From the IMG/VR virus record IMGVR_UViG_3300038621_000255, positions 1 to 63,256 of that record: a stretch of 63,256 nt of DNA; one strand, 5' to 3'. Below, one piece after another: positions 1 to 63,256 of this stretch. This stretch comes from a virus. Its lineage: Duplodnaviria; Caudoviricetes. Under the pieces are notes generated by a model, which was not told where the DNA came from, searched no databases, and saw only the letters and a program-made list of their open reading frames with translations. Both the position numbers and the translations under genes were made by a program. Numbering within the stretch: position 1 is the first letter of the stretch; every line of letters begins with the position of its first letter.

Positions 1-2
1 TC

Positions 3-269
3 GAAGACCTGGGCAACGCCATTTATGAAGCCATTCAAAACGACGAAGGCTACATTTCCGCTGCCTTGTTGGCACGTTTTGACGCTCACCAGAGCTTTCC
101 CCGGTTGCCTTTTGAACCCATCGAACGATCTACCTACGAAGAGTTGGTACGCGCCGCCGAACAACGTTGCCAAAACGACAACTTCCACGACGCATTGAGC
201 CGTTACGATTCCGCAGCGTTTGGTGAGGAAGGACCGGCTGCTTGCGATTCGGATAAATGCCTATTTTAG
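3..269 (+). CDS. nrdJ: Class II (AdoCbl-dependent) ribonucleotide reductase, C-terminal part (5'-truncated by window edge)
   Basis: Frame open from base 3 (EDLGNAIYEAIQNDEGYISAALLARFD...FPRLPFEPI); ends in CDSDKC cysteine pair typical of monomeric RTPR. Confidence 0.9.
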   Translation, partial: EDLGNAIYEAIQNDEGYISAALLARFDAHQSFPRLPFEPIERSTYEELVRAAEQRCQNDNFHDALSRYDSAAFGEEGPAACDSDKCLF

Positions 270-393
270 TTGTTGTCAAAAAGGAGGTGGATGCATTAAA
301 ATAGAGGTAGCTACGTAAGGTTGGGCGGTAACGCAACGCGTATCCGACGATTATTCGTTCGCTGCTTTTCTTGCCTCCGGTTTGCTCTTACCT

Positions 394-431
394 ACTAAAG
401 AACCCCGTGCCTAGGCACGGGGTTCTTTAGT
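394..431. terminator. Perfect 38-bp palindrome between convergent genes, likely bidirectional terminator
   Basis: ACTAAAGAACCCCGTGCCT|AGGCACGGGGTTCTTTAGT. Confidence 0.6.
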
Positions 432-438
432 GTTTGGT

Positions 439-624
439 TTAATGTTGTTCGCTTTTTTCGCTTTCTATCAACTCTAAGAATTGTTTCCTGGTGATGGGAC
501 TAACCCCGTGGGCAGTGGGGTCAATACGCTCAGCTTCTAGGTTGGAGTTTTCATGTTCCTTAACCACCAGGGGAAAGGGTTGTTCATATTCTTCGGTGTA
601 GTATTTGTAGTACAAGGTGCGCAA
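439..624 (-). CDS. Small hypothetical protein
   Basis: GGAGG RBS and TTGACA (676-681, minus strand) / CATAAT promoter upstream. Confidence 0.65.
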   Translation of the reverse strand: MRTLYYKYYTEEYEQPFPLVVKEHENSNLEAERIDPTAHGVSPITRKQFLELIESEKSEQH

Positions 625-688
625 TTTGTTTCCTCCTTTGCTCTATATTTTTATTATGGCACGCTCTCTAGAGACTGTCAACCATCAA

Positions 689-1834
689 TTATAATTTATC
701 TGCATCCAAGGCTACGGGCATTATCAGGTGTTCCATATCCCAATCACGATCCATGCCGGATGTAAGCCCTAAAACAGCAGGGCTTGTTGGATCATTTATT
801 TTTAAAACCACCTGGCTCTCTTCCATCTTCTCAAAAGCTTTTAGCGCGTCCTGAAGATATGAGGCATTGAAGGCAATCTTGAGATCGCTGGGGGTATCGT
901 CGGGGGATTGGATCTCTAGGAAGTATTCCCCTTTCCCTCCTTCCCCTTCTGCTGTTACCAGGGCTTTATCGCCTTGGAAGTGAATTTGTACAACCCCATT
1001 CTTCTTCTTCGAGAAGGTGGCGACGAAGTTAATTACAGCCTGGGATTGCTCCACATCTAGTACTACCTCGTGGGTGAAAGAATCGGGAAGTAGCTGCTTG
1101 TATGCTGGGTACTGGCGTTCGTAGGTGGTAGCGAACACCCTGCCACTTTCCCCAGATATTTCCACATTCTGCCCTTCCGAGCGTATCCCAATATTTTCTT
1201 CCTCTTCGTTATTCATTGTTACGTGGAAGGAATATACTAGGCAAGAGGGGAGGATTAACTCTGCCCCCGCTTCCCCTAGCAAGTCCCAATCCCGGAATAT
1301 AGCCAATCGATGTCCATCCGTTGCAGCTGCTTCTACTTTGCTACCTCCTTCAAGATAAATCCCCTGTAATACGTCTTTGATGGGATCTGTTGAGGCGGCA
1401 TATCCGATAGCACCAAACAGAGCCGCCCAGCGGGAAAAATTACCCTCGAAAATGGGGGAATTGTCTACCAAATTGGGGATCTTTGGTAGTTCGTCTGGGT
1501 TCATTCCACGGATCCATGAATCGTTAATCTCTAGAGAGAATTCGTTCTCGCTACCCTGCTCGTGATACAGGTTAATAGCATCGTCGGGGAACGATGCTAT
1601 TGCCCTTGTAAGCAATGCGTGGGGGACTGCCAGATCTAGTTTTTCTTCGATTAGTTCTTTGTCGAGGTGAGTAGAAATCTCTACCCCAAGTTGTAGATTG
1701 TACCCTTTGAGGGTTAAGGAATCCTCTTCTTTTAATAGGTGGACGCACCCTAGGGTTGGGTGTTGGGGTTTATTAGGAATTGAAGGTTTTACCCTCTTCA
1801 ACACCGATTGAAGTACTTTCTTTTCTATCTCCAT
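689..1834 (-). CDS. dnaN: DNA polymerase III beta sliding clamp
   Basis: Motifs ATDGHRLA, YPAYKQLLP, IAFNASYLQDAL, C-terminal LIMPV; start moved to ATG 1834 behind GAGG. Confidence 0.93.
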   Translation of the reverse strand: MEIEKKVLQSVLKRVKPSIPNKPQHPTLGCVHLLKEEDSLTLKGYNLQLGVEISTHLDKELIEEKLDLAVPHALLTRAIASFPDDAINLYHEQGSENEFSLEINDSWIRGMNPDELPKIPNLVDNSPIFEGNFSRWAALFGAIGYAASTDPIKDVLQGIYLEGGSKVEAAATDGHRLAIFRDWDLLGEAGAELILPSCLVYSFHVTMNNEEEENIGIRSEGQNVEISGESGRVFATTYERQYPAYKQLLPDSFTHEVVLDVEQSQAVINFVATFSKKKNGVVQIHFQGDKALVTAEGEGGKGEYFLEIQSPDDTPSDLKIAFNASYLQDALKAFEKMEESQVVLKINDPTSPAVLGLTSGMDRDWDMEHLIMPVALDADKL

Positions 1835-1899
1835 GGCTTTACCTCTATGGATGTTTTCTATCCATAATTCTACCACGCTGGTTAGCTCTCAAGGTAAAA

Positions 1900-2210
1900 A
1901 TCTCCAAAATTCGCTCTGTGTGGAGATTCTGGGAATATTATAGGACTGTAATAAAAATTTTATTACGGGTCGGAACCGACAGAACTGACCCAAATTCCTT
2001 TTAAATCCATACGTACAGGGAATTTTGGCTTTATTACGCCTTTTATTATACCGGGCTTTTATCGGATCGCTGTATTCCCTCAACCATGCAGATTACAGCG
2101 TTTATTACAGTATTACTATATAGGGTAATAAACGCTGTAATATTTGCTGTAATCTCCTGTACGACTGGGTTTGAGCCTCGTTTTGTCTGGTTAATGTATG
2201 TTGTGTTACA
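1900..2210. repeat. ATTAC/GTAAT-rich palindromic locus A
   Basis: Shares CTCTGTGTGGAGATT, CGGATCGCTGTA..CCCTCAACCATGCAGATT and TTTGCTGTAATCTCC with loci at 18.9, 43.4 and 58 kb. Confidence 0.85.
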
Positions 2211-2226
2211 AGAAATACTTCTCTCA

Positions 2227-2403
2227 TCGGTTAGGGGCAAGATCGATAGAGGGTAGAATGCGGGGGTCGGTTACCCACCTTAAACCCAGGCACAGTAAGG
2301 GTTTCAGCGATTGATAGTTTACGAGGGGGTAAAGACCCATAATCGCTGAGATGCCGTAACCATATTTCAGCTCCCTAACTGACCATAGAGTTAGTACATT
2401 TTT
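2227..2403 (+). repeat. Degenerate copy of ~210-bp cassette repeat
   Basis: CCCACCTTAAACCCAG..AAGGGTTTCAGCGATTGATAG..ACGAGGGGGTAAAGACCCATAATCGCTGAGATGCC matches copies at 58549, 59461, 60549. Confidence 0.85.
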
Positions 2404-2473
2404 GCGTGCTGCCCTTAATCGACCACAGCAAATCCCTGGTGTTAAGGTATTTGAAATAAATTCTGGAAACCCA

Positions 2474-2503
2474 TTGACAGTTAACAGTAGGGTATGCCAC
2501 TAT
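2474..2503 (+). promoter_or_regulatory. Sigma70-type promoter
   Basis: TTGACA-N18-CACTAT with TG extension; related promoters at 23952, 43977, 47124, 50657, 58809, 59720, 60804 (+) and 676, 55430 (-). Confidence 0.7.
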
Positions 2504-2545
2504 AAAAATAGTTCTTCAAAAGGAAAGCAACCGGAGGCAAAAGCC

Positions 2546-3121
2546 ATGCCCGCATACAAAAGTTACCATAGCGATCCCTTTGAAAATCATGAGGATTCCT
2601 TAGAAGAGAACCTGGGTAATTACCAAAAAGTAAAACCCATAGAAACTCAGGTTATGGGGATTTCCCTTCAGGGGAAAGTGTATATCCCATTTAAAGAAAA
2701 TGCCCTCCAAGGTCAAACACCAAAAACAGTGTGGAAAATACCGTTTGAAGAAGAGGTAGAACTGCCCGAGACTGGCTACCTTGCAAGACTAGACACTTCT
2801 GGAATTATCAATAAGGTAGAAGGGTTAGAAAATGCTCTTTTAGCTACCCAAAGATTGGAAGAAATTGTTTTCCAGTCGGGGATGATTTTCAAAGTAGCCC
2901 ATAAAGAATTGATTAAAAAGGGAATAAATGTAGACAAGGTAGTAATTGACTTCCAAGGGCAGAACCCCTTAAACCTTAAAGAGGGGATCCGTGTTTACCC
3001 TTCAGACCTTAACATGTTGGTTAAATCCAACAGTAATTGGGTCGAATTAGCAAATGGGAAGTATATATACATGTCTTCCATGGAAGATGCCGAAGAGAAA
3101 GTAGAAAAGTTTTTCGGTTAA
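2546..3121 (+). CDS. Hypothetical early protein
   Basis: GGAGGCAA RBS before ATG 2546, downstream of promoter. Confidence 0.75.
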   Translation: MPAYKSYHSDPFENHEDSLEENLGNYQKVKPIETQVMGISLQGKVYIPFKENALQGQTPKTVWKIPFEEEVELPETGYLARLDTSGIINKVEGLENALLATQRLEEIVFQSGMIFKVAHKELIKKGINVDKVVIDFQGQNPLNLKEGIRVYPSDLNMLVKSNSNWVELANGKYIYMSSMEDAEEKVEKFFG

Positions 3122-3137
3122 TTTTCAGTTGAAACCA

Positions 3138-3165
3138 CGACCTGGGCAAGTCGTTAAACTGCCCA
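3138..3165 (+). ncRNA. Putative H-type pseudoknot in 5' leader, copy 1
   Basis: CGAC/GTCG and TGGGCA/TGCCCA interleaved stems; repeated at 44226 and 55022. Confidence 0.6.
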
Positions 3166-3192
3166 ACAAGAGTAAACCGACAGGAGGCAATT

Positions 3193-3429
3193 ATGCTACA
3201 AATTCTCAAAAAACAAGCGATCGAACCAGACCGTGACGTTTATCTAGTCGGAAACATCACTACACCTCGCCGCGATCGCGTCAGGGTATACAGCACTGGG
3301 GATACCCACAACTGCAGCTGCGATCGCTACAAGGATCACGGACATTGTTTTCACATCCGTTTTATTCGTGACTTTGAATCCGGTTTGGATGGGAGCTGTT
3401 GCCCCATTGATGCCGAGGATGAGTTCTAA
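3193..3429 (+). CDS. SWIM zinc-finger protein
   Basis: CSC-x7-CFH motif; GGAGG RBS. Confidence 0.7.
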   Translation: MLQILKKQAIEPDRDVYLVGNITTPRRDRVRVYSTGDTHNCSCDRYKDHGHCFHIRFIRDFESGLDGSCCPIDAEDEF

Positions 3430-3447
3430 TTAATTGCAGACCCCAGT

Positions 3448-3483
3448 AAAAAGCCCCCTCAGCTTCCACTGAGGGGGCTTTTT
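3448..3483. terminator. Bidirectional intrinsic terminator
   Basis: AAAAAGCCCCCTCAG...CTGAGGGGGCTTTTT between convergent genes. Confidence 0.8.
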
Positions 3484-4123
3484 ATTTTGCTAGTTCTAGG
3501 GCTTGGTGGTACTCGTGCGCGTGCTGCAGGAACCCCTGCCAGTACCGTTTCAGGTCTTTCCCCTCTACCTCCCAAACTTGGGATTCTTTAGAGGGTAGCA
3601 GGGTGATTATCTTTGCTTTACCTAGTTTCCACCCATAGAGCCAATTACAAGCGCCCAGGTAGGCTGCTGCTTGGTGGAAATCGCGTTGCATTTGGTACTT
3701 GGTGCGCGGCTTCTGGGTGGTTTTCCAATCTAATAAACACCACTCCTCACCTTGGATTTTGGCAACCAAGTCGGGTGTACCTGCGAAGCCGTGTTCTGGA
3801 TGAAATACGCTACTTTCCAATAGTGCGATCGCCTCTACCTTCTCTAGGTAGGGAAGCGCGGCGTAATAATAGGGGCTGTTAGCCAGGGTAAGTTTTGGAT
3901 GTCTCCCCTCTAGTTTTGCTTGGATTGCCCTATGTATTTCGATGCCACGCGCCAATCTACTTTCGCGATCGCATTTATTTTGTGGGTTTCGATTATTGAA
4001 AGGGGAAGGGAGAGCAGCGCTCAGAATTGCCGATACGCTAGGGTATCTCCCAACGTTGTTCCCTCGCGTGTCGGTTATAAGATAATGCCTCCTTTCCCCC
4101 TCATTGATTCGCTTTACCTTAAT
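3482..4123 (-). CDS. PD-(D/E)XK exonuclease
   Basis: RGIEIH, AGTPD..LLDWKT, QAAAY motifs; frame stays open upstream of TTG 3955 through YPSVSAIL, start uncertain (possible ATT 4123). Confidence 0.8.
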   Translation of the reverse strand: MKVKRINEGERRHYLITDTRGNNVGRYPSVSAILSAALPSPFNNRNPQNKCDRESRLARGIEIHRAIQAKLEGRHPKLTLANSPYYYAALPYLEKVEAIALLESSVFHPEHGFAGTPDLVAKIQGEEWCLLDWKTTQKPRTKYQMQRDFHQAAAYLGACNWLYGWKLGKAKIITLLPSKESQVWEVEGKDLKRYWQGFLQHAHEYHQALELAK

Positions 4124-4556
4124 ATAACCCCCTTTGTGTTTTCCGCACCGTGTAAGTCCTTCTGTCCTCTTCGTAGTAAACCCCTCCTAAAATTATCTGA
4201 CGGGTTACTTTCCCTTTTTGGTTGGTGTTTATCGCTTGGTAAATGTGCTGATCCTTTTCTACCGTCTTGACTTTTTGGAAGTCGCACCCCGTTATTGCTT
4301 CGGCTTCTTGTATCGTAGTCCCTGTTTCTAAGTTTTCAATCGATAGGGTTTTGATTCGTTCGTACATTGAAGCTGTTAACGTGGTTTGGCATACGTTAAT
4401 TGTTACAACTCTGCCATCTAATTCGTATCGATACTTTTCTTGCTTTTCCTGCTTCTCCGCATTCACGTTCGATGATGACGTGTTGCTATAACAGGTCGCC
4501 AACAAGGGGGTCAGTGCCACGCTTGCAGCTATCAAAAAATTTTTCCATTTAGCCAT
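4119..4556 (-). CDS. Secreted/lipoprotein-like hypothetical
   Basis: Basic-hydrophobic N-terminus followed by Cys. Confidence 0.6.
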   Translation of the reverse strand: MAKWKNFLIAASVALTPLLATCYSNTSSSNVNAEKQEKQEKYRYELDGRVVTINVCQTTLTASMYERIKTLSIENLETGTTIQEAEAITGCDFQKVKTVEKDQHIYQAINTNQKGKVTRQIILGGVYYEEDRRTYTVRKTQRGLY

Positions 4557-4557
4557 T

Positions 4558-4857
4558 TTACTTTTCCTCTTTAAGTTTGATTTCGAGTTCTTGTACTTTT
4601 CTGTTCAGTTGCCTGTTTTCCCTTGATAGACCTTCTAGTTGGGAATGCAGGGAAGATACTTCCTTTTGCAGCCCTTCTTTTTCCCAGTAGATATTTTGCA
4701 AGGGATTCTCCCGGCGGATCACCCACTCGTATAGGGCTTCCCTTACGAGAGAAGAAACCACAAGGGAATACTCTTGGGCGAATTTTTCCAACCGATACCA
4801 CAACCTAGTTGGTATCGTTATGTGCAGTTCTTTATTGAAATTTTCTGATTTGGACAT
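4558..4857 (-). CDS. Ribbon-helix-helix-like regulator with coiled coil
   Basis: LHITIP..L..FA...SSLVREAL pattern. Confidence 0.55.
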   Translation of the reverse strand: MSKSENFNKELHITIPTRLWYRLEKFAQEYSLVVSSLVREALYEWVIRRENPLQNIYWEKEGLQKEVSSLHSQLEGLSRENRQLNRKVQELEIKLKEEK

Positions 4858-4945
4858 AAACGATCCACCTCTATCTCTATTCTAGCTCCTTAACCCGGGA
4901 ATTGATAGGGAAAATTACAATAGAATTGATGGTATTTGGCTTTTT

Positions 4946-5692
4946 ATGGCGATTCCAAGAAGTATTATCAATCAACCCAACGAGTGGGCGAACTTCTTTA
5001 GAGGGAAAACAGAAGTACCCACCCAAGCTTGGCGCGATCTGAATCAAGAGGAATATGGTTTTTCTTTCGCGATTGCAGGCGTAACCAATTTACAATTCTT
5101 AAAAGAGGTAAGAGAACTTCTGCAAGAGGAGCTTGCCAAGCCCGAGGGTAGTTCGTTTCGGCAATTTCTAAAGAATTTCGACAAAGCGATCGCACGCAGG
5201 GGATGGGCTGGCGACAAGCCCTGGCGGCGGAAACTAATTTGGCATCAGAATACTCGGTCGGCTTATGCCCAGGGACGGTATCAACAGCAGGTACGCCCGG
5301 AGAGCTTACGGTTGCAGGGTGCTTGGCGTTGGGCACACAGGTGGCCGAAAAACCCAAGACCCGACCATATTGCCTTAGATGGGAAGCTCTATCCCCCTGG
5401 AACAACCGATTTTTCGGGGCAATCGTACCCACCCAATGGCTATTTTTTCTGCCATTGCGCGATTGTTACCGAATCCGCAGGTTCGGTGCGACGTAAGGGA
5501 TTTTCACCAATGAGTCCAGTGCAAAATCCCCCCAAACACCTACCGGGGCAAGACCCAGAGAGCCGCGATCGCATTGCCAATCAAATCGCCGAGAAGTTGC
5601 CACCCGATCTTAGGCAAAGTTTCACCCAATGGCGTGAGAAACGCCAACAATTCCTAGATAGGATTATGCAGAATATTGATGAGGAGGGTTAA
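4946..5692 (+). CDS. Head morphogenesis protein (Mu gpF / SPP1 gp7-like)
   Basis: FAIAG, NTRSAYAQGR, RPDHIALDG, PPNG..CHC motifs. Confidence 0.85.
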   Translation: MAIPRSIINQPNEWANFFRGKTEVPTQAWRDLNQEEYGFSFAIAGVTNLQFLKEVRELLQEELAKPEGSSFRQFLKNFDKAIARRGWAGDKPWRRKLIWHQNTRSAYAQGRYQQQVRPESLRLQGAWRWAHRWPKNPRPDHIALDGKLYPPGTTDFSGQSYPPNGYFFCHCAIVTESAGSVRRKGFSPMSPVQNPPKHLPGQDPESRDRIANQIAEKLPPDLRQSFTQWREKRQQFLDRIMQNIDEEG

Positions 5693-6088
5693 ATGGCATT
5701 CTCAGTAAGAATCAGCCGCGATGGTTTTGAAGAGCTAATCAATGCTATCGAAGATACCCAGCCCCTATTTCAAGCAATAGGACAAATGGCGGACCGGCGA
5801 CTGCAGGATACACAATCCGCAGGGCAGGATCCCTACGGAAGAACATGGGAACCATTAGCTACGGGGGAACCTAGCTTTTTGCGGCAAACTGGGGATCTGG
5901 AGAATTCCCGAAATTGGGAAGCCGGACAAGGCTACGCCCGTATAGGCTTTGGGGCACATTATGCAAAATTCCATCAAACCGGGACTTCTAAAATGCCTCG
6001 CCGCCGGTTGGTTCCCGACCGGGGACTACCTGGTGATTGGGACCAAGAAATTTCAGATTTAGCAGAGGAGTGGGTAAATGCAATTTAA
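5693..6088 (+). CDS. Virion morphogenesis protein (Mu gpG-like)
   Basis: DPYG..WEPL, LRQTGDL, YAKFHQTG..MPRR motifs. Confidence 0.8.
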   Translation: MAFSVRISRDGFEELINAIEDTQPLFQAIGQMADRRLQDTQSAGQDPYGRTWEPLATGEPSFLRQTGDLENSRNWEAGQGYARIGFGAHYAKFHQTGTSKMPRRRLVPDRGLPGDWDQEISDLAEEWVNAI

Positions 6089-7214
6089 TCTATTATCAGT
6101 TGGGCAAAAACAAGCGAACAGCGGGCAATCTATAGACATATCGCCAAGCCTTCTACAAGAGATCGTAGAGAGTTTCAAAGAGAGTAAGGGGCGCTTCCTT
6201 CCCCCTGTCATTGAAGGGCACCAAGGAGGGGATGACAGGGAACGTGGCGAGGGAATTGACGCACTTATACGAAATCTAGAATTTGATGGTCAATTTCTGA
6301 AAGGAGAATTCGGGCAAATCCAGGATAGGTTCTGGGAAGCGGTAAAGGGGGAAGGTGGCAATTTTACCCCTTACCTATCTTCACGAATCCTACCCCCCGA
6401 CCATCCCTACAACCCAAACCCGGGAAAGTGGAGCTTGGGGCATGTTGCCCGGGTAGGGCTTCCTGGCGATCCCCAATTGGGCTATCTATTTAATCAAAAG
6501 CAAGAGGATGGATCCATCTTGGCGCCGAATTATCCTTTAGATTTCGCCGAAGAAGGGCAAAAAGAAGGCAGCAACGAGGATCCAGGCGATAGAATAGAGG
6601 ACGATACTACTATAGCGATTAATATGCCAACAGAGTATCAACAACAGGAACAAAACTCCCAGCAACAACAAGAGGAAAAGCAGGATGAGGGGCAACAACA
6701 GCAATCCCAATCTGCCGACCTTTCCTCTTTGATGGAAAAAGTGAACAACCTTCTGCAACAGCAGGAGCAGCAACAACAAAAGTTATTAGATCGGATTTCT
6801 AAATTAGAAGAAAACGCCGCGCAACCTATCACCGATAGTAAACACGAACAGCAGCAACAACAGCAGGAGCAAAAGGAAGAGGCAGAAGCCCCTGATTTTT
6901 CCCAATTACAGGACCAGATCGAAACGCAGAATCGTGCAATCTGGTCTATGAGATTGTCGCCTTATTTCCAAAGCCAAGACCGGCTAAACAAAGAAATTAA
7001 TTACCTTTCCGGTCTGAACAAGGCTGCTAAAAATGGGATTGACTTTGGACAAGACCCCGTAGAATCCCGAATTCAAGAATTGATTGAATTTAATCAGGGA
7101 GTGCGGTTGGGGGAACCCGAGTCCCCTGCGGTTGACAAGGAAACCCAACAGGAAAAAAGCCCCTTGGAGAAAGCAAGGGAAGAAGCAAGGAAAAAGTATG
7201 AGGAGAAAAAGTAG
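6078..7214 (+). CDS. Prohead protease/scaffold
   Basis: PPVIEGH, YLS, LGHVA N-terminal domain, Q/E-rich scaffold region; precedes capsid genes. Confidence 0.7.
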   Translation: MQFNLLSVGQKQANSGQSIDISPSLLQEIVESFKESKGRFLPPVIEGHQGGDDRERGEGIDALIRNLEFDGQFLKGEFGQIQDRFWEAVKGEGGNFTPYLSSRILPPDHPYNPNPGKWSLGHVARVGLPGDPQLGYLFNQKQEDGSILAPNYPLDFAEEGQKEGSNEDPGDRIEDDTTIAINMPTEYQQQEQNSQQQQEEKQDEGQQQQSQSADLSSLMEKVNNLLQQQEQQQQKLLDRISKLEENAAQPITDSKHEQQQQQQEQKEEAEAPDFSQLQDQIETQNRAIWSMRLSPYFQSQDRLNKEINYLSGLNKAAKNGIDFGQDPVESRIQELIEFNQGVRLGEPESPAVDKETQQEKSPLEKAREEARKKYEEKK

Positions 7215-7703
7215 ATGACCCTAGATCTCTATTTAAAACAGGGCTATGAAGGTAGACCCGGCCTTCTAGATCCCACAGCCCGACAACAATCCGTAAGAAA
7301 TGAAAGCGGCTCAAGCATTGCCCCGGGTCGTTTGTGCGTGGTAACTGGCGGCTCGGATATTCCGACCGTAAAATTGATTTCAGCGTCAAGCGATCACCCC
7401 TTGGGAATAACTCTGAATACCACAATGGCTGGTGACATCGATGTTGCCCTGCCTGACGCTGATGTTGGGACGGTGCTTTACCGGGGTCCGATTTATGTAG
7501 TACCCGAGGTAGCTGTCGATCCTTCCGACCCGGTATACGTACGCCACACATCCCACAGCTCACCGGGCACTTACGATGCGATTGGGCGATTCAGGAACGA
7601 TGCTGATACGGATGGATCGGACACTGCAATGGAATTACCGAAGTGCCGATGGATTAGCGCATCAGCGGCGGGTGGTCTAGCAATTTTAGAATTCGCACTG
7701 TAA
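7215..7703 (+). CDS. Capsid decoration protein
   Basis: Position between scaffold and capsid; G-x-IYV..V...DPVYVR pattern. Confidence 0.65.
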   Translation: MTLDLYLKQGYEGRPGLLDPTARQQSVRNESGSSIAPGRLCVVTGGSDIPTVKLISASSDHPLGITLNTTMAGDIDVALPDADVGTVLYRGPIYVVPEVAVDPSDPVYVRHTSHSSPGTYDAIGRFRNDADTDGSDTAMELPKCRWISASAAGGLAILEFAL

Positions 7704-7726
7704 TAGATAATAAGTAAGGAGAATTA

Positions 7727-8677
7727 ATGGCTACAAAAGCTTTTATTGACGAACAGTTAGAGCTATCTTTAAGCCGTGTAATACAGCAACCTTACCCAGC
7801 TTTAAGGTACGAGAATGGGGAGTTTATTCCCACAATGGCAGACCTGGATCTGGGCGTTAGCCGGATTTCGCAAAGAGTATTAGATGAAGCCGGCCAGGCT
7901 GCATTCTGGGGCGGCGAAGGGGGACAAATACCCGTCGCCGATATTTCAGTAAGTGAACGGACCTATCCCGTGCGGGCAGTCGCTGCTGGCTATCGGGTAA
8001 GCGAAAAAGAAATTGCAGAAGCCGAGCGTGCTAGGAGAAACGGGGAATTGGATATTCCCTTGGGACAGCGCAAAGCCATGATGGCGGCGAGGGCAATCGC
8101 TGAAAAGGTTGACAGCATCGTAGCTTATGGCGAACCGGGTCAGAACTTTACTGGTTTCCTAAGCGATCCTGGTGTAGAGGTAGTGGATTCTTCTTTCGAC
8201 TTTTATAATACTGCCAATACGGCACAAGAGCAGCAAACCGCCATCTTTGAATTCTTCCAGGATCAAATTAGTACGGTAATTGGTAAAGTAGAGCGACTTT
8301 TCCAGCCCACTCACGTACTCCTGCCTCTAGATGTATTTAATCGTTTAAATATTGCCACCATAGATGCGAACAATATTCTGCTGGAAGTACTGCAACGACA
8401 GCTCGCCCCTTATGGCATACAAACAATCACGTGGGATAATCGTCTAAACGCCCAGCAATTATTTGACGCAGGGGTGCGGGGAGACGCAAACAAGGATCGC
8501 CTCGTCTTTTATACACGAAGCCCCGAGGTAATCGAACGCCATACAGGTGTATTGCAGCAAGCTGAGCGGGAACGTTCCAATATGCAGGAATTCGTGCCCT
8601 ACTACCAGGTGATTAGCCCACCGCAGTTCCATTATCCCGAAACTGCGTTGTATGTAGACGTGCCGGTCAAATCCTAA
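7727..8677 (+). CDS. Major capsid protein (DUF2184/encapsulin-like HK97 fold)
   Basis: 316 aa, AYGE..FTGFL and YPE..YVD ending; synteny. Confidence 0.8.
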   Translation: MATKAFIDEQLELSLSRVIQQPYPALRYENGEFIPTMADLDLGVSRISQRVLDEAGQAAFWGGEGGQIPVADISVSERTYPVRAVAAGYRVSEKEIAEAERARRNGELDIPLGQRKAMMAARAIAEKVDSIVAYGEPGQNFTGFLSDPGVEVVDSSFDFYNTANTAQEQQTAIFEFFQDQISTVIGKVERLFQPTHVLLPLDVFNRLNIATIDANNILLEVLQRQLAPYGIQTITWDNRLNAQQLFDAGVRGDANKDRLVFYTRSPEVIERHTGVLQQAERERSNMQEFVPYYQVISPPQFHYPETALYVDVPVKS

Positions 8678-8692
8678 TATAGGTGAGCAGAA

Positions 8693-8953
8693 ATGAAGAT
8701 TTGGTTCTACCCCGAACGACAGCAGCCAATCGCCCGGCAAGCACCTTACACGCTCGATAGCGTGCGGTTAGTGCCGGGGGAAAATAACCTTTCCGAGAAT
8801 CAATACAAGCAGGTAAGCGACCTCGAAGCCTACCAGCAATTGCTGGAGCAAGGGGCTGTTGTCGAAGAGGAAGGAAAGAAACAACAGAAAAGAAAAAGAA
8901 CTTCCCAGCAGCAACAGCAGGAGGTAACCAGTGAGACTAAGAGCGAAACGTAG
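8693..8953 (+). CDS. Hypothetical virion-region protein
   Basis: RBS; LVPGEN motif; operon position. Confidence 0.6.
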   Translation: MKIWFYPERQQPIARQAPYTLDSVRLVPGENNLSENQYKQVSDLEAYQQLLEQGAVVEEEGKKQQKRKRTSQQQQQEVTSETKSET

Positions 8954-9314
8954 GTTCCAGTGGGGCGATCGCTGGGTTGCCCCTGGGGAAATGCTTGACA
9001 TGCCCGAGACTACCCGGGTAAATACGCTTCGGCGGTTGGGATACCTAGAAAGCACCGCCCCTGTTATCCCCATGGACGAACGACCCCAACCTGCTGCATC
9101 AGAGCAGGCAGAGGAGCAACAACCAACACCAACAGCCACCACCACACCCAAACTCAACCTCAACACCGCCAGTAGTGGAGAACTGCAAGACCTAAATGGA
9201 ATTGGAGAAAGTAGGGCATCGGAGATTATCGCCGCTCGTCCCTTTGCCTCAGTTGATGAGGCTGTAGGGCAATTGGGATACCTCGCCGACCACCAATTCA
9301 AGCTAGAGGTCTAA
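8931..9314 (+). CDS. Helix-hairpin-helix (ComEA-like) protein
   Basis: LNLNTAS..ELQDLNGIGESRASEII..RPFASVDE. Confidence 0.8.
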   Translation: MRLRAKRRFQWGDRWVAPGEMLDMPETTRVNTLRRLGYLESTAPVIPMDERPQPAASEQAEEQQPTPTATTTPKLNLNTASSGELQDLNGIGESRASEIIAARPFASVDEAVGQLGYLADHQFKLEV

Positions 9315-9317
9315 AGG

Positions 9318-10346
9318 ATGGGAATTATACAGATCCAAAACTTACCATTTCTGGCTTCGGAAAAGCGGTTCCGATTGCCCCACAATTATGTTTTTGGGGT
9401 TGAGGTGAGGGCGAATATTGCTGAATTTAAAACCCCTCGGGACTACGGGATCTTAGAGGAAAATGGGGACACGATTGTGCGGTGGTCGGAATTGGGCTTA
9501 ATCCCCTATAACGACTGGGTTTTGGTGAAGTGGGAAGATGGTGCTAATCAAAAGGAGAGGCTAGTCCAGTTTGGTGCCAATAGTGGGGACGTGGTATTGC
9601 CGGGAACATCCCTAACCAATATCCAGGTTATCCCGATTGAACTCCCATCCCTAACACGGGGCGAAGACTACGAAGTGGATACTCGCACCGGGTGGGTGAT
9701 ATCAAAACCAGATACCCGAATACAAGATAGCGAAGAAATTGCGATCTCCTACTCAGTGGGTGGGAAACTGCAATTCCTAGGAAATGAAGATATTTCCTTT
9801 GCCTCCCAGCAAGAAGCAGAACTATCGAATGCCCCGATCTGGGATCTAAAAGTCGATGGTTCCCCGCACCCCTTTGCCGATTATCGCGAGGGGATTATAC
9901 GCCAGGGTTCCTTACCCGCAACCGAATACAATGTCGAATATAAATACTCGACATTATCAACTTATACCACCGCTTACGACTACGAGCTAACTTTCGATTC
10001 CCCAGAGATTAATACTACACCCTACTCTTCCGTTTGGCAGGCGATTGAAAGTGCCCAATCCCTAGCCGAATCAATCTTTTTAGCAAACGAGATCGAACTT
10101 CCTACCCTGCCCCTAACAAGGGAGTGGCAATGGTTGACTGAGTTGTTGATCCCAATCGTACGGTACTTTCTGTTAGAACAACCGTACGAAATTGACGTAG
10201 AAAAATATAAGGAAGCTAAGGCAAGGCTAGAAAGGTCGATTCGTAAGAGTACGCGATCGCAAAGGAAAGGCACTATACGCAAACCCGAAAAGGTAGACTT
10301 TGGCTATTATTGGCGAAGAAGCTCAAGCTATCCTTTCAATCGTTAG
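9318..10346 (+). CDS. Structural protein, possible head-tail adaptor at C-terminus
   Basis: DYEVD..TG repeats; C-terminal IVRYFL..EKYKEAKARL resembles Mu gp36-like adaptors. Confidence 0.5.
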   Translation: MGIIQIQNLPFLASEKRFRLPHNYVFGVEVRANIAEFKTPRDYGILEENGDTIVRWSELGLIPYNDWVLVKWEDGANQKERLVQFGANSGDVVLPGTSLTNIQVIPIELPSLTRGEDYEVDTRTGWVISKPDTRIQDSEEIAISYSVGGKLQFLGNEDISFASQQEAELSNAPIWDLKVDGSPHPFADYREGIIRQGSLPATEYNVEYKYSTLSTYTTAYDYELTFDSPEINTTPYSSVWQAIESAQSLAESIFLANEIELPTLPLTREWQWLTELLIPIVRYFLLEQPYEIDVEKYKEAKARLERSIRKSTRSQRKGTIRKPEKVDFGYYWRRSSSYPFNR

Positions 10347-10839
10347 GGAGCTTGAGAGTAATCTAGAAATTCAAGATCTGGAGGGCAACTCCAAGCCTCT
10401 AAAAATCCGTTGGATCCAGGGGATTTCAGAGGAAGATTTCGCCCGAGGAATCGATTTCGAGTATTGCCTTTTGGCATTAAGTTATCTGGGCACTTTCCCC
10501 CAAAAAGAAATCGATTTGGGCGATACCTTGCAAGTTCCCCAAACGATCCAGTTTATTTCCACGGTGGGGATTAGAAACTCGTCCAGGCGACAAGGAAATC
10601 CAAACCCTGCAGAGGGGCTAAATATCGTTTATCAGATAAGAAGCCACATTTCTAGTTTCTATCCCTTTGGTTTGAATTACCATCGCCCGAGATTGAAGAA
10701 ACAAAGATACGGTACTGCAACGGATAGGGGGCAGATCCAAATTTACGAATTGGAATTTCATCTAGAATCACAATTCTTGCTAGAAACCGAAAGAGAACCC
10801 GATGGCCTCTTGCTGAAAAATACCGAATTTCTGGGATAA
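10300..10839 (+). CDS. Putative tail completion protein
   Basis: Synteny before sheath only. Confidence 0.45.
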   Translation: MAIIGEEAQAILSIVRELESNLEIQDLEGNSKPLKIRWIQGISEEDFARGIDFEYCLLALSYLGTFPQKEIDLGDTLQVPQTIQFISTVGIRNSSRRQGNPNPAEGLNIVYQIRSHISSFYPFGLNYHRPRLKKQRYGTATDRGQIQIYELEFHLESQFLLETEREPDGLLLKNTEFLG

Positions 10840-10927
10840 AACTACTATCCAGGAAGTATCCAAAATCCCGGTATGGCAATTGCACAGATGTTAATTTTAA
10901 ATAGATAGCTAGCTATTCTAAATAAAT

Positions 10928-12625
10928 ATGGCAGAAATACGCGGCGTAACTATTCAAGCGACACAACCACAACCGGTTGTGGTTTCCGAAGAGGGGGAAA
11001 AGATTGGTTTTGTCGGTACGGCACCCGTCCACAAATTGCCCTCGGGCGATGCCTCAATTGAGGAACTTAAACAAGTAAAATCAGAAGCTGATTTGGCTTC
11101 TAATTTCGGAGAATGGGAAAGGGGTTTCTCAATCCCAGAGTTCTACAGAATCCTTCAATTTTATTCTGTAAAAGAAGCTTACATCGTAAACATATTTAAT
11201 CCCGATACTCATACCGGTACAACCCAGGGCGCTTATACCCTAGATGATAATGCTGAGGTTACTTTTAACAAGGTAATTTCTGGCACAAATATTGCAGTTG
11301 AAGGGGTGACTTCAACCAGCGAAACCACAATAACCTGGTCTTCCAGCCAATACGATACGGGAAATCCTTATATTGATAACGTAGTTCTTCAAGATACCGG
11401 GAAAACCACAACCTACATCGAGGGTAAAGACTACACGATTTCGGGCGGCGTAATCACTGCCACTAGCTACGGAGATATTGATACCAACAACGATGCCCTG
11501 CTCTCCTACGATGCCCCAGATGGTGTTGCTTTGACCGCAGGCACCGATTACACAGTAACCCGAGAAGATGTGATCGATCCCGATACGGACAGCCCTTATA
11601 ATACTCCTTATACTTACGAGAATATTACCTTAAGCTTTTCCTCCCTAAGTGCAGGGGCGAAGGCATGGATCGCCTACGATCACGCCTCTCCTAAATTTGT
11701 TACAGCGAGCGACATCGTGGGTGCGGTAGCTAATGATGGTACCCGCACGGGGATGGAATTGCTCGACGAGAATCTATCCTTCTTTGGATTTGAACTTACA
11801 CAACTAGCCGCCGATTTGGATACGGAAAGCGCTGTAGTTACCGCACTGGAAACCAAAGCCAATGACCTTAGAGCGCAAGCCCACGTCACGGCTAAACCAA
11901 TGGCATTTACTGACGAGCTAGTTGCGGGGCGTAGCTCCAGTTCAGGCGTATACGTGGATAATGTTTTCACTTCCGATCCTCGCGTGATTTTGTACGCCGA
12001 TCATATCTACAATCAAGCTCCCGACAACAATACCATTCTGCAACCCTTGGGGTGGCATGGCATCGCCGCCCGGAAACGCAGAACCGATAGGCTAGGGTTT
12101 TGGTGGAGTTACTCATCATCTCCAATTGAGGGTATTACAAGACCTGAAATCCTACGGACAATCAGCCGAAACGATGCGTCTGCTGATAACAATACTCTGG
12201 TTGATGCGGGATACGTTACGATTTTCCGGCGATTCGGCTCAGGGTACCAATTTGATGGAAACTACAATGCTTCGCACCCAGAGGTTTCCGACGGCACCCA
12301 ATTCCAAGCTGTACAAAACGCCAGGGATACAATCTTACGTACCCTGCAACGGTTTGCTGAAAATTATCTAGACAAGCCTCTAACAAGGGTTCAAACAACT
12401 TCCCTCACCGGAGAAACATCCGACTACTTAGACAACCTTGCCAACCCAGAAAGAGCTACCGGGCAGGCGATCGCAGAGGGCTCTGCTACAGCAGATATTC
12501 CGGAGAATGACGAGAGTGCCCGTGCGCAAGGTATCTTATATGTTTTGGTTCGGATTGGTTATCTAACACCAATTAATTCAATTGTGCTAATCGAAGAGAC
12601 TATCCAAACCAGTGTTTCTAGCTAA
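10928..12625 (+). CDS. Contractile tail sheath protein
   Basis: IGFVGTAP, DIVG..RTGM, GFWWSYS, P2 FI-like C-terminus. Confidence 0.9.
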   Translation: MAEIRGVTIQATQPQPVVVSEEGEKIGFVGTAPVHKLPSGDASIEELKQVKSEADLASNFGEWERGFSIPEFYRILQFYSVKEAYIVNIFNPDTHTGTTQGAYTLDDNAEVTFNKVISGTNIAVEGVTSTSETTITWSSSQYDTGNPYIDNVVLQDTGKTTTYIEGKDYTISGGVITATSYGDIDTNNDALLSYDAPDGVALTAGTDYTVTREDVIDPDTDSPYNTPYTYENITLSFSSLSAGAKAWIAYDHASPKFVTASDIVGAVANDGTRTGMELLDENLSFFGFELTQLAADLDTESAVVTALETKANDLRAQAHVTAKPMAFTDELVAGRSSSSGVYVDNVFTSDPRVILYADHIYNQAPDNNTILQPLGWHGIAARKRRTDRLGFWWSYSSSPIEGITRPEILRTISRNDASADNNTLVDAGYVTIFRRFGSGYQFDGNYNASHPEVSDGTQFQAVQNARDTILRTLQRFAENYLDKPLTRVQTTSLTGETSDYLDNLANPERATGQAIAEGSATADIPENDESARAQGILYVLVRIGYLTPINSIVLIEETIQTSVSS

Positions 12626-12639
12626 TTAAAGGAGGATAA

Positions 12640-13152
12640 ATGCCGGTAATTAACGAAACGCAACTAGGGGCTACCTGGCTTATTGATGGGAATGAGCTTC
12701 CCGTAGGTCAACAAGTAAACTCTTTCGAGGCAAATATTCCCGTTAATCAAGAAAGTTACGAAGCTCTTTCTAAATTATTTGCGGTAGAAATGACCACGAG
12801 TATCGGACCCATGGAGGGTTCGATCACTTGGGCTTCTATGCCTGATTTCCTAAGCTCAATCACTAGGGATTGGCGTACCGTCCACCATCTAATCCTATCT
12901 GGGAACGTAGTTACAGAAACATCTAAATCCACGACCGATAAAATTGTGAAAAGAGTATTTGACCTTTGGTTTACATTCAAAGACGAATTACCTTTAGGTT
13001 CCCGGGAACACGGTACTCCGGCGGAATACGAAAGTACTTTAAATATAAGAAGCATAATTTCTTACGACGATGGGGTAGAACGGTTCGCTTTCAATCCCTA
13101 TGAAGAGATTTCGCGCATTGATGGTGTAGATGTTGTGCTACCCTTGAAATAA
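12640..13152 (+). CDS. Tail tube protein
   Basis: 170 aa after sheath; IDGVD ending as in P2 FII-like tubes. Confidence 0.75.
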   Translation: MPVINETQLGATWLIDGNELPVGQQVNSFEANIPVNQESYEALSKLFAVEMTTSIGPMEGSITWASMPDFLSSITRDWRTVHHLILSGNVVTETSKSTTDKIVKRVFDLWFTFKDELPLGSREHGTPAEYESTLNIRSIISYDDGVERFAFNPYEEISRIDGVDVVLPLK

Positions 13153-13173
13153 GTAAAGATTTAACGCCTACAT

Positions 13174-13902
13174 ATGTCCGAAAAGAATAATCAGCAACAA
13201 CAGGAAATCGATACCCACCAAGGGGGTAACCAACCAGCGTTCGCCAACTATAAAAAGGTCCAAGTATACCCCGACCCTCTAGACGATGAGGATTTCGATC
13301 CCGACGAAAGGGTAATCTATGCCTTGGAGGATCCTCCGGGGTCTTATTTTTGGCAATATAAATACCTGGCGGCGCATCAATCAGAGAATTCAAACCAAGC
13401 TGAAGAGTGGCTTTTAGCAAATATCCTTTTCTTGGAAGGTGAGGAGGATCAATCTATCGGGATGCGTCGATTCTCGACTGAGTACCCATTTCAAGATTTC
13501 CAAGCTTATGCCTATATGAAAGGGTACGTGGATATGGTTTTGAGCGCCCCGTATGGCACTGGGCATCGGATTGTGATAAGTAAAAGAAACGAACAAGGGG
13601 AACCCATTTTGGCGACTACTGATAGCGGCAAAGAGATATCGGTAGCACCCAATTTGACTGCCTCCCAAGGGCAAACCTACTTCAATTATTTACAGGAGTC
13701 CGCAACGAAAGCATTTAAATATATCCTTACACAAGCATTTAAATTAAATGGCCGATTAATCGAACCGGAACAATTACCGAAAAGAAATAAGAATACAGGG
13801 ATTTTCGAGGGAGGCGATCCGGAGCTAACTTGGAAGGTTTACACTGTTTGCGAAGCCTATTTTTTAAAAACCTACTTAAAACCGTATCTAAGCAAGACTT
13901 GA
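13174..13902 (+). CDS. Tail assembly chaperone
   Basis: Between tube and tape measure; slippery site near 3' end. Confidence 0.6.
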   Translation: MSEKNNQQQQEIDTHQGGNQPAFANYKKVQVYPDPLDDEDFDPDERVIYALEDPPGSYFWQYKYLAAHQSENSNQAEEWLLANILFLEGEEDQSIGMRRFSTEYPFQDFQAYAYMKGYVDMVLSAPYGTGHRIVISKRNEQGEPILATTDSGKEISVAPNLTASQGQTYFNYLQESATKAFKYILTQAFKLNGRLIEPEQLPKRNKNTGIFEGGDPELTWKVYTVCEAYFLKTYLKPYLSKT

Positions 13903-14057
13903 TATTTCTAATGTGGACATCAAAAGGGGGATTAAGTATTCAATACTTAGAAAATCTCCCTATTCCAGAATTGGAGGCTTGGATAGAAGCCTCCAATTCT
14001 TTTTTAGAGAAGATTTATCCCAAGGAGGGAAAGGGAAATGGCAACCGTCGAGCTTGA
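13860..14057 (+). CDS. -1 frameshift extension of tail chaperone (gpE+E'-like)
   Basis: T TTT TTA at 13860-13866; -1 frame open to 14057 (LENLPIPELEAWIE). Confidence 0.65.
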   Translation, partial: FFKNLLKTVSKQDLIFLMWTSKGGLSIQYLENLPIPELEAWIEASNSFLEKIYPKEGKGNGNRRA

Positions 14058-17000
14058 ATTTAGGGCTGATACAGCTAATGCTACCTCGGCTGTGCGCCGC
14101 ATTGCTGAAACCACCCAGCGAATACAGGGAGCAGCACGCCGCGCTCAAAGGGGTATTGCTGGAATCAGCGATAGAGCAGGAGAGGGGCGAACGGCTGTCA
14201 AACGTTTGCGGCGGAGTTTTGAGGATGTCCGGTCGGCTGCGGAACAAATCTGGACGGCTGACCTAGCCTCACAGTTTACAGGTTTCTTTACAGATGCCGT
14301 ACAGGGAGCTATGGAATTCCAGGAAGCACTTACTCAGATAGGTAAGGTAGGGGGTGCTTCTGTAGAACAAATGGAAGCATTGGCCGATCCTTCCCGACGG
14401 ATAGATCCTTCAACCTTAGCCCCTAATGAGTTGAATATGGGGAAAGTCAAGGCTAAGATCGCCGAAATTAACCAGCGGTCTAGTTTTACAAAGCATCAGA
14501 TTGCCGGGATTATGGAAGAGGTTGCCAAGCTAGGTGTGCGCTCACCCAAGGAATTAGGTAAGTTTGTGGATTTAATGGAAGAAGCGGGGACAGCGTTTGA
14601 TATTGATGCTTCAAAAGTAACCAACCAAATGGGCAAGTTAGGGAATATATTTGGAATTATCGATGCTGAAGCAGGCACTGTAGATATTGAGCGGTTACGT
14701 GCGTTTGGAAACTCCTTGAACAATGTAGCTGACAATATGGCTTCGGTGACCGAACGAGAGATACTAGACTTTGCAGAAAGATCAGGGGGCGTTGGTAAGG
14801 TTGCCGGTATAAGTGAGACTCAAATCACAGCGATTGGTGGTGCTTTCAAGTCAATGGGGGTTGAAACAGAACGGGCATCAACAGCTTTCAAGAATTTTAT
14901 TTTGGCTGGTATGGGGGCTGCGAGTAACAGGGATCGGCAGTTCTTCGAGCAGATAAGTAAGCAAATGGGAGTAACTGCCAACCAAGCAGAAAAAATTGGA
15001 GATAAAGCCGGACGTGCCTTCAAAACCTTAGGCATTGATGTCAGGAAATTCCAGAGCTTAATGGAAGGGGGGAAAGGTGCAGAAGCTTTAGTACATTTTC
15101 TGGAGACTGCAAAAGCTAAAAGTAAGGAAACGGGTAAGAGCATTAAAGAGCTGAGCGCTTTTGGGGCACTTTCAAATATTCTCGGGAAAGGACAGGCTGA
15201 TATCTTCGCCACTGCATTCCAGAACGTAGACCAGCTCAAGCGAGCATTAAAACTCGCTAATGATGGTGCTGAGGGTCTAGGAAATACTTTGGCTGGTACC
15301 TTCGCACTAAGGGGAACAACAGCCCAAGCAGCTCTGGATGGGTTAGAGAGCGAACTAAAAAATATAAAAGGGGCACTAGGATCGGCTCTAGTGCCTACCG
15401 TACAATCGGCAGCACAGGGATTAAACGACCTGCTAGACCCCGTGCGCAAGTTCCTATCCAATAACCAAGCCATGGTTGCTTCCATAATCAAGGGTACTGC
15501 AGCCTTTATCGGTGCAAACGGTGCGGTGCTCGGTTTTCATGTGGGCATTACTGCCTTAGCCACCGCAACGAAGGTACTAGCCGGAGCTTGGGGAAGGGCT
15601 ACAATTGGCGCTATCCGGTTTGGAAGTGCCCTAAACAAAATTGCACAAGCTAGGTTGGTTACAAACTTTTCCTCTTTAGCGGGGCAAATTCCTGTGGTTG
15701 GTGGACGGTTAAACCAGTTGGCAGGGAAACTATCTGCCCTAAATCAAGCACCAGCTAAAAGGAGTACTTACCAACGGATAGGAACGAGTATTACAAGTGG
15801 CTTGTCAACTATTCCCCCTGCGGCTGCTTCCGCTCGAAGTGGGCTAGGAAGGGTTATTGGATCGCTGCGGAAAACCAGAGATGCAGGAAATGCAGCGAAA
15901 GGTTCCCTGAAAAATTTAGGATCTATTTTTTCAAAGGTAGGAGGTGCTGCAGGAAGTATAGCAACAGGAGCAGAAGGAATAGCAGCGAATGCAATTGTAG
16001 AAGGTGTGTCTGGTTCGAGAGATAGGAATTCAGAGACTAAGCCCTATCGGCGATTAAGGGATCAAATGGGGCGAGTTTCCCAAACCTCCCAACGTATGAG
16101 GGGATCTGTTCGGCGATCCTTCTCAGGTGCTTCTGAATCTGCTAAGGACTTCTTCGCTTCCCTATCAGGGAGATCGGCTCTAAAATCTTTCGCTTCGCAA
16201 TCCACTTTTGCTGCCATGGGGGCAACTTCCTTGGGGACACAAGCCGCAGTAGCTTCGGGCGGCGTGACTAGTTTGGGAGTCGCTTCCCAAACAACTGCAA
16301 CCAGGGCGGCAACATTAGGGGCAAAAGTAAGGATGGCTGCCGCTTCCTTTGCTACTTGGGCACCCGCAATCGCAGGGGCAGTCGCAGGTATTGCTGGCCT
16401 GGTAGGGGCAGTGAAACTCCTACAAAAGCACCTAGGAAACATGGAGAAAGAAAGGGAGAACCTGGAAGAAATAGGCAATCGGAAAGCCACCCAAGGATTG
16501 GCAAATGATGTTGGCAAACTGGCGAACCGGATGCGCGAAAGTGGGAAGGCTTTGCCCGAAAAGAAATTCAAAAGCCACGTGAAATTCTTAGAGAAAATGC
16601 AGAAAAAATATGGCGGGTTAGAAAATCACATAAAAAGCTTCAAAAATCTACAAAATGAATTGCAATCCACGGGTGCAGGCACTCTGCAAGGACCAGAAGC
16701 CGATCTTGGTAAAAGCAAGAAGCAATTGCAGTTGATGGCAGAAGCTAGGAAGCAACAGCAAAAAACCGGACCGGAAAACCCCTTTGATTTCAGCATGGAG
16801 GATATTCCTTCAATCGAAGAGATGGCGAGGGGCTACATGAGTATTGTAAACCGGGCCACTTCTACCCTAAAAAATGGCTGGACTGTGGTTTGGCAGTGGG
16901 TGAAAAATATTGGAAATCAACTACAAAGGGCACTCCAAATTGTAAACATTAAGTGGAAGCAGGTAAGGAATTCTGTTACCAATTTAGGAAAAGATATCGC

Positions 17001-18864
17001 TAGTGGTATCCCCGGACCTTTGAAAAAAGCTTTCAAAACTGCTGTTTCTTGGTTGCAAGAAAAAATCAAATCAATATTTAATAATATCCCAGGACTCGAT
17101 AGATTCATTAAATCCCACAAAGAGCAAGAAAATATAGCAAAGGCAACACAGAGCGGTACTGCGGATCTATCCAAAGAAACAACAAAGCAATTAACGGAGG
17201 CAGACAAAGTAGCAGATAAAGCAGCAACGCAAAGCCCGGTTGATATTGACCCTGCTAAAATACAGACCCAACTGTCCTTGCTAAAAAGCTTAAATAGGAC
17301 TTGGAAAAATAAAGCTGAAACAGCAAAGAGCGATCCGGCAAAGAATAGATTCCAAGGTGAATCAAAAGCTATTGAGGCACAAATAAAACGACTGAAAGAT
17401 CTAATAAAACTCAAGAAAAAAGCAGCTAGCACAAAAATCTCAGGCACCCAAACTCAAGAAGAGGCTGTCGGTGGTGCGGCGACAGATACGCTAGGAACGC
17501 AGAAACCCAAGCCCGTACAGCAACAGGTGCAACAGCAGGTACAACAACAGGTGCGGACCCAACAACAGCAACCACCACAAGCACCCCAGCCGCCAGCACC
17601 TAAAGTGCAACCAGCACCGCAGAAAGTAACCCAGCAAGCGCAGCAGGCAAAGCGAGGGGCACAACAGGCACAAGCACTGGTTACACAGGCAAAACAACAG
17701 GTGACTCAAGCAAAACAGGGATCGCAGCAAGCGCAAAAACAAGCAACCCAAGTACAGCAACAGGCACAGCAAGCCAAGCAAAAAGCTGCCCAAGTGCAGC
17801 AGCAGCTAACCCAATTAAAAACAAAAATCACCCAATCTCTACGAACTTTAGGACCGAAAATTAAAACTGTGTTGCAAACTTCGTTGCAACAGGTTATTCC
17901 CATTGTTCGGCAGAATATTAATCGGATTAAGCAAGAATTTCAAAAGCTAAGTACGCAGATAATTCCTCTGCTCAACCGTGCCTTTTTGCGAATGAAGATC
18001 GCCGTTATGACCTCCATGATGGGCATCGTGACGACGGTCCGATCTTCGGTGCAAAGGATTATACAACAATTCAATAAAGTTGGTCCTCAGGCGCTGCAGG
18101 CAGGGCTGGCGATTGGAAGGAATTTTGCGCAGGGAATCCGGCAAAGTAAGGGGCAAATATCGGCGGCGGCAGATGCGATGGCGGCGGAAGCACGTGCAGC
18201 GATGCCCGGTTCAAACGCAGAAAGAGGACCGCTAAGCGATTTGCTCAGTACGGGACCAGCATTGGTGGAAAGTTTCGCCAAAGGAATTAAACCATCGTCC
18301 CAGCTTCGCCACCAACTAAATGCAATTGCCGGGCAAGCGAGGGAGGCGCTAAATATAGAGCCTTCTGCCCCGGACAATCGCGGATTGTTCCAACAGCGAT
18401 TCGGGGTAGACCAGCAGCCTGAGGTAAGAACCCAACAACCGAATACACCCACTTTGCAAGGGCTAGGTTCTTTGGTGCAGAAATTTGGGGTACTGCAGAA
18501 GCCCGAAATCATAACTGAGCAACCCAATCTGCCCTCAATTTCTCGAAATTTAGGCACCTTTTCTCAACGATTCGGAATCAATAGGCAGGGAGAAGAAACT
18601 AACGAAGAATCCCGCCCAAGGGGACTACAAACCCGACCTGCTTTCCCATCGGGACAGCAGCAGAATGTAACGCAACAACAGAACCAGAATCGAAATACAG
18701 TGCGATCGCAGCCAACGGTAACTGTGAATTTAACTGTGCACGCCACTGATAACGAAAACTTGATCACCAGGATTCGAGAATCGGCTAGCGACTTGGCAGA
18801 TACCCTTGTCGAGGAATTAGGAAGAAGGGAGGAATTGAACTTCGGTGGTGGATTACCAGATTAA
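14038..18864 (+). CDS. Tail tape measure protein
   Basis: 1608 aa, TP901-like N-terminal region, Q/A-rich repeats, PGS.A..GPLSDL motif. Confidence 0.92.
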   Translation: MATVELEFRADTANATSAVRRIAETTQRIQGAARRAQRGIAGISDRAGEGRTAVKRLRRSFEDVRSAAEQIWTADLASQFTGFFTDAVQGAMEFQEALTQIGKVGGASVEQMEALADPSRRIDPSTLAPNELNMGKVKAKIAEINQRSSFTKHQIAGIMEEVAKLGVRSPKELGKFVDLMEEAGTAFDIDASKVTNQMGKLGNIFGIIDAEAGTVDIERLRAFGNSLNNVADNMASVTEREILDFAERSGGVGKVAGISETQITAIGGAFKSMGVETERASTAFKNFILAGMGAASNRDRQFFEQISKQMGVTANQAEKIGDKAGRAFKTLGIDVRKFQSLMEGGKGAEALVHFLETAKAKSKETGKSIKELSAFGALSNILGKGQADIFATAFQNVDQLKRALKLANDGAEGLGNTLAGTFALRGTTAQAALDGLESELKNIKGALGSALVPTVQSAAQGLNDLLDPVRKFLSNNQAMVASIIKGTAAFIGANGAVLGFHVGITALATATKVLAGAWGRATIGAIRFGSALNKIAQARLVTNFSSLAGQIPVVGGRLNQLAGKLSALNQAPAKRSTYQRIGTSITSGLSTIPPAAASARSGLGRVIGSLRKTRDAGNAAKGSLKNLGSIFSKVGGAAGSIATGAEGIAANAIVEGVSGSRDRNSETKPYRRLRDQMGRVSQTSQRMRGSVRRSFSGASESAKDFFASLSGRSALKSFASQSTFAAMGATSLGTQAAVASGGVTSLGVASQTTATRAATLGAKVRMAAASFATWAPAIAGAVAGIAGLVGAVKLLQKHLGNMEKERENLEEIGNRKATQGLANDVGKLANRMRESGKALPEKKFKSHVKFLEKMQKKYGGLENHIKSFKNLQNELQSTGAGTLQGPEADLGKSKKQLQLMAEARKQQQKTGPENPFDFSMEDIPSIEEMARGYMSIVNRATSTLKNGWTVVWQWVKNIGNQLQRALQIVNIKWKQVRNSVTNLGKDIASGIPGPLKKAFKTAVSWLQEKIKSIFNNIPGLDRFIKSHKEQENIAKATQSGTADLSKETTKQLTEADKVADKAATQSPVDIDPAKIQTQLSLLKSLNRTWKNKAETAKSDPAKNRFQGESKAIEAQIKRLKDLIKLKKKAASTKISGTQTQEEAVGGAATDTLGTQKPKPVQQQVQQQVQQQVRTQQQQPPQAPQPPAPKVQPAPQKVTQQAQQAKRGAQQAQALVTQAKQQVTQAKQGSQQAQKQATQVQQQAQQAKQKAAQVQQQLTQLKTKITQSLRTLGPKIKTVLQTSLQQVIPIVRQNINRIKQEFQKLSTQIIPLLNRAFLRMKIAVMTSMMGIVTTVRSSVQRIIQQFNKVGPQALQAGLAIGRNFAQGIRQSKGQISAAADAMAAEARAAMPGSNAERGPLSDLLSTGPALVESFAKGIKPSSQLRHQLNAIAGQAREALNIEPSAPDNRGLFQQRFGVDQQPEVRTQQPNTPTLQGLGSLVQKFGVLQKPEIITEQPNLPSISRNLGTFSQRFGINRQGEETNEESRPRGLQTRPAFPSGQQQNVTQQQNQNRNTVRSQPTVTVNLTVHATDNENLITRIRESASDLADTLVEELGRREELNFGGGLPD

Positions 18865-18899
18865 TGTTCGTGGTGTTACAACGCCTCTGCCAGATCTAC

Positions 18900-19200
18900 C
18901 TAAAATCCCCTCTGTGTGGAGATTACAGCAAATATTACAGGATATATTACCCGATCTAGTAATACTGTAATAAAATCCAAAATCTGCATGGTTGAGGGAT
19001 TACAGCGATCCGCATAAACCCGGTTCGTAATACCCTAGAATAAACCCCATTTTGCTCCCTAATCTCCTGTACGTGGTGGTTCCAGCGTTTTTACCTTCTA
19101 AAATTGCTGGAATATTATATTTATTACAGTGGTTGTAGCCCCTCTAAAATCTCCTGTGTGTGGAGATTATGGGTTATTCTATTTTTTATTACGGGTAGTT
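18900..19200. repeat. ATTAC-rich locus B containing left arm (18910-19013) of 104-bp inverted repeat
   Basis: 18910-19013 is the exact reverse complement of 43693-43796. Confidence 0.92.
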
Positions 19201-19238
19201 TGGTGTATAGTGTTTGAAGGTGTTTAGGGATTAGTTTT

Positions 19239-19484
19239 ATGCAGATCGATTACCTTCAATATAATAAGTTTTTGGCATCTCTTCCCTCTGCTGAGTATCG
19301 CCAGTTCTTAGCAGAGAGATTGACCCCCTCTTTCTGCGCTCGTGATTCGCGAGGGGCGTGGTGGCTGGAATGGCAGTGGGAAAAGGATAAACTGGCTATT
19401 GTTTTTACCTATTGCTCTAAGGATGGGATGCCTATTCGCCGGCAATTTTTACTTCAAGGGTTTGTAAATCAGTTTGCGAAATAA
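19239..19484 (+). CDS. Hypothetical protein
   Basis: ATG ORF heading the replication module. Confidence 0.5.
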   Translation: MQIDYLQYNKFLASLPSAEYRQFLAERLTPSFCARDSRGAWWLEWQWEKDKLAIVFTYCSKDGMPIRRQFLLQGFVNQFAK

Positions 19485-19532
19485 TTTTTCTTAGGCTAAA
19501 ATTTAAGTGACAGCATATTGGTAGGTATTTTT

Positions 19533-20042
19533 ATGCAGACACGTGTTGGCACTCCTGCATTGGATGAAAGAGACCGCAGGGCACAAAAACTGCGATTTCG
19601 TTCCCAAAAAAGGGAACGAAGGAAAAGGGCCTTAGAAAGCGAACCCCCTTTGGTTTCTCGTTCCCGGATGGGGGTCATGGATTCTATACGAAAAGAGCGA
19701 CCCATTCTTTTGTCTGATGTACTTTGTGGGGAAGATTTATTTCCCGATCTCCCCAGCTCGTACAAGAAACTTCTCCGAGTTTCCTCCGAAACTGGATTCC
19801 GTGTTACTACGCTTCGGAATTGGGTTTCGGGTAGGTTCTTCCCAAGGTTGAACATAGAGGTGTTGAGCGCACTTCTATACTACTTTGGTGTGGATTTCGA
19901 TTGTTTCGTTGAGGCTTTGCAAAATAGCCGAAAAGTACAGAATTTGCGTCCATTTGATCCAAATCGGAGGGCAAAGCACCCCCCTCTATCGCAAGCTTTT
20001 GTGGATAGGTTGGAGACAGAACGCCAGAAACTCAAGGGATAA
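19533..20042 (+). CDS. Xre-like HTH DNA-binding protein
   Basis: VSSETGFRVTTLRNWVSGRFFPRL helix-turn-helix pattern. Confidence 0.7.
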   Translation: MQTRVGTPALDERDRRAQKLRFRSQKRERRKRALESEPPLVSRSRMGVMDSIRKERPILLSDVLCGEDLFPDLPSSYKKLLRVSSETGFRVTTLRNWVSGRFFPRLNIEVLSALLYYFGVDFDCFVEALQNSRKVQNLRPFDPNRRAKHPPLSQAFVDRLETERQKLKG

Positions 20043-20135
20043 AATAAAAATCCCCCACACCTTTTCTCTTGGGCGTGGGGGTATTAAAATAGTGGGAAGA
20101 TACAAGTACATACATATACATATTTTTATAGTACT

Positions 20136-23100
20136 ATGGATTTACATAAAAGTCAATCATTTACAAAAACCCCATTTAAATTACCCCGTGGACAAGGCAA
20201 GCGGGGCGGCACCTGCCCGGTTTGCCAACGAAAAGACAATTGCCTAATTTCGGATCGCCTTGATTGGGCGATTTGTTGGAAGCATTCAAGGAATAGAGGG
20301 GAATGGGTTTCCACCCCCGTAGGTTGGCGATATGTGAAGGAAGCCAAACACAATATGGGTGGCTTCCACGTGTTGGTATTGCAGGGGGTAGGAAACCAGT
20401 TGAAGGTAGGTAAGGATTTATTCCCCACTTACCCCCAGCGCGTGCCGTCCCAACGGAAGAAGCAAAGGAAAGATAGTAAGAAATCGCCAAACTTCCCCAA
20501 GTTGGAAGATAGTGAAATTAGTCGGGCATATAGATTGATCGCCGCCCAGAAGGGCATCCACAAAAAAGATAGAGAAAGGTTGCAGTTGCGAGGGTTGCAA
20601 CCTTGGCAAATCGAAGATTGGGCGAGTAAAGGATTCTATTCCCATGTTAAAAATCAACTTGTATCAGGGGTTTCACATCCCTTACCGGGGTTGAGTTCCG
20701 ATCTTTCTCGTACCGTAGGATCTACAGGTCTGTTTATCCCTGCCCAGAGAGCCAACGGTAAGATTGTGGGCGGGCAAATTTGGGCAAGACAAGGATCGGC
20801 GAAGTATCTTTACTTGAAAGGTGGTTGCCAGGTACGGAAGGAAAATAATCGGAAAGGAAGGGAGAGCGCCCCCTTGCAAACCGTGGCGTTCCCTTCAGTT
20901 CGTAAGAACGCCCCAAAGTATCAACAAGCCCATTTAAATTTGCAGGCAACCTCGCCCCGCAAAGGGCAGGGGACATCTAATGCGATCGCGTCCCTTACTG
21001 ATTCCCTCGGCGTGGAAGTAGCAAGGACTTCCAAGGAATTCCAGCGAGAGGATCACCCTGGTAGCCACTATCAAGCTTTGATTTTGGGGTTGCAACTCGC
21101 TTTAGAAGTTGGAGTGGGAAACCTAGAAATTCTCGGGCTTGGTGGTATTCTAAAGCATTTCCAAGGGGAGTCCAGCCATGGACATCACTATCCCCACGCT
21201 TGCTACCCGGTGCGGTCGCAACTCCAATTGCTGCACAAGATTGCTTTATACTTACTGGATAAGCAGGGGCAGTACCACCTCTACAGTGAATCCCCCTCCT
21301 TGGGTGCTGGAAAGGACACGCATCCAGGAGAACGCTACTTTGATACCAAAGAGGTGTGGCTAACTGAGGGGTTACTCAAACCCTGGCTTACCGCTAGTTT
21401 TTGGAATCGGATTGTGATCGGGACGGTGGGCGGCACTCACGCTAGCGCAATCGATTTCGAGCCGAACTTAAAAACTTTAGATCCGGAAATAATGCGGTTT
21501 TTACCCGATGCTGGTGCAGTTGAAAACCGCTCGCAGGTGCCCTTTGTAACCAAAGAATCCCTAGAGGTTGTGCAAAATTTGGGTTACCCCTTGGAGATTG
21601 GTTGGTGGGGGCAGCAATCGAAACCCCGAAATGACCAAGAAAAACTGGTGAAAGGGGACATCGACGAAATATCCTTGGATACGGAAATCCAATGGATCTC
21701 ACCACAGGAATTTTGGCAAAAGCACCCAAAAGCCACACAAAAGGCTCTATTTGGGGAACCATTCAAGCCGGGACTGAAAAAGGTAGATTCCCCCGTATCT
21801 CACCCACGTCCACACCAACCAAAGCTCCAGCCCTTCCGCTTCTTCCGCGAAGATTATAGTCGAAAAGAGCTTGTGCAGCAGTTTTTGTCGCAGGGGCATA
21901 AGTTTATCTTCGATGCCTCGCCCACCGGAAGCGGCAAAACCCACGATTTCCGCGAGTGGGTACCCGAAGATTTTGGTGCCTCCCTGTTGCTACACGTTAC
22001 CGAAGATGTATTTTTAGATGATGCCCAAGATGGTTGGTCTGGTTATCGTGGGCGCGACCGTGGGCGCGTACGCCGCGCGGAAGACGAACGAATTGTGAAG
22101 GCTGAAAAAGATACCCCAAAGGAGGATCTTTACAAGCCCTCAAACTGCGAGAGGATGGACCTGGTTGATTTTCTTTACGCCCATAATGAAACCCCCTCGG
22201 AGAAGGGTGAGCCGTGCGCTACTTGTCCTTTTGAGAGTACCTGCCAGAAAGAACCAGGGTGGTATCAGCACGATCGCGCTCAGGCTTTGAAAAATCGGAA
22301 AATTCGCCTGCACCCACAAGCCCTAGATGAGGAGCTAATCCGCGATAAGCGGGGCAAGCAGTGGGTGAAGCTGAAAGATAAATCCCAAGCCGAATCCGGG
22401 ACCGTGATAATCGCAGACGATGTATCGCCCTTCATTCAACAGATTTCAATTGATGCAAGAGAAGTTAACGCTTTTCTAGCAAAATACTCTTATCGCCTAG
22501 AGGAGGATGCACCCTCCCTTCGGGCAATCTTATGTAAACTGCGGGAACTTTTGGAGGTCTCAGGGGATAGGACTGTCTATCACTCCGAAATTACCTCCCA
22601 TCTGCCCGAATTCAGGGATAGTGTGGAAGAAATCCAGGATTTGTTTGAGCTGCAGCAAAGAGAGATAATGCAGGCTTGGATGTCAGGAGAGGGGAAAAAA
22701 GAGGCAAGTCCAAAATGGTTGGGGCAATTCCTAGAAGCCCTGCAGGATGGAGGGTTCTTCCACGTTTACCAAGGCACCTTGAATATCACCACGAAGAACC
22801 AACGCTTTATCCGGGCGTTAAATAGCCAGGGAGTTCGAGCGGTAATATTTGCGGATGCCACTGGAGACAGCCGTTACCTAGCAAGGTGGCTAGGTTTGGA
22901 TAGCGAAATTCCTGCAATCGCAGAAGAAATACCAGAGCAGAACAAAGCCCATGTTCGTATTCAGCAGCTTACTGGATTGGGCGATCTGGGGCATTCCCGG
23001 AGTTATCGCCAACAGGAAGCAGTTGCTCAGCTCAAAGAGAGCTTGGAACTTCTGTATCCCGAATACGGTACGATTGACCTGAAAAAAAGCAAGGGAAGGG

Positions 23101-23996
23101 CTAACCAGCTACAGTTAAACTGGCACTCTTCCAGCCGGGGGAGCAATGCCGCCAAGGCTAAAGCGGGGCTGCTCCTAATTGGCACGCCGCGCCCCAACTT
23201 AGCTTCGGTGGTAGCGGAATATACCCTTCTAACAGGGAAGGAACCGAATCTAGAGGAGCAGATTAGCTCCTACCCGATGCGGTGGCAGAATACGGATAGC
23301 CATTGGTGCAAGAATGTGCGGGAATCAAAAGATACAGCCTTTTCAGAGTATTACTACCAACGTACTTTAAATGAAATTGAGCAGGGAATTGGGCGGCTGC
23401 GAGGGAACCGCCGCGCTGGGGAAGAGCTAGAGGTTTTGGTTGTAAACGAGTTTCCTTTGGATAGGGATTGTGAGGTATTTGATATCTGGGATTGGTTAGA
23501 GAGTAGAGTGGAAAATCGCTCAGTGGAAGTGCCCAAGGGTTGTAGCTCCTTGGCGGCTTTAAGCGATCGCGAGATTGAACAAGCGGCGCGTGCTTGCTAT
23601 CTGAATTCGGGAAAAATTAGACAATCCGATGTAGCTGAATTGCTAGGTGCAAGCCAGCCATTGATTGCCAAATATTTTGCCCAGCCAGGTAAGTGTTGGA
23701 AGTCTTTCAAGGAAGAAATCGCGGCGAGTAGCGACCGTGGGGAGGTCTCCCAGCAGGAAGAATCTACAGAGGAGATACAGCAAGGCGATTGCGTAGAGGT
23801 ACAACACCAAAGTGGGAAGTACAGAGGCAAAGCTGTGGTACTTCGGAGAGATGGCGATAATTGCCTAATTGAGTTTGCCGATGGCTCCCTATCCTCTATA
23901 CCTATCCCATTGGGGCTTATGAGGAAAGTTGAGGTTAATTTTAAAAAGTCGTTGACAAATAAAGATTGGCTAGGCTATAGTAACAATAGAGCTTGA
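20136..23996 (+). CDS. Multidomain primase-helicase / replication protein
   Basis: N-terminal CPVC..C..C Zn finger, Toprim-like WLTEG..KP / PDAG / GDIDE, Walker A SPTGSGKT, QGIGRLR, C-terminal HTH. Confidence 0.8.
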   Translation: MDLHKSQSFTKTPFKLPRGQGKRGGTCPVCQRKDNCLISDRLDWAICWKHSRNRGEWVSTPVGWRYVKEAKHNMGGFHVLVLQGVGNQLKVGKDLFPTYPQRVPSQRKKQRKDSKKSPNFPKLEDSEISRAYRLIAAQKGIHKKDRERLQLRGLQPWQIEDWASKGFYSHVKNQLVSGVSHPLPGLSSDLSRTVGSTGLFIPAQRANGKIVGGQIWARQGSAKYLYLKGGCQVRKENNRKGRESAPLQTVAFPSVRKNAPKYQQAHLNLQATSPRKGQGTSNAIASLTDSLGVEVARTSKEFQREDHPGSHYQALILGLQLALEVGVGNLEILGLGGILKHFQGESSHGHHYPHACYPVRSQLQLLHKIALYLLDKQGQYHLYSESPSLGAGKDTHPGERYFDTKEVWLTEGLLKPWLTASFWNRIVIGTVGGTHASAIDFEPNLKTLDPEIMRFLPDAGAVENRSQVPFVTKESLEVVQNLGYPLEIGWWGQQSKPRNDQEKLVKGDIDEISLDTEIQWISPQEFWQKHPKATQKALFGEPFKPGLKKVDSPVSHPRPHQPKLQPFRFFREDYSRKELVQQFLSQGHKFIFDASPTGSGKTHDFREWVPEDFGASLLLHVTEDVFLDDAQDGWSGYRGRDRGRVRRAEDERIVKAEKDTPKEDLYKPSNCERMDLVDFLYAHNETPSEKGEPCATCPFESTCQKEPGWYQHDRAQALKNRKIRLHPQALDEELIRDKRGKQWVKLKDKSQAESGTVIIADDVSPFIQQISIDAREVNAFLAKYSYRLEEDAPSLRAILCKLRELLEVSGDRTVYHSEITSHLPEFRDSVEEIQDLFELQQREIMQAWMSGEGKKEASPKWLGQFLEALQDGGFFHVYQGTLNITTKNQRFIRALNSQGVRAVIFADATGDSRYLARWLGLDSEIPAIAEEIPEQNKAHVRIQQLTGLGDLGHSRSYRQQEAVAQLKESLELLYPEYGTIDLKKSKGRANQLQLNWHSSSRGSNAAKAKAGLLLIGTPRPNLASVVAEYTLLTGKEPNLEEQISSYPMRWQNTDSHWCKNVRESKDTAFSEYYYQRTLNEIEQGIGRLRGNRRAGEELEVLVVNEFPLDRDCEVFDIWDWLESRVENRSVEVPKGCSSLAALSDREIEQAARACYLNSGKIRQSDVAELLGASQPLIAKYFAQPGKCWKSFKEEIAASSDRGEVSQQEESTEEIQQGDCVEVQHQSGKYRGKAVVLRRDGDNCLIEFADGSLSSIPIPLGLMRKVEVNFKKSLTNKDWLGYSNNRA

Positions 23997-24029
23997 TACA
24001 AAGCTTGTTGAACTTATCTTTGAGTTGAT

Positions 24030-25100
24030 ATGACTACCATTGATTTTGGAAACAGAAACTTGTTTGATTCTCTCCTACAGGTTTGGGAGGGGCACCTGAA
24101 ACCCGATACTATTGTTCCTTTGGGTCAGTCCGATCTAGATCGGATGATAGAAGAGCTGGAAAATGACGGATTGCCCGATTCTGTTTTAGATAATGTCTGT
24201 CAAGCCTCTAACGCCTTGTTAGAGTTCGTGGGGACTTTATCAAAAGATCAGGAACCAGATTGGGAAAACATCTTGGCAATTAAATCTTCCCCACAGGGGG
24301 AGATCGATAGGGTTTACACACCTATCCTTTGCTTGAATAGTCAGGGTCAGTTGGCTATACGGTGTGGGAATAATTTTTTCCCTGTGAACCAGAATGGTAA
24401 GGAATTGACCTGCGGATCCCTTAAGGGAGAAGTCGAGTTCGAGAAAATTAAAAACGGTGAAAAGGAAGCTCCAGAAGTCTCCGTAGAGTGGGGGGACTAC
24501 GAGCAAAAGAAAACCTTTCGGACGGTTGCGATTCTGAGTTCGGAGGCATTCCAGGATCCCGACAACACTAAAACAGCCATCAAACGCGGCGAGGATATCT
24601 CCCCTCTACTTCGCCAATTCGGAAATGGTAATGGTGGCAATTTCATCCGAATCACTCCATTAAAGGAACTTTCTGAGGGTTCTTACCAAATTGAGGAGAT
24701 TGGATTGGTTCCTTCTTCTTTCCGGTTTGGTCGGTATACCCTCTTAGTGAGGGATAGCGATGGGAACCAAGTAAAGACCATGCCCAATACCAAGGTTGCC
24801 CGGGCACTATCAACAATGGAAAATGCTTTTTCGGTGAAATTCCCCTCAGATGAGGATCTACACGAAAGGATTCAAGCCCTAAGTGATTTTTACAGCGGGA
24901 AATTCTTGGTCATTAGTGGAAAGGAAAGCTGGGGACAGGGCAAGGTTCGTGTGCATGCGAACATATATATGCACGCCCCAGAGCGTACGCCTGATGCGGA
25001 ACAAACAGAAGAACAAGTAGAAAACACACCAACACCGGAACCAGAGGAAAGCGCCCAAGAGCAACAAGAACAGGGAACGGAAGAGTTCATCCCGTTCTAA
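24030..25100 (+). CDS. Putative single-stranded DNA-binding protein
   Basis: Acidic tail ending EEFIPF like SSB C-terminal DDDIPF; own promoter; replication module. Confidence 0.55.
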   Translation: MTTIDFGNRNLFDSLLQVWEGHLKPDTIVPLGQSDLDRMIEELENDGLPDSVLDNVCQASNALLEFVGTLSKDQEPDWENILAIKSSPQGEIDRVYTPILCLNSQGQLAIRCGNNFFPVNQNGKELTCGSLKGEVEFEKIKNGEKEAPEVSVEWGDYEQKKTFRTVAILSSEAFQDPDNTKTAIKRGEDISPLLRQFGNGNGGNFIRITPLKELSEGSYQIEEIGLVPSSFRFGRYTLLVRDSDGNQVKTMPNTKVARALSTMENAFSVKFPSDEDLHERIQALSDFYSGKFLVISGKESWGQGKVRVHANIYMHAPERTPDAEQTEEQVENTPTPEPEESAQEQQEQGTEEFIPF

Positions 25101-25179
25101 TTTAATCCACTAGCAGGGGCGCACCCCTGCTAGTGGAATCCTGTAGAGCTTTAGACTAGGTAAACCGGAGGTTTAAAAG

Positions 25180-25569
25180 ATGATCGATAATTCTCTAAAA
25201 ACTCTAAAAAACAACGAACTACAAACCAATCGTAGACGAGTTGAAATTACGATAGGAAAACCTATTAAGTTGGATAGGTTACGTTCCCGGAAAGGAAATA
25301 ACAAGGATCTCCCTCAGAGGGTTGAAGTCGTGCTGATTCCTATCGGACAGAACCGGATACAGGGGGATTGGAACCACGAACCTTTTTCCTCAGAAGACCG
25401 GGATAAGTATCGTATTCCAAAATCCTACAAGGTTACAGATGCCTCTGATACCCTTTATGCTGCTTACCTCCCAGAAGAGTACGAGGCTGCATATAGGAAC
25501 AATCCCACTTTCAAACGGAAAATGGATTTTTATATCAAAAAAGCTATCCCTAGCGACTCCATTTTTTAA
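25180..25569 (+). CDS. Hypothetical protein
   Basis: GGAGG RBS, ATG ORF. Confidence 0.65.
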   Translation: MIDNSLKTLKNNELQTNRRRVEITIGKPIKLDRLRSRKGNNKDLPQRVEVVLIPIGQNRIQGDWNHEPFSSEDRDKYRIPKSYKVTDASDTLYAAYLPEEYEAAYRNNPTFKRKMDFYIKKAIPSDSIF

Positions 25570-25634
25570 TAATCCCCAGGGGGAGGTTTACACCTTCCCG
25601 TTGCTTTATCTCTACTGTTTGATTTTTGAGATTG

Positions 25635-27239
25635 ATGACTGGAGAACTAAATACCGTGGTGAAAGAAAAACCACAAAAACCCCCTGAACTCTATCCCTTC
25701 CAAGAAAAATTCAAAAGGGATCTTAGGGTAAAGATCCGCGAAGGCAATTCCCGGATTGCCTGCGTAGCCCCCACAGGTAGTGGGAAAACGATCCTAATGG
25801 GGTCGATAATCGAAGGGGCAACCGAGAAAGGCAAGAGGGTCTTGCTGATCGTGCATTTGGACGTACTCGTAGGGCAATCCTACGAGAAGATTGCCCAGTT
25901 CATTTCCCCCGATAAAATCGGTTTTATTAAAGCTGGCTGGGAGGAAAATCCCAGCGCCCCTGTACAAATCGCTTCAATTCAAACCTTACAAAGACGAGAC
26001 TGGTGGCGAGAGCAGTTAATCCCCGATCTTATTTTCTTTGATGAGGCGCATGAAACTGCCTTCCACCAACTGGGGAAAGAGATAACCCACTCTATCTTCC
26101 CGCATTCTTTCGTTTTCGGATTCACGGCAACCCCGTGGAGGTTATCAAAGCACGAGAGTTTTTCGGATCACTTTCAAGATTTGGTGCAAGCTCCCCCACC
26201 GGGCAAACTCCAAGAACAGGGGTTTTTGTGCCCCCTGGAATATTATTCCGTTGGTAATCTGGATCTGTCGGAAGTTTCTTCCAACGGGGACTTTATCCAA
26301 AAGGACTTGGAGATCGCTGTAGATAAACCCGAAGTAGTTAAGAATGCGGTTGATAACTGGGAGAGGATCTGTCCCGAGAAGCGCACCATTGCCTTTTGTG
26401 TCACTATCAACCACGCCAAGTCAGTGGCTCAGGAATTCCAAAGCAGGGGTTATAGAGCTGATGTAGTTTCCTCCGAAACCCCCAAGGAAGAGCGCGATCG
26501 CTTATACTCTTCCCTGGAAAATGGGGAATTGCAAGTGCTGGCTTCGGTGGATGTTGTTTCGATTGGGTTTGATAGGAAACCGATTGAGGTGGGTCTACTG
26601 TTACGACCCACGAAGAGTCTAGGGAAGCATCACCAACAGATCGGTCGAATTATGAGGGTAGCCCCTGGGAAGGAGAAGGCAATTGTACTCGACCAAGCGG
26701 GCAATTGCCTACGATTCGGGCGCTTCGGTTTCCCAGAAGGGATTGAGGAATACAGTTTCGAGACCCCGCAGGAAAAGAAAAATGGCTTGCCTCCTTACAA
26801 AAAATGTCCCAAATGTGGGAGGCTTAATCTACTTGCTAACAAGTCTTGTGACTCTTGCCAATATGAGTTCCCCGGTAAGCCGAAGGAAACCTTTAAGGGG
26901 GAGCTAGGGAAAGTGGACCCCAAAACCCCCGATAAGGATTCTAAAGAAAAAAGAAAGCGATTCTTCCAAGGAAAACTTCGCCAGGCTTATCAACAGGGGT
27001 ACGCCCCCGGCTGGGCTTTCTTTAAATTCCAAGATCGGTACGGGGTTAAGCCTAGTCCCGCTTGGAAAAAGCTCTCCATATTTGAAGAGTTCAATAAGGA
27101 TAATGCTTTGCTTTACTTGGGTTATTTAAACCGGATAGCTCAAGTGAAGAGTAAAGATAAAGACTGGATTCAGCGGGAATTTAAAGCCCAATTCGGAAAA
27201 GGTCAAGAAGTAGACAACTTCCTAGATTCCAAATTGTAA
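25635..27239 (+). CDS. SF2 DEAH-box helicase with C-terminal Zn finger
   Basis: APTGSGKT, DEAH, TAT, QQIGR, CPKC..CDSC. Confidence 0.92.
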   Translation: MTGELNTVVKEKPQKPPELYPFQEKFKRDLRVKIREGNSRIACVAPTGSGKTILMGSIIEGATEKGKRVLLIVHLDVLVGQSYEKIAQFISPDKIGFIKAGWEENPSAPVQIASIQTLQRRDWWREQLIPDLIFFDEAHETAFHQLGKEITHSIFPHSFVFGFTATPWRLSKHESFSDHFQDLVQAPPPGKLQEQGFLCPLEYYSVGNLDLSEVSSNGDFIQKDLEIAVDKPEVVKNAVDNWERICPEKRTIAFCVTINHAKSVAQEFQSRGYRADVVSSETPKEERDRLYSSLENGELQVLASVDVVSIGFDRKPIEVGLLLRPTKSLGKHHQQIGRIMRVAPGKEKAIVLDQAGNCLRFGRFGFPEGIEEYSFETPQEKKNGLPPYKKCPKCGRLNLLANKSCDSCQYEFPGKPKETFKGELGKVDPKTPDKDSKEKRKRFFQGKLRQAYQQGYAPGWAFFKFQDRYGVKPSPAWKKLSIFEEFNKDNALLYLGYLNRIAQVKSKDKDWIQREFKAQFGKGQEVDNFLDSKL

Positions 27240-27298
27240 AAATAAGGGCAGGGGACCACCCTGCCCGCACAAAACGAACGAAAAAGGAGCGATCGCAC

Positions 27299-29191
27299 AT
27301 GCAACTATTCGATACTAGCTTATACTCCCAGAATCAGCAACAATCAGCAGACTACCCAATCCCCCAGCCCAATTGGGAACTAATCCAAACCCAAGAGAGG
27401 GCAATCGAGGTGATTGAATCCCTAATGGGGTCAGACTCTCCCTCTCCCCTTGGCATAGATTTGGAAACCACCGGATTGCACCCCCAGGATAACTCCAAGG
27501 GAGAGTACCCACGGATCCGGTTGCTACAGATAGCACCGACCCCTGATTTTTGTTACATTCTCGACCTATTCTACCTAGATGTTGGGCAGTTGTCCCTGAA
27601 TCAACTATTCCGGGAGAGGCGGAAAGTCGCTCACAACTTTAAGTTTGAGGCGCTATGGTTGAAATCTATTGGGGTAGAAGTTCGCGCCCCCTTGTTCTGC
27701 TCCTTCCTAGCTGCCCAACTGATAGAGAATGGCAAACATGAAAAGAACAACAATGGCAACAAAGAATCCCCCTATAGTCTCCGTTCCGTTGCTAGGAAAT
27801 ACGCCCAGAAAGCCATCCCAAAGGAACAACAACGCTCGGATTGGTCGAAATTGCAACTGTCAAAAGAACAGTTGGAGTACGCCGCTAGGGATGCGGCGAT
27901 CCTCCTGGAAATCCGTGAGGCTCAATTAGAACCCTTGAAATCGAATGGGCTAATAAAGGTTGCCCAATTGGAATTTAGAGCGGTCCTTGCATTTGCCCAA
28001 CTTGAATACGAAGGTGTGCTTCTAGATTGGGAGAGGCTAGAGGGTATCCGACAAGGTGCGATCGCCAAGTTGGAACCCGCTAGGCAAGAGTTTCTGAAGG
28101 CTCTAGATAGCGAGATAGGGCTGGAAAAAGATATTTTTGGGGGTTACGCCTTTAACCCCCGCTCGAACGAACAATTACTTGCTGCTTTCCAAAGGGCAGG
28201 TATCCCGGTTAGGGATGTTCGTAAGGAATCCCTAGAGCCTTTAGCCTCAGATTATCCCTTGATTGAAAGGTACTTGAGTTATCACCGAATCGAAACTCAA
28301 ATCGCTGATATTGAGAAGTATTACCCATCCAAAGCACGGAAGCATATCCCTTGGGATTCCGCTACTGGGAAGATCTTTCCCGGGTATTGGCAAATCGGAA
28401 CAATATCGGGACGTGCAAGCTCGAAAGAGCCTAATATTCAAAACCCACCAAAAGGGGAATTCCGAGAATGTGTCATCCCGGAATCTGGTAAAAGGTTTGT
28501 AGTAGGCGACTACAGCCAGGCGCATCCCCGGATTGTGGCTAAGGTCTCCTGCGATGCTGCATTCACTCAGGTTTTCCAAAATGGTGAGTGCTGCTACTCC
28601 TACGAAGCTTCTACCCTTACTGGCAAGCCGATTGAGCAAATTAAGCGGGAACACAAAGAGAAGACCAGCAACGACCGGAATGACGCGAAACCAGTAGTTT
28701 TGGGCTTTATTTATGGGCTTTCCCCTGGTGGTTACGTTCGGCAGGTACAAGGGAAACACACTGAGGCTTTTGCACGAAAAGCCCGTAACCAATTTTTTAA
28801 AACCCACCCAGAGGTCGGAAATTGGCACGAACAGATTCAGCGGAAATTGGATATTTCCGCAATCGCCACCACCCAATCGGGACGTATTGTGGAGTTGAGG
28901 GGAAGAAACCGTAGGTTTAATTTTGCTGTGAACTTTCCAGTCCTGGGCACGGAAGCCGATATGATGAAATCGGCGATGGGTTTCCTGGTTGAGGAATTCG
29001 ATAAGTTACCCTACAAGGTAAGTTTGAAGATAATGATTCACGACGAAATCGTTGTTGAGTGCCCCTGTGGTAAAGAGGAAGAGGTTTCGCAAATTCTAGA
29101 TCGCGTCATGAGGGAAGCTAGCGATTTGCTTATTTCCCCTATTCCTGCCAAGGTGGATATCGAGTCGGGTGATTCCTGGGTTAAGCCTTAA
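27299..29191 (+). CDS. polA: Family A DNA polymerase with 3'-5' exonuclease
   Basis: DLETTG, AHNFKFE, YAARD exo motifs; PNIQN, DYSQ, R..AK..G..YG, HDE polymerase motifs. Confidence 0.93.
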   Translation: MQLFDTSLYSQNQQQSADYPIPQPNWELIQTQERAIEVIESLMGSDSPSPLGIDLETTGLHPQDNSKGEYPRIRLLQIAPTPDFCYILDLFYLDVGQLSLNQLFRERRKVAHNFKFEALWLKSIGVEVRAPLFCSFLAAQLIENGKHEKNNNGNKESPYSLRSVARKYAQKAIPKEQQRSDWSKLQLSKEQLEYAARDAAILLEIREAQLEPLKSNGLIKVAQLEFRAVLAFAQLEYEGVLLDWERLEGIRQGAIAKLEPARQEFLKALDSEIGLEKDIFGGYAFNPRSNEQLLAAFQRAGIPVRDVRKESLEPLASDYPLIERYLSYHRIETQIADIEKYYPSKARKHIPWDSATGKIFPGYWQIGTISGRASSKEPNIQNPPKGEFRECVIPESGKRFVVGDYSQAHPRIVAKVSCDAAFTQVFQNGECCYSYEASTLTGKPIEQIKREHKEKTSNDRNDAKPVVLGFIYGLSPGGYVRQVQGKHTEAFARKARNQFFKTHPEVGNWHEQIQRKLDISAIATTQSGRIVELRGRNRRFNFAVNFPVLGTEADMMKSAMGFLVEEFDKLPYKVSLKIMIHDEIVVECPCGKEEEVSQILDRVMREASDLLISPIPAKVDIESGDSWVKP

Positions 29192-29230
29192 TCAATTAAA
29201 AAGGGTGGGTTTTGCCCACCCTTTTAACTT

Positions 29231-29788
29231 TTAAATTAAGTCGAAGTCCGCTCGCCGGCGGATTATTTTTGTGCGATCGCTATAGTGGTAACGCCACCCC
29301 AACCAGAAAATAAAAGTGCTGCTGCGGTTCAGGAACCGCAGTGCTTTTTCGTTTTCCTTATGGTTTGGCGCGTAGTTTTTATACAACCTTTCCAGCTCCC
29401 GGATTTCTACCCGTGCTTTATCTAAGGTTTTGCCAGGGGTAAAAGGGAACGATACGAAATCGGGAACTCCCGGGAGCTTCGGGAGATACCTTTCATTTAG
29501 TTCTTTTTCCAGGATTTCCACCCCTCGGCTTAAATTCTCTAGATCGTATCCATCGAATTGGATCGCCGCCAGGCAATCATGAACCCCGTAGAGTATTTCT
29601 TCTAGAAAACGAAGCTCCCGTACCGTTAAATGCAAATTCTGACAATCAGCCAGGGCATTTCTAGCCTTGTCTCCTTGCCCCCAGATTAGAGATTTTTCAG
29701 ACCTCTTTAAACAGTTTTGGAAAGAACAATTCCCTGGATCACCCTTTCCAAATTTCGCCTTAGTGTGGATCCTGTATTCCTTTTGCAT
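29231..29788 (-). CDS. PduO-type ATP:cob(I)alamin adenosyltransferase-like protein
   Basis: IHTK..GDPG, ARVEIRELER, FLNRSSTFIF parallel PduO motifs IYTRTGDxG, RRAER, YLNRLSD. Confidence 0.72.
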   Translation of the reverse strand: MQKEYRIHTKAKFGKGDPGNCSFQNCLKRSEKSLIWGQGDKARNALADCQNLHLTVRELRFLEEILYGVHDCLAAIQFDGYDLENLSRGVEILEKELNERYLPKLPGVPDFVSFPFTPGKTLDKARVEIRELERLYKNYAPNHKENEKALRFLNRSSTFIFWLGWRYHYSDRTKIIRRRADFDLI

Positions 29789-29836
29789 TTCCTTAAATTA
29801 AACGACTGCTTTACTATTTTAACAGCCCATTTGCAA

Positions 29837-30244
29837 TCAACCACCCACGACTACAGCCTGAAAAACATCGCGCTCGTTTTGCAGCCGCCAATTCATCCTA
29901 ACTTCGTAGTCACCTTTGGAGCTGTCAATTTCTATACTTTCCACCACAATTTCGGGAATCCATCGTTCTAGCGATCGCCTAATTTCTGCCCTTATCCTAG
30001 GTTGCCCTTGGGGGGAATCAAGGAAATCTGGCAAGTAGCTCCCGAATTGTAGATTCTGAGGTACCTGACTAGGAAGGGTGAGCAGGCATTGCCGAATCCT
30101 TTCGGATAAAGCCGCAGCATCTTCGTTGTTTTTGCCAATCTCCTGCAACCCCAAATTCTGATATTCAGGTACCTCGTCGGGGGTTTTCGATTGGTGGCTT
30201 TCTTTCCTGCTTGCCCACCATGACGCGACTGTCATAATTACCAT
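29837..30244 (-). CDS. Baseplate wedge subunit (gpW/gp25-like)
   Basis: L.T..QVP...FGS.L...LD.P, LERWIPEI. Confidence 0.8.
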   Translation of the reverse strand: MVIMTVASWWASRKESHQSKTPDEVPEYQNLGLQEIGKNNEDAAALSERIRQCLLTLPSQVPQNLQFGSYLPDFLDSPQGQPRIRAEIRRSLERWIPEIVVESIEIDSSKGDYEVRMNWRLQNERDVFQAVVVGG

Positions 30245-31080
30245 CCTTTGCTAGTAGCTGGTCCTTGACTGTCGGGGTGTTCGTGGTCCATTGCAGTTAC
30301 CGTAGTTCCTTCAAGAGAGAAATCTCCTACGTCTTTGATATCAAGGGAATTCCCTTTGAAATCCCATTCCCACTGTCCTGGTCCACTACCACCACCACCC
30401 ATTACCAGAGTATGCCCGAAGGCATCCTTCAAAATCCAAAGCCCACCGGTCAGAGTCAAGCTAGCTCCTGCACCATCCGCGAACTGTATATAGGGGGCTT
30501 CAAAAGTAATCTCGGTTTGAGCGCTGTGCGTTTGTCGTTCGGCGGAGGAGTTTATCTCCGAATCCGCTTCTAGGGAAATATTGTTTCCAGCACTCTGACT
30601 GATATTGTTGCCCGCATCGTTGGCGATACTCTCATCGGCGTGGTGTTCCTGGTTTTTGGCTTCGGTACGGATTAAGCCGTTTGGAATTGATATCAATCGA
30701 AGATCGCCTTCGTGGTCGTAGTACTCTTGACTCCCGTCTGTATGCTCCCACCCGTAAAGGTCTGGATTCTCAAAGGGGGTTGGTTTTTGGTCGTTATAGT
30801 CGCATGCCATCCACATTCCCTTTGAGGATGACTGCGATAGAATCACAGTCCCTGTATCGCCAACAGCGGGGATCCAGTAGTGCTTGAATCCCTTAGCTTG
30901 CTGAAAGCCAATTCGCAACCAAGGGCTTTCCGTGCCCCATCCGGGAATTTGTGCCTTTACCCGGGCTTTCTCCGGATCGACTTTCACCACCTTAGCCCCT
31001 TGATACACCCGGGCACTGGAATCCTCACTTTGTGGTGAGATTGTCTTTCCTTTTTGCGAGAGGGGATTACCATTAGCCAT
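30238..31080 (-). CDS. Baseplate spike (gpV-like)
   Basis: ARVK..SPWL, WIPAVGD, C-terminal HEH. Confidence 0.85.
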   Translation of the reverse strand: MANGNPLSQKGKTISPQSEDSSARVYQGAKVVKVDPEKARVKAQIPGWGTESPWLRIGFQQAKGFKHYWIPAVGDTGTVILSQSSSKGMWMACDYNDQKPTPFENPDLYGWEHTDGSQEYYDHEGDLRLISIPNGLIRTEAKNQEHHADESIANDAGNNISQSAGNNISLEADSEINSSAERQTHSAQTEITFEAPYIQFADGAGASLTLTGGLWILKDAFGHTLVMGGGGSGPGQWEWDFKGNSLDIKDVGDFSLEGTTVTAMDHEHPDSQGPATSKGW

Positions 31081-32155
31081 TTTCTAATAAATCTAATCCT
31101 TCAATATCGAACGCAGAAGCAGCGACGGGCGACAGGATATCCGCCACCAAGGCTTCTTTAATTTCTAGATCTAGGATTTTTCTTGAGCTTATCTTAGTTT
31201 GGTAACCACTATTATTTAGTCTATGGGAAACACTTTTCACTTGATATTTTCCATCGAATACAGGTCCGGCATTCTTCAGTTGAAAATTAACTCCTGCTTG
31301 CCATTGGGGCGATCCAGATACCGAAAAATCTAAAGTAAATTTATCTTTATTTTTCTTCTTTAAAGTACTTTCCCCAATCTTTTTAGCTTGCTCTTTGCCC
31401 TCTAAATCTTGCTTGGTAATATCGAGAGATTGCCCGTTTTCTATCTTGTTGGTTCTAGCGGTGTGTACGATATTTTCCCCCGTATCCGCATTAGTGCCCT
31501 TCACTCGCACCGAACTCGCCACATCTTCCAGCTTCTCCCGGTGGCTGGGTTCCAGCAACATGTCTTCTAGGGTAATTTCAATGGCAGGTTGCTGCGATTC
31601 TAGATCGTCTTCGTCATGTACCACCAACTTATCGGTGTCCTCAACTTTCACGATTAGGTTGTGTTCGGATGCCAAATTTCTTAAGAATTCCAAGTCGGTT
31701 TTGTTATTTTGGTCTTTTCTTTTATATTCCACGGATGGAATTTCTCCTACGAGTTCCAAGTCGTTTTTTGAGGCGATATCCTGGAAAATTTCTCGCAAAT
31801 TTGTGTTCTCCCATGCTTTACTATTGCGCGATCGCAGTTGCTTGGAAGGTGGGGTGGAACTGCCCGATAAGGTGAGCTTGTTTATCAGATTGGATTTCAA
31901 GGAATCAACCTCAAAGGTTTTCGATTCGCTCATTTCCCCATCTTCGTAACCAAACTTAACCTCGAAAAGTTGCCCTGGTTTGGGGTAGAGGTCAGTTAGC
32001 CACCTGCGGTCGGGGCTAACGACCACCAGTTCCATTGAGTCGCTTTCGCCTTCCAGGTTTTCTTTAACCGACAAGCTCTGAAATTGCTGCCCACCGAGTA
32101 ACTCGTTAATATCTCTTCCATCAAAAATCACCTGGAAGGTTGGTTTAATTGCCAT
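31073..32155 (-). CDS. Baseplate hub / late control protein (gpD-like)
   Basis: ESDSMEL, Q..TDLEFL..LA, DGKYQVKSVSH...GYQT. Confidence 0.85.
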   Translation of the reverse strand: MAIKPTFQVIFDGRDINELLGGQQFQSLSVKENLEGESDSMELVVVSPDRRWLTDLYPKPGQLFEVKFGYEDGEMSESKTFEVDSLKSNLINKLTLSGSSTPPSKQLRSRNSKAWENTNLREIFQDIASKNDLELVGEIPSVEYKRKDQNNKTDLEFLRNLASEHNLIVKVEDTDKLVVHDEDDLESQQPAIEITLEDMLLEPSHREKLEDVASSVRVKGTNADTGENIVHTARTNKIENGQSLDITKQDLEGKEQAKKIGESTLKKKNKDKFTLDFSVSGSPQWQAGVNFQLKNAGPVFDGKYQVKSVSHRLNNSGYQTKISSRKILDLEIKEALVADILSPVAASAFDIEGLDLLENG

Positions 32156-32375
32156 TGGATACCCTCCAGGGTGGCTTCACCTTCGTAGTACTCTCCCTAT
32201 TCTGGAAGGCAGACAATTTGAGCCGCTGCCCTGGGGTCAAAGTTAAGGGGATTGTTAGCGTTTCGTTGGGCACTTGTGAATTCCTCCCCAGGATATCGCC
32301 AAGGGATTCCCCACTACGGTAGGCGAGTAGGTCGAGACGGTCGCTATGCCCGGTGGTATAAGTTCGTATTTTCAT
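32145..32375 (-). CDS. Tail protein X-like (LysM-like)
   Basis: YTT..DRLDLLAYR, PPW ending. Confidence 0.75.
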   Translation of the reverse strand: MKIRTYTTGHSDRLDLLAYRSGESLGDILGRNSQVPNETLTIPLTLTPGQRLKLSAFQNRESTTKVKPPWRVSNGN

Positions 32376-32377
32376 GA

Positions 32378-32848
32378 TTAAGGTAAAGAATTTTGCACGC
32401 GCGACCAGGGAGAATCAAAGTTGATTTCCTCTTGGTCCTGTTGTTGGTAATTTAGGGATGTGCTACCAGTTAGAGACACCTTAACTGATATTACGCTAAA
32501 AGCCTTGGTACGCCGGGAATTTTGCGTGGACAATTCCAACCAGAACCAACCATTTAAGATCTCTTTCTCTTGCCCCTCAATTATCCCGGAATAGCTTACC
32601 GGTACGATCTCCCCTCGCTGCTCAATCTCGCGAAGGGATGTTAGAATTGAATCGGGGATATCAGCACCTAAAAGATCCGAGTGCAGCCAGAGATCGATTC
32701 CCCATTTTGCCTCAGCGGTGCTTACTTTCTGCCACGCCGGTTGCGATTGCCATCTTTCGAGTTTTTTCCAACTATGATTTTCCGTGAATTTATCTACGGA
32801 ACTTACCGCCACCATAGGGATAGTGATTCCGGAAATTGTTAAAGCCAA
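32378..32848 (-). CDS. Tail protein (gpU-like)
   Basis: Synteny before gpX; GGAGG RBS before TTG. Confidence 0.55.
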   Translation of the reverse strand: MALTISGITIPMVAVSSVDKFTENHSWKKLERWQSQPAWQKVSTAEAKWGIDLWLHSDLLGADIPDSILTSLREIEQRGEIVPVSYSGIIEGQEKEILNGWFWLELSTQNSRRTKAFSVISVKVSLTGSTSLNYQQQDQEEINFDSPWSRVQNSLP

Positions 32849-33186
32849 TTGCCTCCTCGATCACAGATTTCATAACAGCAATAAATGACGCTTTTGGGGC
32901 TGTCGCAGCCCTGATTTCAATTTTATCAGGCTTTACCTTTTTGATCTATCAATTCGTATCTTTGAAAAATGAGGTTTCCTACTTGAAAAGAAAGACACAA
33001 GAGCTAGAAGGGTTTACGAAAGATACCCAGGAAAGTGTTCAGAACCTGAGCTACAATTTTACAAAATCCTCTAATCTCCCAGATGAGGTAAATCGGAATA
33101 CAAATAGAATAGAGAATCTAGAGCGCGAAACAACTAAATTGGGAATCTATATTGAGCAATTAAGAGAGGACAATGGCAAGAATTAA
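32836..33186 (+). CDS. Membrane protein with coiled coil (holin-like?)
   Basis: One hydrophobic segment then coiled coil; start uncertain. Confidence 0.5.
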   Translation: MLKPIASSITDFITAINDAFGAVAALISILSGFTFLIYQFVSLKNEVSYLKRKTQELEGFTKDTQESVQNLSYNFTKSSNLPDEVNRNTNRIENLERETTKLGIYIEQLREDNGKN

Positions 33187-34324
33187 CCTTCCTACCCTTG
33201 GCATAGACGGCAACGAACAATCCCAACCGGATGCTCAAGCGAACGCAGATTGGTTGAAAGCGGAATTCGAGAAGGCATCCCCAGGGAGAGAATTAAGGGA
33301 CGGTGACCCCGAATCAATCTTGCTCGATCTCCTTGCCTACGCTTACTCTTTGGGGCAAGAGGGGCAGAGTTTCGCAATCCGGCAAACCCTATTGCCTTAC
33401 GCACAAGGGGAATTTTTAGATCTTTTAGGACAACCCTTTGGCGCGGAAAGGTTGAAACCCACTAGTGCGCGAACCACTTTGGAATTTTCCTTGGTGCCCG
33501 GAAACGACCCCACCTTTGTGCCCGTGGGGGTGCGCGTGCGGTCGGCAAATGGTGAGGACGTGTTTTCGACTATTGAAAGCGGTACCGCAGAAGATGGCAC
33601 CCCAGTGCAATTGGTAGCCGAGGCATTACAGGAAGGAGAATCGGCGAATGGGTATGAAGTAGGAGAGATTAACCAGCTGATCGACCCACTAGCGGGGGTT
33701 TTGGTTTCTAATACCACTGAGAGTTCTGGGGGCAGCGATGGGGAGAGTGACGAGAATTTTCGTGCCCGTATCCCTAAGAAATTACTAGAAGCTGCACCAT
33801 CAACGAATGAGGGGTACGAAGCGATAGCGAAAAGCACCGACCAAAATATCCAAGCTGTATCGGCATTGGGTCCGAAGGAACGGGTAGATTGGGGACAGCC
33901 CCAGCGGTTGGGCGAGGTTGATGTTTATATCTTGGATAAAAACGGGTTACCTTCCCCCGAACTTCTGTCCAAAGTAGAGGACGAACTCTACAAGCCAAAG
34001 AATAGAATTATTGCGGATTTCGTACACGTGGAGGCACCAACCCAGGTATCGGCGAACTTGGAAATAAATATTGTGGTGGGAAAGGAGTTTGATAATTTGA
34101 CCGTGCGGGCGCAAGTAGAGGATGAAATGCAAAAATTAATTGAAGAGTGGCAAAACCAACTGGGCGGCGAAATCCTAGAGAGCGAGGCAATTTGTCAGGC
34201 GAAGGCTGTGGAAGGGGTGAGGGACGTAACGGCATCATTAACATCTTCCGAACCCCTACCCCTAGCACCTTGGAAATGGGCTGGCGACGTGACCCTACAA
34301 GTAGATTTACAAAGTAGTTTATGA
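33173..34324 (+). CDS. Baseplate protein J-like
   Basis: LPYAQGEFLDLLG, GGSDGESDENFRAR, GEVDVYIL. Confidence 0.92.
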   Translation: MARINLPTLGIDGNEQSQPDAQANADWLKAEFEKASPGRELRDGDPESILLDLLAYAYSLGQEGQSFAIRQTLLPYAQGEFLDLLGQPFGAERLKPTSARTTLEFSLVPGNDPTFVPVGVRVRSANGEDVFSTIESGTAEDGTPVQLVAEALQEGESANGYEVGEINQLIDPLAGVLVSNTTESSGGSDGESDENFRARIPKKLLEAAPSTNEGYEAIAKSTDQNIQAVSALGPKERVDWGQPQRLGEVDVYILDKNGLPSPELLSKVEDELYKPKNRIIADFVHVEAPTQVSANLEINIVVGKEFDNLTVRAQVEDEMQKLIEEWQNQLGGEILESEAICQAKAVEGVRDVTASLTSSEPLPLAPWKWAGDVTLQVDLQSSL

Positions 34325-35064
34325 TCCTAGAGAACATACCCGATTGGAAATGGCGTAGTTTGGTGCCAAACGGACTTCAGGGTTCGCCCAAAGCCGAAAT
34401 CTTTATTCAATTCCTCTTTTTATTTGAGCAAAACCCTGACCTGCGTTCTTTAATTTGGCAACGGTGGGATGAGGTCGATCGTACTGTACTACCCTATTTA
34501 ATCCAGTATTTTGCCCTGGATAACTTGGTAGATTGGGCTTCTTTGGGGGAAGAAGGGGTACGTGGTTTATTGAAGGAAGCTATTGAATGGCACCGACATC
34601 GGGGCACCCCTTACGCTTTGCATAAATACCTCGATTTGATTGGTGCCGAAGGGGAGCTAGAGGAATGGTGGCAGGGAGCATTTCAAGGGGAACCATATAC
34701 AGCGAAACTAAATTTGTGGGGTGACGAGGAAAAAAACCAAAACCTAGATTTTAGTTCCCAGGATCTAATCGAAAAAATAATCCGCGCAATTGATTTCGCG
34801 AAACCTGCTACAAGGGATATTGCGGTGCGGTTTGGTTATCGAATTGGCAACACCCCATCTGTTGCCACAACTGCCACTCCAACCCCATCGATTGATATTC
34901 CCGGGCAGCAGCACTTCACAAACCCATTAGGGCAAGCAGGGATTATTAGTACAACAACACCTACCTACATAGCCGAAATCCCCCAGGATTCGCCATCGTA
35001 TAAAATTTCTGCTAAAATTTTCCCAGTAGAGATAATTTCACCCTTAGTCTACCTAGATGTATAA
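34321..35064 (+). CDS. Baseplate/tail protein I-like
   Basis: LPYL, AIEWHRHRGT, LEEWW, KPA motifs. Confidence 0.85.
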   Translation: MILENIPDWKWRSLVPNGLQGSPKAEIFIQFLFLFEQNPDLRSLIWQRWDEVDRTVLPYLIQYFALDNLVDWASLGEEGVRGLLKEAIEWHRHRGTPYALHKYLDLIGAEGELEEWWQGAFQGEPYTAKLNLWGDEEKNQNLDFSSQDLIEKIIRAIDFAKPATRDIAVRFGYRIGNTPSVATTATPTPSIDIPGQQHFTNPLGQAGIISTTTPTYIAEIPQDSPSYKISAKIFPVEIISPLVYLDV

Positions 35065-36036
35065 ATGGCTGACGCGGCGATAATCACCCAAGCCGGGCTA
35101 GACGAACTAAATAATGCACAGCAAGCAGGGCTTGTCGTGCATTTAAAGGAGTTCGGTGTTGGGACGGTGAACTGGGAACCTACCGAGAATGCTACCCAAT
35201 TAAAGAGCGAGTTTGAAAGATTCCCGATTTCCCAATGGGAGGATACGGGGATCGGTGTAAAAAGGTTGGCAGGATCCTTAATCAATGTGGAAGATAGGTC
35301 TGTCACCTTTGCCAACGACCAAATCTACCCCATCCCTGCAAATGGGGAAACTAAGATTACTAACGAGGTGGTAAAAAGTAACGACGAAACCACCACCTAT
35401 ATGGGCGGCGGTACGGACTATACCCTCGATGCCGTTCGAGGTACTATCACCAGGAACACAAGTGGGGGGAACATTGCCGCCGGTGAGACGGTAAAGGTAT
35501 CCTACGACCTCTGGGGAGTCCCTCAAAGCGAAGAGCAACACGAGTTCCAAAGCGATGAGATTAATCTAAATATTTCCTTTCCTGAGGCGCGGAAACTGGT
35601 AATTACGGATTCATCAGGGGTTACTACTTACCAGGAAGGGGTGGATTATGATATCGACTTGAGGAGCTATCGGGTCGACCGTCTATCCGGGGGGAATATT
35701 GTCGCCGGCGAGACGGTATTGGTTTCATTTAATTACAACACCCCAGTGAATGAAATTGGGGTTTACACCGATACAGGCACCCTATTCTCGGTGTTTTCCC
35801 ACTTAGGTGCGGTATCTTTCAAAAGCACATTAATCCCAGCCCTACCAATCTCCCTACGCTTGCAATTGGTGGGGACACCGCTAGAAAACCTTGATGTTAC
35901 AATCGGATCGAGTCCAATTGCTTTAAATCTGCTTGAAAAGTCAATCACCTCTATGCAGGGGCGGATTCTTTCGCTGAACGCAGAGATTGTTAAGTTAAAA
36001 AACGAATTAGCAAAAAGCAATATATACGTAGATTAG
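35065..36036 (+). CDS. Tail fibre proximal protein
   Basis: IITQAGL, NEIGVYTDTGTLF like gpH N-terminal domain, with DYT/DYD inserts. Confidence 0.75.
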   Translation: MADAAIITQAGLDELNNAQQAGLVVHLKEFGVGTVNWEPTENATQLKSEFERFPISQWEDTGIGVKRLAGSLINVEDRSVTFANDQIYPIPANGETKITNEVVKSNDETTTYMGGGTDYTLDAVRGTITRNTSGGNIAAGETVKVSYDLWGVPQSEEQHEFQSDEINLNISFPEARKLVITDSSGVTTYQEGVDYDIDLRSYRVDRLSGGNIVAGETVLVSFNYNTPVNEIGVYTDTGTLFSVFSHLGAVSFKSTLIPALPISLRLQLVGTPLENLDVTIGSSPIALNLLEKSITSMQGRILSLNAEIVKLKNELAKSNIYVD

Positions 36037-36046
36037 AGGATAAATT

Positions 36047-38104
36047 ATGGCAACTATTAACAACACGCTATCAGACGTAAATAATGCTCTGGCCAGTCTG
36101 GAAACAGCTGTTAGTGGCAACCTATCGGCGGCATCGAACGCTCAGAAAATCAAGGGGTTCCCTGTTGCTGACTTATCGGCGATGCCCGATGGGGCGATCT
36201 TCCGGTATAACGCCACCTCGGGAGAAATTGAACCTCTAGAGGGATTGGGGGATTTCTCTGGTGCGCAAGATGGGGATTTATTAAAATGGAATTCTACCAA
36301 TAACAGGTTTGAGGTGGCGACACCATCGGATATCACATTCGCAGTTGAGGATCTAAGCAATACCCCTGATGTTTTAACTGGGAATGCAAATAGGTTACTT
36401 GTTCTAAATTCTGCTGAAAATTCTTTTCAATTTAGAAATTATTCGGGTTTATCCCTATCCGATTTTGAGATAAAAGAAAGCCAAAAGATCTTTCAACAAG
36501 AAAGGTTAACGTTCAATCCAGTTAATTTTTATAAAGATAAACCCCTTCTAGATTCCTACAATGATAGGGAGGACCAGAGCAAGATAGACTCTGTGAAAGC
36601 TTCGGTTCAAGGTGTAGATCCCACGACAGAGGCATTTAAGGTTCTAGCAATGAAGGCAAATTTTGGGAATATCTTGAATGAAAGTTTGGACTTTCATTTT
36701 GGGTATCAAAATGTTCTATTAAGCCAATCAACAGCATCCACTAGCGATGTATTTATACAATTCGATTTTAATTCCCTACAATCTTTTGGTTCCCTTGACG
36801 TGTTATCTCTTCAAAGTAATGATCGTTTCTATTACCAGCTAACAGAATTTGAAATTCGTACAATTGACGATGCTGGAAACGAAACTTTACAGAAAACAGT
36901 GTCAGTCCCTGGAGAATATGAAGAGAATATAACCCATAAAACCTTTGAACCCAGTACCGTAGTCACGGGGGTAAGATCGGTAAAGATTGTTTGTTTAAAT
37001 AGTGGGGAATTATTTAATAGGACACCAGGATTCCAAATATTCTCCCAAAAAGGGTTGAGTTCTATAAATAATTACCCTTATTCTCAAGAATTTAGAATGG
37101 AATCAGATAAATATCTGGTTAGTCCATTCCTATCAAACGGAAGCGATTTATACATCCTAAAACAAGATATAAGGGAGGATCAAAATGGGATTGTTTATAA
37201 ATGGAATTCTACAGAAAGGAAATGGGATCAGCTTCTTTCTGTAGAAACCCAAATGAAAAACAGCCTCGACACCCCAGTAACTTACAATAATACAACAGGG
37301 AATATTTATCACTCTGCAAATAATCCTCTCTATTATATTGATAAACAAGGTATGGTTGTGGTAGGGGAGAAACTTCTACACTCTTACCAAATTTTTGATT
37401 TATCTAACGCCTCAGATGGCAGCAGGTTATCTGTTTCAGGTGATACCAACCTATCTATCCCATTTGAAGGACAACTCCCTTATAAACACTCTGCCACGGA
37501 TGAGAGGGTGATCAGGTATGGCCGCGAAAGCTATACCCTAGATACTCTAAACGTACCTGGAAACGATCTAGCTAATGCTGATATTGGACCTATTATAACC
37601 CCTAAGGAAATCCCGGAACTACAAAATACAATGGGTCAGGGGTACATCTTCGATAATGAGAGAGAATTCTACTTACCCCTGGAATCTGCTGGTAAGATAC
37701 TCGTTATTTCCACTGTGGATCTATCCCTGCTCACACAGATATCGGTAGGGAATAGACCCCACCTTGTAAAAATAGATGAAACAAACGATATTGGCGTATC
37801 CCTGGAGGAGGAGGCGTTTACAACCTTCAATCCCTCCACAAAATCCGTGCTTTCCCAAGAGCAACTAGGGCAAGGAAGCATTAACGTCAAGAACTACCCT
37901 GTTGATATTAGTTTTAATCCCAACAACCAAGAAGCTTTGATCCTAGTCGCAGGCAGCAATAGGTTGCTGCATTATGACATGTCTACCACCACCTTCCTAG
38001 ACGAAACAAAGTTGGATTACACCCCTCGGCAATCTATCTTTTGGGAAGGTGAATACTTTATTCTGTCTGAAGAAGGAACAATCTACACAATAGGGGAGAT
38101 CTAA
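36047..38104 (+). CDS. Tail fibre / receptor-binding protein
   Basis: DGDLLKWN repeats, beta-propeller-like C-terminus, AT-richer sequence. Confidence 0.65.
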   Translation: MATINNTLSDVNNALASLETAVSGNLSAASNAQKIKGFPVADLSAMPDGAIFRYNATSGEIEPLEGLGDFSGAQDGDLLKWNSTNNRFEVATPSDITFAVEDLSNTPDVLTGNANRLLVLNSAENSFQFRNYSGLSLSDFEIKESQKIFQQERLTFNPVNFYKDKPLLDSYNDREDQSKIDSVKASVQGVDPTTEAFKVLAMKANFGNILNESLDFHFGYQNVLLSQSTASTSDVFIQFDFNSLQSFGSLDVLSLQSNDRFYYQLTEFEIRTIDDAGNETLQKTVSVPGEYEENITHKTFEPSTVVTGVRSVKIVCLNSGELFNRTPGFQIFSQKGLSSINNYPYSQEFRMESDKYLVSPFLSNGSDLYILKQDIREDQNGIVYKWNSTERKWDQLLSVETQMKNSLDTPVTYNNTTGNIYHSANNPLYYIDKQGMVVVGEKLLHSYQIFDLSNASDGSRLSVSGDTNLSIPFEGQLPYKHSATDERVIRYGRESYTLDTLNVPGNDLANADIGPIITPKEIPELQNTMGQGYIFDNEREFYLPLESAGKILVISTVDLSLLTQISVGNRPHLVKIDETNDIGVSLEEEAFTTFNPSTKSVLSQEQLGQGSINVKNYPVDISFNPNNQEALILVAGSNRLLHYDMSTTTFLDETKLDYTPRQSIFWEGEYFILSEEGTIYTIGEI

Positions 38105-38566
38105 ATGGGAACGAAATACCAAGTACAACCAAAATGGCTAATCGATAGGAAGGATGAAGGGGAGATTGTAACCCTACCCGAAGATATACAGGATCTGTTT
38201 GAAGATCCAGCGAAAAGAGAACAAGAACTATTGGATCGAGGGGCGATTTCTTCTACTATCGATATTTCCAAAATCCCTCCCGAATCGGTGGATTTTAAGA
38301 AATTAGAAGCAGAGGTGAAAGCCTCTGGAACATGGAATTCCGCTTATCAAAAAGCAAAAAATTCCAACACAATAAACACAGCCTACAGGGCAACGGTAGA
38401 AGCTGTGCGAGCGGGAAACGTAGAGGATCTATACTTCTTCGCTCAAGACCTAATCGACGTTGCCAACACGGAAGCCACTCCTTTTACAGCCTCCGAAATC
38501 CAATCTCTGAATGATGCTTTTGATGCCGCCGGCTTGGTGGGTAATTTAACCAATCCCAATGCCTAA
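38105..38566 (+). CDS. Hypothetical (fibre-associated) protein
   Basis: Coupled to fibre gene. Confidence 0.6.
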   Translation: MGTKYQVQPKWLIDRKDEGEIVTLPEDIQDLFEDPAKREQELLDRGAISSTIDISKIPPESVDFKKLEAEVKASGTWNSAYQKAKNSNTINTAYRATVEAVRAGNVEDLYFFAQDLIDVANTEATPFTASEIQSLNDAFDAAGLVGNLTNPNA

Positions 38567-40202
38567 CAATTTCAACCCCAAAGAAACTCTAGATTTCGGA
38601 CAACCCCTGGTAAAAAATGAGGTGGCACTCCCCGAAGATAAGCCCCGTGAGGGGGCAGCTGGCTATAGACTCTATGAAGAGTACGCCAGTCTGTTCAGGG
38701 ATTTAAAGCTTGCCCACGTGTGGCGGCAATTCAGCACCTCAATTGCCCAGCGCCCCCTGCGGGTAGTCTCGAATAGTGACAGCCAGCAAGATCGCCGGTT
38801 GGCGGAAATTGTTGGAGATACTTTTAAAGAACTGATAGGGGCGCAAGTAGTCGAAGATCTGTTGGGTGCAGAATTTTACGGGTGGTCGTTACTGAAACTG
38901 AAATGGGCTCGAATTGACGGGTTGGATTTACCGGTGCGGGCTTTGCCACAGGATATAACTTGGTATCGGTGGGTATATCGCCCTGGTGGAGGAGATCGTA
39001 AGGAACGATTTCCCTATGACTATTCCGGCGATTTTGAACTTCGCTCGATTGAGGGTGAGAAAGAGCTAAGGCGCTTTAACCGGTGGGAGAAGCATTTCGT
39101 AGAGCATACATCTAATTTCGCCCCACGTTTCACCCATTCGCCCCTCGGTAGAGGATGGGGTGAGCTTTTTTGGTGGTGGATTAAAGAGCTGAAACTAAAA
39201 AGCTTACAAGCTTGGAGTCAGCAAATCCAAGAGCATGGCTTACCGGTGGCAGCTCTAAAAGATTCCAATCCGGAGCAGGTGCCCATTATTGATGAAGAGC
39301 AACAAGCGCAATTTTGGAACTCAATCGAAGATGCTTTTGCAAACCGGGGTTTGGTGGATTTAAGCGGCAAGGGAATCCAGCTTGAGTACTTAAATCCACC
39401 CGGTAGCATCGACGCATCGCGCTTGCCGGAGTACATCGACAAATTGATTGCCCTTTTTGTACTCGGTCCCACTTTGGCGAGTGAAAGTGGGCACGTGGGG
39501 TCGCAAGCTCTAGGTACGGTACACCAGGAGCAAAGTGACAGAATTTTAAAGGACTCGGCAGATAAACTCAAACGCCCCTTGAGCCGTATTGCCAGCTGGA
39601 TTCGAGAGGCGAATAACATCCCGGGAGTACTCCCCCAGATTTATTTAGATTTCTCCAGTGAGGAAGATCTAGACAGGGAAATCGACCGGTGGTCAAAATT
39701 GGTGAATATAGGGTATCAGCCAACCCCGGAAAAGGTAGAGGAGGTGTTGGGCAAGGGATTTGCCCCGGTTAGCACAAGCTTCCTACAGGGTGAAGCCGGC
39801 GAGAGAGAACAAGAACGCAGGGAACGGCAAAACACACCCCGTGAATTCGCAGCTGCTGCCAAGGAAGTAGAGCCACCCCCGGAGTCACGACCGGAAAGCA
39901 TCAATTTCCTCACAAGGGCTGCAATTGATAGGCAAGCTGCCCCTCTGTTCGATGAATCGATCTCGCTTGTAAAACAGTTCCTAGAAGGTTTAGCAGAGGA
40001 ACGCCCCAACGCTAGCGATCAAGAGCTATTGCGATTAGCCCAAGCCCGATTGCCGGAAGTGTTTGAGGAGCTACCAAATGAAAAACTCGCGGAATTATTG
40101 GGGGCTGCGCTAACGGGTAGTAATATGGCTGGTAGAGACGACGCAAGGGAAGAACTAGACAAACAGGTCCGACGCGATCGCAGAGAGGAGGAAAGTGGTT
40201 GA
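38559..40202 (+). CDS. Portal protein (Mu gp29/DUF935-like)
   Basis: SPLGRG, HGLP, VLGPTL..GSQALGTVH. Confidence 0.88.
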   Translation: MPNNFNPKETLDFGQPLVKNEVALPEDKPREGAAGYRLYEEYASLFRDLKLAHVWRQFSTSIAQRPLRVVSNSDSQQDRRLAEIVGDTFKELIGAQVVEDLLGAEFYGWSLLKLKWARIDGLDLPVRALPQDITWYRWVYRPGGGDRKERFPYDYSGDFELRSIEGEKELRRFNRWEKHFVEHTSNFAPRFTHSPLGRGWGELFWWWIKELKLKSLQAWSQQIQEHGLPVAALKDSNPEQVPIIDEEQQAQFWNSIEDAFANRGLVDLSGKGIQLEYLNPPGSIDASRLPEYIDKLIALFVLGPTLASESGHVGSQALGTVHQEQSDRILKDSADKLKRPLSRIASWIREANNIPGVLPQIYLDFSSEEDLDREIDRWSKLVNIGYQPTPEKVEEVLGKGFAPVSTSFLQGEAGEREQERRERQNTPREFAAAAKEVEPPPESRPESINFLTRAAIDRQAAPLFDESISLVKQFLEGLAEERPNASDQELLRLAQARLPEVFEELPNEKLAELLGAALTGSNMAGRDDAREELDKQVRRDRREEESG

Positions 40203-40577
40203 CCGAATGGTATGCAGTTGGTATAATATAAAAAGACAGATGGATGTGGTACCATTTGTTGGAATTGATCATTTTTCTTCATTTTTGTTGTTTTCCTTAA
40301 TATAGCTTGTTTTTAGCTGTGGTTTGGCTGCAACCGAACTACATTTAACCAGTGGATGGCAGTCCACTGGTTAAATTTTTGGATGGTTCAAGATAAATGA
40401 GAAGGCACCCGTCGAAAAGATGGGTGCCTTCACGTTTTGATTTGGCTGCCACCAAACCAAAACTATATCCCCTTGAATGGTTGAATGGGAATACACAAAC
40501 TTATAAAGAGGTTAACACGATTATTTTAACACGAATTTCTTAATTTTAATACCAACCAACGAGAACCAAAAATAACC

Positions 40578-40904
40578 CTATTTATACACCTGGCGCTTCC
40601 TCAAATCAGCCCAGAGGCTAAAGGGAAGGCGTTCCCGAGCGAATGGAGTGCCGTTCTCGTCAATATACTCCAAAAACACCCCATTTTTCGCCCGGCTGAA
40701 ACTTAGCCGGAATTTCTCAATTCGTACCCGTTCCCAAGAGCCGTAACCGGGGTTGTACAACTCAAATTCTTCTACGCTGTGCTTTTGGAAGGGACGAACG
40801 AAGAATATCTTAAATGCCTCGGACCAGTAGCGGATTTGGTCTCGAAATGCTTCCTTAATTATACTCAAGGCTATCCCAGAAAGCAGAACCTTTTCAAAAT
40901 CCAC
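40578..40904 (-). CDS. Hypothetical protein
   Basis: Coupled ORF with N-terminal hydrophobic segment. Confidence 0.55.
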   Translation of the reverse strand: MDFEKVLLSGIALSIIKEAFRDQIRYWSEAFKIFFVRPFQKHSVEEFELYNPGYGSWERVRIEKFRLSFSRAKNGVFLEYIDENGTPFARERLPFSLWADLRKRQVYK

Positions 40905-41142
40905 GCCGCCGCACCTCCTGAGCTAGTTTTTTAAGTTCCTTTTTCCGTGCAAAAAATCGGTTCCCTCGACGCGAACGATTGATATAGAATTTGAAGTCCC
41001 CACCAGATAAAAATATCCGGCAAAAAGTCTGATCGCCTAGATCTAGGACATCGCAAGGGTATTCCTCAAACCGGAACTTACGCAGAAAGGAAAATAAATC
41101 AAGGGGGACTCGTAGGATCCAATTCCAAACTGGTCGTAGCAA
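40894..41142 (-). CDS. Hypothetical protein
   Basis: ORF overlapping neighbours in the same direction. Confidence 0.45.
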   Translation of the reverse strand: MLRPVWNWILRVPLDLFSFLRKFRFEEYPCDVLDLGDQTFCRIFLSGGDFKFYINRSRRGNRFFARKKELKKLAQEVRRRGF

Positions 41143-41629
41143 GGGACTTCGCCTCCTTCGATAAGGATATCATCCCCATTTTAATCAATCCCTCGCCGAT
41201 AAACATATCCCTCGCCACGGCACTTTCCCCACTGTTAAACGGCGTTTCGTAGAAAATTTCCCGAATTCCCGCCGAAATCAATAGTTTCAAACAAGACAAA
41301 CAGGGTTCTAAAGTAACATAGATGCTAGCGCCTGCAGTGGCAATCCCGTGTTTGGCAGCTTGCGCGATCGCATTAGCTTCCGCATGAACCGCACGCGACG
41401 GCAACTCCCTACTACCGGCATCGCAGCTACTCAATCCCGGATAGCAATATCCTTGTGCGATACAGTGCGGCGAACCGCTGGGAGGTCCATTATATCCCGT
41501 TGCCAGTACCTGCCTATCCTTGACAACAACAGCTCCCACAGGAAACGCCAAACAGGTAGAACGGGTAGCCGCCAGTTTCGCTAGCATCAAAAAATATTCA
41601 TCCCAAGTGGGTCGCTGGTAATCAGGCAT
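41099..41629 (-). CDS. dCMP deaminase
   Basis: RPTWDEYF, RSTC, TGYNG, HAEANA, PCLSC. Confidence 0.95.
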   Translation of the reverse strand: MPDYQRPTWDEYFLMLAKLAATRSTCLAFPVGAVVVKDRQVLATGYNGPPSGSPHCIAQGYCYPGLSSCDAGSRELPSRAVHAEANAIAQAAKHGIATAGASIYVTLEPCLSCLKLLISAGIREIFYETPFNSGESAVARDMFIGEGLIKMGMISLSKEAKSLATTSLELDPTSPP

Positions 41630-43100
41630 CTTGCGTATAAGGAATATCGTTCGTCAAACAGTTGTACGCTTTTTGTAGTTCTATACCCAAATATCCTGCA
41701 TGTTCGGCATGGAGAACGGGAGCATCCGCGCAAATATCTCGCATCAAATTCAATGGTTTTTTCCCGCGATAGGTAGCCACCACTTCGCCGCTACCAGGGG
41801 TTAGCCACTGTACGACAATTTGACCGTGTTCTAGTTCGATTTGGAAATTACCAGAGGGATCGTAAAAATCGCGATTCCGGCGTACAATATGGGCATACTG
41901 GTCTTGAATCAAGCGATCGGCATTATCCCAACAATCATCATAGATATGCGCCGACTGACTAACAGTAATTAACGGACCCAACCGCAAATTGTAGAAACTA
42001 CGTTGGTTTATGCGATCGCGAATATGCTTTTGTAACGCTCGCAATCCCATGGCATTCGCCGGCCAAGCCGCAAACATATCGTTGCTGCGTAGCGTCGCCG
42101 TCAGCGATAGTTCGTTGTCTACCACCCGAACCCAAATATGGTTCAAACAGGGACTTCCGCCTTTCTCGTGGTCGCGAACATCCCACAACGACATCACCGC
42201 ACTAGCAGCATCAATCTCACCAATCAGCTTTTCGATAACCTGTTCCACCTGGTCGCGTCCAAACCAAGAACGCAACCGCTGGCCGTACGTATATTTCACC
42301 CCTTCGCGATAGGGAGCATCGTTTAAAATTTGAGGAATGTATTCCTTGATAAAAGCACGGTCCACAGGCAAATAATTGGGTTCGGGAAAATAAAAATCCT
42401 CCGGTTCGTCGGTAATAACCGCCACCAAATCGATCAGTTCCTGCCACTGACCGTCGTAGCCAGTAGGTCGAATGGTTCCGGTAGTTTTGATGCGGTGGAT
42501 AATTTTGACCCAAGTTTCGGCAATAGTTTTGCCTTCAATGCGATGGCCGTAACGCGAACCAGGCAAAACCGTAGGCGTATTTTCCACCAACGGAAACTCT
42601 TGGGGTTCTCCCCACGGTGGCTGCCAATCTTGACTGGCATAGGATTTGGCCAGTTCGCAGGCCCTGTCTTTATCCGTCACCAACTGCCATTCAATGGCAT
42701 CCCGCAATTGCTGCAACACCGAGGCAGGGATTTCTTCGTCGATATATCCCGGTACTGGAGAACGCACCACCCAACAGGAACGACCGGTGTCGCTAACACC
42801 AGCAGTAAATCCATGCTCAAAAAAATCGCGCAGGCATTCGCAAGCTCTGGCGTTTTTGTCTTCTTTGGTAGCGTCGAGAATAACCAAATAGCGTACGTGG
42901 GGATTGGCAATTAAATTGCGAACCAATAAATTAATTCCCCGGGTCGCACTGTACAGCTGTCCAATTGCGGCGTACTCGTAGGGCTGTAGATGCTTGGCTA
43001 CGGTATCTCGCACCGTCCACCCGGTAACGATGGCAGTTTGCCCTGTACCGCAGATGACTTGATTTGGCTTGTATATGGGCTTGTATTTCCAACCTGGCAT
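41622..43100 (-). CDS. thyA: Thymidylate synthase (cyanobacterial multidomain type)
   Basis: YTYGQRL, PCL, RSNDMFAAWPAN, SAHIY; extra N- and C-terminal domains. Confidence 0.88.
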   Translation of the reverse strand: MPGWKYKPIYKPNQVICGTGQTAIVTGWTVRDTVAKHLQPYEYAAIGQLYSATRGINLLVRNLIANPHVRYLVILDATKEDKNARACECLRDFFEHGFTAGVSDTGRSCWVVRSPVPGYIDEEIPASVLQQLRDAIEWQLVTDKDRACELAKSYASQDWQPPWGEPQEFPLVENTPTVLPGSRYGHRIEGKTIAETWVKIIHRIKTTGTIRPTGYDGQWQELIDLVAVITDEPEDFYFPEPNYLPVDRAFIKEYIPQILNDAPYREGVKYTYGQRLRSWFGRDQVEQVIEKLIGEIDAASAVMSLWDVRDHEKGGSPCLNHIWVRVVDNELSLTATLRSNDMFAAWPANAMGLRALQKHIRDRINQRSFYNLRLGPLITVSQSAHIYDDCWDNADRLIQDQYAHIVRRNRDFYDPSGNFQIELEHGQIVVQWLTPGSGEVVATYRGKKPLNLMRDICADAPVLHAEHAGYLGIELQKAYNCLTNDIPYTQDA

Positions 43101-43102
43101 GG

Positions 43103-43363
43103 TTACCCCCTAAAAGCTTTCCGGAAGGGGAGAACGCCTAAAATTTTCGCTTCCACAATGATTTTATTAGGGGACTCGCGATAAAGGGATACCCTGGAAG
43201 CGAAGCCGAGCAAATAACCCCAATAACCCATCATCGCCCGAGCAATCCCTGGCAGTAATTGCCCCTCCCACGGGTTGGATTTTCCCACTAAAAAACCCTT
43301 TAGATTTCTAGCGATCGCACTTTCGCTTTCTGGTGGTTCGACCCACTGCTTTTGAAAAAACAT
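43103..43363 (-). CDS. Hypothetical protein
   Basis: GGAGG RBS and extended -10 upstream. Confidence 0.6.
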   Translation of the reverse strand: MFFQKQWVEPPESESAIARNLKGFLVGKSNPWEGQLLPGIARAMMGYWGYLLGFASRVSLYRESPNKIIVEAKILGVLPFRKAFRG

Positions 43364-43404
43364 CGAAATACCTCCCGTTTGCCTATCTCAATTTTATCAC
43401 CCTT

Positions 43405-43845
43405 GCCGCTGTAATAATTAGGCATAAATCGGTGTAATCTCCACCAACAGGGAATTATACGGTTTTGGATAGAATTTAGCCAGATTTTTATTACAGCTTT
43501 TATTATAGCCCCATAATATGCCTACAATCTCCACACAGAGCAGATCTCAGCAGGTCTTTCTCCGGTCGGGATAAAGCCATAATAAAAATTATATTACAGT
43601 CCTTCACCCCTGCAAAATCCCTAAAATCTCCTGTACGTCTGGATTCCAGGCTAATTACAAGGGGTCGCAGCAAAAATTACAACCGGGTCTACGCGGATCG
43701 CTGTAATCCCTCAACCATGCAGATTTTGGATTTTATTACAGTATTACTAGATCGGGTAATATATCCTGTAATATTTGCTGTAATCTCCACACAGAGCGAA
43801 TTTTGACCCTATTTGAATATACTATTGTATACTGTGTTACGAAAT
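43405..43845. repeat. ATTAC-rich locus C containing right arm (43693-43796) of 104-bp inverted repeat
   Basis: Exact reverse complement of 18910-19013; 43485-43540 near-inverted to 57994-58050. Confidence 0.92.
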
Positions 43846-44052
43846 TTCGTTGTTAGTACCGGCATAAAAATAGGGATACCCAATTCTAGGGAATAGGTAT
43901 CCTTGTGGTTTAACTACCTTTAACCACCCTTTCGCCCTCTTATCTGTGGCATTTCAGAATTTATTTTAGAAACTGGTTGACAATATCTAGAGGGTTGTGT
44001 CACTATAAAAATAGTTAGTTCATTCAGCAGAGTAGACCGACGAGGTAAATAC

Positions 44053-44217
44053 ATGCACAATCAACGCAAAATAAAGGTTTCCCTAGATGCCCTGGAACAA
44101 ATATCGGAAGTGTATCCGGAATATGTCGCCCAGGTTCTACAGGAAGTGGCAAATATAGATGGGTCTCAAGTAGATGAAATTTTACGGTGGCTAGAATCAG
44201 AATCAGAAGAAAAGTAA
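44053..44217 (+). CDS. 54-aa acidic protein (below ORF-track cutoff)
   Basis: GAGG RBS, ATG..TAA directly after promoter at 43977. Confidence 0.6.
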   Translation: MHNQRKIKVSLDALEQISEVYPEYVAQVLQEVANIDGSQVDEILRWLESESEEK

Positions 44218-44225
44218 AACCTTAC

Positions 44226-44253
44226 CGACCTGGGTAAGTCGTTAAAGTGCCCT
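44226..44253 (+). ncRNA. Putative pseudoknot, copy 2
   Basis: CGACCTGGGTAAGTCGTTAAAGTGCCC. Confidence 0.6.
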
Positions 44254-44286
44254 GCAACAAGAGTAAATGCACTGGAGGCAAACACC

Positions 44287-44895
44287 ATGACTACAACAAC
44301 AGAACAAACCCAAAACGACTTAGAAATCGCCACTGTTTTTATTAACGGTGAATCCAGCCTGGGGTTCGAAGACGATAACCTTGGATCCGATGCTGTACAG
44401 GCTTCGGCTGCCGAGGTCAATGAGCAACCTGATTGGAAACAAGAAAATCTTGAGCCAGGGGATGTTCTAGATCTCTCTGACGGTCTCGTCAGAGTTGACG
44501 ATCAACTCGACTTTGTAAACCCCGACAAGGAAGACGAACAGCAGGAGCAAGGAGAACAACAGGAGCAAACGTCCACAGAACAAGATACCGTTCAGGAAGA
44601 ACAGCAAGAGCGAAACGACAGTCAAGAAAGCAAGGGTATCAAACAAAAACTTGCCAGCATTCCCCACAAACGGCTAAAAGTAGCTATTTTAGCCTCCGCA
44701 GCTGTTGCGGTTTGGGGGACCGTCTACTCCGTCTTTACAACCCCATTTCCTTCCCTCTTGTTCGATGTCGTGGGGATTGGGTCTGCCATATGGTTCATCT
44801 ATCGGTATCTCTCGACTGCAGAGGGTCGGGAAAATTTGGAAAATGACTTACATCGTATTTGGAAACGAGTCTGGGATTGGGTACTTAACTACTAA
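44287..44895 (+). CDS. CAAD/CurT-like membrane protein with acidic N-terminus
   Basis: P..LFDVVGIGSAIWFIYRYLSTAEGRENL matches CURT1/CAAD pattern ELvGlgY..WF.yRYL....R.eL. Confidence 0.8.
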   Translation: MTTTTEQTQNDLEIATVFINGESSLGFEDDNLGSDAVQASAAEVNEQPDWKQENLEPGDVLDLSDGLVRVDDQLDFVNPDKEDEQQEQGEQQEQTSTEQDTVQEEQQERNDSQESKGIKQKLASIPHKRLKVAILASAAVAVWGTVYSVFTTPFPSLLFDVVGIGSAIWFIYRYLSTAEGRENLENDLHRIWKRVWDWVLNY

Positions 44896-44948
44896 GTAAG
44901 TACATGGGGGCAGCTACTGCCCCCCATTTTTATTGGAGGCAAGAAAGT

Positions 44949-46238
44949 ATGGCATTGCAGACTAAGTATCGCCCCAAGTTTTTTGCAGAGGTTCGGGGGC
45001 AAAACTTCACAGTCGAAACCCTGCAAAAGTCCCTAAAAGCAGGGAAGTTCGCCCAAGTTTACTTATTTGCAGGGCATCACGGTTGTGGCAAAACAACCAT
45101 AGCCCGGTTGCTGGCAAAGGCGTTGAATTGCCAACAACAGAATAACCACCCTAGTGCAGAACCTTGCGGCACTTGCCCCAGCTGTAAGGCGATAGAGAAA
45201 GATAACAGTTTAGATTATGTGGAGTTCGACGCGGCATCGAATTCAGGGATCGAGCATGTGCGCGAATTAATACAGAACGTCAGTTTATGCGCCGCTCAAT
45301 CTCGCTACAGAGTCTTTGTGGTAGATGAGTGTCACCAATTGAGTAGAGCCGCTCAAGATGTTCTGTTAAAAACGCTGGAAGAGCCTCCAGCCCACGTGGT
45401 TTTTATTTTCACCACAACCGACCCTCAGAGGTTGAACGATACGGTGCGATCGCGCTGCCATGAGTTTCGGTTTCGTTCCCCTACTCATGAGGAGAGTGGC
45501 GACCTTTTGAGGGAAGTGGCAGAGAAAGAGGGAATAGATATCACCGACCCAGCAATCGCCGAGTTGGTTGCGATTTCCAAGGGTAGCGTTCGGGATGCTC
45601 AAAAAAATCTCGACCTCCTAGCTTCTAGAGGGGAACGAATCACCCCCGACCTAGTGCGGGAATTTGGTGGGGTGCTTGGGTTTCGCCAAATTTTGCCTAC
45701 GATCCAGGCGATCCAGAGTGCGAACTCCATCGGTGTGGTAAATAACCTGGATCCCCTATTTGCACAGTACCCTTGCGAAGAGATTTTGAGAAAAGTTTCG
45801 GAAATCTTCCGGGATATTTTTGTGCTAGCCGCGACCGGGGACGAATCCTTGTTGGAGAACCCCGTATCCTCTTTGGTGTGCGATCGCGGCGAGGCTGCTA
45901 AGAAATTGCAGAGACTCAAGGAAGCCTCCACCCAGTTGCACCGGGTGTCGGAACGACAGAAGCAAATCTGGTTGGAAGTTGTTTTGATGGAATTATGCAA
46001 ACTTTCTTCCTCATCCTCATCATCGCCGCCACAACCAGAACCAAAAAGAGAGACACCAAAGGAAGATAATCACGACCAGGTATTGCAGAAACTCAAACCT
46101 AGGCTTCGGCGAACTTTGCAACCCCAGTTGGTGAAAATAGAAGGGGATACCTGTTGGGTGAGATCGCGATCTCCCCTAAAATTGGTTGAGCCGGAATTGA
46201 AGAAGCTGGGTTATCAAATTAAGGAGGTCACGTCATGA
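44949..46238 (+). CDS. dnaX: DNA polymerase III clamp loader gamma/tau
   Basis: KYRP..F, GCGKTT, PCGTCPSC, DAASN, DECH, LLKTLEEPP, SRC. Confidence 0.95.
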   Translation: MALQTKYRPKFFAEVRGQNFTVETLQKSLKAGKFAQVYLFAGHHGCGKTTIARLLAKALNCQQQNNHPSAEPCGTCPSCKAIEKDNSLDYVEFDAASNSGIEHVRELIQNVSLCAAQSRYRVFVVDECHQLSRAAQDVLLKTLEEPPAHVVFIFTTTDPQRLNDTVRSRCHEFRFRSPTHEESGDLLREVAEKEGIDITDPAIAELVAISKGSVRDAQKNLDLLASRGERITPDLVREFGGVLGFRQILPTIQAIQSANSIGVVNNLDPLFAQYPCEEILRKVSEIFRDIFVLAATGDESLLENPVSSLVCDRGEAAKKLQRLKEASTQLHRVSERQKQIWLEVVLMELCKLSSSSSSSPPQPEPKRETPKEDNHDQVLQKLKPRLRRTLQPQLVKIEGDTCWVRSRSPLKLVEPELKKLGYQIKEVTS

Positions 46239-47113
46239 AAATTCATGTTTTAGTTGGGGACTCAAGGTGGGAAATTAACCACCGAATCGGCGAATTGCTA
46301 TCCGGTTGGGGCGTTTCCCTTCGGGATGTCTCCACCTATGGGAACGATGCAAGTAGGGAACGGGTAGAAAGCGATCTGCGAATTTTACCTCTATTCTCTC
46401 CAAGCAAAGTGGTACTTTGGGAAGGTTGCAAGGTGCAAGATTTGGTAGAGCTTAGGGGTAGTTCGCAGTCGAATTTAGTTGCCGTTTCTACCAGTGCCGA
46501 TCCTCCTCAGTCTGAGGCTTGGGACTGGCTAAAGAAAAACGCCCAGGTAGAGGAATTCTATTTGCCCAAACCTTGGCAACACCAGAAGGTGCAGAAAAAG
46601 ATCCAGGAGATTGCCCAGAAACAACAGATTTTTATTGAAGAAGGGGCCGCCGAGGCTCTAGCAGAAGAGTATGAAATAGATTTCAATAGAATCGCTAAGG
46701 AGATGGAAAAACTTTCCATCTATCCGAAGATAGACGACTCTCTTGTCCGGCTGGCTTCTACTGGTTCCAAAACTTCGGTATTTGATCTAATCGAAGCCCT
46801 AATTGATGGAAGGACTGGAGAAGCGTACAAGACAGTGAATCACCTAGTACAGCAGGGGCAAAGTCCCTTACAGATCCTTGGTTTTTTACTGGCAGAACTT
46901 GATCGCTATCTGCGGGTAAAACTGGATCTTGATATTTCTAGCATGTCGCCGGCAAGACGGCGATTTCTAAAAAAACGACTCAGTGCAGTTTCCCTTGATT
47001 TTCTGAAAACGGCATTAGAGCTAACGATTGATACCCAGAATCTATTGAGTGAAGGAAGCGACCCACTATTGTGTCTCCAAACTTTAGTTCTGGAGCTGTC
47101 TCTGGAGAGATAA
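46235..47113 (+). CDS. holA: Clamp loader delta subunit
   Basis: Coupled to dnaX; EMEKLSIY, SVFDLIEAL, PLQIL patterns. Confidence 0.8.
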   Translation: MKIHVLVGDSRWEINHRIGELLSGWGVSLRDVSTYGNDASRERVESDLRILPLFSPSKVVLWEGCKVQDLVELRGSSQSNLVAVSTSADPPQSEAWDWLKKNAQVEEFYLPKPWQHQKVQKKIQEIAQKQQIFIEEGAAEALAEEYEIDFNRIAKEMEKLSIYPKIDDSLVRLASTGSKTSVFDLIEALIDGRTGEAYKTVNHLVQQGQSPLQILGFLLAELDRYLRVKLDLDISSMSPARRRFLKKRLSAVSLDFLKTALELTIDTQNLLSEGSDPLLCLQTLVLELSLER

Positions 47114-47186
47114 TATAAATTGGTTGACAATCCCAAGGGATTGTGTCATGCTAAAAATAGCTGGAGCAAACACAACGAGGTTAACT

Positions 47187-47657
47187 ATGTCTGAGCGCGT
47201 GAAAACCATTATCGAGATGGTCCGCCCTATCATACAAGGGATGGACAAAGAGGAAAAACTGGAACTAAAGAAAAAGTTGGGAATCAATTCCTCCCAAAGC
47301 CAGATCAATCATATAGAAGGGGTGGAAGTCAGTGGGAATTTCCACTTTAACCCAAGGCAAGAAAATGGCAATCCTAGAAAACCTAAAGTGGAGATAGTGA
47401 TAAATAAGGATTTATCAAACAACCACTTAGCTGGTCGTTGCTACAGTTTATTTTATGAAAAGGATTTTGAGTGTAGGTTTCAAAATTTATGCTCCGATTT
47501 AGGTTGCACCGAAGTTAGTTATACTGGGAGGAATTGGTTTTGGCTAGGATATAACCTTCCTCCGTTGGAGCTAGATCCGTTATTCGATAAAATCGAACAT
47601 CATTTCCCTAATACAGATTGGGATCTCGATTTCTCTATTGTGGGGGAGGAAAGGTAA
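47187..47657 (+). CDS. Hypothetical protein
   Basis: Promoter at 47124 and GAGG RBS before ATG 47187. Confidence 0.65.
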   Translation: MSERVKTIIEMVRPIIQGMDKEEKLELKKKLGINSSQSQINHIEGVEVSGNFHFNPRQENGNPRKPKVEIVINKDLSNNHLAGRCYSLFYEKDFECRFQNLCSDLGCTEVSYTGRNWFWLGYNLPPLELDPLFDKIEHHFPNTDWDLDFSIVGEER

Positions 47658-47803
47658 TGAGATGGATTCTGATTTTATCCCTAACGGGAAACATCACCTT
47701 ACTATTCTACTTGCTTTCCAATAGGGAACTGGCAAGTTTTAGTTCCCTATTGGGGGGTGCCCTGCTTTGGTGGGAAATGAAATAAGAACAATAAGGAGAT
47801 ATT

Positions 47804-48127
47804 ATGCAACCTAAGACTTTTTACGAACGGTTGGACTGTAGTAAGTTTATTACAAAAATCCCCCGCAACATACCAAAAGAATTGCTCCATGATTGGCAGT
47901 ATGTAGGGGATAAAAGGGCAATTGATGGGGCACCTCTCCAAATTGTAATGCACTTTTCCCCTGCAAAAGAAGCTTTTTACCGTGGTATTCCAGCTAGTCG
48001 ATGGGGCGATCTTTGGGATCTGTTTGACGGTTTTCAGCATTTCTTTTATTCCCCAGAGGGGAAGCTATTAGAAGACCATGTCCGCAGGCGTTGTAGTGAG
48101 AACGTGGTTATTGTGGATAATATATAG
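47804..48127 (+). CDS. Hypothetical protein
   Basis: AAGGAG RBS. Confidence 0.6.
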   Translation: MQPKTFYERLDCSKFITKIPRNIPKELLHDWQYVGDKRAIDGAPLQIVMHFSPAKEAFYRGIPASRWGDLWDLFDGFQHFFYSPEGKLLEDHVRRRCSENVVIVDNI

Positions 48128-48217
48128 GGTTTGGCGGATGGTGGAACCCTGGTGGGGAATTTCGTATAAATACGAACACACGCTTAATACGTTCACGGCT
48201 ACAATTGACAAAACTGT

Positions 48218-48511
48218 TTGGTAAAGAACATGATGAAGTCTCAACCTTACCGCAAACATTGCCCCACCTGCGGTGCCAACCGGGTCACTTACCCTGACGG
48301 CACCTCTAAGATGGAGACCCAATGGTCGCGTGCCAATAATGCAGAACCTATGGATTTAGCCGCTTTTCATACCAAGTGTTGCCGATTTGTGCGGCAACAC
48401 GGCGATTTCTGCATTAATATCCCACCCACAAGGCAGGAATACGACGCCCGATACGACTACGAAGAACAACACCAGTTATTAACCCAGGAAATACAAAACG
48501 CCTTAGATTGA
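48218..48511 (+). CDS. Cys-rich hypothetical protein
   Basis: CPTC and CC..C; start uncertain. Confidence 0.55.
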   Translation: MVKNMMKSQPYRKHCPTCGANRVTYPDGTSKMETQWSRANNAEPMDLAAFHTKCCRFVRQHGDFCINIPPTRQEYDARYDYEEQHQLLTQEIQNALD

Positions 48512-48585
48512 TAGAATTAGGGATAGATAGGAACTTGTTGGGATGGTGTAACACTGCCTTAGCCCCGGTGGGTGGCCGGGGCTTT

Positions 48586-49470
48586 TTAGTAGTTCTGGAC
48601 CAACACTTCGCCAACTTCGCCGCGATCGCTACCCTTAGAATTTATCGACCTGCGTACTTCTAAAGGGTAGATATTGAAATCTTGGTATAGTTCCCTAATC
48701 AAGGGGCAATCCGAGTTTGAGAGTAGGAATTTTGCGCCTTTTCGGTCTATTTCCTGGCAAAACCTGGCAACTTCCCTTTGCATTTCATCGCCCCATTTTT
48801 CGTTGCCTACGTAGGAAGTGTGCGATCCTTCCGTTCGCTTGGGGTAAGGTGGATCTAGGTATACAAAATCCCCACTCGAAACCGATTCTATAATCTCCCT
48901 GAAATCACAGTTCCAGACGGTGCAGTCCTTATGGTTGAGAACTTCAGAGAGAGATAGAATCAAATTTTGATTGTAAAGATTTACCTTTTCGTAGTGTCCC
49001 CATGGGGCATTAAAATTACCTTGCAAATTCTCTCGCCACAACCCATTGAAACAAATACGGTTGAGAAATACCGCACGGACTGCTCTTACAAGTTTGCGGT
49101 CGGAAGGGTGGTTATTGAATAAATCGCGCGTAGAATAGTAAAGGTACTCTTTGAGATCCACCGCGGCATTGTTGTATTTTTTCTCCAATTCTCCCAAGTA
49201 GTGGGCTAATAAATCGGGCTGGTCCCTCACTACCTCTAATACTTCGATTGGTACCCGGTTCGTATCACTCCCCACTCTTTTCCGGTTTGGGAAGTACCTT
49301 GCCATTTCCCAAAATAGTGCCCCACCTCCTAGGAAGGGTTCCCAGTAGGTTTGAAATTCCTTGGGCAAGTGACTCCAAAGGGTGGACAGAATTTGTCTTT
49401 TCCCACCTGCCCACTTCAGAATGGGCTGTGGCTTCGTTTGGTTTCCAATATCTAGCTCTAGTTGCTGCAT
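48586..49470 (-). CDS. dam: Dam-family DNA adenine methyltransferase
   Basis: KWAGGK, EPFLGGG, FNGLWR.N..G.FN.P, DPPY. Confidence 0.92.
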   Translation of the reverse strand: MQQLELDIGNQTKPQPILKWAGGKRQILSTLWSHLPKEFQTYWEPFLGGGALFWEMARYFPNRKRVGSDTNRVPIEVLEVVRDQPDLLAHYLGELEKKYNNAAVDLKEYLYYSTRDLFNNHPSDRKLVRAVRAVFLNRICFNGLWRENLQGNFNAPWGHYEKVNLYNQNLILSLSEVLNHKDCTVWNCDFREIIESVSSGDFVYLDPPYPKRTEGSHTSYVGNEKWGDEMQREVARFCQEIDRKGAKFLLSNSDCPLIRELYQDFNIYPLEVRRSINSKGSDRGEVGEVLVQNY

Positions 49471-49550
49471 TCTATAAAGCCATTTACAATAACCATCAAT
49501 TCTACTATACTAGTTTCTAGTAGGAAAAGCAAACAGTAGGAGGCATTATC

Positions 49551-50042
49551 TTGCTATTTCCATTAGTGGGTATCGACCCGGGCAAGCAGGGGGCGATAGC
49601 GCTTGCAACCTCACCCTATAGGGTGATTATCGCTGATTTCCCTTTACTACAAGGACAGCCCGACCGGGAAAAATTATACTCCTTTTCTGCCCTCGCTCGT
49701 GGTGGAATAGCTTGGATAGAAACCCCGCAGTTTCGCCCAAGCGATATGCGCAGAAACATATTTTCCGCTGGCACTTTCTACGAGTGCTGGCAATTCCCCT
49801 TAATTCTGCATGGATGTTCCATTGCAGAGGTGCCGGCAAGCACTTGGAAGCGAGAAATGGGTCTTTTTGGTACGGGAAAAGATGGGGCGATCGCACTCGC
49901 CAAACAAATCTTTCCCACGGCAAATCCCTATCTGCAAAGAAAAAAAGACCATGACCGTGCAGAAGCTCTATTAATCTTGAGATACGCGCTGATACAGGAA
50001 GGAGGAGAGCTTGGTAAAGAAATCTCTATGGATTTGTATTAG
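49551..50042 (+). CDS. RuvC-like Holliday junction resolvase
   Basis: GIDPG..GAIA, IE, P..WK, HDRAEALLI. Confidence 0.85.
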   Translation: MLFPLVGIDPGKQGAIALATSPYRVIIADFPLLQGQPDREKLYSFSALARGGIAWIETPQFRPSDMRRNIFSAGTFYECWQFPLILHGCSIAEVPASTWKREMGLFGTGKDGAIALAKQIFPTANPYLQRKKDHDRAEALLILRYALIQEGGELGKEISMDLY

Positions 50043-50188
50043 GTTAAGTTTGGGATTCCTTCTGTGCCATCCACAACCGCAATCACCAGATCAAAGCCCA
50101 CCACCCGGATCGGGAAGAGAGGATCGTCAAATGATAACAAGGGTAAACTAAAGAAGATTCTAGCCCTGGTAGCAAGTACCAGGGCTTT

Positions 50189-50569
50189 TTAGTAGGGGTA
50201 GTCGTTCGATTGAAATTCCTTCAACTCTTCAACCGGGAGGTTGAAGAACTTCGCAAGCATCTCTATCTCAGCATCTAGTAGATTTTGCTCCGAAATTTCG
50301 CGGTTACGTATCGCCAGTAATCGCTCTTCGGGGATTCCGGTGTGAGAAGCGATCCTGCGAATTTTCCCATAATTTCTTGGCAGCAAATCTCCTATCTTGC
50401 GGTCACAATCTAAGGGCAATAGCTCTCCGTGTTTCTGATAGTGAATCAAGTCGGCACGCAATAACGCCTCGATTCTTTCGCTTTGAAACTGAGAATCCGG
50501 CAGGGCTAGCTGGTGATATTTCCTGAGCAGGGAGGGAAGGGCAATATTGATTCGGTGAGAATAATCCAA
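50189..50569 (-). CDS. Repressor-like HTH protein
   Basis: IASHTGIPEERL..LAKFFNLPVEEL; divergent from 50771 operon. Confidence 0.55.
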   Translation of the reverse strand: MDYSHRINIALPSLLRKYHQLALPDSQFQSERIEALLRADLIHYQKHGELLPLDCDRKIGDLLPRNYGKIRRIASHTGIPEERLLAIRNREISEQNLLDAEIEMLAKFFNLPVEELKEFQSNDYPY

Positions 50570-50662
50570 AGGGTTTTCTAGAGCGCTTCAATCGCCTATT
50601 CTAGCGCCTTGCGTACCCTTTCTGTAAAATTATAGAGATGTTATGTCTTTGAAGGCTTGACA

Positions 50663-50972
50663 GGTTACTAAGGTTACAGGTAACCTAAAAAGGTAACCGT
50701 AAGAAATGCAGAGGTAACTCAAGGTAACTTACGGTAACCTTAAGTAACTATTGGAAAAGGAGAGTAACTGATGGATAGGATTCAGGATATGCAAGATTTT
50801 CAACAAATTAAGGATAATCCAGGTAACCCCTGGGTAACCGGCAGGGAAACCGATTCAGGTAACGAACATGTAACCCCATACGTAACCTCTGAAGGTTACC
50901 AACGTAACCAAGATGAGGTTACGGATACAGAAGAAACAAAAGAAACCAAGGAAGAGGGAGAAAACGTAACCT
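50663..50972. repeat. GTAAC/GTTAC iteron cluster over promoter and 5' end of HTH gene
   Basis: About 18 copies in both orientations within ~310 bp. Confidence 0.85.
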
Positions 50973-51589
50973 CTGATGGTAGGGATGAATTTGAACCTAC
51001 CGAGCCAATCACCCAAAAAGAACTGGCCCAGAAATTAGGAGTCAAGCGCCCCTATGTGGGGAAAATCCTAGGAGAATTGAAGAAGTATTTTCCCGAAAAT
51101 GAACTCTACGAGGGGCGTAAGCTATCTGTATTCGCCCAAGAACAGATCCTAGATTACAGATCCCTAGGGGCTAGCGCCTATCGCAAAGAGATGGAAAAAG
51201 CATCTAACAATGACAGTGATGCCGGAGGTGCTATCGAATTGCAAAAACCAGAAATGCAGAAACCGAATATTCCTAACGTAGAGCCGGATATCCTACCCAA
51301 ACAAAACTGGAATGCGGAAAAGATTGTAGATTGCTTCAGCCGCGCCCAGCTGGCAAAACAACAAGGGGCAAACGCACTCCAAGGTGCAATTGACAGCAAG
51401 GTTTCCACCCAAAGAAACTGGCAGACTTTCCAAGAAACAGAATTACGAGATACTTTCGCCCAAGGATGGGAACAGGGAGCAAGGAAAGCCCAAGCATACG
51501 CAGCGGGTGAAGAAGCTGCCTTCCAACAGTTCCTTCAGCAGATGGGGAAGTCATTTCAAAACGAAAATTCCCAATCGGAATCGGAATAG
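50771..51589 (+). CDS. HTH DNA-binding protein
   Basis: ITQKELAQKLGVKRPYV. Confidence 0.75.
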   Translation: MDRIQDMQDFQQIKDNPGNPWVTGRETDSGNEHVTPYVTSEGYQRNQDEVTDTEETKETKEEGENVTSDGRDEFEPTEPITQKELAQKLGVKRPYVGKILGELKKYFPENELYEGRKLSVFAQEQILDYRSLGASAYRKEMEKASNNDSDAGGAIELQKPEMQKPNIPNVEPDILPKQNWNAEKIVDCFSRAQLAKQQGANALQGAIDSKVSTQRNWQTFQETELRDTFAQGWEQGARKAQAYAAGEEAAFQQFLQQMGKSFQNENSQSESE

Positions 51590-52032
51590 TGTTGACTGCC
51601 CTGGCAATTGCCAACCTTTCTGCGCTTGCGGAATATCTTGGTAAATACGAACAGAAGCGCGACGCGGCTTTGGCAAGTCAAACTGCACAATCCCGCTACG
51701 AGAATGGCTGCGTATTTGTAAAGGCGATCGCATCCGACGGTAAACCAGCATCGCTAATCCCCAACACCCCCGTTATTGATAGGAGTAGTGCAGGGTTTTT
51801 CCCAGCCGGGACGACGGTATGCGATATTTATGGCAACACTGGGCGGATCCAGGTAAAAGAACTCGAATACCGCTACCTCTCCCCAAACGGGCGTTTTCAA
51901 TATCCCAAAGGGGCAAAAATCCCGGTGATTGACCCGGCTTCCTTGGCTTATACAGGAACTCCCCCACACAAAAAAATACCCGATGGCGCCCCCATTGGGT
52001 ATATAGGACGTATCTCTAATATCCAAAGATAA
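51589..52032 (+). CDS. Hypothetical (possibly exported) protein
   Basis: Coupled ORF; hydrophobic N-terminus, Cys pair. Confidence 0.6.
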   Translation: MLTALAIANLSALAEYLGKYEQKRDAALASQTAQSRYENGCVFVKAIASDGKPASLIPNTPVIDRSSAGFFPAGTTVCDIYGNTGRIQVKELEYRYLSPNGRFQYPKGAKIPVIDPASLAYTGTPPHKKIPDGAPIGYIGRISNIQR

Positions 52033-52086
52033 TTTCAAACCATCACGGACTCAACCCGTGATGGTTTACTAGGAGGTGAGAACAAT

Positions 52087-52626
52087 ATGCAAGTAGTCGA
52101 TGCCGAGCGTGTTGGTTCTGGTGAAAGCAAGGCCAGCACGTCTGCAAATAATAGCACCCAAAGTGCGCTTAAAAGTTTCTTCAAGAATAAACGCACTATC
52201 AAAGCCGTCCTCATTGTGAGCCTATCCTTTTTACTAGGTTTGGTTTGGGTCTTGAATTGTCAACCATACTTAAGTGCTGCTGAAAATCTATGGGGTATAG
52301 CAGCCTCAAGAAATACGAACAGCGGCGTGATAGGAAACCTTGTCTTTGCTTCAGTTATAACCCAATGGTTGTGGACACTCTTTGGAATCTTCCTGTGCGT
52401 TGGGTTGCAGTTGCTCGAATTCCTGCCAGCTCTAAATTGGAATATTAGCAGGAAAAAGGCACGCGTAGCTCGTATGGCTAGCTATGTGGTTGACCTAATT
52501 GTGCTTTGGTCGGTCTACCCAATTTCTAGCCTTCCCCTCAATTGGTGGCACTTGATTCTAATGGTTTTAGCTTTGATAGCTGTTGAGATGGTGTTTTATC
52601 CCCTTGCACTTATTAAAGATTCTTAA
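52087..52626 (+). CDS. Multi-pass membrane protein
   Basis: About four hydrophobic segments; AGGAGG RBS. Confidence 0.75.
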   Translation: MQVVDAERVGSGESKASTSANNSTQSALKSFFKNKRTIKAVLIVSLSFLLGLVWVLNCQPYLSAAENLWGIAASRNTNSGVIGNLVFASVITQWLWTLFGIFLCVGLQLLEFLPALNWNISRKKARVARMASYVVDLIVLWSVYPISSLPLNWWHLILMVLALIAVEMVFYPLALIKDS

Positions 52627-52636
52627 GGAGATTCTC

Positions 52637-53932
52637 ATGGATTTATTTAGGCCTAACGACTGGCGCTCTCACGAGTGGAAATCGGCAATCGAACCCCACA
52701 CAAACCCTTTCAAGGCACTAGCGGTTTTTGTTCTGGGTATCGTTTTAGGGTTTTTCGTAAACTTCCTACTTGGTCCCTTATTTGGGATTGTGGTAGGAGG
52801 TAGCCTTGTTGCTTGGGCATTCGTTATTGAGTGGAAACTTGGGAGTGCCGAAGATGGTGTATTAACGGACGGGGTTATCGCCCCCTTTATCAAGCACAAA
52901 GCCGATTTCCATCAATACCTCAGAGGTGTAGGAAAAGAGCGCGTGAGGGCTGAGATAGAACAGGCATTGGAAGACGGGCACGAAATATCCCCTTTTGCCC
53001 AAAATTGGTATAACGCAGATAAGAAGGGTAAACCTACCATTTCGGAAACTTCCCCTCTGCAACGTTTGAGGGAAGTTCCGGAAAAACCAACAGAGAAGCG
53101 TTCGTCGCCCACTCCACGACAACCCAAGGAAAATACCGGACCGCAAAAAGAGGAGGAGGACAACAACGGCAAGGAAGAGAGAGAGGAAGAAGAAGACATA
53201 AATCCTTTTTGGGAAATTCCCTACGCGCAATTGGTTATTTTGGCAGGGATGCAAGGATCGGGAAAGACAACCACCTTGGCGGCAATTATAGAGCAGAAAC
53301 TTAAACAGCAGGCTTTTGTTTTGGTTTGCGATCCCTTCTACTCAGCTGGTAAGCACTTCGGCCTTCCCGTAGTTGGGCGTGACCCAGAAAACCGGTTTAC
53401 AGATATATCAGCCGCCATGGAGTGGTTTGGGCAAATTGTCGAAGGAAGGTTGGTTAAGCAGGCAAAGTTTGAGAACTACGATCCCGTCGCCGACGATGTT
53501 CATATCTGCTTGGTTGTGGACGAGTTTACAAACCTTAGCAATAGTTTGGAGCCAACTGTATTGGCAAAACTCTGGGACGACAGTTTACAAACGTTGCGAA
53601 GATTGAATTTAAGCGTAATCCTTGCCACCCACAACCTACGCATCCCCGGTCTTGGCGGACAAAAGGCAGTTGCCTCAAAAACCGAGGCAATTTCCAACCA
53701 ATCAATGCAGTTCAAGTTACAAACAAAAATCAACAGAAATCGACAACCAGGGGAATCACCAAAAATCCCAGCAGGTAAGGCTAAGTTTAAACGCGAAGGG
53801 GAAGATGATTTCTACGAAGTAAAAGTACCAGAGGATTTTAAACCCTCCAATTTGAATTTTGATTTCCGGCACCTAACTGGGAAAGAAAAACACCCCAATT
53901 GGCGTAAAGAAGTAGGCTTAGAAAATCAGTAA
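52637..53932 (+). CDS. Membrane-anchored FtsK/HerA-like P-loop ATPase
   Basis: Two N-terminal TM segments, GMQGSGKT, LVVDEF, ILATH. Confidence 0.75.
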   Translation: MDLFRPNDWRSHEWKSAIEPHTNPFKALAVFVLGIVLGFFVNFLLGPLFGIVVGGSLVAWAFVIEWKLGSAEDGVLTDGVIAPFIKHKADFHQYLRGVGKERVRAEIEQALEDGHEISPFAQNWYNADKKGKPTISETSPLQRLREVPEKPTEKRSSPTPRQPKENTGPQKEEEDNNGKEEREEEEDINPFWEIPYAQLVILAGMQGSGKTTTLAAIIEQKLKQQAFVLVCDPFYSAGKHFGLPVVGRDPENRFTDISAAMEWFGQIVEGRLVKQAKFENYDPVADDVHICLVVDEFTNLSNSLEPTVLAKLWDDSLQTLRRLNLSVILATHNLRIPGLGGQKAVASKTEAISNQSMQFKLQTKINRNRQPGESPKIPAGKAKFKREGEDDFYEVKVPEDFKPSNLNFDFRHLTGKEKHPNWRKEVGLENQ

Positions 53933-53944
53933 AAGGAGTACAAG

Positions 53945-54202
53945 ATGGCATTACAACGCACCTTGAAACAAAAGCGCGATCTAGTAATCGGTGGTATACT
54001 CCGAACCTTACGATATGAGGGATTTACAACCAACCAAAAAATACTAGATCGATTAATAAAGAAGATCCAACCAAAGGACTTTTCCAAGGATAAATGGGTT
54101 GGCATAGAGACAAAGAAAAAGGGAAGAAAAAACTACCTGGTAATTAATTTCTTTAAAGGGGATGAAGTAATTAAATCCCAAAAAATGGAGATTCGCAAAT
54201 AA
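53945..54202 (+). CDS. Basic hypothetical protein
   Basis: AAGGAG RBS. Confidence 0.6.
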   Translation: MALQRTLKQKRDLVIGGILRTLRYEGFTTNQKILDRLIKKIQPKDFSKDKWVGIETKKKGRKNYLVINFFKGDEVIKSQKMEIRK

Positions 54203-54651
54203 TGGCTAGTGGTAAAATACACGAAAGGATTAATCTCTTTGGGTCAATAATAGCAGTAAGTGCCGTTGGTGCGATCGCCAAAGAACCTATCTTAGGATTG
54301 CTAGTGGGTGCCGGAACCCTAGTTGGCACCTACCTCCTTAGTCCCGATCTAGATTGCCGGGGCGCTTTTCACGCAAAATCCTGGTGGCGTTGGCATCGGA
54401 TCGGGTTGGGGTGGTATTGGTCGCTCTACGCCCAAACAATTCCCCACCACCGGCACTGGCTCAGTCACTCGATTGTAATAAGTACAGCGTATCGGGTTCT
54501 ATGGTTGGCGATTCCCCTGGCTGCAATACTATATGCTCTGCCCTTAGAAATTGACCCCAACGCAATCATCACCACCCATTGGAGATTCTTCGCTGCTTTC
54601 TACGGTGGGTTAGAATTATCTACAATCTTGCACTTACTGATGGACCTCTAA
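54202..54651 (+). CDS. DUF2227-like metal-binding membrane protein
   Basis: MASGKIH, LSPDLD, HR..LSH, H..D. Confidence 0.8.
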   Translation: MASGKIHERINLFGSIIAVSAVGAIAKEPILGLLVGAGTLVGTYLLSPDLDCRGAFHAKSWWRWHRIGLGWYWSLYAQTIPHHRHWLSHSIVISTAYRVLWLAIPLAAILYALPLEIDPNAIITTHWRFFAAFYGGLELSTILHLLMDL

Positions 54652-54773
54652 AAGTAGCAACCCCGTCCACGGACGGGGTTGCTTACTAAATCTTTTTAGC
54701 AATGACGGTAGCGACCCGAAGCAATAAGGCTGCTAGGAAACAACCCAATGCGATCACCACATCGCCACAAGGA

Positions 54774-54995
54774 TTAAAATCGTGAGTACATTCTTAGGTA
54801 TCTTTCCGCCAGGCTGTACCACCCTGGTAATGATATATATGGGGCTATATCATTTTGGAAGTGTCGGGGATTATCCTCTTCAAGGATGTCTTGAAGGATA
54901 AATACTAATTTGTTTACCCTTTCCTCGGGGTAAAGGGTGGAATCCATCAAAAGGGATTCCGTTGCGCTTTTAATTTGTTTTGCGGTTTCCTGCAT
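54774..54995 (-). CDS. Hypothetical protein
   Basis: GGAGGCAA RBS, preceded by pseudoknot copy 3. Confidence 0.65.
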   Translation of the reverse strand: MQETAKQIKSATESLLMDSTLYPEERVNKLVFILQDILEEDNPRHFQNDIAPYISLPGWYSLAERYLRMYSRF

Positions 54996-55021
54996 TCACT
55001 TGCCTCCAATTTATTCTTGTG

Positions 55022-55049
55022 TAGGCACTTTAACGACTTGCCCAGGTCG
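55022..55049 (-). ncRNA. Putative pseudoknot, copy 3
   Basis: Minus strand CGACCTGGGCAAGTCGTTAAAGTGCCTA. Confidence 0.6.
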
Positions 55050-55062
55050 TGGCAGGAAGTTA

Positions 55063-55368
55063 TTATCTAACCCAGTAGTACTCCCACCCATTTTGGGAAT
55101 AGGCGTATTTCTTATCTAGTTCCACTATTAGAGCATTTTCCGCTCTAATGTGCAGGATATCGCGGCCCTGTACCTTATGGGCTTCTTGGTAAAAGCCTTT
55201 TTCGGAAGGGGTGCCCTTTTGTAAGATATACGTCAAAATCTCCCACTCGCCTCTTATACTCTTACGGAACTCCGGGTGGCGGAACAACAGTTCCGGGTTG
55301 TTGTTCACTCGGCGAAGGTGCTGTAACAAGGCTTTCTTAATTTGCTCAGTTGATTGGTCGGTCTTCAT
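55063..55368 (-). CDS. Hypothetical early protein
   Basis: CCGGAGGCAA RBS, TTGACA promoter at 55430-55435. Confidence 0.7.
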   Translation of the reverse strand: MKTDQSTEQIKKALLQHLRRVNNNPELLFRHPEFRKSIRGEWEILTYILQKGTPSEKGFYQEAHKVQGRDILHIRAENALIVELDKKYAYSQNGWEYYWVR

Positions 55369-55490
55369 GGTTTTTGCCTCCGGTGTTACTTAATTAACTA
55401 TTCTTACTATGGCACACCCTTTTGGGAACTGTCAACCAGTTTGTAGAATTATTCCCTAAAATCCTATAAAACAACCATCTAGACTGGTTC

Positions 55491-57047
55491 CTAGAATTTT
55501 TCCTTGGCTTGTTTTCTGGCGGCGAGGGTGGTAGATTTAACCGGTGTGCGCATTGACCGTAGAGGAATTCGGCGAGTTTCTGCCAAAAACTGGGACAAAG
55601 CATCAACCTGATCGTCGTGCAAACTCTTTGGAAAATTCGCTAGTTCCTGCTCGAATTCCTCCAACCAGGGTGCTTGCTTGGGTAACCAAACGCGACCTTG
55701 TTCGATAAACCCAGCTTGAATTGCCAACCGGGATACCTTGTCTTTGGTGGGCTTAGAGGGTACTAGAGTGGCGCGTACTTGGGATGCGCATTCCTGCTGC
55801 AAGGCATACCCGGTAGCGGCCTGCTCGCAAATTATCGTGGCTGGTTCCCACTCTCTAGCCTTGCTAAGGAAATAGCGTTTCCCCTCTGGATAGTCGAGGC
55901 GCTTGCGAAATGCCTCCAATAAGTAAAAATGCCCTTGGGATACACCGAAGGTCAAGCAAACCCAAGGATCGTTGATTTCCTGCCCCTTGTGGGCAGTGTC
56001 CCAACTCTGCACCACTGTATCCCAATGTTTGGGCAAATCCTTACTTGTATACCGGGGGAAATCACCAATATTTATCAAGCCGCCGCCCAGGGGCATGGGG
56101 GATTGCTGGTGTCGGGCAGCAAACAACCAGTTACCTAGCACCAATCGGGCTTCTTGCTCTTCCTCTTCTCCGAAGCGCTCGGGGTGTAGGTAGTCGCCGG
56201 GGGTGCGGATAGTGCGATCGCCCGATAAGGGATATTCGATAGCTTCTTCCTCTTGGGCAACCGTGGGCAGTTTTAGCCAATTGTATCGATCCCTTGCATT
56301 TTCCAGGATCCAGCCCGATATATCGCCAACGTGCGTGCGCTGTTGCACTACCAGGATTGGCGCTTGTGGGTGGTTTTTCCGGGTGGCAGAAAAATCTTGA
56401 AATCTATGCAACGCTCGGTGGCGTTGCACGCCGCTTTCCGGTCGGGGTGAGTCCGGATCGTCAGCTTCGGGGTTATTTGGATCGTCGAAAATCAGTAGAT
56501 CCCCTCCAAGCCCCGTGACTGAGCCATCTAGACCCCGCGAAACCATAGCGCCTTGGTATTCGTTCTCGAACTCGCTAATCCGGTTGGCAGCTTGCACCAA
56601 CCGCAGCCCCTGCGACCAAAACCCCTGGTAGAATTCACTCTGGATTAATTTCCGTCGCTGTTGGTTATGACCGTTGGCGAGTGAGGCGGAATAAGATAGA
56701 CACAAAAACCGCAGGGAAGGGTAACGCAACCAGCACCAACAAGGGAAAACAATCGAAACCAAGGTGGTTTTTAAATGCCTTGGGGGCATATTTAAGAGGA
56801 GATTGCGGTGGCGTTCGTCCAATTCCCCTTCCAATAGCGCTTCCAAATATTCGCAGATTAAATCTAGAAACCAACCCCACTGTAGCTCCTGCCCGGGGGT
56901 GAGAACTTCCCAAGATTGCGCCAGAAATTGGGATAGGGAGGGTATAGGTTTGGGCGTACGTTGGATTGATTTCTTATGCTTTTTTGCTTTCTTTGCCCGC
57001 TTGCGGTTTAATTCTGTTCCCCCATAAGCAAGGCGACGGTCAAGCAT
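55491..57047 (-). CDS. Terminase large subunit
   Basis: NMPPRHLKT, LLIFDDP, QSWDTA, HDDQVDA. Confidence 0.93.
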   Translation of the reverse strand: MLDRRLAYGGTELNRKRAKKAKKHKKSIQRTPKPIPSLSQFLAQSWEVLTPGQELQWGWFLDLICEYLEALLEGELDERHRNLLLNMPPRHLKTTLVSIVFPCWCWLRYPSLRFLCLSYSASLANGHNQQRRKLIQSEFYQGFWSQGLRLVQAANRISEFENEYQGAMVSRGLDGSVTGLGGDLLIFDDPNNPEADDPDSPRPESGVQRHRALHRFQDFSATRKNHPQAPILVVQQRTHVGDISGWILENARDRYNWLKLPTVAQEEEAIEYPLSGDRTIRTPGDYLHPERFGEEEEQEARLVLGNWLFAARHQQSPMPLGGGLINIGDFPRYTSKDLPKHWDTVVQSWDTAHKGQEINDPWVCLTFGVSQGHFYLLEAFRKRLDYPEGKRYFLSKAREWEPATIICEQAATGYALQQECASQVRATLVPSKPTKDKVSRLAIQAGFIEQGRVWLPKQAPWLEEFEQELANFPKSLHDDQVDALSQFLAETRRIPLRSMRTPVKSTTLAARKQAKEKF

Positions 57048-57672
57048 CTTCTTCTTCGTTGGTCGTAGCTTCCGTGTCTATATCCCCATCCTCTCCTTCT
57101 TCTGGTGGTTTCGCTGGTTTTAATTCTTCTTGCTCGTAGGGGTCTAGGATCTCATAGCCCATCGCCTCTAGGGCACTACTTGCCCACTGGGCGTTGAGGA
57201 GATGGTGCAGCCCTTGTGATTGTCGTTCGCCTTGGATTGCGGTGTGCAAACTCTGCACTGCAATGTCAAACTTTTTCCAGTCACGAGTTGGAATGGCTTT
57301 TACAGGGTTTTCGCCTCTCTCTTTTGCTTCTTTTTGTAACTCAATAAAGCTATCGATGCAGCCTTCTGCGGCTTGCCTTGCTTTCTTGTAGCTATTTTGG
57401 TGAGCATCCGCCAGCTCTTCTGCTTTTTTAACTAGGGCTTGCGACCTTTGTTTCTTGAGCTTTTTAATTTCTTCAATCCAGAGGCGATAGAGTTCCGGAT
57501 CCTGTCCCAATTTTTGCCGCCAGCTATTTATTGAAGAGCGTGCAACCCCGAACTGGTGGGAAGTCTGGGCATCGCTCTGGAATTCGGCAAAAGCTAATAT
57601 TGTCGCCTTACCCTGTGGCGACGGACTGCGACCGTTACTGCTTTGGCTGTCGCCGTTTCTTCCTTTCTTCAA
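57040..57672 (-). CDS. Terminase small subunit
   Basis: N-terminal HTH (FGVARSSINSW), directly upstream of large subunit. Confidence 0.7.
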   Translation of the reverse strand: MKKGRNGDSQSSNGRSPSPQGKATILAFAEFQSDAQTSHQFGVARSSINSWRQKLGQDPELYRLWIEEIKKLKKQRSQALVKKAEELADAHQNSYKKARQAAEGCIDSFIELQKEAKERGENPVKAIPTRDWKKFDIAVQSLHTAIQGERQSQGLHHLLNAQWASSALEAMGYEILDPYEQEELKPAKPPEEGEDGDIDTEATTNEEEDA

Positions 57673-57674
57673 CT

Positions 57675-57863
57675 CTATCTTCCCTTTCCTTTCTGCTTCC
57701 TGCTTAAACTCGCATTTACAGCCCGCAGCTGTGCCAGGGCTTTTTCCCAGCTTTGATGCCCACCACCATCGATGGGGCGATCGCTACTTTGCCCACGGGC
57801 TATTCTTCCGCTCGGCTCGACCAACCTGTATTTTCCCCGACGCTTGCTAATGCTTACTGGCAT
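57675..57863 (-). CDS. Small basic phage protein
   Basis: GH.S.EKA.AQLRA pattern; coupled to terminase genes. Confidence 0.6.
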   Translation of the reverse strand: MPVSISKRRGKYRLVEPSGRIARGQSSDRPIDGGGHQSWEKALAQLRAVNASLSRKQKGKGR

Positions 57864-57949
57864 TTGGGCAAACCATAATTCCTTCCCCCTAAAGTAGCAG
57901 AAAATCAGACCGACCGCAACATGTAATCATCGGTAGGTACCAAGCAACC

Positions 57950-58530
57950 ACCATAATATTTTTATTACAGGGGTACGAAAACGCTGTAATCTTCTGTGTG
58001 TGGAGATTGTAGGTATATTATGGGGGCTGTAATAAAAACTGTAATAAAAACGCAGCATAAAAATATTACAGTGCGCGATCGCAACCAGAATATTTTTATT
58101 ACAGAAGGTGCGGAAACGCTGTAATCTCCTATGCGACTGAATTCTAGGTAAATTATAAGGTCGTGATGGCATGGACTGTAATAAAAATAATATTACACCG
58201 TAATAAAACGCTGTAATCTCCTGTGTGCGGAGATTACAGGCTCGTAACGAGGTCGTAATAAAATAGCGAGCGCAGGGGCATAATTACGCAGCTGTAATAA
58301 TAACCAAAACCCGCTTTGTGTGGAGATTACAGCACTTATAATATCCAAAATGTAACACACTATACTTACCCCTTTTATAATCGACCTCAAATCCCCTGTG
58401 TGTGGAGATTACAGCAAATATTATAGGGTATACGCACAGATCTAGTAATACCGTAATAAATGCTGTAATCTCCTGTGCGACTGGATTTGAGGTCGATTTT
58501 TAGAGTTGGTTGTATAACGTGTTACATTTT
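57950..58530. repeat. ATTAC-rich locus D with ~185-bp imperfect palindrome (58347-58530)
   Basis: CTGTAATCTCC-N7-GGAGATTACAG boxes; nested arms AAAATGTAACAC/GTGTTACATTTT and AATCGACCTCAAATCC/GGATTTGAGGTCGATT. Confidence 0.9.
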
Positions 58531-58548
58531 GCCCTTTGTTACCCTCAT

Positions 58549-58757
58549 GTTCTTTGTCGGTTAGGCGGAGGATCGCCAAAGGGTCAAAAGTTGGCATGCC
58601 TTACCCACCTTAAACCCAGTCACAGCAAGGGTTTTAGCGATTGATAGTCTACGAGGGGGTGAAGACCCATAATCGCTGAGATGCCTTAACCATAGGGGTT
58701 TCAGCCGCCAATTTAATGACCGAGTTAGTACATTTTTCGATCCTCTGGTCACCCGAC
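58549..58757 (+). repeat. ~210-bp cassette repeat, copy 1
   Basis: Near-identical to 59461-59669 and 60549-60753. Confidence 0.93.
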
Positions 58758-58880
58758 TGCCGCTAAGTAACTTGTCAGTTAGGATCTGGGAAAAATTCTA
58801 CAAAACCCTTGACAAAACCCTATAGATTTGCTATTATAATAATTGAAGAGGTTAAAGAGCAAACCAGGAGGCAACAAACC

Positions 58881-59225
58881 ATGCAACACACAATGGAAAA
58901 CATAAACATCGACATCAACATCAAGTTCTCCCAAGAACTAACCGTCAGCCAAGCGGAAGATTTGGCAATGAACTCTCTGCTAGAGAAAACCCGCAAAGCG
59001 GTGATGGAACAAAACCCCGAACTTTTAAACCAACTAGACGCAGACTCTGAGGATCCACTAGAAGATGTAGTGGATGGGCTTCTAACCGGAGAGGGACCGG
59101 TTCTAGAGGAACTAGGGCAATCGCTCATCACCGACCCAGAAACCCAGGAAGCATTCCTCGATACCCACGCTGGAACTTTCCACGACCACGACAAAGATGA
59201 GGAATGGACCGTCTACATCGCCTAA
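58881..59225 (+). CDS. Acidic hypothetical cassette protein
   Basis: TTGACA promoter 58809, GGAGGCAA RBS. Confidence 0.75.
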   Translation: MQHTMENINIDINIKFSQELTVSQAEDLAMNSLLEKTRKAVMEQNPELLNQLDADSEDPLEDVVDGLLTGEGPVLEELGQSLITDPETQEAFLDTHAGTFHDHDKDEEWTVYIA

Positions 59226-59460
59226 ACCCACCACCTTCCTTCCCTCCCCACGCAGGGAAGGTTTTCTATTTCCAAAAATTTGGGGGCAAATTGCCCCCGT
59301 TTTTTATTTAGGATATATCCTACTGCTACCCCTACTGAAAGCTTTTCTAGGGGTATTTTTGTGGCTCTAAGAAAATAGACAGTTAGCCACCCAACGACCT
59401 ATTCCCCTATGGTCTACGCTAGGAGGTTAGGACAAATGGTACGCGCGCATTATTGGGGTT

Positions 59461-59669
59461 GTTCTTTGTCGGTTAGGCGGGAGATCGCCAAAGGGTCAAA
59501 AGTTGGCATGCTTTACCCACCTTAAATTCAGTCACAGCAAGGGTTTCAGCGATTGGTACTTTACGAGGGGGTAAAGACCTATAATCGTTGAGATGTCATA
59601 GCCATAGGGGTTTCAGCCGCCAATCTAATGACCGAGTTAGTACATTTTTCGATCCTCTGGTCACCCGAC
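59461..59669 (+). repeat. ~210-bp cassette repeat, copy 2
   Basis: Direct repeat of copy 1. Confidence 0.93.
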
Positions 59670-59792
59670 CACAGCATAATGCCCTTATACTGCCCATTTA
59701 GATGGTTTCTGTAAGTCCCTTGACAAAACCCTATAGGTTTGCTATTATAATAATTGAAGAGGTTAAAAGGCAAGACCCGGAGGCAACAAACC

Positions 59793-60254
59793 ATGAAACT
59801 ACGCGAACTGAAAAACCAAATTTACACCCTTACCGAAACTAGCAACACAAAAGAATTAAAACAATACTTAGCCAATCACTATCCCAACCTCCCCAAGATG
59901 GACTTTCGGAGGAAATCCACCTGGGAGACCTTGAAGCAAGCCCTTGAAGCGATCGCGCCCACCAAAGAGGAATCGCATAAGGTTGATGAAACTACCACCG
60001 ACAATCTAGAGGAGCAAATCCTAAATACCCTAAAAACCCAAGGTGATTTCCAGCCTATTCCAGAGGTCCGGAAGAACTTAGGGTTACCACGGGAAGCATT
60101 AAAAAGCCTCCACGAGGCAATCTTCCATCTACAGCGTCAAGATAAAATACAAACGGTAACGCTACAGGATGCTTGGGAATATACCCCCGATCAGCAGGAA
60201 GAGGGTATAGACAATGGGTTCGGACCTATTGAATTTTTCCTAGAGCTTGCATAA
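59793..60254 (+). CDS. Hypothetical cassette protein, possible winged-helix C-terminus
   Basis: Same promoter/RBS as 58881 gene; LQRQDKIQ..LQD..YTPDQ..GI pattern. Confidence 0.75.
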   Translation: MKLRELKNQIYTLTETSNTKELKQYLANHYPNLPKMDFRRKSTWETLKQALEAIAPTKEESHKVDETTTDNLEEQILNTLKTQGDFQPIPEVRKNLGLPREALKSLHEAIFHLQRQDKIQTVTLQDAWEYTPDQQEEGIDNGFGPIEFFLELA

Positions 60255-60548
60255 CCTTTGAAAACTTTTCTAGGGGTATTTTAGGGCTCTGAGAGAATAG
60301 ACAGTTAACCGCCCAACAACTTATTCCCCTTCATGATCTACGCTAGGAGTTTAGGACAAAGGGTAGTCCGTAACTCCTAAAATTTGAGGGTGAATTGGCT
60401 TTGGTTGGGTTTGTGGTGCGATTGCCTATGGTGCATTAGGAAATGGCTAGAATGCCCTTAAATTTTAGCTCTATGCGCATGCGCGCACGCCGGCGCGCTA
60501 TATAAATTTAGGAATGCGCATGCGCGCGTGCGCATTGGTGCCGCCCTC

Positions 60549-60753
60549 GTCGGTTAAGCGGCGGAAGATTGCCAAAGGGTCAAAAGTTGACATGCCTTAC
60601 CCACCTTAAACCCAGTCACAGCAAGGGTTTTAGAGATTGATAGTCTACGAGGGGGTAAAGACCTATAATCGTTGAGATACCTTAACCATAGGGGTTTCAG
60701 CCGCCAATTTAATGACCGAGTTAGTACATTTTTCGATCCTCTGGTCACCCGAC
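60549..60753 (+). repeat. ~210-bp cassette repeat, copy 3
   Basis: Direct repeat of copy 1. Confidence 0.93.
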
Positions 60754-60865
60754 TGCCGCCAAGTCCTTGGTTTAGGATATCTGGAACAAATTCTGAAAAC
60801 CCATTGACAGTACACAGTAGGTTTGCTATTCTAAGAATAGTCGTTATAAACCCAAAGCAAAACCC

Positions 60866-61054
60866 ATGCAAAACAACACCAACCAAACCCCATTCCCAGA
60901 TCTCTCCCTGGAGGATCTGGAAGCATCAGAGCAAATGCTCTGGAATTCCTTAAACAAAATCGATGCCGCCGCCGGCATTGATAAAAGTCACACTTACGAA
61001 ACCTGGAAGGAAATCAATAATATTTCCCAGGATATCAGAATCGAGGATCTATAG
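60866..61054 (+). CDS. Small acidic cassette protein
   Basis: Promoter at 60804. Confidence 0.6.
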   Translation: MQNNTNQTPFPDLSLEDLEASEQMLWNSLNKIDAAAGIDKSHTYETWKEINNISQDIRIEDL

Positions 61055-61137
61055 TGGGACAAGGGGGTCCGCACCGATTGTTCGGAATTTTCTCAAATCG
61101 AAAATCAAGCCGTATCTCAGTCGGCAGGAGCTACAAT

Positions 61138-61647
61138 ATGAGTGAAGAAATGTCACCTCAAGAGCTACAAGATGCCATCCAACAAGTAGTTGAGGCAGAA
61201 ACGGAGAATTTTGCCGAGTTAGCTCAAATAGCAGGATTAGATATCAAACAGGACTTTGCTGAAGCGGATTTAAATGGGATTAATTTAAGCGGTGCAAATC
61301 TTAGCAAGGCTAATCTGAGTGGTGCCAATTTGAGTGAATCCTATCTAATTGAAACTAACCCTTCCCAAACAAAGAGCAAACCAATTAGTCAGAGAGGCGA
61401 AATTATGAAAACTATTCAACTAAGAAACGAGATTCAGGTTCAGCCAAATGTTGATAGAGGGCAAATTGTGAGCGCTCTTAACAATGAAGTAGGCAACAAT
61501 GGTTGGTTCGAGGCAATTGAGAATTACTTTATTGAATATCCAGATATTGAAATAATCTTGGAACTGGATAGCACCCAAACATGGGTTCCTATGCCGGAGA
61601 ATTGGGGTGATATTTTCTTCGATGAGAGCTTAAATCAATGGGTATAG
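61138..61647 (+). CDS. Protein with truncated pentapeptide repeat, probably chimeric
   Basis: ADLNG INLSG ANLSK ANLSG ANLSE; GGAG RBS before ATG 61138. Confidence 0.65.
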   Translation: MSEEMSPQELQDAIQQVVEAETENFAELAQIAGLDIKQDFAEADLNGINLSGANLSKANLSGANLSESYLIETNPSQTKSKPISQRGEIMKTIQLRNEIQVQPNVDRGQIVSALNNEVGNNGWFEAIENYFIEYPDIEIILELDSTQTWVPMPENWGDIFFDESLNQWV

Positions 61648-61714
61648 AATAATAATCCCTTCCCGCCCCCAGCCCTTGCTGGGGCTTTCTGTCGTTATTT
61701 TCGCCAACTGAACA

Positions 61715-62950
61715 ATGCTAGCCCAACAACAAAAACAAGAATTTCCCACCCAGGCGACAGTCGCCAATCCGGTTTTTTACCGTACCTATAGCCGCCGCCA
61801 AGGCAATACCCACCGTGAGACTTGGCAGCAGGTGTGCGATCGCACAATTAACGGTTTGGTAAAACTCGGCAAGCTCAGCGACAAAGAAGCCAACCTTGTT
61901 CGCCAAAAATTAGAAAATTTCCAATCCCTCCCCTCCGGTCGTTGGTTGTGGGTCGGTGGCACCAAGTGGGTAGAGCAGCCGGAAAATTACCCCGGTGCTT
62001 ACAACTGCACTAGCACTAATGTGAGCGACTGGAGAGCCTTTGGGTTAATGATGAACCTGGCGATGCAGGGGTGTGGCACCGGTGCTAACTTAGAACCCCA
62101 GCACATCAATCAACTACCAACCATCTGCAATTACCTCCAAGTGGATGTTATGGGTGAGTTTGGTTCTGTTCCCAAGGAAAACCGGTGCGAGCAGACGCAG
62201 GTAGATCGCACCGGTGCCAATAGTTTCCAATTAACTGTTGGCGATTCAAGGCAAGGTTGGGTAGATGCATACACTTGGATTTTGGAAATATCATCGAATT
62301 CTGACCACGCCGGTTCCTTGGGATTTCCCGGTGAGGTAAGAGTAGAGGTAGATATCAGCCACGTTCGTCCCGCTGGTCAACCCCTGAAAGGATTTGGTGG
62401 CGTTGCCAATCCCACCAAGCTCCCCGGTCTGTTTACCCGCTGCGCAGATATTTTGAATGGTGCCGTAGGTAGGAAGTTGAACGAGCAAGAGTGCTGTTTG
62501 TTGATCGATGAGGCTGCTATTGTAGTTGTGGCAGGAAATATTCGTCGTACAGCGGGCATTCGTCAATTCCCTGCCAACTCCCCTCTGTACAAGATGAACT
62601 TGTGGCAACAAGGGGAAGATGGCAACTGGCGGATCGATCCCCAGCGAGATGCCCTGCGTATGGCGAACCACACCAGAGTTTACCATGGCAAGCCCAGTCG
62701 GGAAGGATGCATCGATGCGGTACGCAAGCAATTTTATTCTGGGGAAGGTGCCATTCAGTATGCACCAGAAGCGATCGCCCGCAGTAACGCGGATATTCTC
62801 GATCGACCAGAAATCAAACGAGAATTCTTAGAAATCTATAATTCTTTGGGCGTGGGAGAAGCCAAAAACTGGTTGCGGACCAACTATCCGCAGATGTCAG
62901 ATCGCGAAATCGAGCATCGCCTGCAGCGATATGGTCTCAACCCTTGCGGT
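61715..62950 (+). CDS. nrdJ: Class II ribonucleotide reductase, exon 1
   Basis: RTYSR, PSGRWLW, YNC, VAGNIRR, GLNPCG. Confidence 0.95.
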
Positions 62951-63185
62951 ATCCTTTAATTTTGCCGCCCCTGGCAGCAATGTCAGGTGCCAAAGTGGGT
63001 GAATTGCCGGAACCCCTAACGCAAAAGGCGAGGGCAATCGGCAGCCAAGCTAGCCGGGGCTTCGGTCGGCTAGAAGGTTCAGAGACTAGAGGGTGAGTCC
63101 CAACAATAATCCCTCCACGAGCGCCCACTATCCCGAACGGGGATGAAGAGATAGTCCAATCCTGTAGGAAACTACAGATGTGATG
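62951..63185 (+). ncRNA. Group I intron (235 nt, no ORF)
   Basis: P AATTGCCGGAAC, Q AATCGGCAGC, R TCAGAGACTA (63079), S AAGAGATAGTCC (63146); U before and G at end; removal restores NPCG-EII. Confidence 0.93.
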
Positions 63186-63256
63186 GAAATCATTGGATCG
63201 AATTTCTTCTGTAATTTAAGCGAAGTACACCTTAACCAAATCGACCCTAACAACGA
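63186..63256 (+). CDS. nrdJ: nrdJ exon 2 (runs off window)
   Basis: EIIGSNFFCNLSEVHLNQIDPNN. Confidence 0.92.

Follow-up and report, generated by a model that had tools for sequence, protein, structure and literature searches.

Four dispersed iteron loci of a cyanophage contig as candidate binding arrays for a plasmid-type replication protein

Introduction

What could four similar, AT-rich intergenic loci be doing in a single phage genome? The question is raised by the IMG/VR virus record IMGVR_UViG_3300038621_000255, the whole 63,256 nt of which were analysed here as the window. The record is classed as linear with an estimated completeness of 83%, and it is a 63-kb contig of a myovirus-like cyanophage, an uncultivated virus of cyanobacteria, in which the HIP1 octamer GCGATCGC occurs 34 times. 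Its genes comprise myovirus-type head, tail and baseplate genes along with the phage's own replisome genes.

Position and composition of the loci

The loci are found at about 1.9-2.2, 18.87-19.2, 43.4-43.85 and 57.95-58.53 kb (Table 1). They amount to 1,734 nt and have a GC content of 37-39% versus 46.6% for the window. The original prediction had placed them at junctions between gene modules and this is confirmed, each of them filling an intergenic gap, 375 nt or longer, that separates operons. At loci 1, 3 and 4 the ORFs on the two sides diverge, locus 2 separates the tape-measure gene from the replication operon, and all four are upstream of rightward units. Loci 1-3 have as neighbours the beta clamp, the Rep-PolA operon, and a thymidylate-synthase-like gene with the clamp loader, respectively, while early cassettes lie to the right of locus 4 with an RNR gene beyond them.

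Table 1. Coordinates of the loci, their modules and palindromes, and genes near locus 2.
Feature	Position	Strand	Description
Locus 1	1899..2215		Between beta-clamp gene (689-1876, minus) and rightward early-type unit; 5 CTGTAAT/ATTACAG heptamers; order M2(+), palindrome P, M1(-), half-box, GTGTTACA border
M2, locus 1	1913..1956	+	Box, AT-rich -10-like hexamer, then palindrome start
19-nt palindrome, locus 1	starts within M2, ends 1966		GTAATAAAA-A-TTTTATTAC
M1, locus 1	2063..2157	-	88% identity to locus 2 and 3 copies over 95 nt; ATTACAG-N5-ATTACAG-N5-ATTAC, N8, GTAAT-N3-GTAAT-N7-GTAAT
Locus 2	18868..19195		Between tape-measure gene end (18864) and operon 19239-29191; 5 heptamers; order GTGTTACA border, M1(+), half-box, partial M2(+)
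M1, locus 2	18910..19025	+	98% identity over 116 nt to locus 3 copy, inverted
Partial M2, locus 2	19144..19195	+	Includes perfect box at 19148
Operon right of locus 2	19239-29191		81-aa ORF, XRE HTH, 1286-aa Rep-like protein, SF2 helicase, PolA
Alternative candidate binder	19533-20042	+	XRE/Cro-type HTH, ~340 nt downstream of locus 2
Candidate binder	20136-23996	+	1286 aa, replication-type, downstream of locus 2
Locus 3	43409..43845		Between leftward nucleotide-metabolism genes (40578-43363) and rightward clamp-loader operon (44287 onwards); 7 heptamers; order M2(-), half-box, M1(-), GTGTTAC border
M2, locus 3	43485..43541	-	93% identity to locus 4 copy over 54 nt
M1, locus 3	43681..43796	-	Inverted relative to locus 2 copy
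Locus 4 (largest)	57962..58531		Between leftward genes 57040-57672/TerL and rightward early cassettes; 14 heptamers; order M2(+), several extra boxes, M1(+) within 186-nt palindrome
M2, locus 4	57997..58050	+
186-nt near-perfect palindrome	58346..58531		Surrounds locus 4 M1; outer arms end TGTAACAC / GTGTTACA
M1, locus 4	58384..58460	+	87% identity to locus 2 copy over 77 nt

Shared motifs and modules

The heptamer CTGTAAT/ATTACAG is present 38 times in the window, whereas 100 dinucleotide-preserving shuffles gave 6.2 +/- 2.4 copies and 13 at most. Thirty-one of the 38 copies are inside the loci (5, 5, 7 and 14) versus about 1.0 expected there, and none was found in 3,076 nt of other non-coding DNA. 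In the same way, the loci hold 50 of 135 GTAAT/ATTAC pentamers, 18 of 35 GGAGATT/AATCTCC motifs and all nine exact copies of the long form GGAGATTACAG; when one mismatch was allowed, 12 of its 14 matches were located in the loci (0.96 expected). The 12-bp phasing noticed at 18922, 18934 and 18946 is exact, and 12 is also the commonest same-strand spacing of RTAAT pentamers within the loci (n=12).

The claim that the loci are built from the same parts also holds at a larger scale, since they have two modules in common besides the motifs. M1, a module of 95-116 nt with opposed iteron triplets, is common to all four loci, and M2 is a second shared module. The opposed pentamer/heptamer geometry of M1 around its centre is kept in 4/4 loci; the locus 4 copy has a degenerate third iteron on its left side and ends on the right in an inverted long iteron. 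The centre itself is just 8 nt long and not AT-rich. In terms of DNA stability (60-nt windows), the loci are not the least stable parts of the genome, and only M1 of loci 2 and 3 comes within the top 12. Each locus moreover contains a single AT-rich palindrome, 19-21 bp long and of the form GTAAT-N9-ATTAC, and the large palindrome of locus 4 has 49-nt arms that are 80% complementary. Altogether there are 9-20 sites of mixed orientation per locus. The order and orientation of the modules vary between loci, as expected of binding-site arrays.

Boxes as DNA sites

The boxes had been described as TAATCTCC-N7-GGAGATTA palindromes, which is true of one arm more than of the whole: the GGAGATT arm is invariant in 15/15 boxes, but most are half-boxes and five of the 15 are good palindromes. 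The arms pair at 7/7 positions in two boxes (19148 and 58215), at 6/7 in three and at 5/7 in three others, and at four positions or fewer in the remaining seven. No compensating change between the arms was observed among the 15 boxes. This lack of co-variation means that conservation does not act on an RNA or cruciform hairpin. In M1, 30 of 36 motif columns are invariant across the four copies as compared with 24 of 49 other columns (Fisher P = 0.0014). Motifs more conserved than their spacers and arms that do not co-vary thus point to selection on short DNA sites, and the selected unit is, as judged from the sequence, an asymmetric DNA site and not a hairpin.

These data bear on whether the loci could act as RNA, either as structured small RNAs or through 5' hairpins with a stabilising or regulatory effect on the flanking mRNAs. 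Hairpins of 7 bp are possible in the boxes, many boxes in one orientation have a -10-like hexamer 8-9 nt upstream, and the 186-nt palindrome of locus 4 folds strongly (-45.9 kcal/mol as single-stranded DNA, z = -10.8). Nevertheless, nearly half of the boxes pair poorly, M1 of loci 2 and 3 folds little better than shuffles (z = -2.6 and -1.8), and terminator-type T runs are absent from the loci. In addition, Rfam gave no family anywhere in the window at the gathering score, and a search of 57600-61100, which includes locus 4, gave up to E = 1 chance microRNA rows only. A function as RNA is therefore very improbable.

Origin and spread of the repeats

Scans of species-representative genomes, IMG/VR and JGI metagenome contigs with two core patterns returned chance-level, unrelated matches only. 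A match to a REP or MITE family of the host chromosome would have given the loci another identity; as the family is absent from the viral, genome and metagenome scans and from Rfam, it is not a host REP/MITE.

Another reading is that of a selfish or neutral family spread and homogenised by recombination and gene conversion, without site-specific function, its copies being at most hot spots for the homologous recombination that shuffles or inverts gene modules. Between loci 2 and 3, stretches of 116-124 nt with sharp borders are 97-98% alike (18902-19025 and 43681-43804 are 97% complementary over 124 nt), which indicates recent gene conversion, while the M1 copies of loci 1 and 4 show 81-88% identity. 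The variable arrangement of the modules is also in line with it, as is the gene order of the phage, which is scrambled: portal, terminase and head genes are far apart and replication genes split the baseplate genes. Genes for an exonuclease and a Holliday-junction resolvase are also present in the phage. In run X5, positions 43793 and 58398 are joined across opposite strands in one contig, but this joint consists of only 25 shared letters at a depth of 4.9 in that one contig and may be an assembly artefact. On the other hand, the motif columns are preferentially conserved and one box arm is invariant while the other drifts, every copy is intergenic with no gene interrupted, neither terminal inverted repeats with target duplications nor a transposase accompany the copies, and none was found elsewhere in the genome, IMG/VR and metagenome scans. 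Repeats without function are hence an improbable explanation.

Two specific functions suggested in the original prediction were not borne out by the gene content. Pfam scans of 73 ORFs detected no ParA, ParB, Sop, integrase, resolvase, invertase or protelomerase; because about 17% of the genome may be missing from the contig, the absence of partition genes is not proven. Site-specific recombination sites find no enzyme in these scans. As for centromere-like anchors or genome-condensation sites, there are four dispersed loci with palindromic elements in control regions, a 12-bp spacing that would let a protein wrap the DNA, and a Rep-like protein of plasmid type. However, besides the lack of partition genes, the genes resemble those of a virulent phage that has its own replisome, and such a role is very unlikely.

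Candidate binding proteins

The broader proposal of a distributed cis-acting protein-binding system is the best reading of the conserved motif columns, the arms that do not co-vary and the rearranged modules. The four loci would be double-stranded-DNA binding-site arrays for one sequence-specific phage protein, with the heptamer CTGTAAT as unit site and GGAGATTACAG as its long form.

The binder would most likely be the C-terminal HTH of the 1286-aa protein of ORF 20136-23996. An N-terminal Cys motif, an RNase H-like insert, a Toprim-like segment, a Walker-A helicase and this HTH make up its layout, and four conserved Cys in the helicase part fit a helicase; the domains are assigned on weak or indirect grounds. 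The protein has no Pfam match of its own, DUF3854 included, and a structural model of low confidence (mean pLDDT 51.9) matches XPD/DinG helicases in Foldseek (E = 1e-6), which likewise fits a helicase. From sequence comparison, it is homologous to cyanobacterial plasmid replication proteins. Its family counts 2,649 cluster representatives at E <= 1e-3, with 100-102 plasmid records and 0 phage records, and the ten commonest genera listed are all cyanobacteria. The weakest matches are annotated as 'CyRepA1 family', PriCT-2, primase/polymerase or DEAD/DEAH helicase, and among 42 sampled relatives the helicase and C-terminal part was joined to DUF3854 in one and to PriCT_2 in four. Locus 2, the 81-aa ORF and the HTH gene lie upstream of ORF 20136-23996. 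An Atlas hint to Herpes_ori_bp was also encountered, in 30% of the members of one neighbouring cluster, and is unconfirmed.

The alternative candidate, ORF 19533-20042, matches Pfam HTH_26 weakly (E = 0.046), and its Atlas features (0.93) and structure rows with Cro/XRE clusters are leads only.

Replication origins or operators

With a probability of roughly 0.4, the loci are binding arrays, probably origins, for the 1286-aa Toprim-like/helicase/HTH protein. They would be its loading sites and serve as replication origins or as origin-enhancing sites. M1 has three sites facing one way and two or three the opposite way with a short centre between them, so that two helicase assemblies could be loaded in head-to-head fashion, as happens at origins where the initiator helicase is self-loading. 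At loci 1, 3 and 4 the forks would then move off in the same direction as the divergent transcription units on either side. That this protein binds the sites, that its binding starts replication and that all four loci are active are presumed here.

Dense iteron arrays that are private to this phage and lie in AT-rich non-coding DNA count in favour of origins. Against them stand the nature of the M1 centre, the DNA stability of the loci and the fact that only locus 2 adjoins the Rep-like gene; furthermore, four origins in 63 kb would be unusual. A separate GGTAAC iteron cluster at 50.65-50.98 kb, where 351 nt (50640-50990) hold 18 of the 108 GTAAC/GTTAC pentamers of the window, is an equally dense and more classical origin candidate and also counts against this reading; there is overlap both with a promoter-like site and with the 5' end of an HTH gene. 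Finally, among eight cyanobacterial plasmids with a homologue, a clustered short repeat was found within 2.5-3.5 kb in only three.

The main rival reading is that the loci are operator arrays, in which a phage regulator, for example the XRE/Cro-type HTH of ORF 19533-20042, would act on many CTGTAAT half-sites. It would switch jointly the flanking, mostly divergent operons of replication and nucleotide metabolism together with the early cassettes, like lambda OL/OR or the dispersed P1 C1 operators though with larger arrays. The situation of the loci, with 3/4 between divergent operons and 4/4 upstream of rightward units, suits this view, as do strong sigma-70-like promoters about 150-350 nt to the right of loci 1, 3 and 4, the single GTAAT-N9-ATTAC palindrome of each locus, which recalls dimeric HTH operators, and an XRE-type HTH gene adjoining locus 2. 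Many iterons also double as -10-like (TGTAAT, TATAAT, CATAAT) or -35-like (ATTACA) hexamers. Yet promoter-like sites are not in excess in the four loci (2, 3, 3 and 5, against 2.3, 2.2, 2.5 and 3.1 in shuffles), the number of mixed-orientation sites per locus is far above that of known operators, and four other divergent junctions (4.9, 32.84, 49.5 and 50.6-50.77 kb) are devoid of such an array. Considering also the weak HTH assignment of ORF 19533, operators are possible but somewhat less probable than origins.

One more function was considered for locus 4, which is directly upstream of ORF 57040-57672; this ORF precedes TerL and has weak HTH matches, so that the loci might be packaging (pac) sites for a small terminase subunit. 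The identification of the ORF as TerS is putative, and a single pac site does not accord with four scattered copies of which three are distant from the terminase genes, which leaves packaging with hardly any likelihood.

Comparison with known systems

Several known initiator helicases have a DNA-binding domain of their own and read short repeated sites in inverted sets, for instance at P4 ori and crr (alpha primase-helicase), HSV oriL and oriS (UL9) and the polyomavirus ori (large T antigen). P4 and HSV have more than one cis locus per genome, and origins of the P4, HSV and polyomavirus type are placed where transcription units diverge. In sequence and in protein family, however, these systems are unrelated to the present one.

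In P1 (C1 operators), in mycobacteriophages (stoperators) and in N15 (SopB), one protein has sites across many control regions of the phage, and the plasmid-prophage N15 has four dispersed SopB sites. Those sites are single or paired and 13-17 bp long, whereas here each locus combines its many sites with conserved modules of about 100 nt; unlike in N15 SopB-type systems, partition genes were not found among 73 ORFs.

REP/BIME, MITE and the PeSL cassettes of T4-type phages are repeated, partly palindromic, strictly intergenic and placed at module borders. Unlike REP/BIME and MITE, the present family has no copies outside the phage in the genome, IMG/VR and metagenome scans, no conserved hairpin and neither terminal inverted repeats nor target duplications. 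PeSL consist of an early promoter and a stem-loop around small ORFs, and a separate 205-nt repeat with a promoter at 58.5-60.9 kb fits this description better than the ATTAC loci do.

Phage T4 is described as having several origins where transcription diverges, with evenly spaced 12-nt iterons at oriE (PMC3016281). The T4 origins have no common motif and most work via R-loops from promoters (PMC3016281), while the four loci share modules.

CyRepA1 is the experimentally shown Rep of pSYSA (PMC9978351). The pSYSA origin is described as primed by a transcript and as controlled by a transcript and an antisense RNA (PMC9978351, PMC10079941); iterons go unmentioned for it, and the word 'iteron' has 0 occurrences in each of the two papers. 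ORF 20136-23996 moreover differs in having no DUF3854 match, and only 13-18% of its 810-aa query segment aligns with annotated CyRepA1 ORFs. The likeness is that of a large protein with primase-like and helicase parts from cyanobacterial replicons (PMC9978351, PMC10079941), and plasmid ORFs annotated 'CyRepA1 family' are among the matches of the Toprim-like part of ORF 20136. The likeness extends to the position of the origin, just upstream of the gene and behind a small ORF in pSYSA (PMC9978351), as locus 2 and the 81-aa ORF are here.

The SaPI have one ori directly downstream of rep, where 6-12 penta- or hexanucleotide iterons flank a central AT-rich region with at least two per side in opposite directions (PMC9371898). 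Here there are four loci, the nearest of them upstream of rep, with an 8-nt centre that is not AT-rich, extra boxes and M2, and a helicase that looks XPD/DinG-like and not of the SaPI Rep type. A winged-helix domain at the C-terminal end of a self-loading Rep helicase recognises the SaPI iterons, and in some SaPI this helicase is fused to the primase (PMC9371898). The four loci resemble this system in their opposed iteron sets around a centre, in the putative C-terminal DNA-binding domain of a helicase that can be primase-fused and, in the case of locus 2, in lying beside the rep gene.

Short repeated words at four non-coding loci

Four non-coding loci of the phage genome (loci 1 to 4, listed in the table) share a set of short repeated words. 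The heptamer CTGTAAT/ATTACAG occurs 38 times in the window against 6.2 +/- 2.4 in dinucleotide-preserving shuffles. The four loci, which represent 1,734 nt or 2.7% of the window, contain 31 of these 38 copies (5, 5, 7 and 14 in loci 1 to 4, respectively), and none is found in the 3,076 nt of other non-coding DNA in the window. The shorter GTAAT/ATTAC pentamer is present 50 times in the four loci together, and all nine exact copies of a longer word, GGAGATTACAG, fall within them. The GC content of the loci is 37-39%, compared to 46.6% window-wide. A 12-bp phasing had been noted for locus 2 and was confirmed, the ATTAC words at 18922, 18934 and 18946 being exactly 12 bp apart; 12 is also the commonest same-strand spacing across the loci. 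As in an iteron origin, at least three repeated short sites are thus present in a non-coding stretch, according to the heptamer and pentamer counts. The observed four-locus repeat system holds, and it is known from one uncultivated contig.

The words are assembled into modules whose order and orientation vary among the loci. The first module, M1, is 95-116 nt long and is present once in every locus, in an orientation that alternates round the map. It is made, in this order, of a box (a GGAGATT arm, N7 and a partner arm), GGAGATTACAGC, AAAT, ATTACAG, N5, ATTAC, N8, GTAAT, N3, GTAAT and a further CTGTAAT or box, giving three sites in one direction and two or three opposed. The second module, M2 (44-54 nt), was found in loci 1, 3 and 4 and partially in locus 2, and comprises a box, an AT-rich hexamer and direct or inverted TTATTACAG repeats. 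In addition, each locus contains one AT-rich palindrome GTAAT-N9-ATTAC and carries at one outer border an TGTAACAC/GTGTTACA element; the loci account for 5 of the 8 copies of this element in the window. No locus is larger than locus 4, which is also the only one with long inverted arms. Its M1 lies within a 186-nt palindrome (58346-58531) that folds as single-stranded DNA at -45.9 kcal/mol (z = -10.8); M1 folding in loci 2 and 3 is little better than that of shuffled sequence (z = -2.6 and -1.8). A CRISPR array was rejected for locus 4, where box spacings are 135, 92, 102, 82 and 68 nt and orientations are mixed.

Coordinates of the loci, their modules, other repeats and the genes discussed
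Feature	Position	Strand	Remarks
Locus 1	1899-2215		Flank: beta clamp
Locus 2	18868-19195		Flank: operon of 81-aa ORF, XRE-type HTH protein, 1286-aa protein, helicase and PolA
Locus 3	43409-43845		Flanks: thymidylate-synthase-like and deaminase genes; opposite them, clamp loader
Locus 4	57962-58531		Flanks: ORF that precedes TerL; opposite it, three early-type cassettes that lead to reductase gene
M1 of locus 1	2063-2157	minus	
M1 of locus 2	18910-19025	plus	
M1 of locus 3	43681-43796	minus	
M1 of locus 4	58384-58460	plus	
205-nt non-coding repeat	2234-2438, 58564-58768, 59476-59680, 60560-60764		Copies 62-96% identical
Second repeated promoter-like block	2455-2513, 43958-44016, 60785-60843; 55392-55460 (minus)		TTGACA ... 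TATAAA/TATTCT
Repeated 26-29-nt element	3135-3190, 44226-44281, 55024-55052 (inverted)		96-97% between copies
Second iteron cluster	50640-50990		18 of 108 window GTAAC/GTTAC pentamers in 351 nt, mostly (A)GGTAAC(C)
Beta clamp	689-1876	minus	Pfam/PHROG scans
SF2 helicase	25626-27239		Pfam/PHROG scans
PolA	27299-29191		Pfam/PHROG scans
dCMP deaminase and adjacent 492-aa thymidylate-synthase-like protein	41099-43100	minus	PterinBD-DUF4346 domain in the latter
Clamp loader	44904-47113		Pfam/PHROG scans
Dam-type methylase	48586-49470		Pfam/PHROG scans
Class II ribonucleotide reductase gene	61715-63256 and 3-269		Split over both contig ends
Group I intron in reductase gene	62929-63178		86 bits, Rfam gathering-score match

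Conservation of the words

The box was initially described as TAATCTCC-N7-GGAGATTA. Its GGAGATT arm is indeed invariant in 15 boxes; the symmetry stood only in part, as the partner arm is often incompletely paired (pairing at 7/7 positions in two boxes, 6/7 in three, 5/7 in three and at most 4/7 in seven). No compensatory change was observed between the arms of the 15 boxes, and this lack of covariation makes it very improbable that the loci are RNA elements. Across the four M1 copies, 30 of 36 pentamer and box-arm columns are invariant versus 24 of 49 other columns (Fisher P = 0.0014), a contrast that brings modest support since a single one of the four copies served to define the motif columns. 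Together, the box-arm pattern and the M1 column conservation point to short asymmetric DNA words, and not a hairpin, as the selected units. This favours protein binding to duplex DNA and disfavours structured RNA or an obligatory cruciform. In Rfam 15 at gathering score, the only match of the window was the group I intron, with nothing at the loci, and a permissive Rfam scan of 57600-61100 returned chance microRNA rows only.

Loci 2 and 3 have 116-124 nt in common at 97-98% identity with sharp borders, and the other copies are 81-88% alike. This tract may be read as a recent gene conversion superimposed on motif constraint. In parallel, Logan contigs of four DNA sequencing runs were compared with the window and found to break within the repeats. 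Locus 4 was spanned by contigs of runs X1 and X3, and its left part up to 58125 by a contig of run X4, with no differences. One contig of run X5 (depth 4.9) joins 43793 in locus 3 to 58398 in locus 4, on opposite strands, the two sharing 25 letters at the joint; either the repeats have recombined or the contig is an assembly artefact. If the loci were recombination hot spots, or repeats homogenised by recombination without a function of their own, this would account for the 97% tract, for the shuffling of the modules, for a scrambled gene order and for this odd joint. That the motifs are preferentially conserved speaks against this explanation, which is unlikely. Recombination sites, also part of the original prediction, were not borne out, as Pfam and PHROG scans detected no integrase, resolvase, invertase or transposase family. 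The suggested centromere-like anchors fared no better: no partition ATPase or adaptor was found among 73 Pfam-scanned ORFs of a contig estimated to be 83% complete, which leaves such a role a very small chance. Finally, pac sites are very improbable, four dispersed copies not fitting this function.

Searches for the repeat family elsewhere

A 21-nt degenerate box pattern gave no viral match and two matches in non-cyanobacterial genomes, which is the chance level. A 23-nt iteron pattern had seven viral matches, all unrelated and AT-rich, and the invariant 20-nt M1 core had two genome and eight metagenome matches, none alignable to the window. Since these three patterns gave only chance or unrelated matches, the loci do not appear as a host MITE or REP family in the genome, viral and metagenome collections scanned, from which records of the window's own genome were left out and in which the host genome may be missing. 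A host REP/BIME or MITE family was rejected in view of the absence of copies in the other genomes scanned, of a conserved hairpin and of terminal inverted repeats with target duplication; no target duplication was seen at the flanks of locus 4. A blastn search of locus 2 against 50,697 phage records returned zero matches. In the literature on cyanophage iterons, dispersed palindromic phage repeats and primase-helicase origins, no such loci were found among the matches listed, the match for cyanophage iterons dealing with ICP1/PLE; this is not proof of absence.

The phage and its relatives

The window is a cyanophage, because of the count of the cyanobacterial HIP1 octamer GCGATCGC (34 copies), of distant terminase relatives on contigs binned with Symploca and of its source runs (seven public runs containing the phage, all tidal-flat metagenomes with no RNA run among them). 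Pfam and PHROG scans of 66 ORFs identified Mu-type head genes, P2-type baseplate and tail genes and TerL. Judging by its annotated genes, the phage has a replisome of its own. The dCMP deaminase/thymidylate-synthase-like pair and the Dam-type methylase are a hint of modified DNA bases. The record is classed as linear (63,256 nt, completeness estimate 83%). The N-terminal part of the ribonucleotide reductase is at the contig end, at the group I intron, and its C-terminal part is at the contig start; with this gene split over both ends, the record is therefore circularly permuted. It is probably nearly complete and may lack little beyond part of the reductase gene.

Relatives are scarce. The best PolA match in the phage collection is 27% identical, and no relative of the beta-clamp protein, or of the profiles of the 1286-aa Rep-like protein and of a 449-aa ATPase, was found in IMG/VR. 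For TerL, relatives are encoded on two IMG/VR viral contigs (43% and 38% identical) and at five genome loci (25-38%), which include two Symploca MAG contigs reaching 37-38%; its closest relative (71%) is on a 2,560-nt contig. The 449-aa ORF has relatives at 63-65% on JGI contigs. ATTAC-type arrays are absent from the four contigs of TerL relatives examined (L011, L012, L030 and L031). L011, the 43% relative, contains a CRISPR-like array at 5260-5960 (9-10 repeats of about 36 nt, period 67-74 nt) and three tandem 36-nt palindromic repeats at 2646-2753. L012, the 38% relative, contains nine dispersed single palindromes of about 26 nt (AAGATGTCTCAAATTTGAG..ATCTT type) at 716-17644, within 21 kb; this distant relative has a dispersed repeat of its own, organised differently.

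Genomic setting and control signals

Loci 1, 3 and 4 are located between divergently oriented genes, and locus 2 follows the end of the tape-measure gene and precedes a rightward operon. Strong repeated sigma-70-like promoters are found about 150-350 nt right of loci 1, 3 and 4. The loci themselves are not enriched in promoter-like or terminator-like sites relative to shuffles. Four other divergent junctions of the window are devoid of such an array, and the small ORFs beside loci 2 (81 aa) and 3 (86 aa) are mutually unrelated, with no family found.

Three further repeats accompany these regions. After every copy of the 205-nt repeat come a sigma-70-like promoter that is itself repeated (TTGACA-17-TATTAT type) and a small ORF. 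At 58.5-60.9 kb, three copies are arranged in tandem as cassettes, which we take to be reminiscent of T4-type phage promoter/stem-loop cassettes. RNAalifold predicted 49 pairs in this repeat, 5 with changes on both sides, from only 4 sequences, and it has no Rfam match. Two copies of the second promoter-like block lie on the right side of loci 1 and 3, another precedes the third cassette, and a minus-strand copy lies ahead of ORF 55063-55368. The 26-29-nt element is followed in two copies by a repeated ribosome-binding region, and looks like a shared 5' leader of unrelated genes.

The position of the loci at control regions of replication genes, their single palindrome and their promoter-like hexamers would also suit operator arrays for a regulator such as the XRE-type protein encoded by ORF 19533-20042. 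We know of no operator with so many sites in mixed orientation, and operator arrays are a possible but rather unlikely explanation. A likeness to NtcA (GTA-N8-TAC), RpaB HLR1, Pho-box or Fur-box sites was judged by eye and rejected, as spacings of 10-11 nt would be expected and those in the loci are 12, 8 and 13-14 nt.

A plasmid-type replication protein as candidate binder

The 1286-aa product of ORF 20136-23996, called here the Rep-like protein, has no Pfam or PHROG match of its own. Its sequence contains an N-terminal Cys motif, a Toprim-like stretch, a helicase domain with a GSGKT Walker A and a C-terminal HTH-like stretch. Four Cys are invariant in the helicase part of the family, as in XPD/DinG-type helicases. 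Like three out of six members of its family, the protein has an RNase H-like insert between the N-terminal region and the Toprim-like part, for which relatives match Pfam RVT_3 with E-values down to 2e-9. Its residues 397-526 are 35% identical to a 1429-aa ORF of Symploca. High-identity homologues are limited to eight proteins (best 38%), and a profile search reached 2,649 cluster representatives. By tblastn, homologues were found on 100-102 plasmid records, the ten commonest genera being all cyanobacteria, and on no phage record. Matches at the weak end were annotated as CyRepA1 family, PriCT-2, primase/polymerase or DEAD/DEAH helicase; for ORFs annotated 'CyRepA1 family', the alignment covers 13-18% of the 810-aa query segment.

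Among 42 sampled relatives, 29 lack any Pfam domain. Primase-type heads were PriCT_2 in four and DUF3854 in one; RNase H-like RVT_3 was found in two, DUF3987 in one, a C-terminal HTH-type match in four and a weak lipase match in one. The primase head thus varies on a constant helicase and C-terminal body, an arrangement shared with replication proteins of other mobile elements. A protein-language-model look-up (Atlas neighbours) pointed to Toprim_3 and CyRepA1, as a lead only. The structure model of a 1091-aa homologue was poor (mean pLDDT 51.9, pTM 0.35), and the Foldseek matches of this model to XPD/DinG helicases (E = 1e-6 to 1e-4, low TM-scores) and to RNase H are likewise leads only. The Rep-like profile found nothing below E = 0.02 in PDB sequences.

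HTH or RHH genes precede the Rep homologue on three of eight plasmids inspected, and a clustered short repeat lies near it on three of eight. No iteron array was found within a 7.5-kb stretch around the Symploca homologue. On a plasmid of Leptolyngbya sp. BL0902, TTCACGT/ACGTGAA-type words in both orientations occur with a 12/24-nt period at 6420-6533, between the Rep homologue and parA, and six ACGTAT words lie upstream of parA at 7547-7743. CyRepA1 was experimentally shown to be the Rep of plasmid pSYSA, with an origin directly upstream of the gene, behind a small ORF (PMC9978351, PMC10079941). For comparison, locus 2, the 81-aa ORF and the HTH gene precede the Rep-like homologue in the phage.

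Possible replication origins and the competing cluster

The four loci would be binding arrays for one phage protein. The binder may most likely be the Rep-like protein, through its C-terminal HTH, with the loci acting as origins or origin-enhancing sites, a reading to which we give a probability of roughly 0.4. The Rep-like ORF starts 0.94 kb downstream of locus 2, in the same operon. Several observations count against origins. Locus 2 alone adjoins the Rep-like gene, loci 1, 3 and 4 being elsewhere, and clustered repeats were seen on only three of eight plasmids. M1 has a short centre that is not rich in AT. Less stable DNA than the loci exists elsewhere in the genome: only M1 of loci 2 and 3 rank among the 12 least stable 60-nt windows, and the least stable 60-100-nt duplex of the whole window is at 20082-20180, in the interval from the XRE-type gene to where the Rep-like ORF begins. 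In addition, the word 'iteron' is absent from both CyRepA papers (PMC9978351, PMC10079941).

The second iteron cluster, unrelated and built of GTAAC words, counts against this reading as well. It spans from a promoter-like TTGACA at about 50648 across a divergent intergenic region into the first 200 nt or so of ORF 50771-51589, which encodes 272 aa with a weak HTH at residues 78-105. Downstream are ORFs 51589-52032 and 52087-52626 and the 449-aa P-loop ORF at 52583-53932, an ATPase for which no nameable family was found. This arrangement resembles the classical layout of an origin inside an initiator gene, so that the cluster is at least as good an origin candidate as the four loci.

Iteron arrays as such are known elements. 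The unusual points are that four homologous modular arrays are dispersed over a phage genome of 63 kb, that a second iteron system exists next to them and that a phage has a plasmid-type replication protein. If the loci were loading sites of the Rep-like protein, they would provide a compact, sequence-defined case of several homologous origins in a small viral genome. A recognisable DNA site would then be tied to a large uncharacterised Rep family of cyanobacterial plasmids and phages (2,649 representatives, almost no Pfam coverage), which would help cyanobacterial vector building and origin prediction in cyanophage and plasmid sequences. If they were operators instead, a regulon of replication genes would be under unusually large arrays. 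Either way, simple binding assays could address the question, starting from the heptamer, its geometry and the two candidate binders.

Known systems offer partial parallels to origins of this kind. A SaPI origin is described as a central region flanked by 6-12 penta- or hexanucleotide iterons, of which two or more per side are opposed; the C-terminal winged helix of a self-loading Rep helicase, in some cases fused to a primase, reads them (PMC9371898). M1, with its opposed sets of short iterons, fits this description. T4 has several origins where transcription diverges, one of them with 12-nt iterons of unknown role (PMC3016281). It is doubtful that the phage would be a virulent cyanophage with four related opposed-CTGTAAT origins, loaded by a plasmid-type self-loading primase-helicase HTH protein and doubling as divergent control regions for replication genes, beside a lambda-like iteron origin at 50.7 kb. 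With four such origins, a 63-kb phage would have a multi-origin design like that of herpesviruses or archaea.

Follow-up and report, generated by a model that had tools for sequence, protein, structure and literature searches.

A diverged CAAD/CurT superfamily protein with a conserved acidic N-terminal module encoded by a contractile-tailed phage

Genetic organization of the phage locus

The window analyzed here is the entire virus record IMGVR_UViG_3300038621_000255 (positions 1 to 63,256, about 63 kb; the virus record is approximately 83% complete), which corresponds to a contractile-tailed phage. Genes encoding capsid, sheath, tape measure, baseplate, portal, terminase, PolA, helicase, clamp and clamp-loader proteins span the whole record, and the phage-encoded β-clamp gene is located at positions 689-1876. 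The region surrounding the gene of interest exhibits the following arrangement:

43977..43982, + strand: TTGACA hexamer, presumed -35 sequence of an earlier sequence-only reading of this DNA; perfect by eye, absent from the output of the consensus scan
44053..44217, + strand: small acidic ORF of 54 aa, 5' of the CAAD gene; no significant family match
44274..44278, + strand: GGAGG ribosome-binding site, 8 nt 5' of the ATG, read from the sequence
44287..44895, + strand: gene encoding the CAAD-domain protein; ORF of 202 aa with an ATG start
44906..44934, + strand: terminator-like hairpin (8 bp, 7 G-C pairs, loop of 3) followed by a T-run, between the CAAD gene and dnaX
44949..46238, + strand: DnaX-type clamp-loader ATPase (PF13177, 1.8e-42), with GGAGG at 44935-44939
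46235..47113, + strand: delta-like clamp-loader subunit (PF21694, 4.1e-07)

The HIP1 octamer, which is hyper-abundant in most cyanobacteria (PMC5861425, available text), occurs 34 times in the record against 0.45 expected occurrences, a 75-fold excess. Its density, 0.54 per kb, falls between that of 62 cyanobacterial loci (0.88 per kb) and that of 6 unrelated contigs (0.08 per kb). Such an excess is a cyanobacterial-host signature, and thus points to a cyanobacterium as the host of the phage. The capsid protein matched in only 3 of 401 cyanobacterial genomes, at no more than 33% identity, which does not narrow the host to a genus. The dnaX gene has a single relative in IMG/VR (L002, 23% identity), and a megablast search with region 40000-50000 against GenBank phages gave no match. 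No RNA sequencing runs were listed as carrying this stretch.

The sequence-only reading had credited the CAAD gene with a strong promoter and a pseudoknot leader, neither of which was borne out. A promoter consensus scan of positions 43100-45000 returned 3 sites against 3.0 expected, none of them 5' of the gene on the + strand after 43517, and the only TATA-like hexamer that follows the TTGACA sequence, TATAAA at 44004-44009, lies 21 nt away, an improper spacing for a -10 element. The 101-nt leader folded with a z of -0.35, and 68 of 200 shuffled sequences folded as well as it did, in a scoring scheme that leaves pseudoknots outside; an Rfam search over 43000-45100 found nothing. The statement that the gene lies directly upstream of dnaX-holA was accurate in that the DnaX-type and delta-like genes are the next genes downstream, but the terminator-like hairpin, with a centroid energy of -16.2 kcal/mol, intervenes. 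A link to DnaX would be one of adjacency, across this hairpin. The true start of dnaX is probably the ATG at 44949 and not 44904; in a relative from a salt lake (X8), a 1-nt deletion at 44906 would break the reading frame nominally opened at 44904.

The CAAD gene was found to be identical in contigs from three tidal-flat runs (X2, X3 and X4), and a minor X2 contig joins position 44551 to 44918, so that the CAAD part is possibly missing from it. The salt-lake relative keeps the gene at the same locus, upstream of dnaX, with 23 differences over 217 nt in the CAAD part. In this relative, 30 nt replace the stretch that carries the small ORF (joint 44016 to 44287), and the match resumes exactly at the ATG; the small ORF is thus not an obligatory partner of the CAAD gene. 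The GC and GC3 contents of the gene equal the phage mean, and its codon-adaptation value (0.773) is at the low end of the phage genes (range 0.773-0.842). The phage character of the whole 63-kb record, together with the presence of the gene at the same locus in a diverged relative, confirms that the gene is phage-encoded, as had been proposed.

A CAAD domain in a phage protein

The C-terminal part of the 202-aa protein comprises these features:

44680..44871, + strand: CAAD (PF14159) match, aa residues 132-195, profile positions 17-83 of 85
44680..44736, + strand: hydrophobic helix 1, aa residues 132-150, from hydropathy and AlphaFold
44746..44802, + strand: hydrophobic helix 2, aa residues 154-172, including G163 and W169-F170, followed by R173-Y174-L175
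44827..44889, + strand: Trp-rich amphipathic C-terminal helix, aa residues 181-201, from AlphaFold

The Pfam search by which the sequence-only reading had suggested checking a CurT/CAAD homology was positive, with a CAAD score of 37.7 bits against a gathering threshold of 30.7 bits (E 1.8e-09) and 39.2 bits in six-frame mode. A phmmer search with residues 110-202 against 1.84 billion representatives returned 11 matches at E ≤ 1e-3, including the protein itself; nine of the ten non-self matches are PF14159 proteins and the remaining one (P0005) is a repeat-protein artefact. Moreover, all eight columns that are invariant in a 34-sequence CAAD alignment (P153, G163, W169, F170, R173, Y174, L175 and R181) are kept in the phage protein. 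The two adjacent hydrophobic stretches agree with the two transmembrane (TM) segments described earlier, and the signature noted with them is present as WFIYRYL at residues 169-175 and RENL at residues 181-184. In the AlphaFold model only the C-terminal helices are resolved (residues 127-151, 155-177 and 181-201; pLDDT 73-89), the first two being joined by a 3-residue turn that contains a proline. Hence, the phage protein is a genuine member of the CAAD/CurT superfamily.

It is also a diverged one. The phage domain scores 38-39 bits, whereas 14 cellular copies from four cyanobacterial genomes score 71-118 bits, and the span from TM1 to the conserved proline measures 24 residues, compared with 27-33 in 32 cellular homologues. 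In a tree of 34 CAAD domains, the two phage-type sequences formed a long branch of their own (SH-aLRT 94), whose position carries a long-branch warning and is flagged as unsafe; the starred clades hold neither of them, and the tree gives no origin for the phage domain and no place for it among cyanobacterial CurT-like proteins. A Foldseek search against BFVD gave 0 matches at E ≤ 0.001.

Other viral copies were sought with fixed peptide patterns and tblastn, and no other CAAD gene was found in GenBank phages or IMG/VR. In viral contigs, a pattern derived from the single protein selected 3 stretches and a pattern derived from the CAAD alignment selected 17, with none confirmed in either case. 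The tblastn searches against GenBank phages with the phage protein, a cellular CAAD protein (P0008) and a Stenomitos CAAD protein (L009) gave no match. Scans of metagenome and genome contigs with alignment A1 confirmed 0 of 526 and 0 of 309 stretches, respectively, negatives that are weak because low-complexity patterns had been chosen. No report of a virus-encoded CAAD or CURT1 protein was found in the literature outside subscription journals and supplements. These searches agree with the earlier remark that this is not a standard cyanophage auxiliary gene. The auxiliary genes known from cyanophages concern electron flow in photosynthesis, pigments, and the metabolism of carbon or nucleotides; none is known to act on thylakoid architecture or to anchor proteins there.

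CurT of cyanobacteria and CURT1 of chloroplasts are thylakoid curvature proteins that stand alone. The phage protein shares with CurT/CURT1 not only the PF14159 family and the invariant columns, common to the phage and cellular copies, but also the succession of two TM helices, a short proline-containing turn and a C-terminal helix; cellular copies commonly carry an N-terminal extension before the hairpin as well. The differences, beyond phage origin and low score, concern the segments that flank the hairpin. An amphipathic helix near the N-terminus is predicted in all CurT homologues examined in PMC12462475 (available text). The 30 residues that precede TM1 in the phage protein include 4 hydrophobic ones, against a median of 10 (range 4-13) in the 32 cellular homologues, and the best 14-residue hydrophobic moment before TM1 is predicted to be 0.40, against a median of 0.52. 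The modelled helix at residues 102-123 has a hydrophobic moment of 0.15, and positions 1-16 of the Pfam CAAD profile are unmatched. These predictions indicate that the CurT-type amphipathic helix before TM1 is weak or absent in the phage protein, whose TM1 is about 3-5 residues shorter. By contrast, the 14-residue hydrophobic moment of the C-terminal helix (0.82) exceeds that of all 32 cellular homologues (maximum 0.69).

These features bear on the possibility that the protein mimics CurT and bends or reorganizes thylakoids, whether by itself or through host CurT assemblies that it joins or poisons, which would clear space or alter the photosynthetic architecture and would leave to the N-terminus only the role of a spacer or regulator. 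Superfamily membership with every invariant hairpin residue kept and the unusually amphipathic C-terminal helix speak for such a mimic, as do the dose-dependent action of CurT on thylakoid architecture (bioRxiv 10.64898/2026.04.22.720114, available text) and the thylakoid invagination documented in cyanophage infection or induction, for which the available part of PMC8523472, citing Sherman and Haselkorn 1970, names no responsible viral gene. The weak or absent helix before TM1 and the unmatched start of the profile argue against it, as does a tree that gives no placement among cyanobacterial CurT-like proteins, the long branch being unsafe in position; the CAAD part is also the less conserved half of the protein (see below). 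We consider this mimicry possible but doubtful.

A conserved and repeatable acidic N-terminal module

The N-terminal part of the protein, described earlier as long and acidic, does carry 33 D/E against 7 K/R within residues 1-125, and it can be divided as follows:

44332..44550, + strand: conserved acidic N-terminal module, aa residues 16-88; a repeat unit, present in two copies in the relative P0002
44551..44637, + strand: E/Q-rich linker, poorly conserved, aa residues 89-117; 7 of 28 aligned residues identical to P0002

The module and P0002, its only relative, share 59 of 72 residues (82%), whereas residues 118-202, which comprise the CAAD part, share 35 of 80 (44%), a contrast drawn from this single pairwise comparison. 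The second module copy of P0002 matches the phage module at E 3e-15 and sits at the position of the linker, while the anchor stays single. This duplication of the module next to one anchor is an observation in favor of an anchoring role. No other homologue of the module was detected among 5.8 billion protein clusters, nor any shorter or longer protein that bears it. No Pfam or PHROG family matched the module, nothing significant came from NCBIfam, PADLOC or the PDB sequences, and a search of the ESM Atlas gave no usable match. A degenerate core pattern of the module retrieved 6 metagenome stretches, all chance matches (stops or unrelated frames), and 0 viral stretches. AlphaFold modelled the module at pLDDT 41-54, with no confident fold, and the P0002 model (pLDDT 37 overall) was unusable. 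Since the module has neither a confident fold nor known relatives, the word effector, as applied to it here, is a label without a ligand.

The conservation of the module is relevant to whether the gene is a fragment of a host gene, acquired by the phage and now functionless. The low Pfam score relative to the cellular copies, the short TM1, the codon-adaptation value and the minor X2 contig that may lack the CAAD part would all fit such decay. They are countered by an open frame with a good ribosome-binding site, GC and GC3 contents that match the phage, an identical gene in three runs and a gene at the same locus in a diverged relative, and by the retention of all eight invariant residues together with a module 82% identical to that of P0002. 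Decay of this kind appears hardly credible.

The most conserved stretch of the module ends in QLDFV, for which P0002 has QLNLV and KLNLF, and it appears to resemble the bacterial clamp-binding motif. As a special case of an anchor, a QL-x-[LF]-[FV]-like motif might let the module bind the sliding clamp or the clamp loader of the phage and keep phage replication at the membrane. In favor of this, the gene adjoins those of the clamp loader, and a β-clamp is encoded by the phage itself. Membrane-anchored organizers of replication exist in other phages; one is p16.7 of phi29, which organizes phage DNA replication and in which one TM segment, at the N-terminus, is combined with a domain that binds DNA. 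Like p16.7, the protein studied here is a small membrane protein whose gene lies among replication genes of the phage, and its cytoplasmic domain could recruit replication components. Unlike p16.7, to which a sequence relation is not expected, it carries a strongly acidic module, and the excess of acidic residues makes DNA binding unlikely. Against it, the motif is short, and among 220 mechanical ORFs the tape-measure protein also matches it strictly; the conserved region, at about 70 residues, greatly exceeds the length of a linear motif, and the terminator-like hairpin separates the gene from dnaX. A predicted complex of the N-terminal module with the phage sliding clamp reached a score of 0.01 and a mark of 0.32, values that give no verdict. 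Taken together, we regard tethering of replication through the clamp as improbable.

A candidate membrane anchor for a phage module

The explanation that we favor, to which we would give roughly even chances, is that the CAAD hairpin acts as an anchor that displays the phage-specific acidic module on a host membrane. According to this proposal, the C-terminal two-helix hairpin would insert into the membrane, most likely that of the thylakoid, with both ends cytoplasmic by analogy with cellular CAAD proteins; the hairpin would serve mainly to hold the conserved module at the membrane surface, and the module may bind, recruit or sequester a host or phage factor during infection. This division into anchor and effector, like the membrane topology and the thylakoid targeting, is inferred. 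The sequence-only reading had inferred that the phage remodels thylakoids or tethers a replication or assembly site to them. An anchor appears to be the most likely role of the CAAD domain, in preference to that of a CurT-type curvature protein, because the amphipathic helix before TM1 is weak or missing and because conservation is much higher in the N-terminal module than in the CAAD part. The virus would thus probably plant a protein of its own on the internal membranes of its host.

Two further points weigh against this explanation. The choice of the thylakoid over the plasma membrane follows only from analogy, and the targeting may have changed, given that the phage domain lies far below cellular scores and has a short TM1. 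In addition, a direct action on the membrane is conceivable for the C-terminal helix, given its strong amphipathicity, and would favor a role in curvature.

A generic small phage membrane protein has to be weighed as well, for example a lysis timer resembling class II holins, a factor for superinfection exclusion or a protein of the plasma membrane. Descent from CAAD would then cease to point to a role at the thylakoid. Class II holins also form a two-helix hairpin with both ends on one side; the phage protein gave a weak PHROG holin match (phrog_19617, E 0.038), and its domain has strongly diverged from cellular CAAD. However, the holin match is not significant, while the CAAD match passes a curated threshold, and the gene sits between nucleotide-metabolism and replication genes. 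An acidic, presumably cytoplasmic extension of 125 residues with a conserved, repeatable module is not holin-like. No endolysin or lysis gene was found in 68 larger and 53 small ORFs, an absence that is not conclusive in a record that is only about 83% complete. A generic role of this type is quite unlikely.

The anchor proposal and the curvature alternative could also be combined. As the first viral member of the CurT/CAAD superfamily, the protein might be the phage factor behind the thylakoid invagination seen since 1970 in infected filamentous cyanobacteria, reshaping the membrane and marking the viral factory. If so, host CurT assemblies at the thylakoid margins would take in the hairpin or face competition from it, and components of phage replication or assembly would be drawn by the conserved acidic module into the space so cleared. 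This combined reading is unlikely in our estimation. Microscopy has shown thylakoid rearrangement by cyanophages for decades (PMC8523472, available text), and the phage CAAD hairpin would give a first concrete candidate among viral proteins for targeting to the thylakoid system. The protein is small and should express readily in model cyanobacteria, which makes its localization, the complementation of a curT mutant and its effect on ultrastructure directly testable.

With regard to the proposed anchoring of a phage module, the closest parallel is provided by aminoacyl-tRNA synthetases (aaRSs). In Anabaena, ValRS is directed specifically to thylakoids by its CAAD domain, and capture of the domain by aaRSs has taken place at least eight times (PMC4893482, available text). 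In the CAAD insertions of ValRS, GluRS, IleRS and LeuRS, as proposed here for the phage protein, the hairpin is a membrane anchor for a cytoplasmic cargo. The phage cargo, in contrast, is an acidic orphan module of about 70 residues and not an enzyme: no aaRS or other enzyme domain was found by Pfam in the 202-aa protein, and the module occurs in no cellular protein searched. Furthermore, the phage domain is C-terminal instead of inserted, and its carrier is a virus. An anchoring role would show that a virus, too, has acquired the hairpin that host aaRSs captured repeatedly, and has joined it to a new cargo.

The CAAD gene and its phage

The CAAD gene, an ORF at 44287-44895 (+), starts with ATG and encodes a product of 202 residues. 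It is accompanied by the following features:

8 nt 5' of the CAAD-gene ATG, +: ribosome-binding GGAGG
44906-44934, immediately after the CAAD-gene stop codon: terminator-like hairpin of 8 bp (7 G-C pairs), then a T-run
First gene downstream of the CAAD gene: DnaX-type clamp-loader ATPase (PF13177, 1.8e-42; phrog_5846, 2.1e-67)
Second gene downstream of the CAAD gene: delta-like clamp-loader subunit (PF21694, 4.1e-07)

The sequence-only reading had described a phage-encoded CurT/CAAD homolog with two transmembrane segments, a WFIYRYL/RENL signature and an acidic N-terminus, and the predicted protein bears out this description. Hydropathy analysis placed two adjacent hydrophobic windows at approximately residues 132-150 and 154-172, WFIYRYL and RENL lie at residues 169-175 and 181-184, and residues 1-125 contain 33 Asp/Glu versus 7 Lys/Arg, together with 18 Gln. 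The Pfam search proposed as a check was positive: the CAAD family (PF14159) matched residues 132-195 with 37.7 bits, compared with a curated cut-off of 30.7, and a six-frame search of the whole record scored the gene at 39.2 bits; profile positions 1-16 had no match in the phage protein. In a 34-sequence alignment, the phage protein retains all eight invariant columns (P153, G163, W169, F170, R173, Y174, L175 and R181). AlphaFold, with this alignment as input, predicted helices at residues 102-123, 127-151, 155-177 and 181-201, with pLDDT values of 73-89 across the hairpin and the C-terminal helix, the latter being rich in Trp. The phage protein thus carries a CAAD-family hairpin.

The gene belongs to the phage, as the whole window is a virus record and the gene is retained at the same locus in a relative from a salt lake. 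Since its GC content (0.471) and GC3 (0.458) match the phage means (0.470 and 0.468) and its codon-adaptation value (0.773) falls within the phage range (0.773-0.842), at its bottom, the gene does not resemble a recent acquisition. The record itself is entire, linear and approximately 83% complete (CheckV). PHROGs and Pfam searches identified structural genes (major head protein, protease, tail sheath, tape measure, baseplate, Mu-type portal and large terminase), replication genes (family-A DNA polymerase, helicase, beta-clamp and clamp loader), and genes for nucleotide metabolism and DNA modification (dCMP deaminase, a thymidylate-synthase-like protein, a Dam-type methylase and a class II ribonucleotide reductase). 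No near relative was found among GenBank phages, the top terminase match being below 32% identity.

The cyanobacterial HIP1 octamer GCGATCGC occurs 34 times in the window (0.54 per kb) versus 0.45 copies expected from shuffles, for example at:

43311-43318: HIP1 site
45446-45453: HIP1 site

At 62 loci of cyanobacteria-titled genomes the density is 0.88 per kb; six unrelated metagenome contigs have 0.08 per kb, and another viral locus has none. On the basis of this excess and the CAAD domain, the host is very likely a cyanobacterium. Of 401 cyanobacterial genomes searched, only 3 contain capsid homologues, at identities of at most 33%.

A phmmer-type HMMER pass with residues 110-202 against 1.84 billion representatives returned 11 proteins at E <= 1e-3, the query included; nine of the ten others are Pfam CAAD proteins, and the remaining one is a repeat-protein artefact. 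A genome scan for CAAD yielded 97 pattern matches and 68 confirmed loci, 62 of them cyanobacterial by title, with top identities of 42-47% over 45-66 residues (Stenomitos, Allocoleopsis and Oculatellaceae). The host ORFs form two length classes, 52 distinct stand-alone ORFs of about 140-210 aa and the ORFs of 1024-1086 aa at seven loci, besides a few of intermediate length; judged by size only, the longest fit the CAAD-bearing synthetases described in the excerpted text of PMC4893482. Four filamentous cyanobacterial genomes harbour 3-4 CAAD copies each, scoring 71-118 bits, which makes the phage copy an outlier with its 38-39 bits. In the domain tree, the phage protein and P0002, its sole close relative, share their own long branch, where placement is not safe.

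The N-terminal module and its locus

P0002, a 293-aa protein from a 1412-bp metagenome contig, is the only close relative among 5.8 billion protein clusters. Its identity with the phage protein amounts to 59 of 72 aligned residues (82%) across the acidic residues 16-88 (the N-module), 7 of 28 in the linker (89-117), and 35 of 80 (44%) in the CAAD part (118-202). Furthermore, P0002 contains a second, more diverged N-module (52% identity over 48 residues, E 3e-15) and only one CAAD domain (78.6 bits). The N-terminus of the phage protein is a conserved and repeatable module, beyond a mere acidic tail. Pfam and PHROG contain no family for it, the ESM Atlas no neighbour, and no shorter or longer protein was found to carry one; a degenerate pattern gave no genuine match, and the models of the phage protein and P0002 showed no confident fold for it.

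Near-identical DNA to the window is present in seven tidal-flat metagenome runs, and contigs from three of them (X2, X3 and X4) are identical to it throughout the CAAD gene. The salt-lake run X8, from a separate study, holds the diverged relative, one piece of which spans 44613-44829, ungapped and with 23 differences, and another 44851-45104, extending into dnaX. In an X8 contig the upstream match ends at 44016, the stretch 44017-44286 (small ORF and leader) is exchanged for 30 letters, and the match restarts precisely at the ATG, which supports the start codon of the CAAD gene and indicates that the 54-aa upstream ORF is dispensable. After seven codons this contig departs from the window, its next stretch reading as LFQTGQLDTP, nine of whose ten positions equal P0002 residues 6-15; therefore, a P0002-like version occupies the same locus of a related phage.

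A minor X2 contig (depth 21.6, the main form having about 87) joins 44551 to 44918, skipping 366 nt that correspond to the linker and the entire CAAD part, and other letters could lie between. It may be an anchor-less variant or a relative with the segment replaced.

Tblastn with three queries revealed no CAAD gene in 50,697 GenBank phage records, none of 17 matches to fixed patterns (rather than a profile) in 2.9 million IMG/VR contigs was confirmed, and full-text searches of openly accessible main texts turned up no report of viral CAAD or CURT1. Within the limits of these searches, the gene represents a known domain with both a new carrier, a virus, and a new cargo.

Comparison with CurT/CURT1 and candidate roles

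The phage protein was set against the 32 cellular members of the CAAD alignment. The 30 residues before TM1 include 4 hydrophobic ones, whereas the cellular median is 10 (range 4-13), and the top 14-residue hydrophobic moment before TM1 is 0.40, against a median of 0.52. In contrast, the top 14-residue moment of the C-terminal helix reaches 0.82, exceeding the cellular maximum of 0.69, and the span from TM1 to the conserved proline is 24 residues instead of 27-33. Given these features and the unmatched Pfam positions 1-16, the phage protein retains the hairpin core, while the amphipathic helix before TM1, the element linked to curvature in CurT/CURT1, is probably degraded and the C-terminal in-plane helix reinforced. 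The chief rival to the anchor model set out below is a CurT mimic, which would reshape thylakoids on its own. The CurT effect is dose-dependent, according to the excerpted text of bioRxiv 10.64898/2026.04.22.720114, and thylakoid invagination during infection is described in that of PMC8523472 with no viral gene named there; we nevertheless regard this role as rather unlikely. A holin-like or other generic membrane role, for which the one pointer is a non-significant PHROG match, is improbable, as lysis neighbours are absent among the ORFs of the approximately 83% complete record.

We propose an anchor-plus-effector model, with a roughly even prospect of being correct, in which the CAAD hairpin would tether the acidic N-module to the cytoplasmic side of a membrane of the host, the thylakoid being the likeliest, where the N-module would engage a partner. 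Thylakoid targeting is anticipated by analogy with Anabaena ValRS, in which CAAD confers specific thylakoid localisation according to the excerpted text of PMC4893482. Both ends of the phage protein are predicted to be cytoplasmic because of the basic flank preceding TM1 (five Lys/Arg and one His in residues 117-131), the uncharged turn of 3-5 residues, and the orientation known for cellular CAAD cargo. In a variant of the anchor model, the N-module would bind the clamp through QLDFV (QLNLV and KLNLF in P0002), which resembles the bacterial clamp-binding motif; however, this motif is statistically not distinctive, and we consider clamp tethering highly improbable.

Genomic surroundings

The clamp-loader genes do follow the CAAD gene, in agreement with the sequence-only reading, but they are separated from it by the terminator-like hairpin at 44906-44934. 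This hairpin overlaps the nominal dnaX-ORF ATG at 44904, and dnaX more plausibly starts at ATG 44949, with GGAGG at 44935-44939. In the X8 relative, one nucleotide is deleted at 44906, which would disrupt the longer frame from 44904. Given the hairpin and its T-run, the CAAD gene may form its own transcription unit or be attenuated ahead of dnaX. The strong promoter and pseudoknot leader also ascribed to the gene were not supported. Across 43100-45000, a sigma-70 consensus scan detected 3 sites versus 3.0 expected, with none upstream of the gene on the + strand beyond 43517; no -10 hexamer follows the perfect TTGACA (43977-43982) at 16-18 nt, and TATAAA, the closest TATA-like sequence, is 21 nt off. 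The folding of the leader is no better than that of shuffles (z -0.35), and an Rfam search of 43000-45100 returned no match.

A gap of about 950 bp (43101-44052), devoid of a convincing gene and located between divergent gene blocks, contains AT-rich inverted repeats (43484-43509 versus 43573-43596) and TTATTACAG-like repeats, and could serve as a control region or replication origin. The repeat core TGTAATCTCCAC occurs in six copies versus 0.3 expected, all in intergenic gaps:

18916-18927: TGTAATCTCCAC copy
43433-43444: TGTAATCTCCAC copy
43779-43790: TGTAATCTCCAC copy
58227-58238: TGTAATCTCCAC copy
58320-58331: TGTAATCTCCAC copy
58402-58413: TGTAATCTCCAC copy

This repeat, whose orientation relative to flanking genes is ambiguous, may act as a promoter or operator of the phage, or mark a hot spot of recombination. 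The copies at 43749-43800 and 18861-18957 have about 50 nearly identical bases in common, and metagenome contig breaks and word-depth spikes occur around 43500-43800.

Replication genes are dispersed: the beta-clamp gene (689-1876) occupies the left end, those for the helicase and family-A polymerase (25626-29191) are set amid tail and baseplate genes, and the clamp loader (44949-47113) follows 16 kb beyond that block. Two large ORFs of the structural region, one of 1286 aa (20136-23996, +) and one of 685 aa (36047-38104, +), matched no PHROG or Pfam family at the thresholds used. A D12-class (Dam-type) adenine methylase is encoded at 48586-49470; such methylases target GATC, the HIP1 core. 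A pentapeptide-repeat protein (61054-61647, +; PF00805, 3.9e-10) belongs to a family very common in cyanobacteria. The dCMP deaminase gene (41099-41629, -) adjoins that of a 492-aa protein (41622-43100, -) whose core resembles thymidylate synthase (PF00303, 1.4e-13), whose C-terminal domain is PterinBD-DUF4346 (1.4e-19) and whose N-terminus is weakly MtrA-like; this protein may produce a modified pyrimidine instead of dTMP. Finally, a cobalamin adenosyltransferase-like gene (29231-29788, -; PF01923, 2.3e-05) between DNA polymerase and baseplate genes, together with the B12-dependent class II ribonucleotide reductase encoded at the record's right end (61715-62959, +), suggests that the phage keeps its own B12-dependent dNTP supply.

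Follow-up and report, generated by a model that had tools for sequence, protein, structure and literature searches.

The window considered here is a whole 63,256-nt contig (IMG/VR record IMGVR_UViG_3300038621_000255, positions 1 to 63,256; Duplodnaviria; Caudoviricetes), originating from tidal-flat microbial mats and corresponding to a myovirus genome that is 83% complete, with 17% absent. Its earlier assignment to a tailed phage, made from the DNA alone (hereafter the sequence-only reading), was borne out by genes for capsid, sheath, tape measure, baseplate and portal. The phage also carries a large set of replication and nucleotide-metabolism genes, as is typical of virulent phages, and the locus described below is placed at the end of a replication cluster (44.9-50.0 kb) that encodes a clamp loader, Dam and a RuvC-like resolvase. 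The features are as follows.

50189-50569, minus strand: g1, 126 aa, divergent, possible Cro/CI-type DNA-binding protein (HTH_26 E 0.03, aa 66-120)
50664-50970 (307 bp), no strand: 18 GTAAC/GTTAC sites in an array, most of them GGTAAC(C), from a motif count
50771-51589, plus strand: g2, 272 aa, acidic (pI 4.7), candidate array binder with a weak helix-turn-helix at aa 78-105
51589-52032, plus strand: g3, 147 aa, basic (pI 9.4); start codon and g2 stop codon share 1 nt
52037-52067, plus strand: perfect 12-bp hairpin in the g3-g4 gap, not followed by a U-run on this strand
52087-52626, plus strand: g4, 179 aa, predicted polytopic membrane protein, conserved partner of the ATPase (hydrophobic segments aa 38-56, 85-116 and 146-174)
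52637-53932, plus strand: g5, 431 aa, FtsK/TcpA-like P-loop ATPase, predicted to be membrane-anchored (Walker A GMQGSGKT, Walker B VVDEF)
53945-54202, plus strand: g6, 85 aa, basic (pI 10.4), with no Pfam, PHROGs or NCBIfam family
54202-54651, plus strand: g7, DUF2227 membrane protein (Pfam E 1.9e-19, above cut-off)
within 54774-55368, minus strand: two small open reading frames of no assigned family, adjoining the cassette
55491-57047, minus strand: terminase large subunit (phrog_38 E 4.3e-85; Terminase_6C E 4.8e-11), given as context and lying outside the cassette

Gene content and extent of the operon

The open reading frames g1 to g7 lie where the sequence-only reading had placed them (the ATPase within one at 52583-53932), and the genes at 50771-54651 form a real, tightly packed operon on the plus strand, in which neighbours are separated by short gaps or overlap by 1 nt. 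That reading had treated the entire interval from 50189 to 54651 as a single system, an extent that proved too wide. Compared with contigs of other metagenomes (runs X4 and X5), g2 to g5 diverge by 0.7-1.6%, versus 3-11% in the flanks; both the g1 region (50178-50536, with 30 of 359 positions differing from the X4 contig) and the g7 region (54111-54438, 23 of 328) fall outside the conserved block. A contig from run X3 (depth 3.05) joins position 53907 to 54202 with 14 other letters between them, a junction matched by a loose end at 53907 in X5, and because this natural variant lacks g6, that gene is dispensable. The low divergence of g2 to g5, together with the existence of the variant, indicates that the functional unit is a four-gene cassette, g2 to g5 (50771-53932), with the GGTAAC array at its head.

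That array extends from upstream of g2, across its start, into approximately the first 200 nt of the gene, with sites spaced mostly 9-14 or 20-25 nt apart. The 18 sites observed compare with 0.58 expected per 340 bp (Poisson 5e-21), with a maximum of 6 across 200 shuffles, and with 4 in the densest window elsewhere; the nine that lie inside the coding part of g2 fall in two frames (five in frame 0 and four in frame 1). Directly next to the first site is a TTGACA hexamer (50657-50662), where a promoter scan called no full sigma-70-type promoter. The sequence-only reading had mentioned short cis repeats solely as a property of Streptomyces plasmids, and their presence at the head of this operon is new.

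The gene g2 (AAGGAG lies 9 nt upstream of its ATG) had been described as a helix-turn-helix protein, in partial agreement with three Pfam models (HTH_Crp_2, HTH_3 and MarR_2) that all align to aa 78-105 at E 0.002-0.004, but all below their cut-offs. A word-index search of 5.8 billion proteins returned only g2 itself, and searches of Pfam, PHROGs and NCBIfam, with a further search, revealed no replication-initiator family. Since the helix-turn-helix is below cut-off and g2 has no relatives, it is linked to the array only by position. The designation of g1 as a repressor is weakly supported: the gene is divergent and displays the faint HTH_26 similarity, but it drew no match in Pfam at E 0.01, PHROGs, NCBIfam or PADLOC. 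For g3, previously termed an exported-type protein, a mildly hydrophobic N-terminus was found, but it has no basic n-region, no 19-residue window reaches a Kyte-Doolittle value of 1.6, no family was found in Pfam, PHROGs, NCBIfam or PADLOC, and there was no PDB relative. The hairpin that follows g3 has a minimum free energy of -19.4 kcal/mol (z -3.2, with 0 of 200 shuffles folding as well), and in a terminator scan it registered as a terminator-like site on the minus strand only. The basic character of g6 and the DUF2227 assignment of g7 were both upheld. That family occurs in four of 14 control genomes, including Synechococcus elongatus, and g7, for which tblastn returned nothing from phages or plasmids, is probably an accessory gene of host type; a role for g6 or g7 in the system is weakly supported at best.

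The ATPase and its membrane partner

The start of g5 is most likely the ATG at 52637 rather than the TTG at 52583, since four of four homologues start there and AAGGAG lies 6 nt upstream. Its sequence motifs, with G207, K210, E296 and R321 invariant and H332 present in at least 90% of 80 aligned relatives, together with its predicted fold, identify it as an intact P-loop ATPase of the FtsK/HerA superfamily. The concern that the ATPase might belong to an unrelated family was not borne out by Foldseek or by structural alignment, even though g5 has no Pfam FtsK_SpoIIIE or TrwB match, scoring below the Pfam thresholds. The model has a mean pLDDT of 84, with every 10-residue block from 191 to 430 averaging at least 93, and Foldseek ranks dsDNA-bound FtsK first among its matches (E 6.3e-6). 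Alignment by VIA-align places the predicted fold nearest to the dsDNA pumps TcpA (6o1x; Z 16.5, rmsd 3.5, 202 residues aligned) and FtsK (2ius; Z 15.4, rmsd 3.5, 211 aligned), followed by EccC (Z 14.4), TrwB (12.1), VirB4 (12.0) and HerA (11.9). The protein exporters EccC and EssC score nearly as high as the DNA pumps (Z 14.4-12.5; 14.4-12.3 with EccCb1 included), and DndH and HerA defence-complex structures were found at Z 13.1-10.1. The PADLOC model mad8 also matches g5 over aa 178-334 (E 1.3e-9); in PMC13662399, MAD7-MAD8 is described as an ATPase-nuclease module of the MADS defence system.

The membrane anchor ascribed to g5 in the sequence-only reading is in keeping with a hydrophobic segment at aa 27-45, which the model folds as part of a helix pair (24-45 and 47-78), and this predicted two-helix hairpin would anchor the protein in the cytoplasmic membrane. 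Such anchoring is characteristic of the family, a hydrophobic segment N-terminal of Walker A being found in 54 of the 67 members with a recognisable Walker A. At its other end, the modelled protein terminates approximately 30 residues past the ATPase fold, with no C-terminal DNA-recognition domain such as FtsK gamma or the TraB wHTH. As had been noted, the phage encodes its terminase separately, so that g5 is not the packaging enzyme.

The gene for g4 is preceded by AGGAGG, 8 nt upstream of its ATG, and ends 10 nt upstream of the g5 start; its product, with at least three hydrophobic segments, conforms to its earlier description as a multi-pass membrane protein. Four homologues were found, at identities of 97, 80, 79 and 62%; the 80% homologue resides on a 12,934-bp contig, and a 65% homologue of the ATPase likewise resides on a 12,934-bp contig. 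By sequence, g4 is a partner that is co-conserved with g5. Prediction of a complex between g4 and the membrane part of g5 gave a median score of 0.39 (runs 0.39, 0.60 and 0.01; best control 0.01), by a measure whose mark was passed by 58 of 80 solved complexes and two of 110 mismatched pairs, with seven of the 80 solved complexes and both of those mismatches passing at 0.60 or less. The runs agreed in at least 56% of contacts, with a partner pLDDT of at least 49, and the prediction weakly supports a pairing of the two membrane parts.

Distribution of the ATPase family and its closest known systems

The family to which g5 belongs has no name and is mostly cyanobacterial: a profile search recovered 266 proteins with E values of at most 0.001, and cyanobacterial origin likewise predominates among the nearest Atlas clusters. 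The label 'plasmid-like' was substantiated by tblastn, which located the family on 39 plasmids in one search and on 46 with a plasmid query, all of filamentous cyanobacteria (46 of 46 from Nostocales in the latter), and in none of 50,697 phage records; when IMG/VR was scanned twice by pattern, no other viral contig with the ATPase emerged. The nearest plasmid relative of g5 lies on one Calothrix plasmid (31.7% identity, E 1e-15).

A survey of plasmid neighbourhoods, as the sequence-only reading had proposed, placed the ATPase gene within the Rep/ParM backbone, tied to ParM rather than to a relaxase, as the last gene of a ParM-headed operon directly after a membrane protein of about 185 aa, just as g5 follows g4. 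In five of the five ParM-type loci examined the upstream protein, of 179-192 aa, precedes the ATPase with overlapping start codons; two to three hydrophobic segments were counted in it for the two loci that were scored. These ParG/ParM...membrane protein-ATPase operons of Nostocales (pCC7120delta, pNPM7, pNPUN05, Tolypothrix PCC 7712 unnamed7 and pCENA543a) share with the phage the ATPase family, by profile, and short repeats at the operon head beside a divergent small DNA-binding gene. Unlike them, the phage lacks ParM and has an ATPase of 431 rather than 575-619 aa; pairwise similarity of the ATPases is marginal (E 0.016-0.041), and the Calothrix relative represents a separate locus. No homology was detectable between g4 and the plasmid membrane proteins (hhalign probability 0.3%), nor do the other cassette genes besides g5 resemble plasmid genes. 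A full-text literature search found, among the papers it listed, nothing relevant to the function of the plasmid operon.

The top structural match, TcpA of the Clostridium perfringens plasmid pCW3, has membrane helices at its N-terminus and then a single FtsK-like ATPase domain, with no gamma domain, a layout shared by the g5 model. It differs in that the aligned parts are 16% identical, and searches of the window yielded neither Tcp partners nor a relaxase or oriT. The Streptomyces TraB/SpdB2/TraR/clt system (pSVH1, PMC4447253; also the plasmid-phage pZL12) follows the same logic, with one membrane-associated FtsK-like motor, a polytopic partner of pore type, a regulator that binds DNA, short cis repeats, and a multicellular filamentous host. 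According to PMC3583192, TraB binds clt, the pIJ101 clt locus has 5-bp direct repeats, and transfer of pZL12 needs a tra gene. Membership of that system, however, was not sustained: g2, g3 and g4 bear no sequence relation to known families, g5 has no C-terminal DNA-recognition domain, the phage array is at the 5' end of the operon, and the host is probably cyanobacterial.

Tailed phages of filamentous, multicellular hosts also offer parallels. The Streptomyces phages Mandalore, Naboo and Geonosis carry an FtsK-like gene besides their terminase, but those genes had no sequence match to g5 in the phage collection; the accessible descriptions (10.1101/2024.02.16.580700, PMC11536984) include one suggested role 'during replication' and refer to neither a membrane partner nor a cis array. 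In the Nodularia phage vB_NspS-kac65v161, which infects a filamentous Nostocales host, gp140 (MK605243, 87825-89963; 712 aa) has N-terminal hydrophobic segments and a P-loop and matches the g5 model in BFVD (Foldseek E 9.4e-6 over 376 columns), but with an rmsd of 22 over that long alignment, no sequence or profile similarity beyond the P-loop, a degenerate Walker B, an extra C-terminal region and no Pfam family.

Possible functions of the cassette

The best explanation, to which we give a probability of about 0.4 as a whole, is that g2 to g5 and the array are a cassette acquired from the pool of mobile-element genes in filamentous cyanobacteria, whose membrane motor moves or holds non-encapsidated phage DNA. 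In such a mechanism, g5, together with g4, would assemble into a membrane-located ring motor, and g2 would coat the GGTAAC array, where it might regulate its own operon and at the same time label the phage's DNA as the motor's substrate; by analogy, the array may serve as does clt for TraB or KOPS for FtsK. The motor would then move or hold that DNA at or across a membrane, the identity of the cargo as DNA and the direction of movement being guesses.

It is possible, although unlikely, that the array is instead a phage replication origin and/or a plain operator, with g2 as initiator or autoregulator and with g5 and g4 performing a separate job such as membrane tethering of replication. Iterons occur inside lambda O and upstream of P1 repA, and the array similarly overlaps the region upstream of g2 and its 5' part, at the end of a replication cluster, in a window where no other initiator or origin was recognised. 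The repeat core, however, is 5-7 bp in length and recurs at about one helical turn, and such short cores resemble centromere or coating-operator arrays more than 17-22-bp iterons; g2 also matches no initiator family, and g2 to g5 travel jointly as a low-divergence block. Somewhat less probable is an action on proteins or on incoming DNA, rather than on the phage's own genome, either as a minimal EssC/EccC-like motor that exports phage proteins or as a superinfection-exclusion membrane complex. The high fold scores of EccC, EccCb1 and EssC, the small proteins adjoining the cassette (g3, g6 and the two minus-strand frames), and a sub-threshold SieB match (E 0.0095) given, in the nearest plasmid locus, by the membrane protein encoded upstream of the ATPase point in that direction; yet g5 has one ATPase domain, without the FHA or tandem domains of EssC/EccC, DNA pumps occupy the two top places among its fold matches, searches detected no substrate family, WXG100-like or otherwise, and the dense cis array would be left unexplained.

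Quite improbable is a role of g5 as a TcpA-type coupling protein, bringing phage DNA to a conjugation channel (of the cyanobacterial MPF_C type) that the host or a resident plasmid would supply, for plasmid-like mobilisation. The shared layout with pCW3 TcpA, the typing of 25 of 39 and 30 of 46 family-bearing plasmids as mobilizable, the MobC and relaxase genes located 3.3 kb downstream of the ATPase in pNPUN05, and the MPF_C conjugative plasmids of Nostocales reported in PMC8600333 would all suit such a role. Against it, no relaxase was found among the scanned open reading frames of the window (most non-overlapped ones of at least 100 aa) and no recognisable oriT in the window, 16 of the 46 ATPase plasmids are typed non-mobilizable, and the plasmid gene is linked to ParM. 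A HerA-type defence or counter-defence system carried as a moron, suggested by the mad8 match and the DndH and HerA complexes, is no more probable, since that match covers the shared ATPase core only, no defence partner such as a nuclease or methylase is encoded in the operon, HerA-type defence systems are not known to be membrane-anchored or to have a polytopic partner, and the ATPase family sits in a plasmid Rep/ParM backbone.

If a membrane motor does act on non-encapsidated phage DNA, then DNA translocation, segregation or cell-to-cell spread are each plausible. The most likely purpose would be to partition phage DNA, replicating or episomal, to the daughter cells as cells of a filamentous host divide, with passage into a neighbouring cell less likely. 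A filamentous host is an idea that draws on a CAAD-domain gene, the plasmid hosts of the ATPase family and the tidal-flat origin. An episomal stage is unsupported, since ParM, ParA, integrase and other lysogeny genes were not found in the window (Pfam, PHROGs and other scans of open reading frames, in the 83%-complete genome) and the replication set is typical of virulent phages. Relatives of this motor were found on plasmids but in none of the catalogued phages, and the phage may therefore move or partition its DNA without a capsid.

The operon, its repeat array and the phage that carries it

An intact, membrane-anchored FtsK/TcpA-like ATPase is encoded in this phage genome together with a co-conserved polytopic membrane protein and a dense cis array at the head of their operon. 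The sequence-only reading had described the stretch between 50189 and 54651 as a plasmid-like DNA-translocation operon, analogous to the TraB/Spd systems of Streptomyces, and the ORFs of its gene string were confirmed there.

Features of the cassette and of the virion genes (positions in the window)
50189-50569, minus strand: g1, divergent gene upstream of g2
50664-50970: GGTAAC array, at the head of the g2 operon
50771-51589, plus strand: g2
51589-52032, plus strand: g3
52087-52626, plus strand: g4, polytopic membrane protein
52637-53932, plus strand: g5, ATPase
53945-54202, plus strand: g6, basic protein of 85 aa
54202-54651, plus strand: g7, DUF2227 protein
7727-8677: major head protein
10928-12625: sheath (contractile tail)
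14038-18864: tape measure
29.8-35 kb: baseplate genes
38559-40202: portal
55491-57047, minus strand: terminase large subunit (TerL; phrog_38, E 4e-85)
57040-57672: presumed small terminase gene

From g2 to g7 the genes form one compact plus-strand string, in which g2 and g3, as well as g6 and g7, overlap by 1 nt, the ATPase gene is separated from g4 by 10 nt and from g6 by 12 nt, and AAGGAG or AGGAGG lies 6-9 nt ahead of the ATG of g2, g4 and the ATPase. The ATPase gene was taken as 52637-53932 (431 aa) because all four close homologues start at the methionine of 52637. A hairpin with a T-run at 50162-50186 closes the upstream RuvC-like gene, and a further hairpin (52037-52067; 12-bp perfect stem, dG -19.4 kcal/mol, z -3.2, no U-run after it) lies within the 54 nt between g3 and g4, and might serve in RNA processing or stability, or be a palindrome that binds a protein.

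Within 50664-50970 there are 18 GTAAC/GTTAC sites, against 0.58 expected per 340 bp from the window-wide frequency (Poisson 5e-21); the best other stretch of the window holds 4, and 200 shuffles of the window gave at most 6. Nine of the window's 36 GGTAAC/GTTACC hexamers fall in 50679-50900, and the spacings between sites are mostly 9-14 nt or 20-25 nt, corresponding to about one or two helical turns. Nine sites precede the g2 ATG, the first of them directly after a TTGACA hexamer, and nine lie in the first 200 nt of g2, where the encoded N-terminus is acidic and of low complexity; since these coding sites fall in two reading frames (five in frame 0, four in frame 1), the array is a DNA signal and not the by-product of a peptide repeat. 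The sequence-only reading had named short cis repeats as a feature of Streptomyces plasmids; the 18-site array, which lies at the operon head and is unrelated to them in sequence, may be a counterpart.

The array is probably bound by a protein encoded beside it, for which g2 is the best candidate, because three helix-turn-helix models, all sub-threshold, coincide at its residues 78-105; g1 is the second candidate (HTH_26, E 0.03). A word-index search gave no relatives of g2, and sequence searches of the PDB with g1, g2 and g3 returned nothing.

The record is classed as linear and estimated to be 83% complete, so that 17% of the genome lies outside the window. It encodes a contractile-tailed virion, with a terminase that, as had been noted, is encoded apart from the cassette, and a replication and nucleotide set comprising a sliding clamp, an SNF2-type helicase, a family A polymerase, a clamp loader, a RuvC-like resolvase and a Dam methylase, along with a dCMP deaminase, a thymidylate-synthase-like protein and a class II ribonucleotide reductase. 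The CAAD domain is the membrane anchor of cyanobacterial aminoacyl-tRNA synthetases; a 202-aa protein with this domain (44287-44895, E 1.8e-9), encoded directly upstream of the clamp loader and unusual for a phage, points to a cyanobacterial host. DNA near-identical to the window occurs in nine listed runs, every one labelled tidal flat metagenome. With no TerL closer than about 32% identity in 50,697 phage records, the phage belongs to an undescribed lineage, and its two nearest TerL relatives in IMG/VR (43% and 38% identity) have no cassette gene within 10 kb. In the window ORFs that were scanned, which comprise most of those of at least 100 aa, there was no integrase, ParA, ParM or relaxase.

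Several other features of the genome were recorded. The reductase, at 61715-62959 on the plus strand, is B12-dependent, and a weak match to cobalamin adenosyltransferase (E 2.3e-5) lies at 29231-29788 on the minus strand, so that the phage may provide the enzyme and also activate the cofactor for it. A 492-aa protein (41622-43100, minus strand), adjoining the dCMP deaminase, joins a thymidylate-synthase-like core to a C-terminal PterinBD-DUF4346 domain, and may be connected to the synthesis of a modified pyrimidine. A pentapeptide-repeat protein is encoded at 61054-61647 (E 3.9e-10), and about 0.95 kb at 57864-58808, upstream of the presumed small terminase gene, contains no ORF of at least 100 aa and is a candidate pac/cos or regulatory region.

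The possibility that the record is a chimera of phage and plasmid was set aside: in the metagenome run X3 the depth is even over the cassette and its flanks (6.1-11.7). Also counting against a chimera are a 291-nt contig from run X6 that bridges g1, the array and the start of g2 with zero differences, and further contigs that bridge g5, g6 and g7, and two minus-strand ORFs into TerL; none of the Logan contigs listed spans 54738-54856.

Contigs from four other runs were also compared with 48500-57100. Among the longest of 216 pieces, those from X4 and X5 diverge from the window by 0.7-1.6% over g2-g5 and the array versus 3-11% over the flanks, with the proviso that metagenome contigs can mix strains. 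For X4 the differences amount to 15 of 1091 positions (50553-51643) and 20 of 1605 (52339-53943) in the cassette, and to 50/591, 30/359, 23/328, 28/375 and 43/587 over Dam, g1, g7 and TerL; for X5 they amount to 4/579, 34/2111 and 3/439 in the cassette, and to 30/276, 10/325, 17/294 and 62/717 in the flanks. The lower divergence of g2-g5 is an indication that the cassette may recently have been exchanged between co-occurring phage lineages. A variant without g6 exists, since an X3 contig links 53907 to 54202 through 14 other letters, and a loose end from X5 matches it. The DUF2227 family of g7 is a widespread chromosomal one, which occurs in 4 of the 14 genomes used as controls, Synechococcus among them, and was absent from the phage and plasmid collections searched by tblastn.

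The ATPase and its membrane partner

By sequence alone g5 is a generic P-loop protein, whose only Pfam matches (AAA_22, at E 7e-5, SRP54 and AAA_19) all lie below cut-off; neither FtsK_SpoIIIE (PF01580) nor DUF87 (PF01935) was matched above its gathering score. NCBIfam yielded only hits far below threshold (for example VirB4_plasma, 24 bits against a cut-off of 590), and PDB sequence searches with both g5 profiles gave hits to the P-loop only. A word-index search found four relatives; exhaustive searching with a profile raised the count to 266 proteins at E<=0.001, with 84 at E<=1e-10 and 6 at E<=1e-30. Among 80 relatives submitted to Pfam, 23 gave weak hits to DUF87 (HerA; best E 9e-7), 3 to AAA_10 and 2 to TrwB_AAD_bind.

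A first AlphaFold model, built from 5 sequences, was discarded (pLDDT 48.6). The model built from an alignment of 80 sequences has a mean pLDDT of 84, and each 10-residue block between 191 and 430 averages at least 93. When it was compared with one representative per PDB cluster, the best rows were all FtsK/HerA-superfamily motors, namely TcpA (Z 16.5), FtsK (15.4), EccC (14.4-14.3), DndH (13.1) and EssC (12.5), followed by TrwB (12.1), VirB4 (12.0) and HerA (11.9), with RecA-type folds from about 11; the top Foldseek match was FtsK bound to double-stranded DNA (E 6.3e-6). The ATPase does not, then, belong to an unrelated family. It has an ASCE P-loop core, with GMQGSGKT as Walker A and VVDEF as Walker B; across the 80 relatives G207 and K210 (Walker A), E296 (Walker B) and R321 are invariant and H332 is kept in at least 90%, and R321 is a putative arginine finger. 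The model comprises a single ATPase domain in 431 aa and contains no DNA-recognition domain, the protein stopping about 30 residues past the ATPase fold.

The N-terminus carries one strongly hydrophobic segment (aa 27-45), which forms half of a helical hairpin (24-45 and 47-78) in the model, and for that reason both ends of the protein are predicted to lie on the cytoplasmic side. Of the 67 members of the family with a recognisable Walker A, 54 have a hydrophobic segment at the N-terminus. Together with the fold matches, these features bear out the earlier description of g5 as a membrane-anchored FtsK/HerA-like ATPase.

Its neighbour g4 (179 aa, at least three hydrophobic segments) is the best conserved gene of the cassette, its homologues being 97, 80, 79 and 62% identical versus 99, 65, 63 and 42% for those of the ATPase. 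The 80% homologue of g4 and the 65% homologue of the ATPase each lie on a JGI contig of 12,934 bp, most simply one and the same. Family searches gave no match for g4, and an Atlas search only sub-threshold leads (score <=0.85). Joint folding of g4 with the membrane part of the ATPase weakly suggests that the two may be in contact: the median score was 0.39 (runs 0.39, 0.60 and 0.01) against 0.01 for the best control, with runs agreeing in at least 56% of contacts and a partner pLDDT of at least 49. The mark applied to such folds was reached by 58 of 80 solved complexes and by 2 of 110 mismatched pairs, and among those that reached it at scores of 0.60 or below were only 7 of the 80 solved complexes and both of the passing mismatches.

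Relatives on plasmids of filamentous cyanobacteria

The relatives found for the ATPase are carried by plasmids of filamentous cyanobacteria, and no catalogued phage has one. The nearest Atlas clusters to g5 are unnamed and mostly from Cyanobacteriota. Among 72,556 plasmids searched by tblastn, g5 itself matched one, from Calothrix PCC 7716 (31.7% over 198 aa, E 1e-15); a typical family member matched 39 (Nostoc 27, Tolypothrix 5, Microchaete 3, Calothrix 2, Scytonema 1, Kovacikia 1), and the protein of the plasmid pCC7120delta matched 46 (Nostoc 29, Tolypothrix 7, Calothrix 6, Microchaete 3, Scytonema 1). The genera of all matched plasmids are filamentous, and these matches uphold the description of the system as plasmid-like. 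The family is not confined to plasmids, since contigs of 4.8 and 8.6 Mb carry further members of one of its clusters. Searches of the 50,697 phage records, whether with the DNA and proteins of the cassette or with plasmid-family ATPases, gave no match, nor was any other viral contig confirmed by two scans of IMG/VR for patterns. An alignment of close ATPase homologues gave no confirmed relative on viral, genome or metagenome contigs; a wider ATPase alignment found nothing on viral contigs, and a Bacillota locus among the matches listed for another, which went by a P-loop pattern, is irrelevant.

The plasmid relatives belong to a backbone operon shared by small Nostocales plasmids.

Shared backbone operon in Nostocales plasmid loci
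L004, 3475-8987
L005, 3368-9071
L008, 8194-14029
L010, 4236-10026

Four loci include the upstream part, and in all of them the ATPase gene (575-613 aa) closes a string of genes on one strand that begins with ParM/StbA and continues through 3-4 tiny ORFs and genes for proteins of about 131-147, about 201-238 and 179-192 aa to the overlapping start codon of the ATPase; in a fifth, the final two genes stand at the start of the record. A replication gene, CyRepA1, lies alongside the string in two of the loci, and two have a divergent ParG gene. As is expected of centromere and operator regions, short repeated words are also present in the ParG-ParM spacers of two plasmids. Except for ParM its annotation is hypothetical, and the operon appears to be uncharacterised.

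The 179-192-aa protein, which has 2-3 hydrophobic segments in both loci scored, agrees with g4 in position and size in five of five plasmid loci, with no detectable homology between them (hhalign probability 0.3%); in BLAST of all cassette proteins against three plasmid loci, only the ATPase matched. Fast divergence is a fair explanation, and not a demonstration, of this dissimilarity, because even for two Nostoc plasmids compared with each other, recognisable likeness is limited to ParM, the ATPase and one or two of the small ORFs. Mobility typing placed 30 of the 46 plasmids as mobilizable and 16 as not, so that no relaxase is needed on the replicon that carries the ATPase.

Comparison with known systems and possible functions

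The TraB protein of Streptomyces has a C-terminal winged-helix domain that reads 8-bp repeats in clt, a domain that g5 lacks; TraB systems place short cis repeats on the transferred replicon and employ Spd-type membrane partners. A candidate counterpart of the latter is g4, which is polytopic and co-conserved and matches no family. The proposed logic of the cassette (site, adaptor, NTPase) can be likened to that of TraB with clt, and equally to that of partition systems such as ParMRC and ParABS, which have centromere-like repeats beside the operon start, as here, and which differ in depending on a ParM or ParA NTPase, a family seen neither in the cassette nor in the other window ORFs scanned. 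One study (PMC4447253) describes how, in pSVH1, an FtsK-like TraB, the pore-forming SpdB2 and the regulator TraR spread plasmid DNA through the mycelium. In other reports, Streptomyces tailed phages carry FtsK-like genes of unknown function (10.1101/2024.02.16.580700, PMC11536984), a cyanophage gene table includes a 'DNA translocase FTSK' (PMC11356776), and a tra gene of the Streptomyces plasmid-phage pZL12 is required for conjugal transfer (as cited in PMC3583192). In open-access full text, no paper was found that describes such a cassette in a cyanophage or a function of the Nostocales plasmid operon; what is new here is the ATPase family, its conserved membrane partner, the array, and the link to that operon.

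A phage of a filamentous cyanobacterium, the Nodularia phage vB_NspS-kac65v161, encodes a protein (gp140, 712 aa; MK605243 87825-89963, or 7826-9964 of locus L020) with N-terminal hydrophobic segments and a P-loop, whose gene comes last in a row of small hypothetical genes next to helicase genes. Its resemblance to the g5 model lies in the fold only (Foldseek E 9.4e-6), and it was rejected as a sequence relative; it may be a second, independent case.

The reading that we prefer, at a probability of roughly 0.4, is that the cassette handles DNA: (i) g5 would assemble as a ring at the membrane with g4; (ii) g2 would coat the array, repress its own operon and tag the phage DNA; and (iii) the motor would move or hold the DNA so tagged. 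Its purpose would more likely be partition between daughter cells, and less likely passage between cells. This reading is weakened because EccC and EssC, which export proteins, come close to the DNA pumps in fold score, because g5 has no DNA-recognition domain and the helix-turn-helix evidence for g2 is thin, and because nothing points to a temperate or episomal lifestyle.

That the array is an origin or operator only, which would account for it apart from the conserved motor and membrane partner, is unlikely. More doubtful still is a cassette for protein export or exclusion, to which the EccC and EssC scores lend themselves. The type VII ATPases EssC and EccC contain several tandem FtsK-like domains, with FHA in EssC, and g5 differs from them in having one ATPase domain. 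The boldest reading, which we consider improbable, is that a plasmid-type, sequence-addressed double-stranded DNA pump (the GGTAAC array, g2, g4 and g5) was captured by a cyanophage of a filamentous, mat-forming host, and that, without virions, it passes naked phage genomes through the septa from cell to cell along the trichome, or into a filament in contact with it, as a cyanobacterial counterpart of TraB/Spd spreading in the Streptomyces mycelium. Type IV coupling proteins (VirD4/TrwB/TcpA) resemble g5 in joining N-terminal transmembrane helices to a cytoplasmic ATPase, and differ in having a relaxase and oriT on the same element, no relaxase family having appeared in the window ORFs scanned; that g5 serves as the coupling protein of a host conjugation channel is quite improbable, as is a cassette for defence or counter-defence.

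FtsK-like genes, already seen in phages that infect filamentous actinobacteria, have a parallel here in a cyanophage, one made testable by its conserved membrane partner, its clear candidate cis site and the many related plasmid genes in Nostoc and Anabaena strains amenable to genetics. Should passage through septa prove true, the many small Nostocales plasmids with the same ATPase family would spread by a relaxase-independent, double-stranded DNA route. Even if the motor does not move DNA, the cassette defines a branch of the FtsK/HerA ATPases that is new, uncharacterised and outside every Pfam model. If the motor does move DNA, a phage genome would have a route within a multicellular bacterium that needs no capsid, and a function could be given to the backbone operon that 46 Nostocales plasmids of the searched collection carry.
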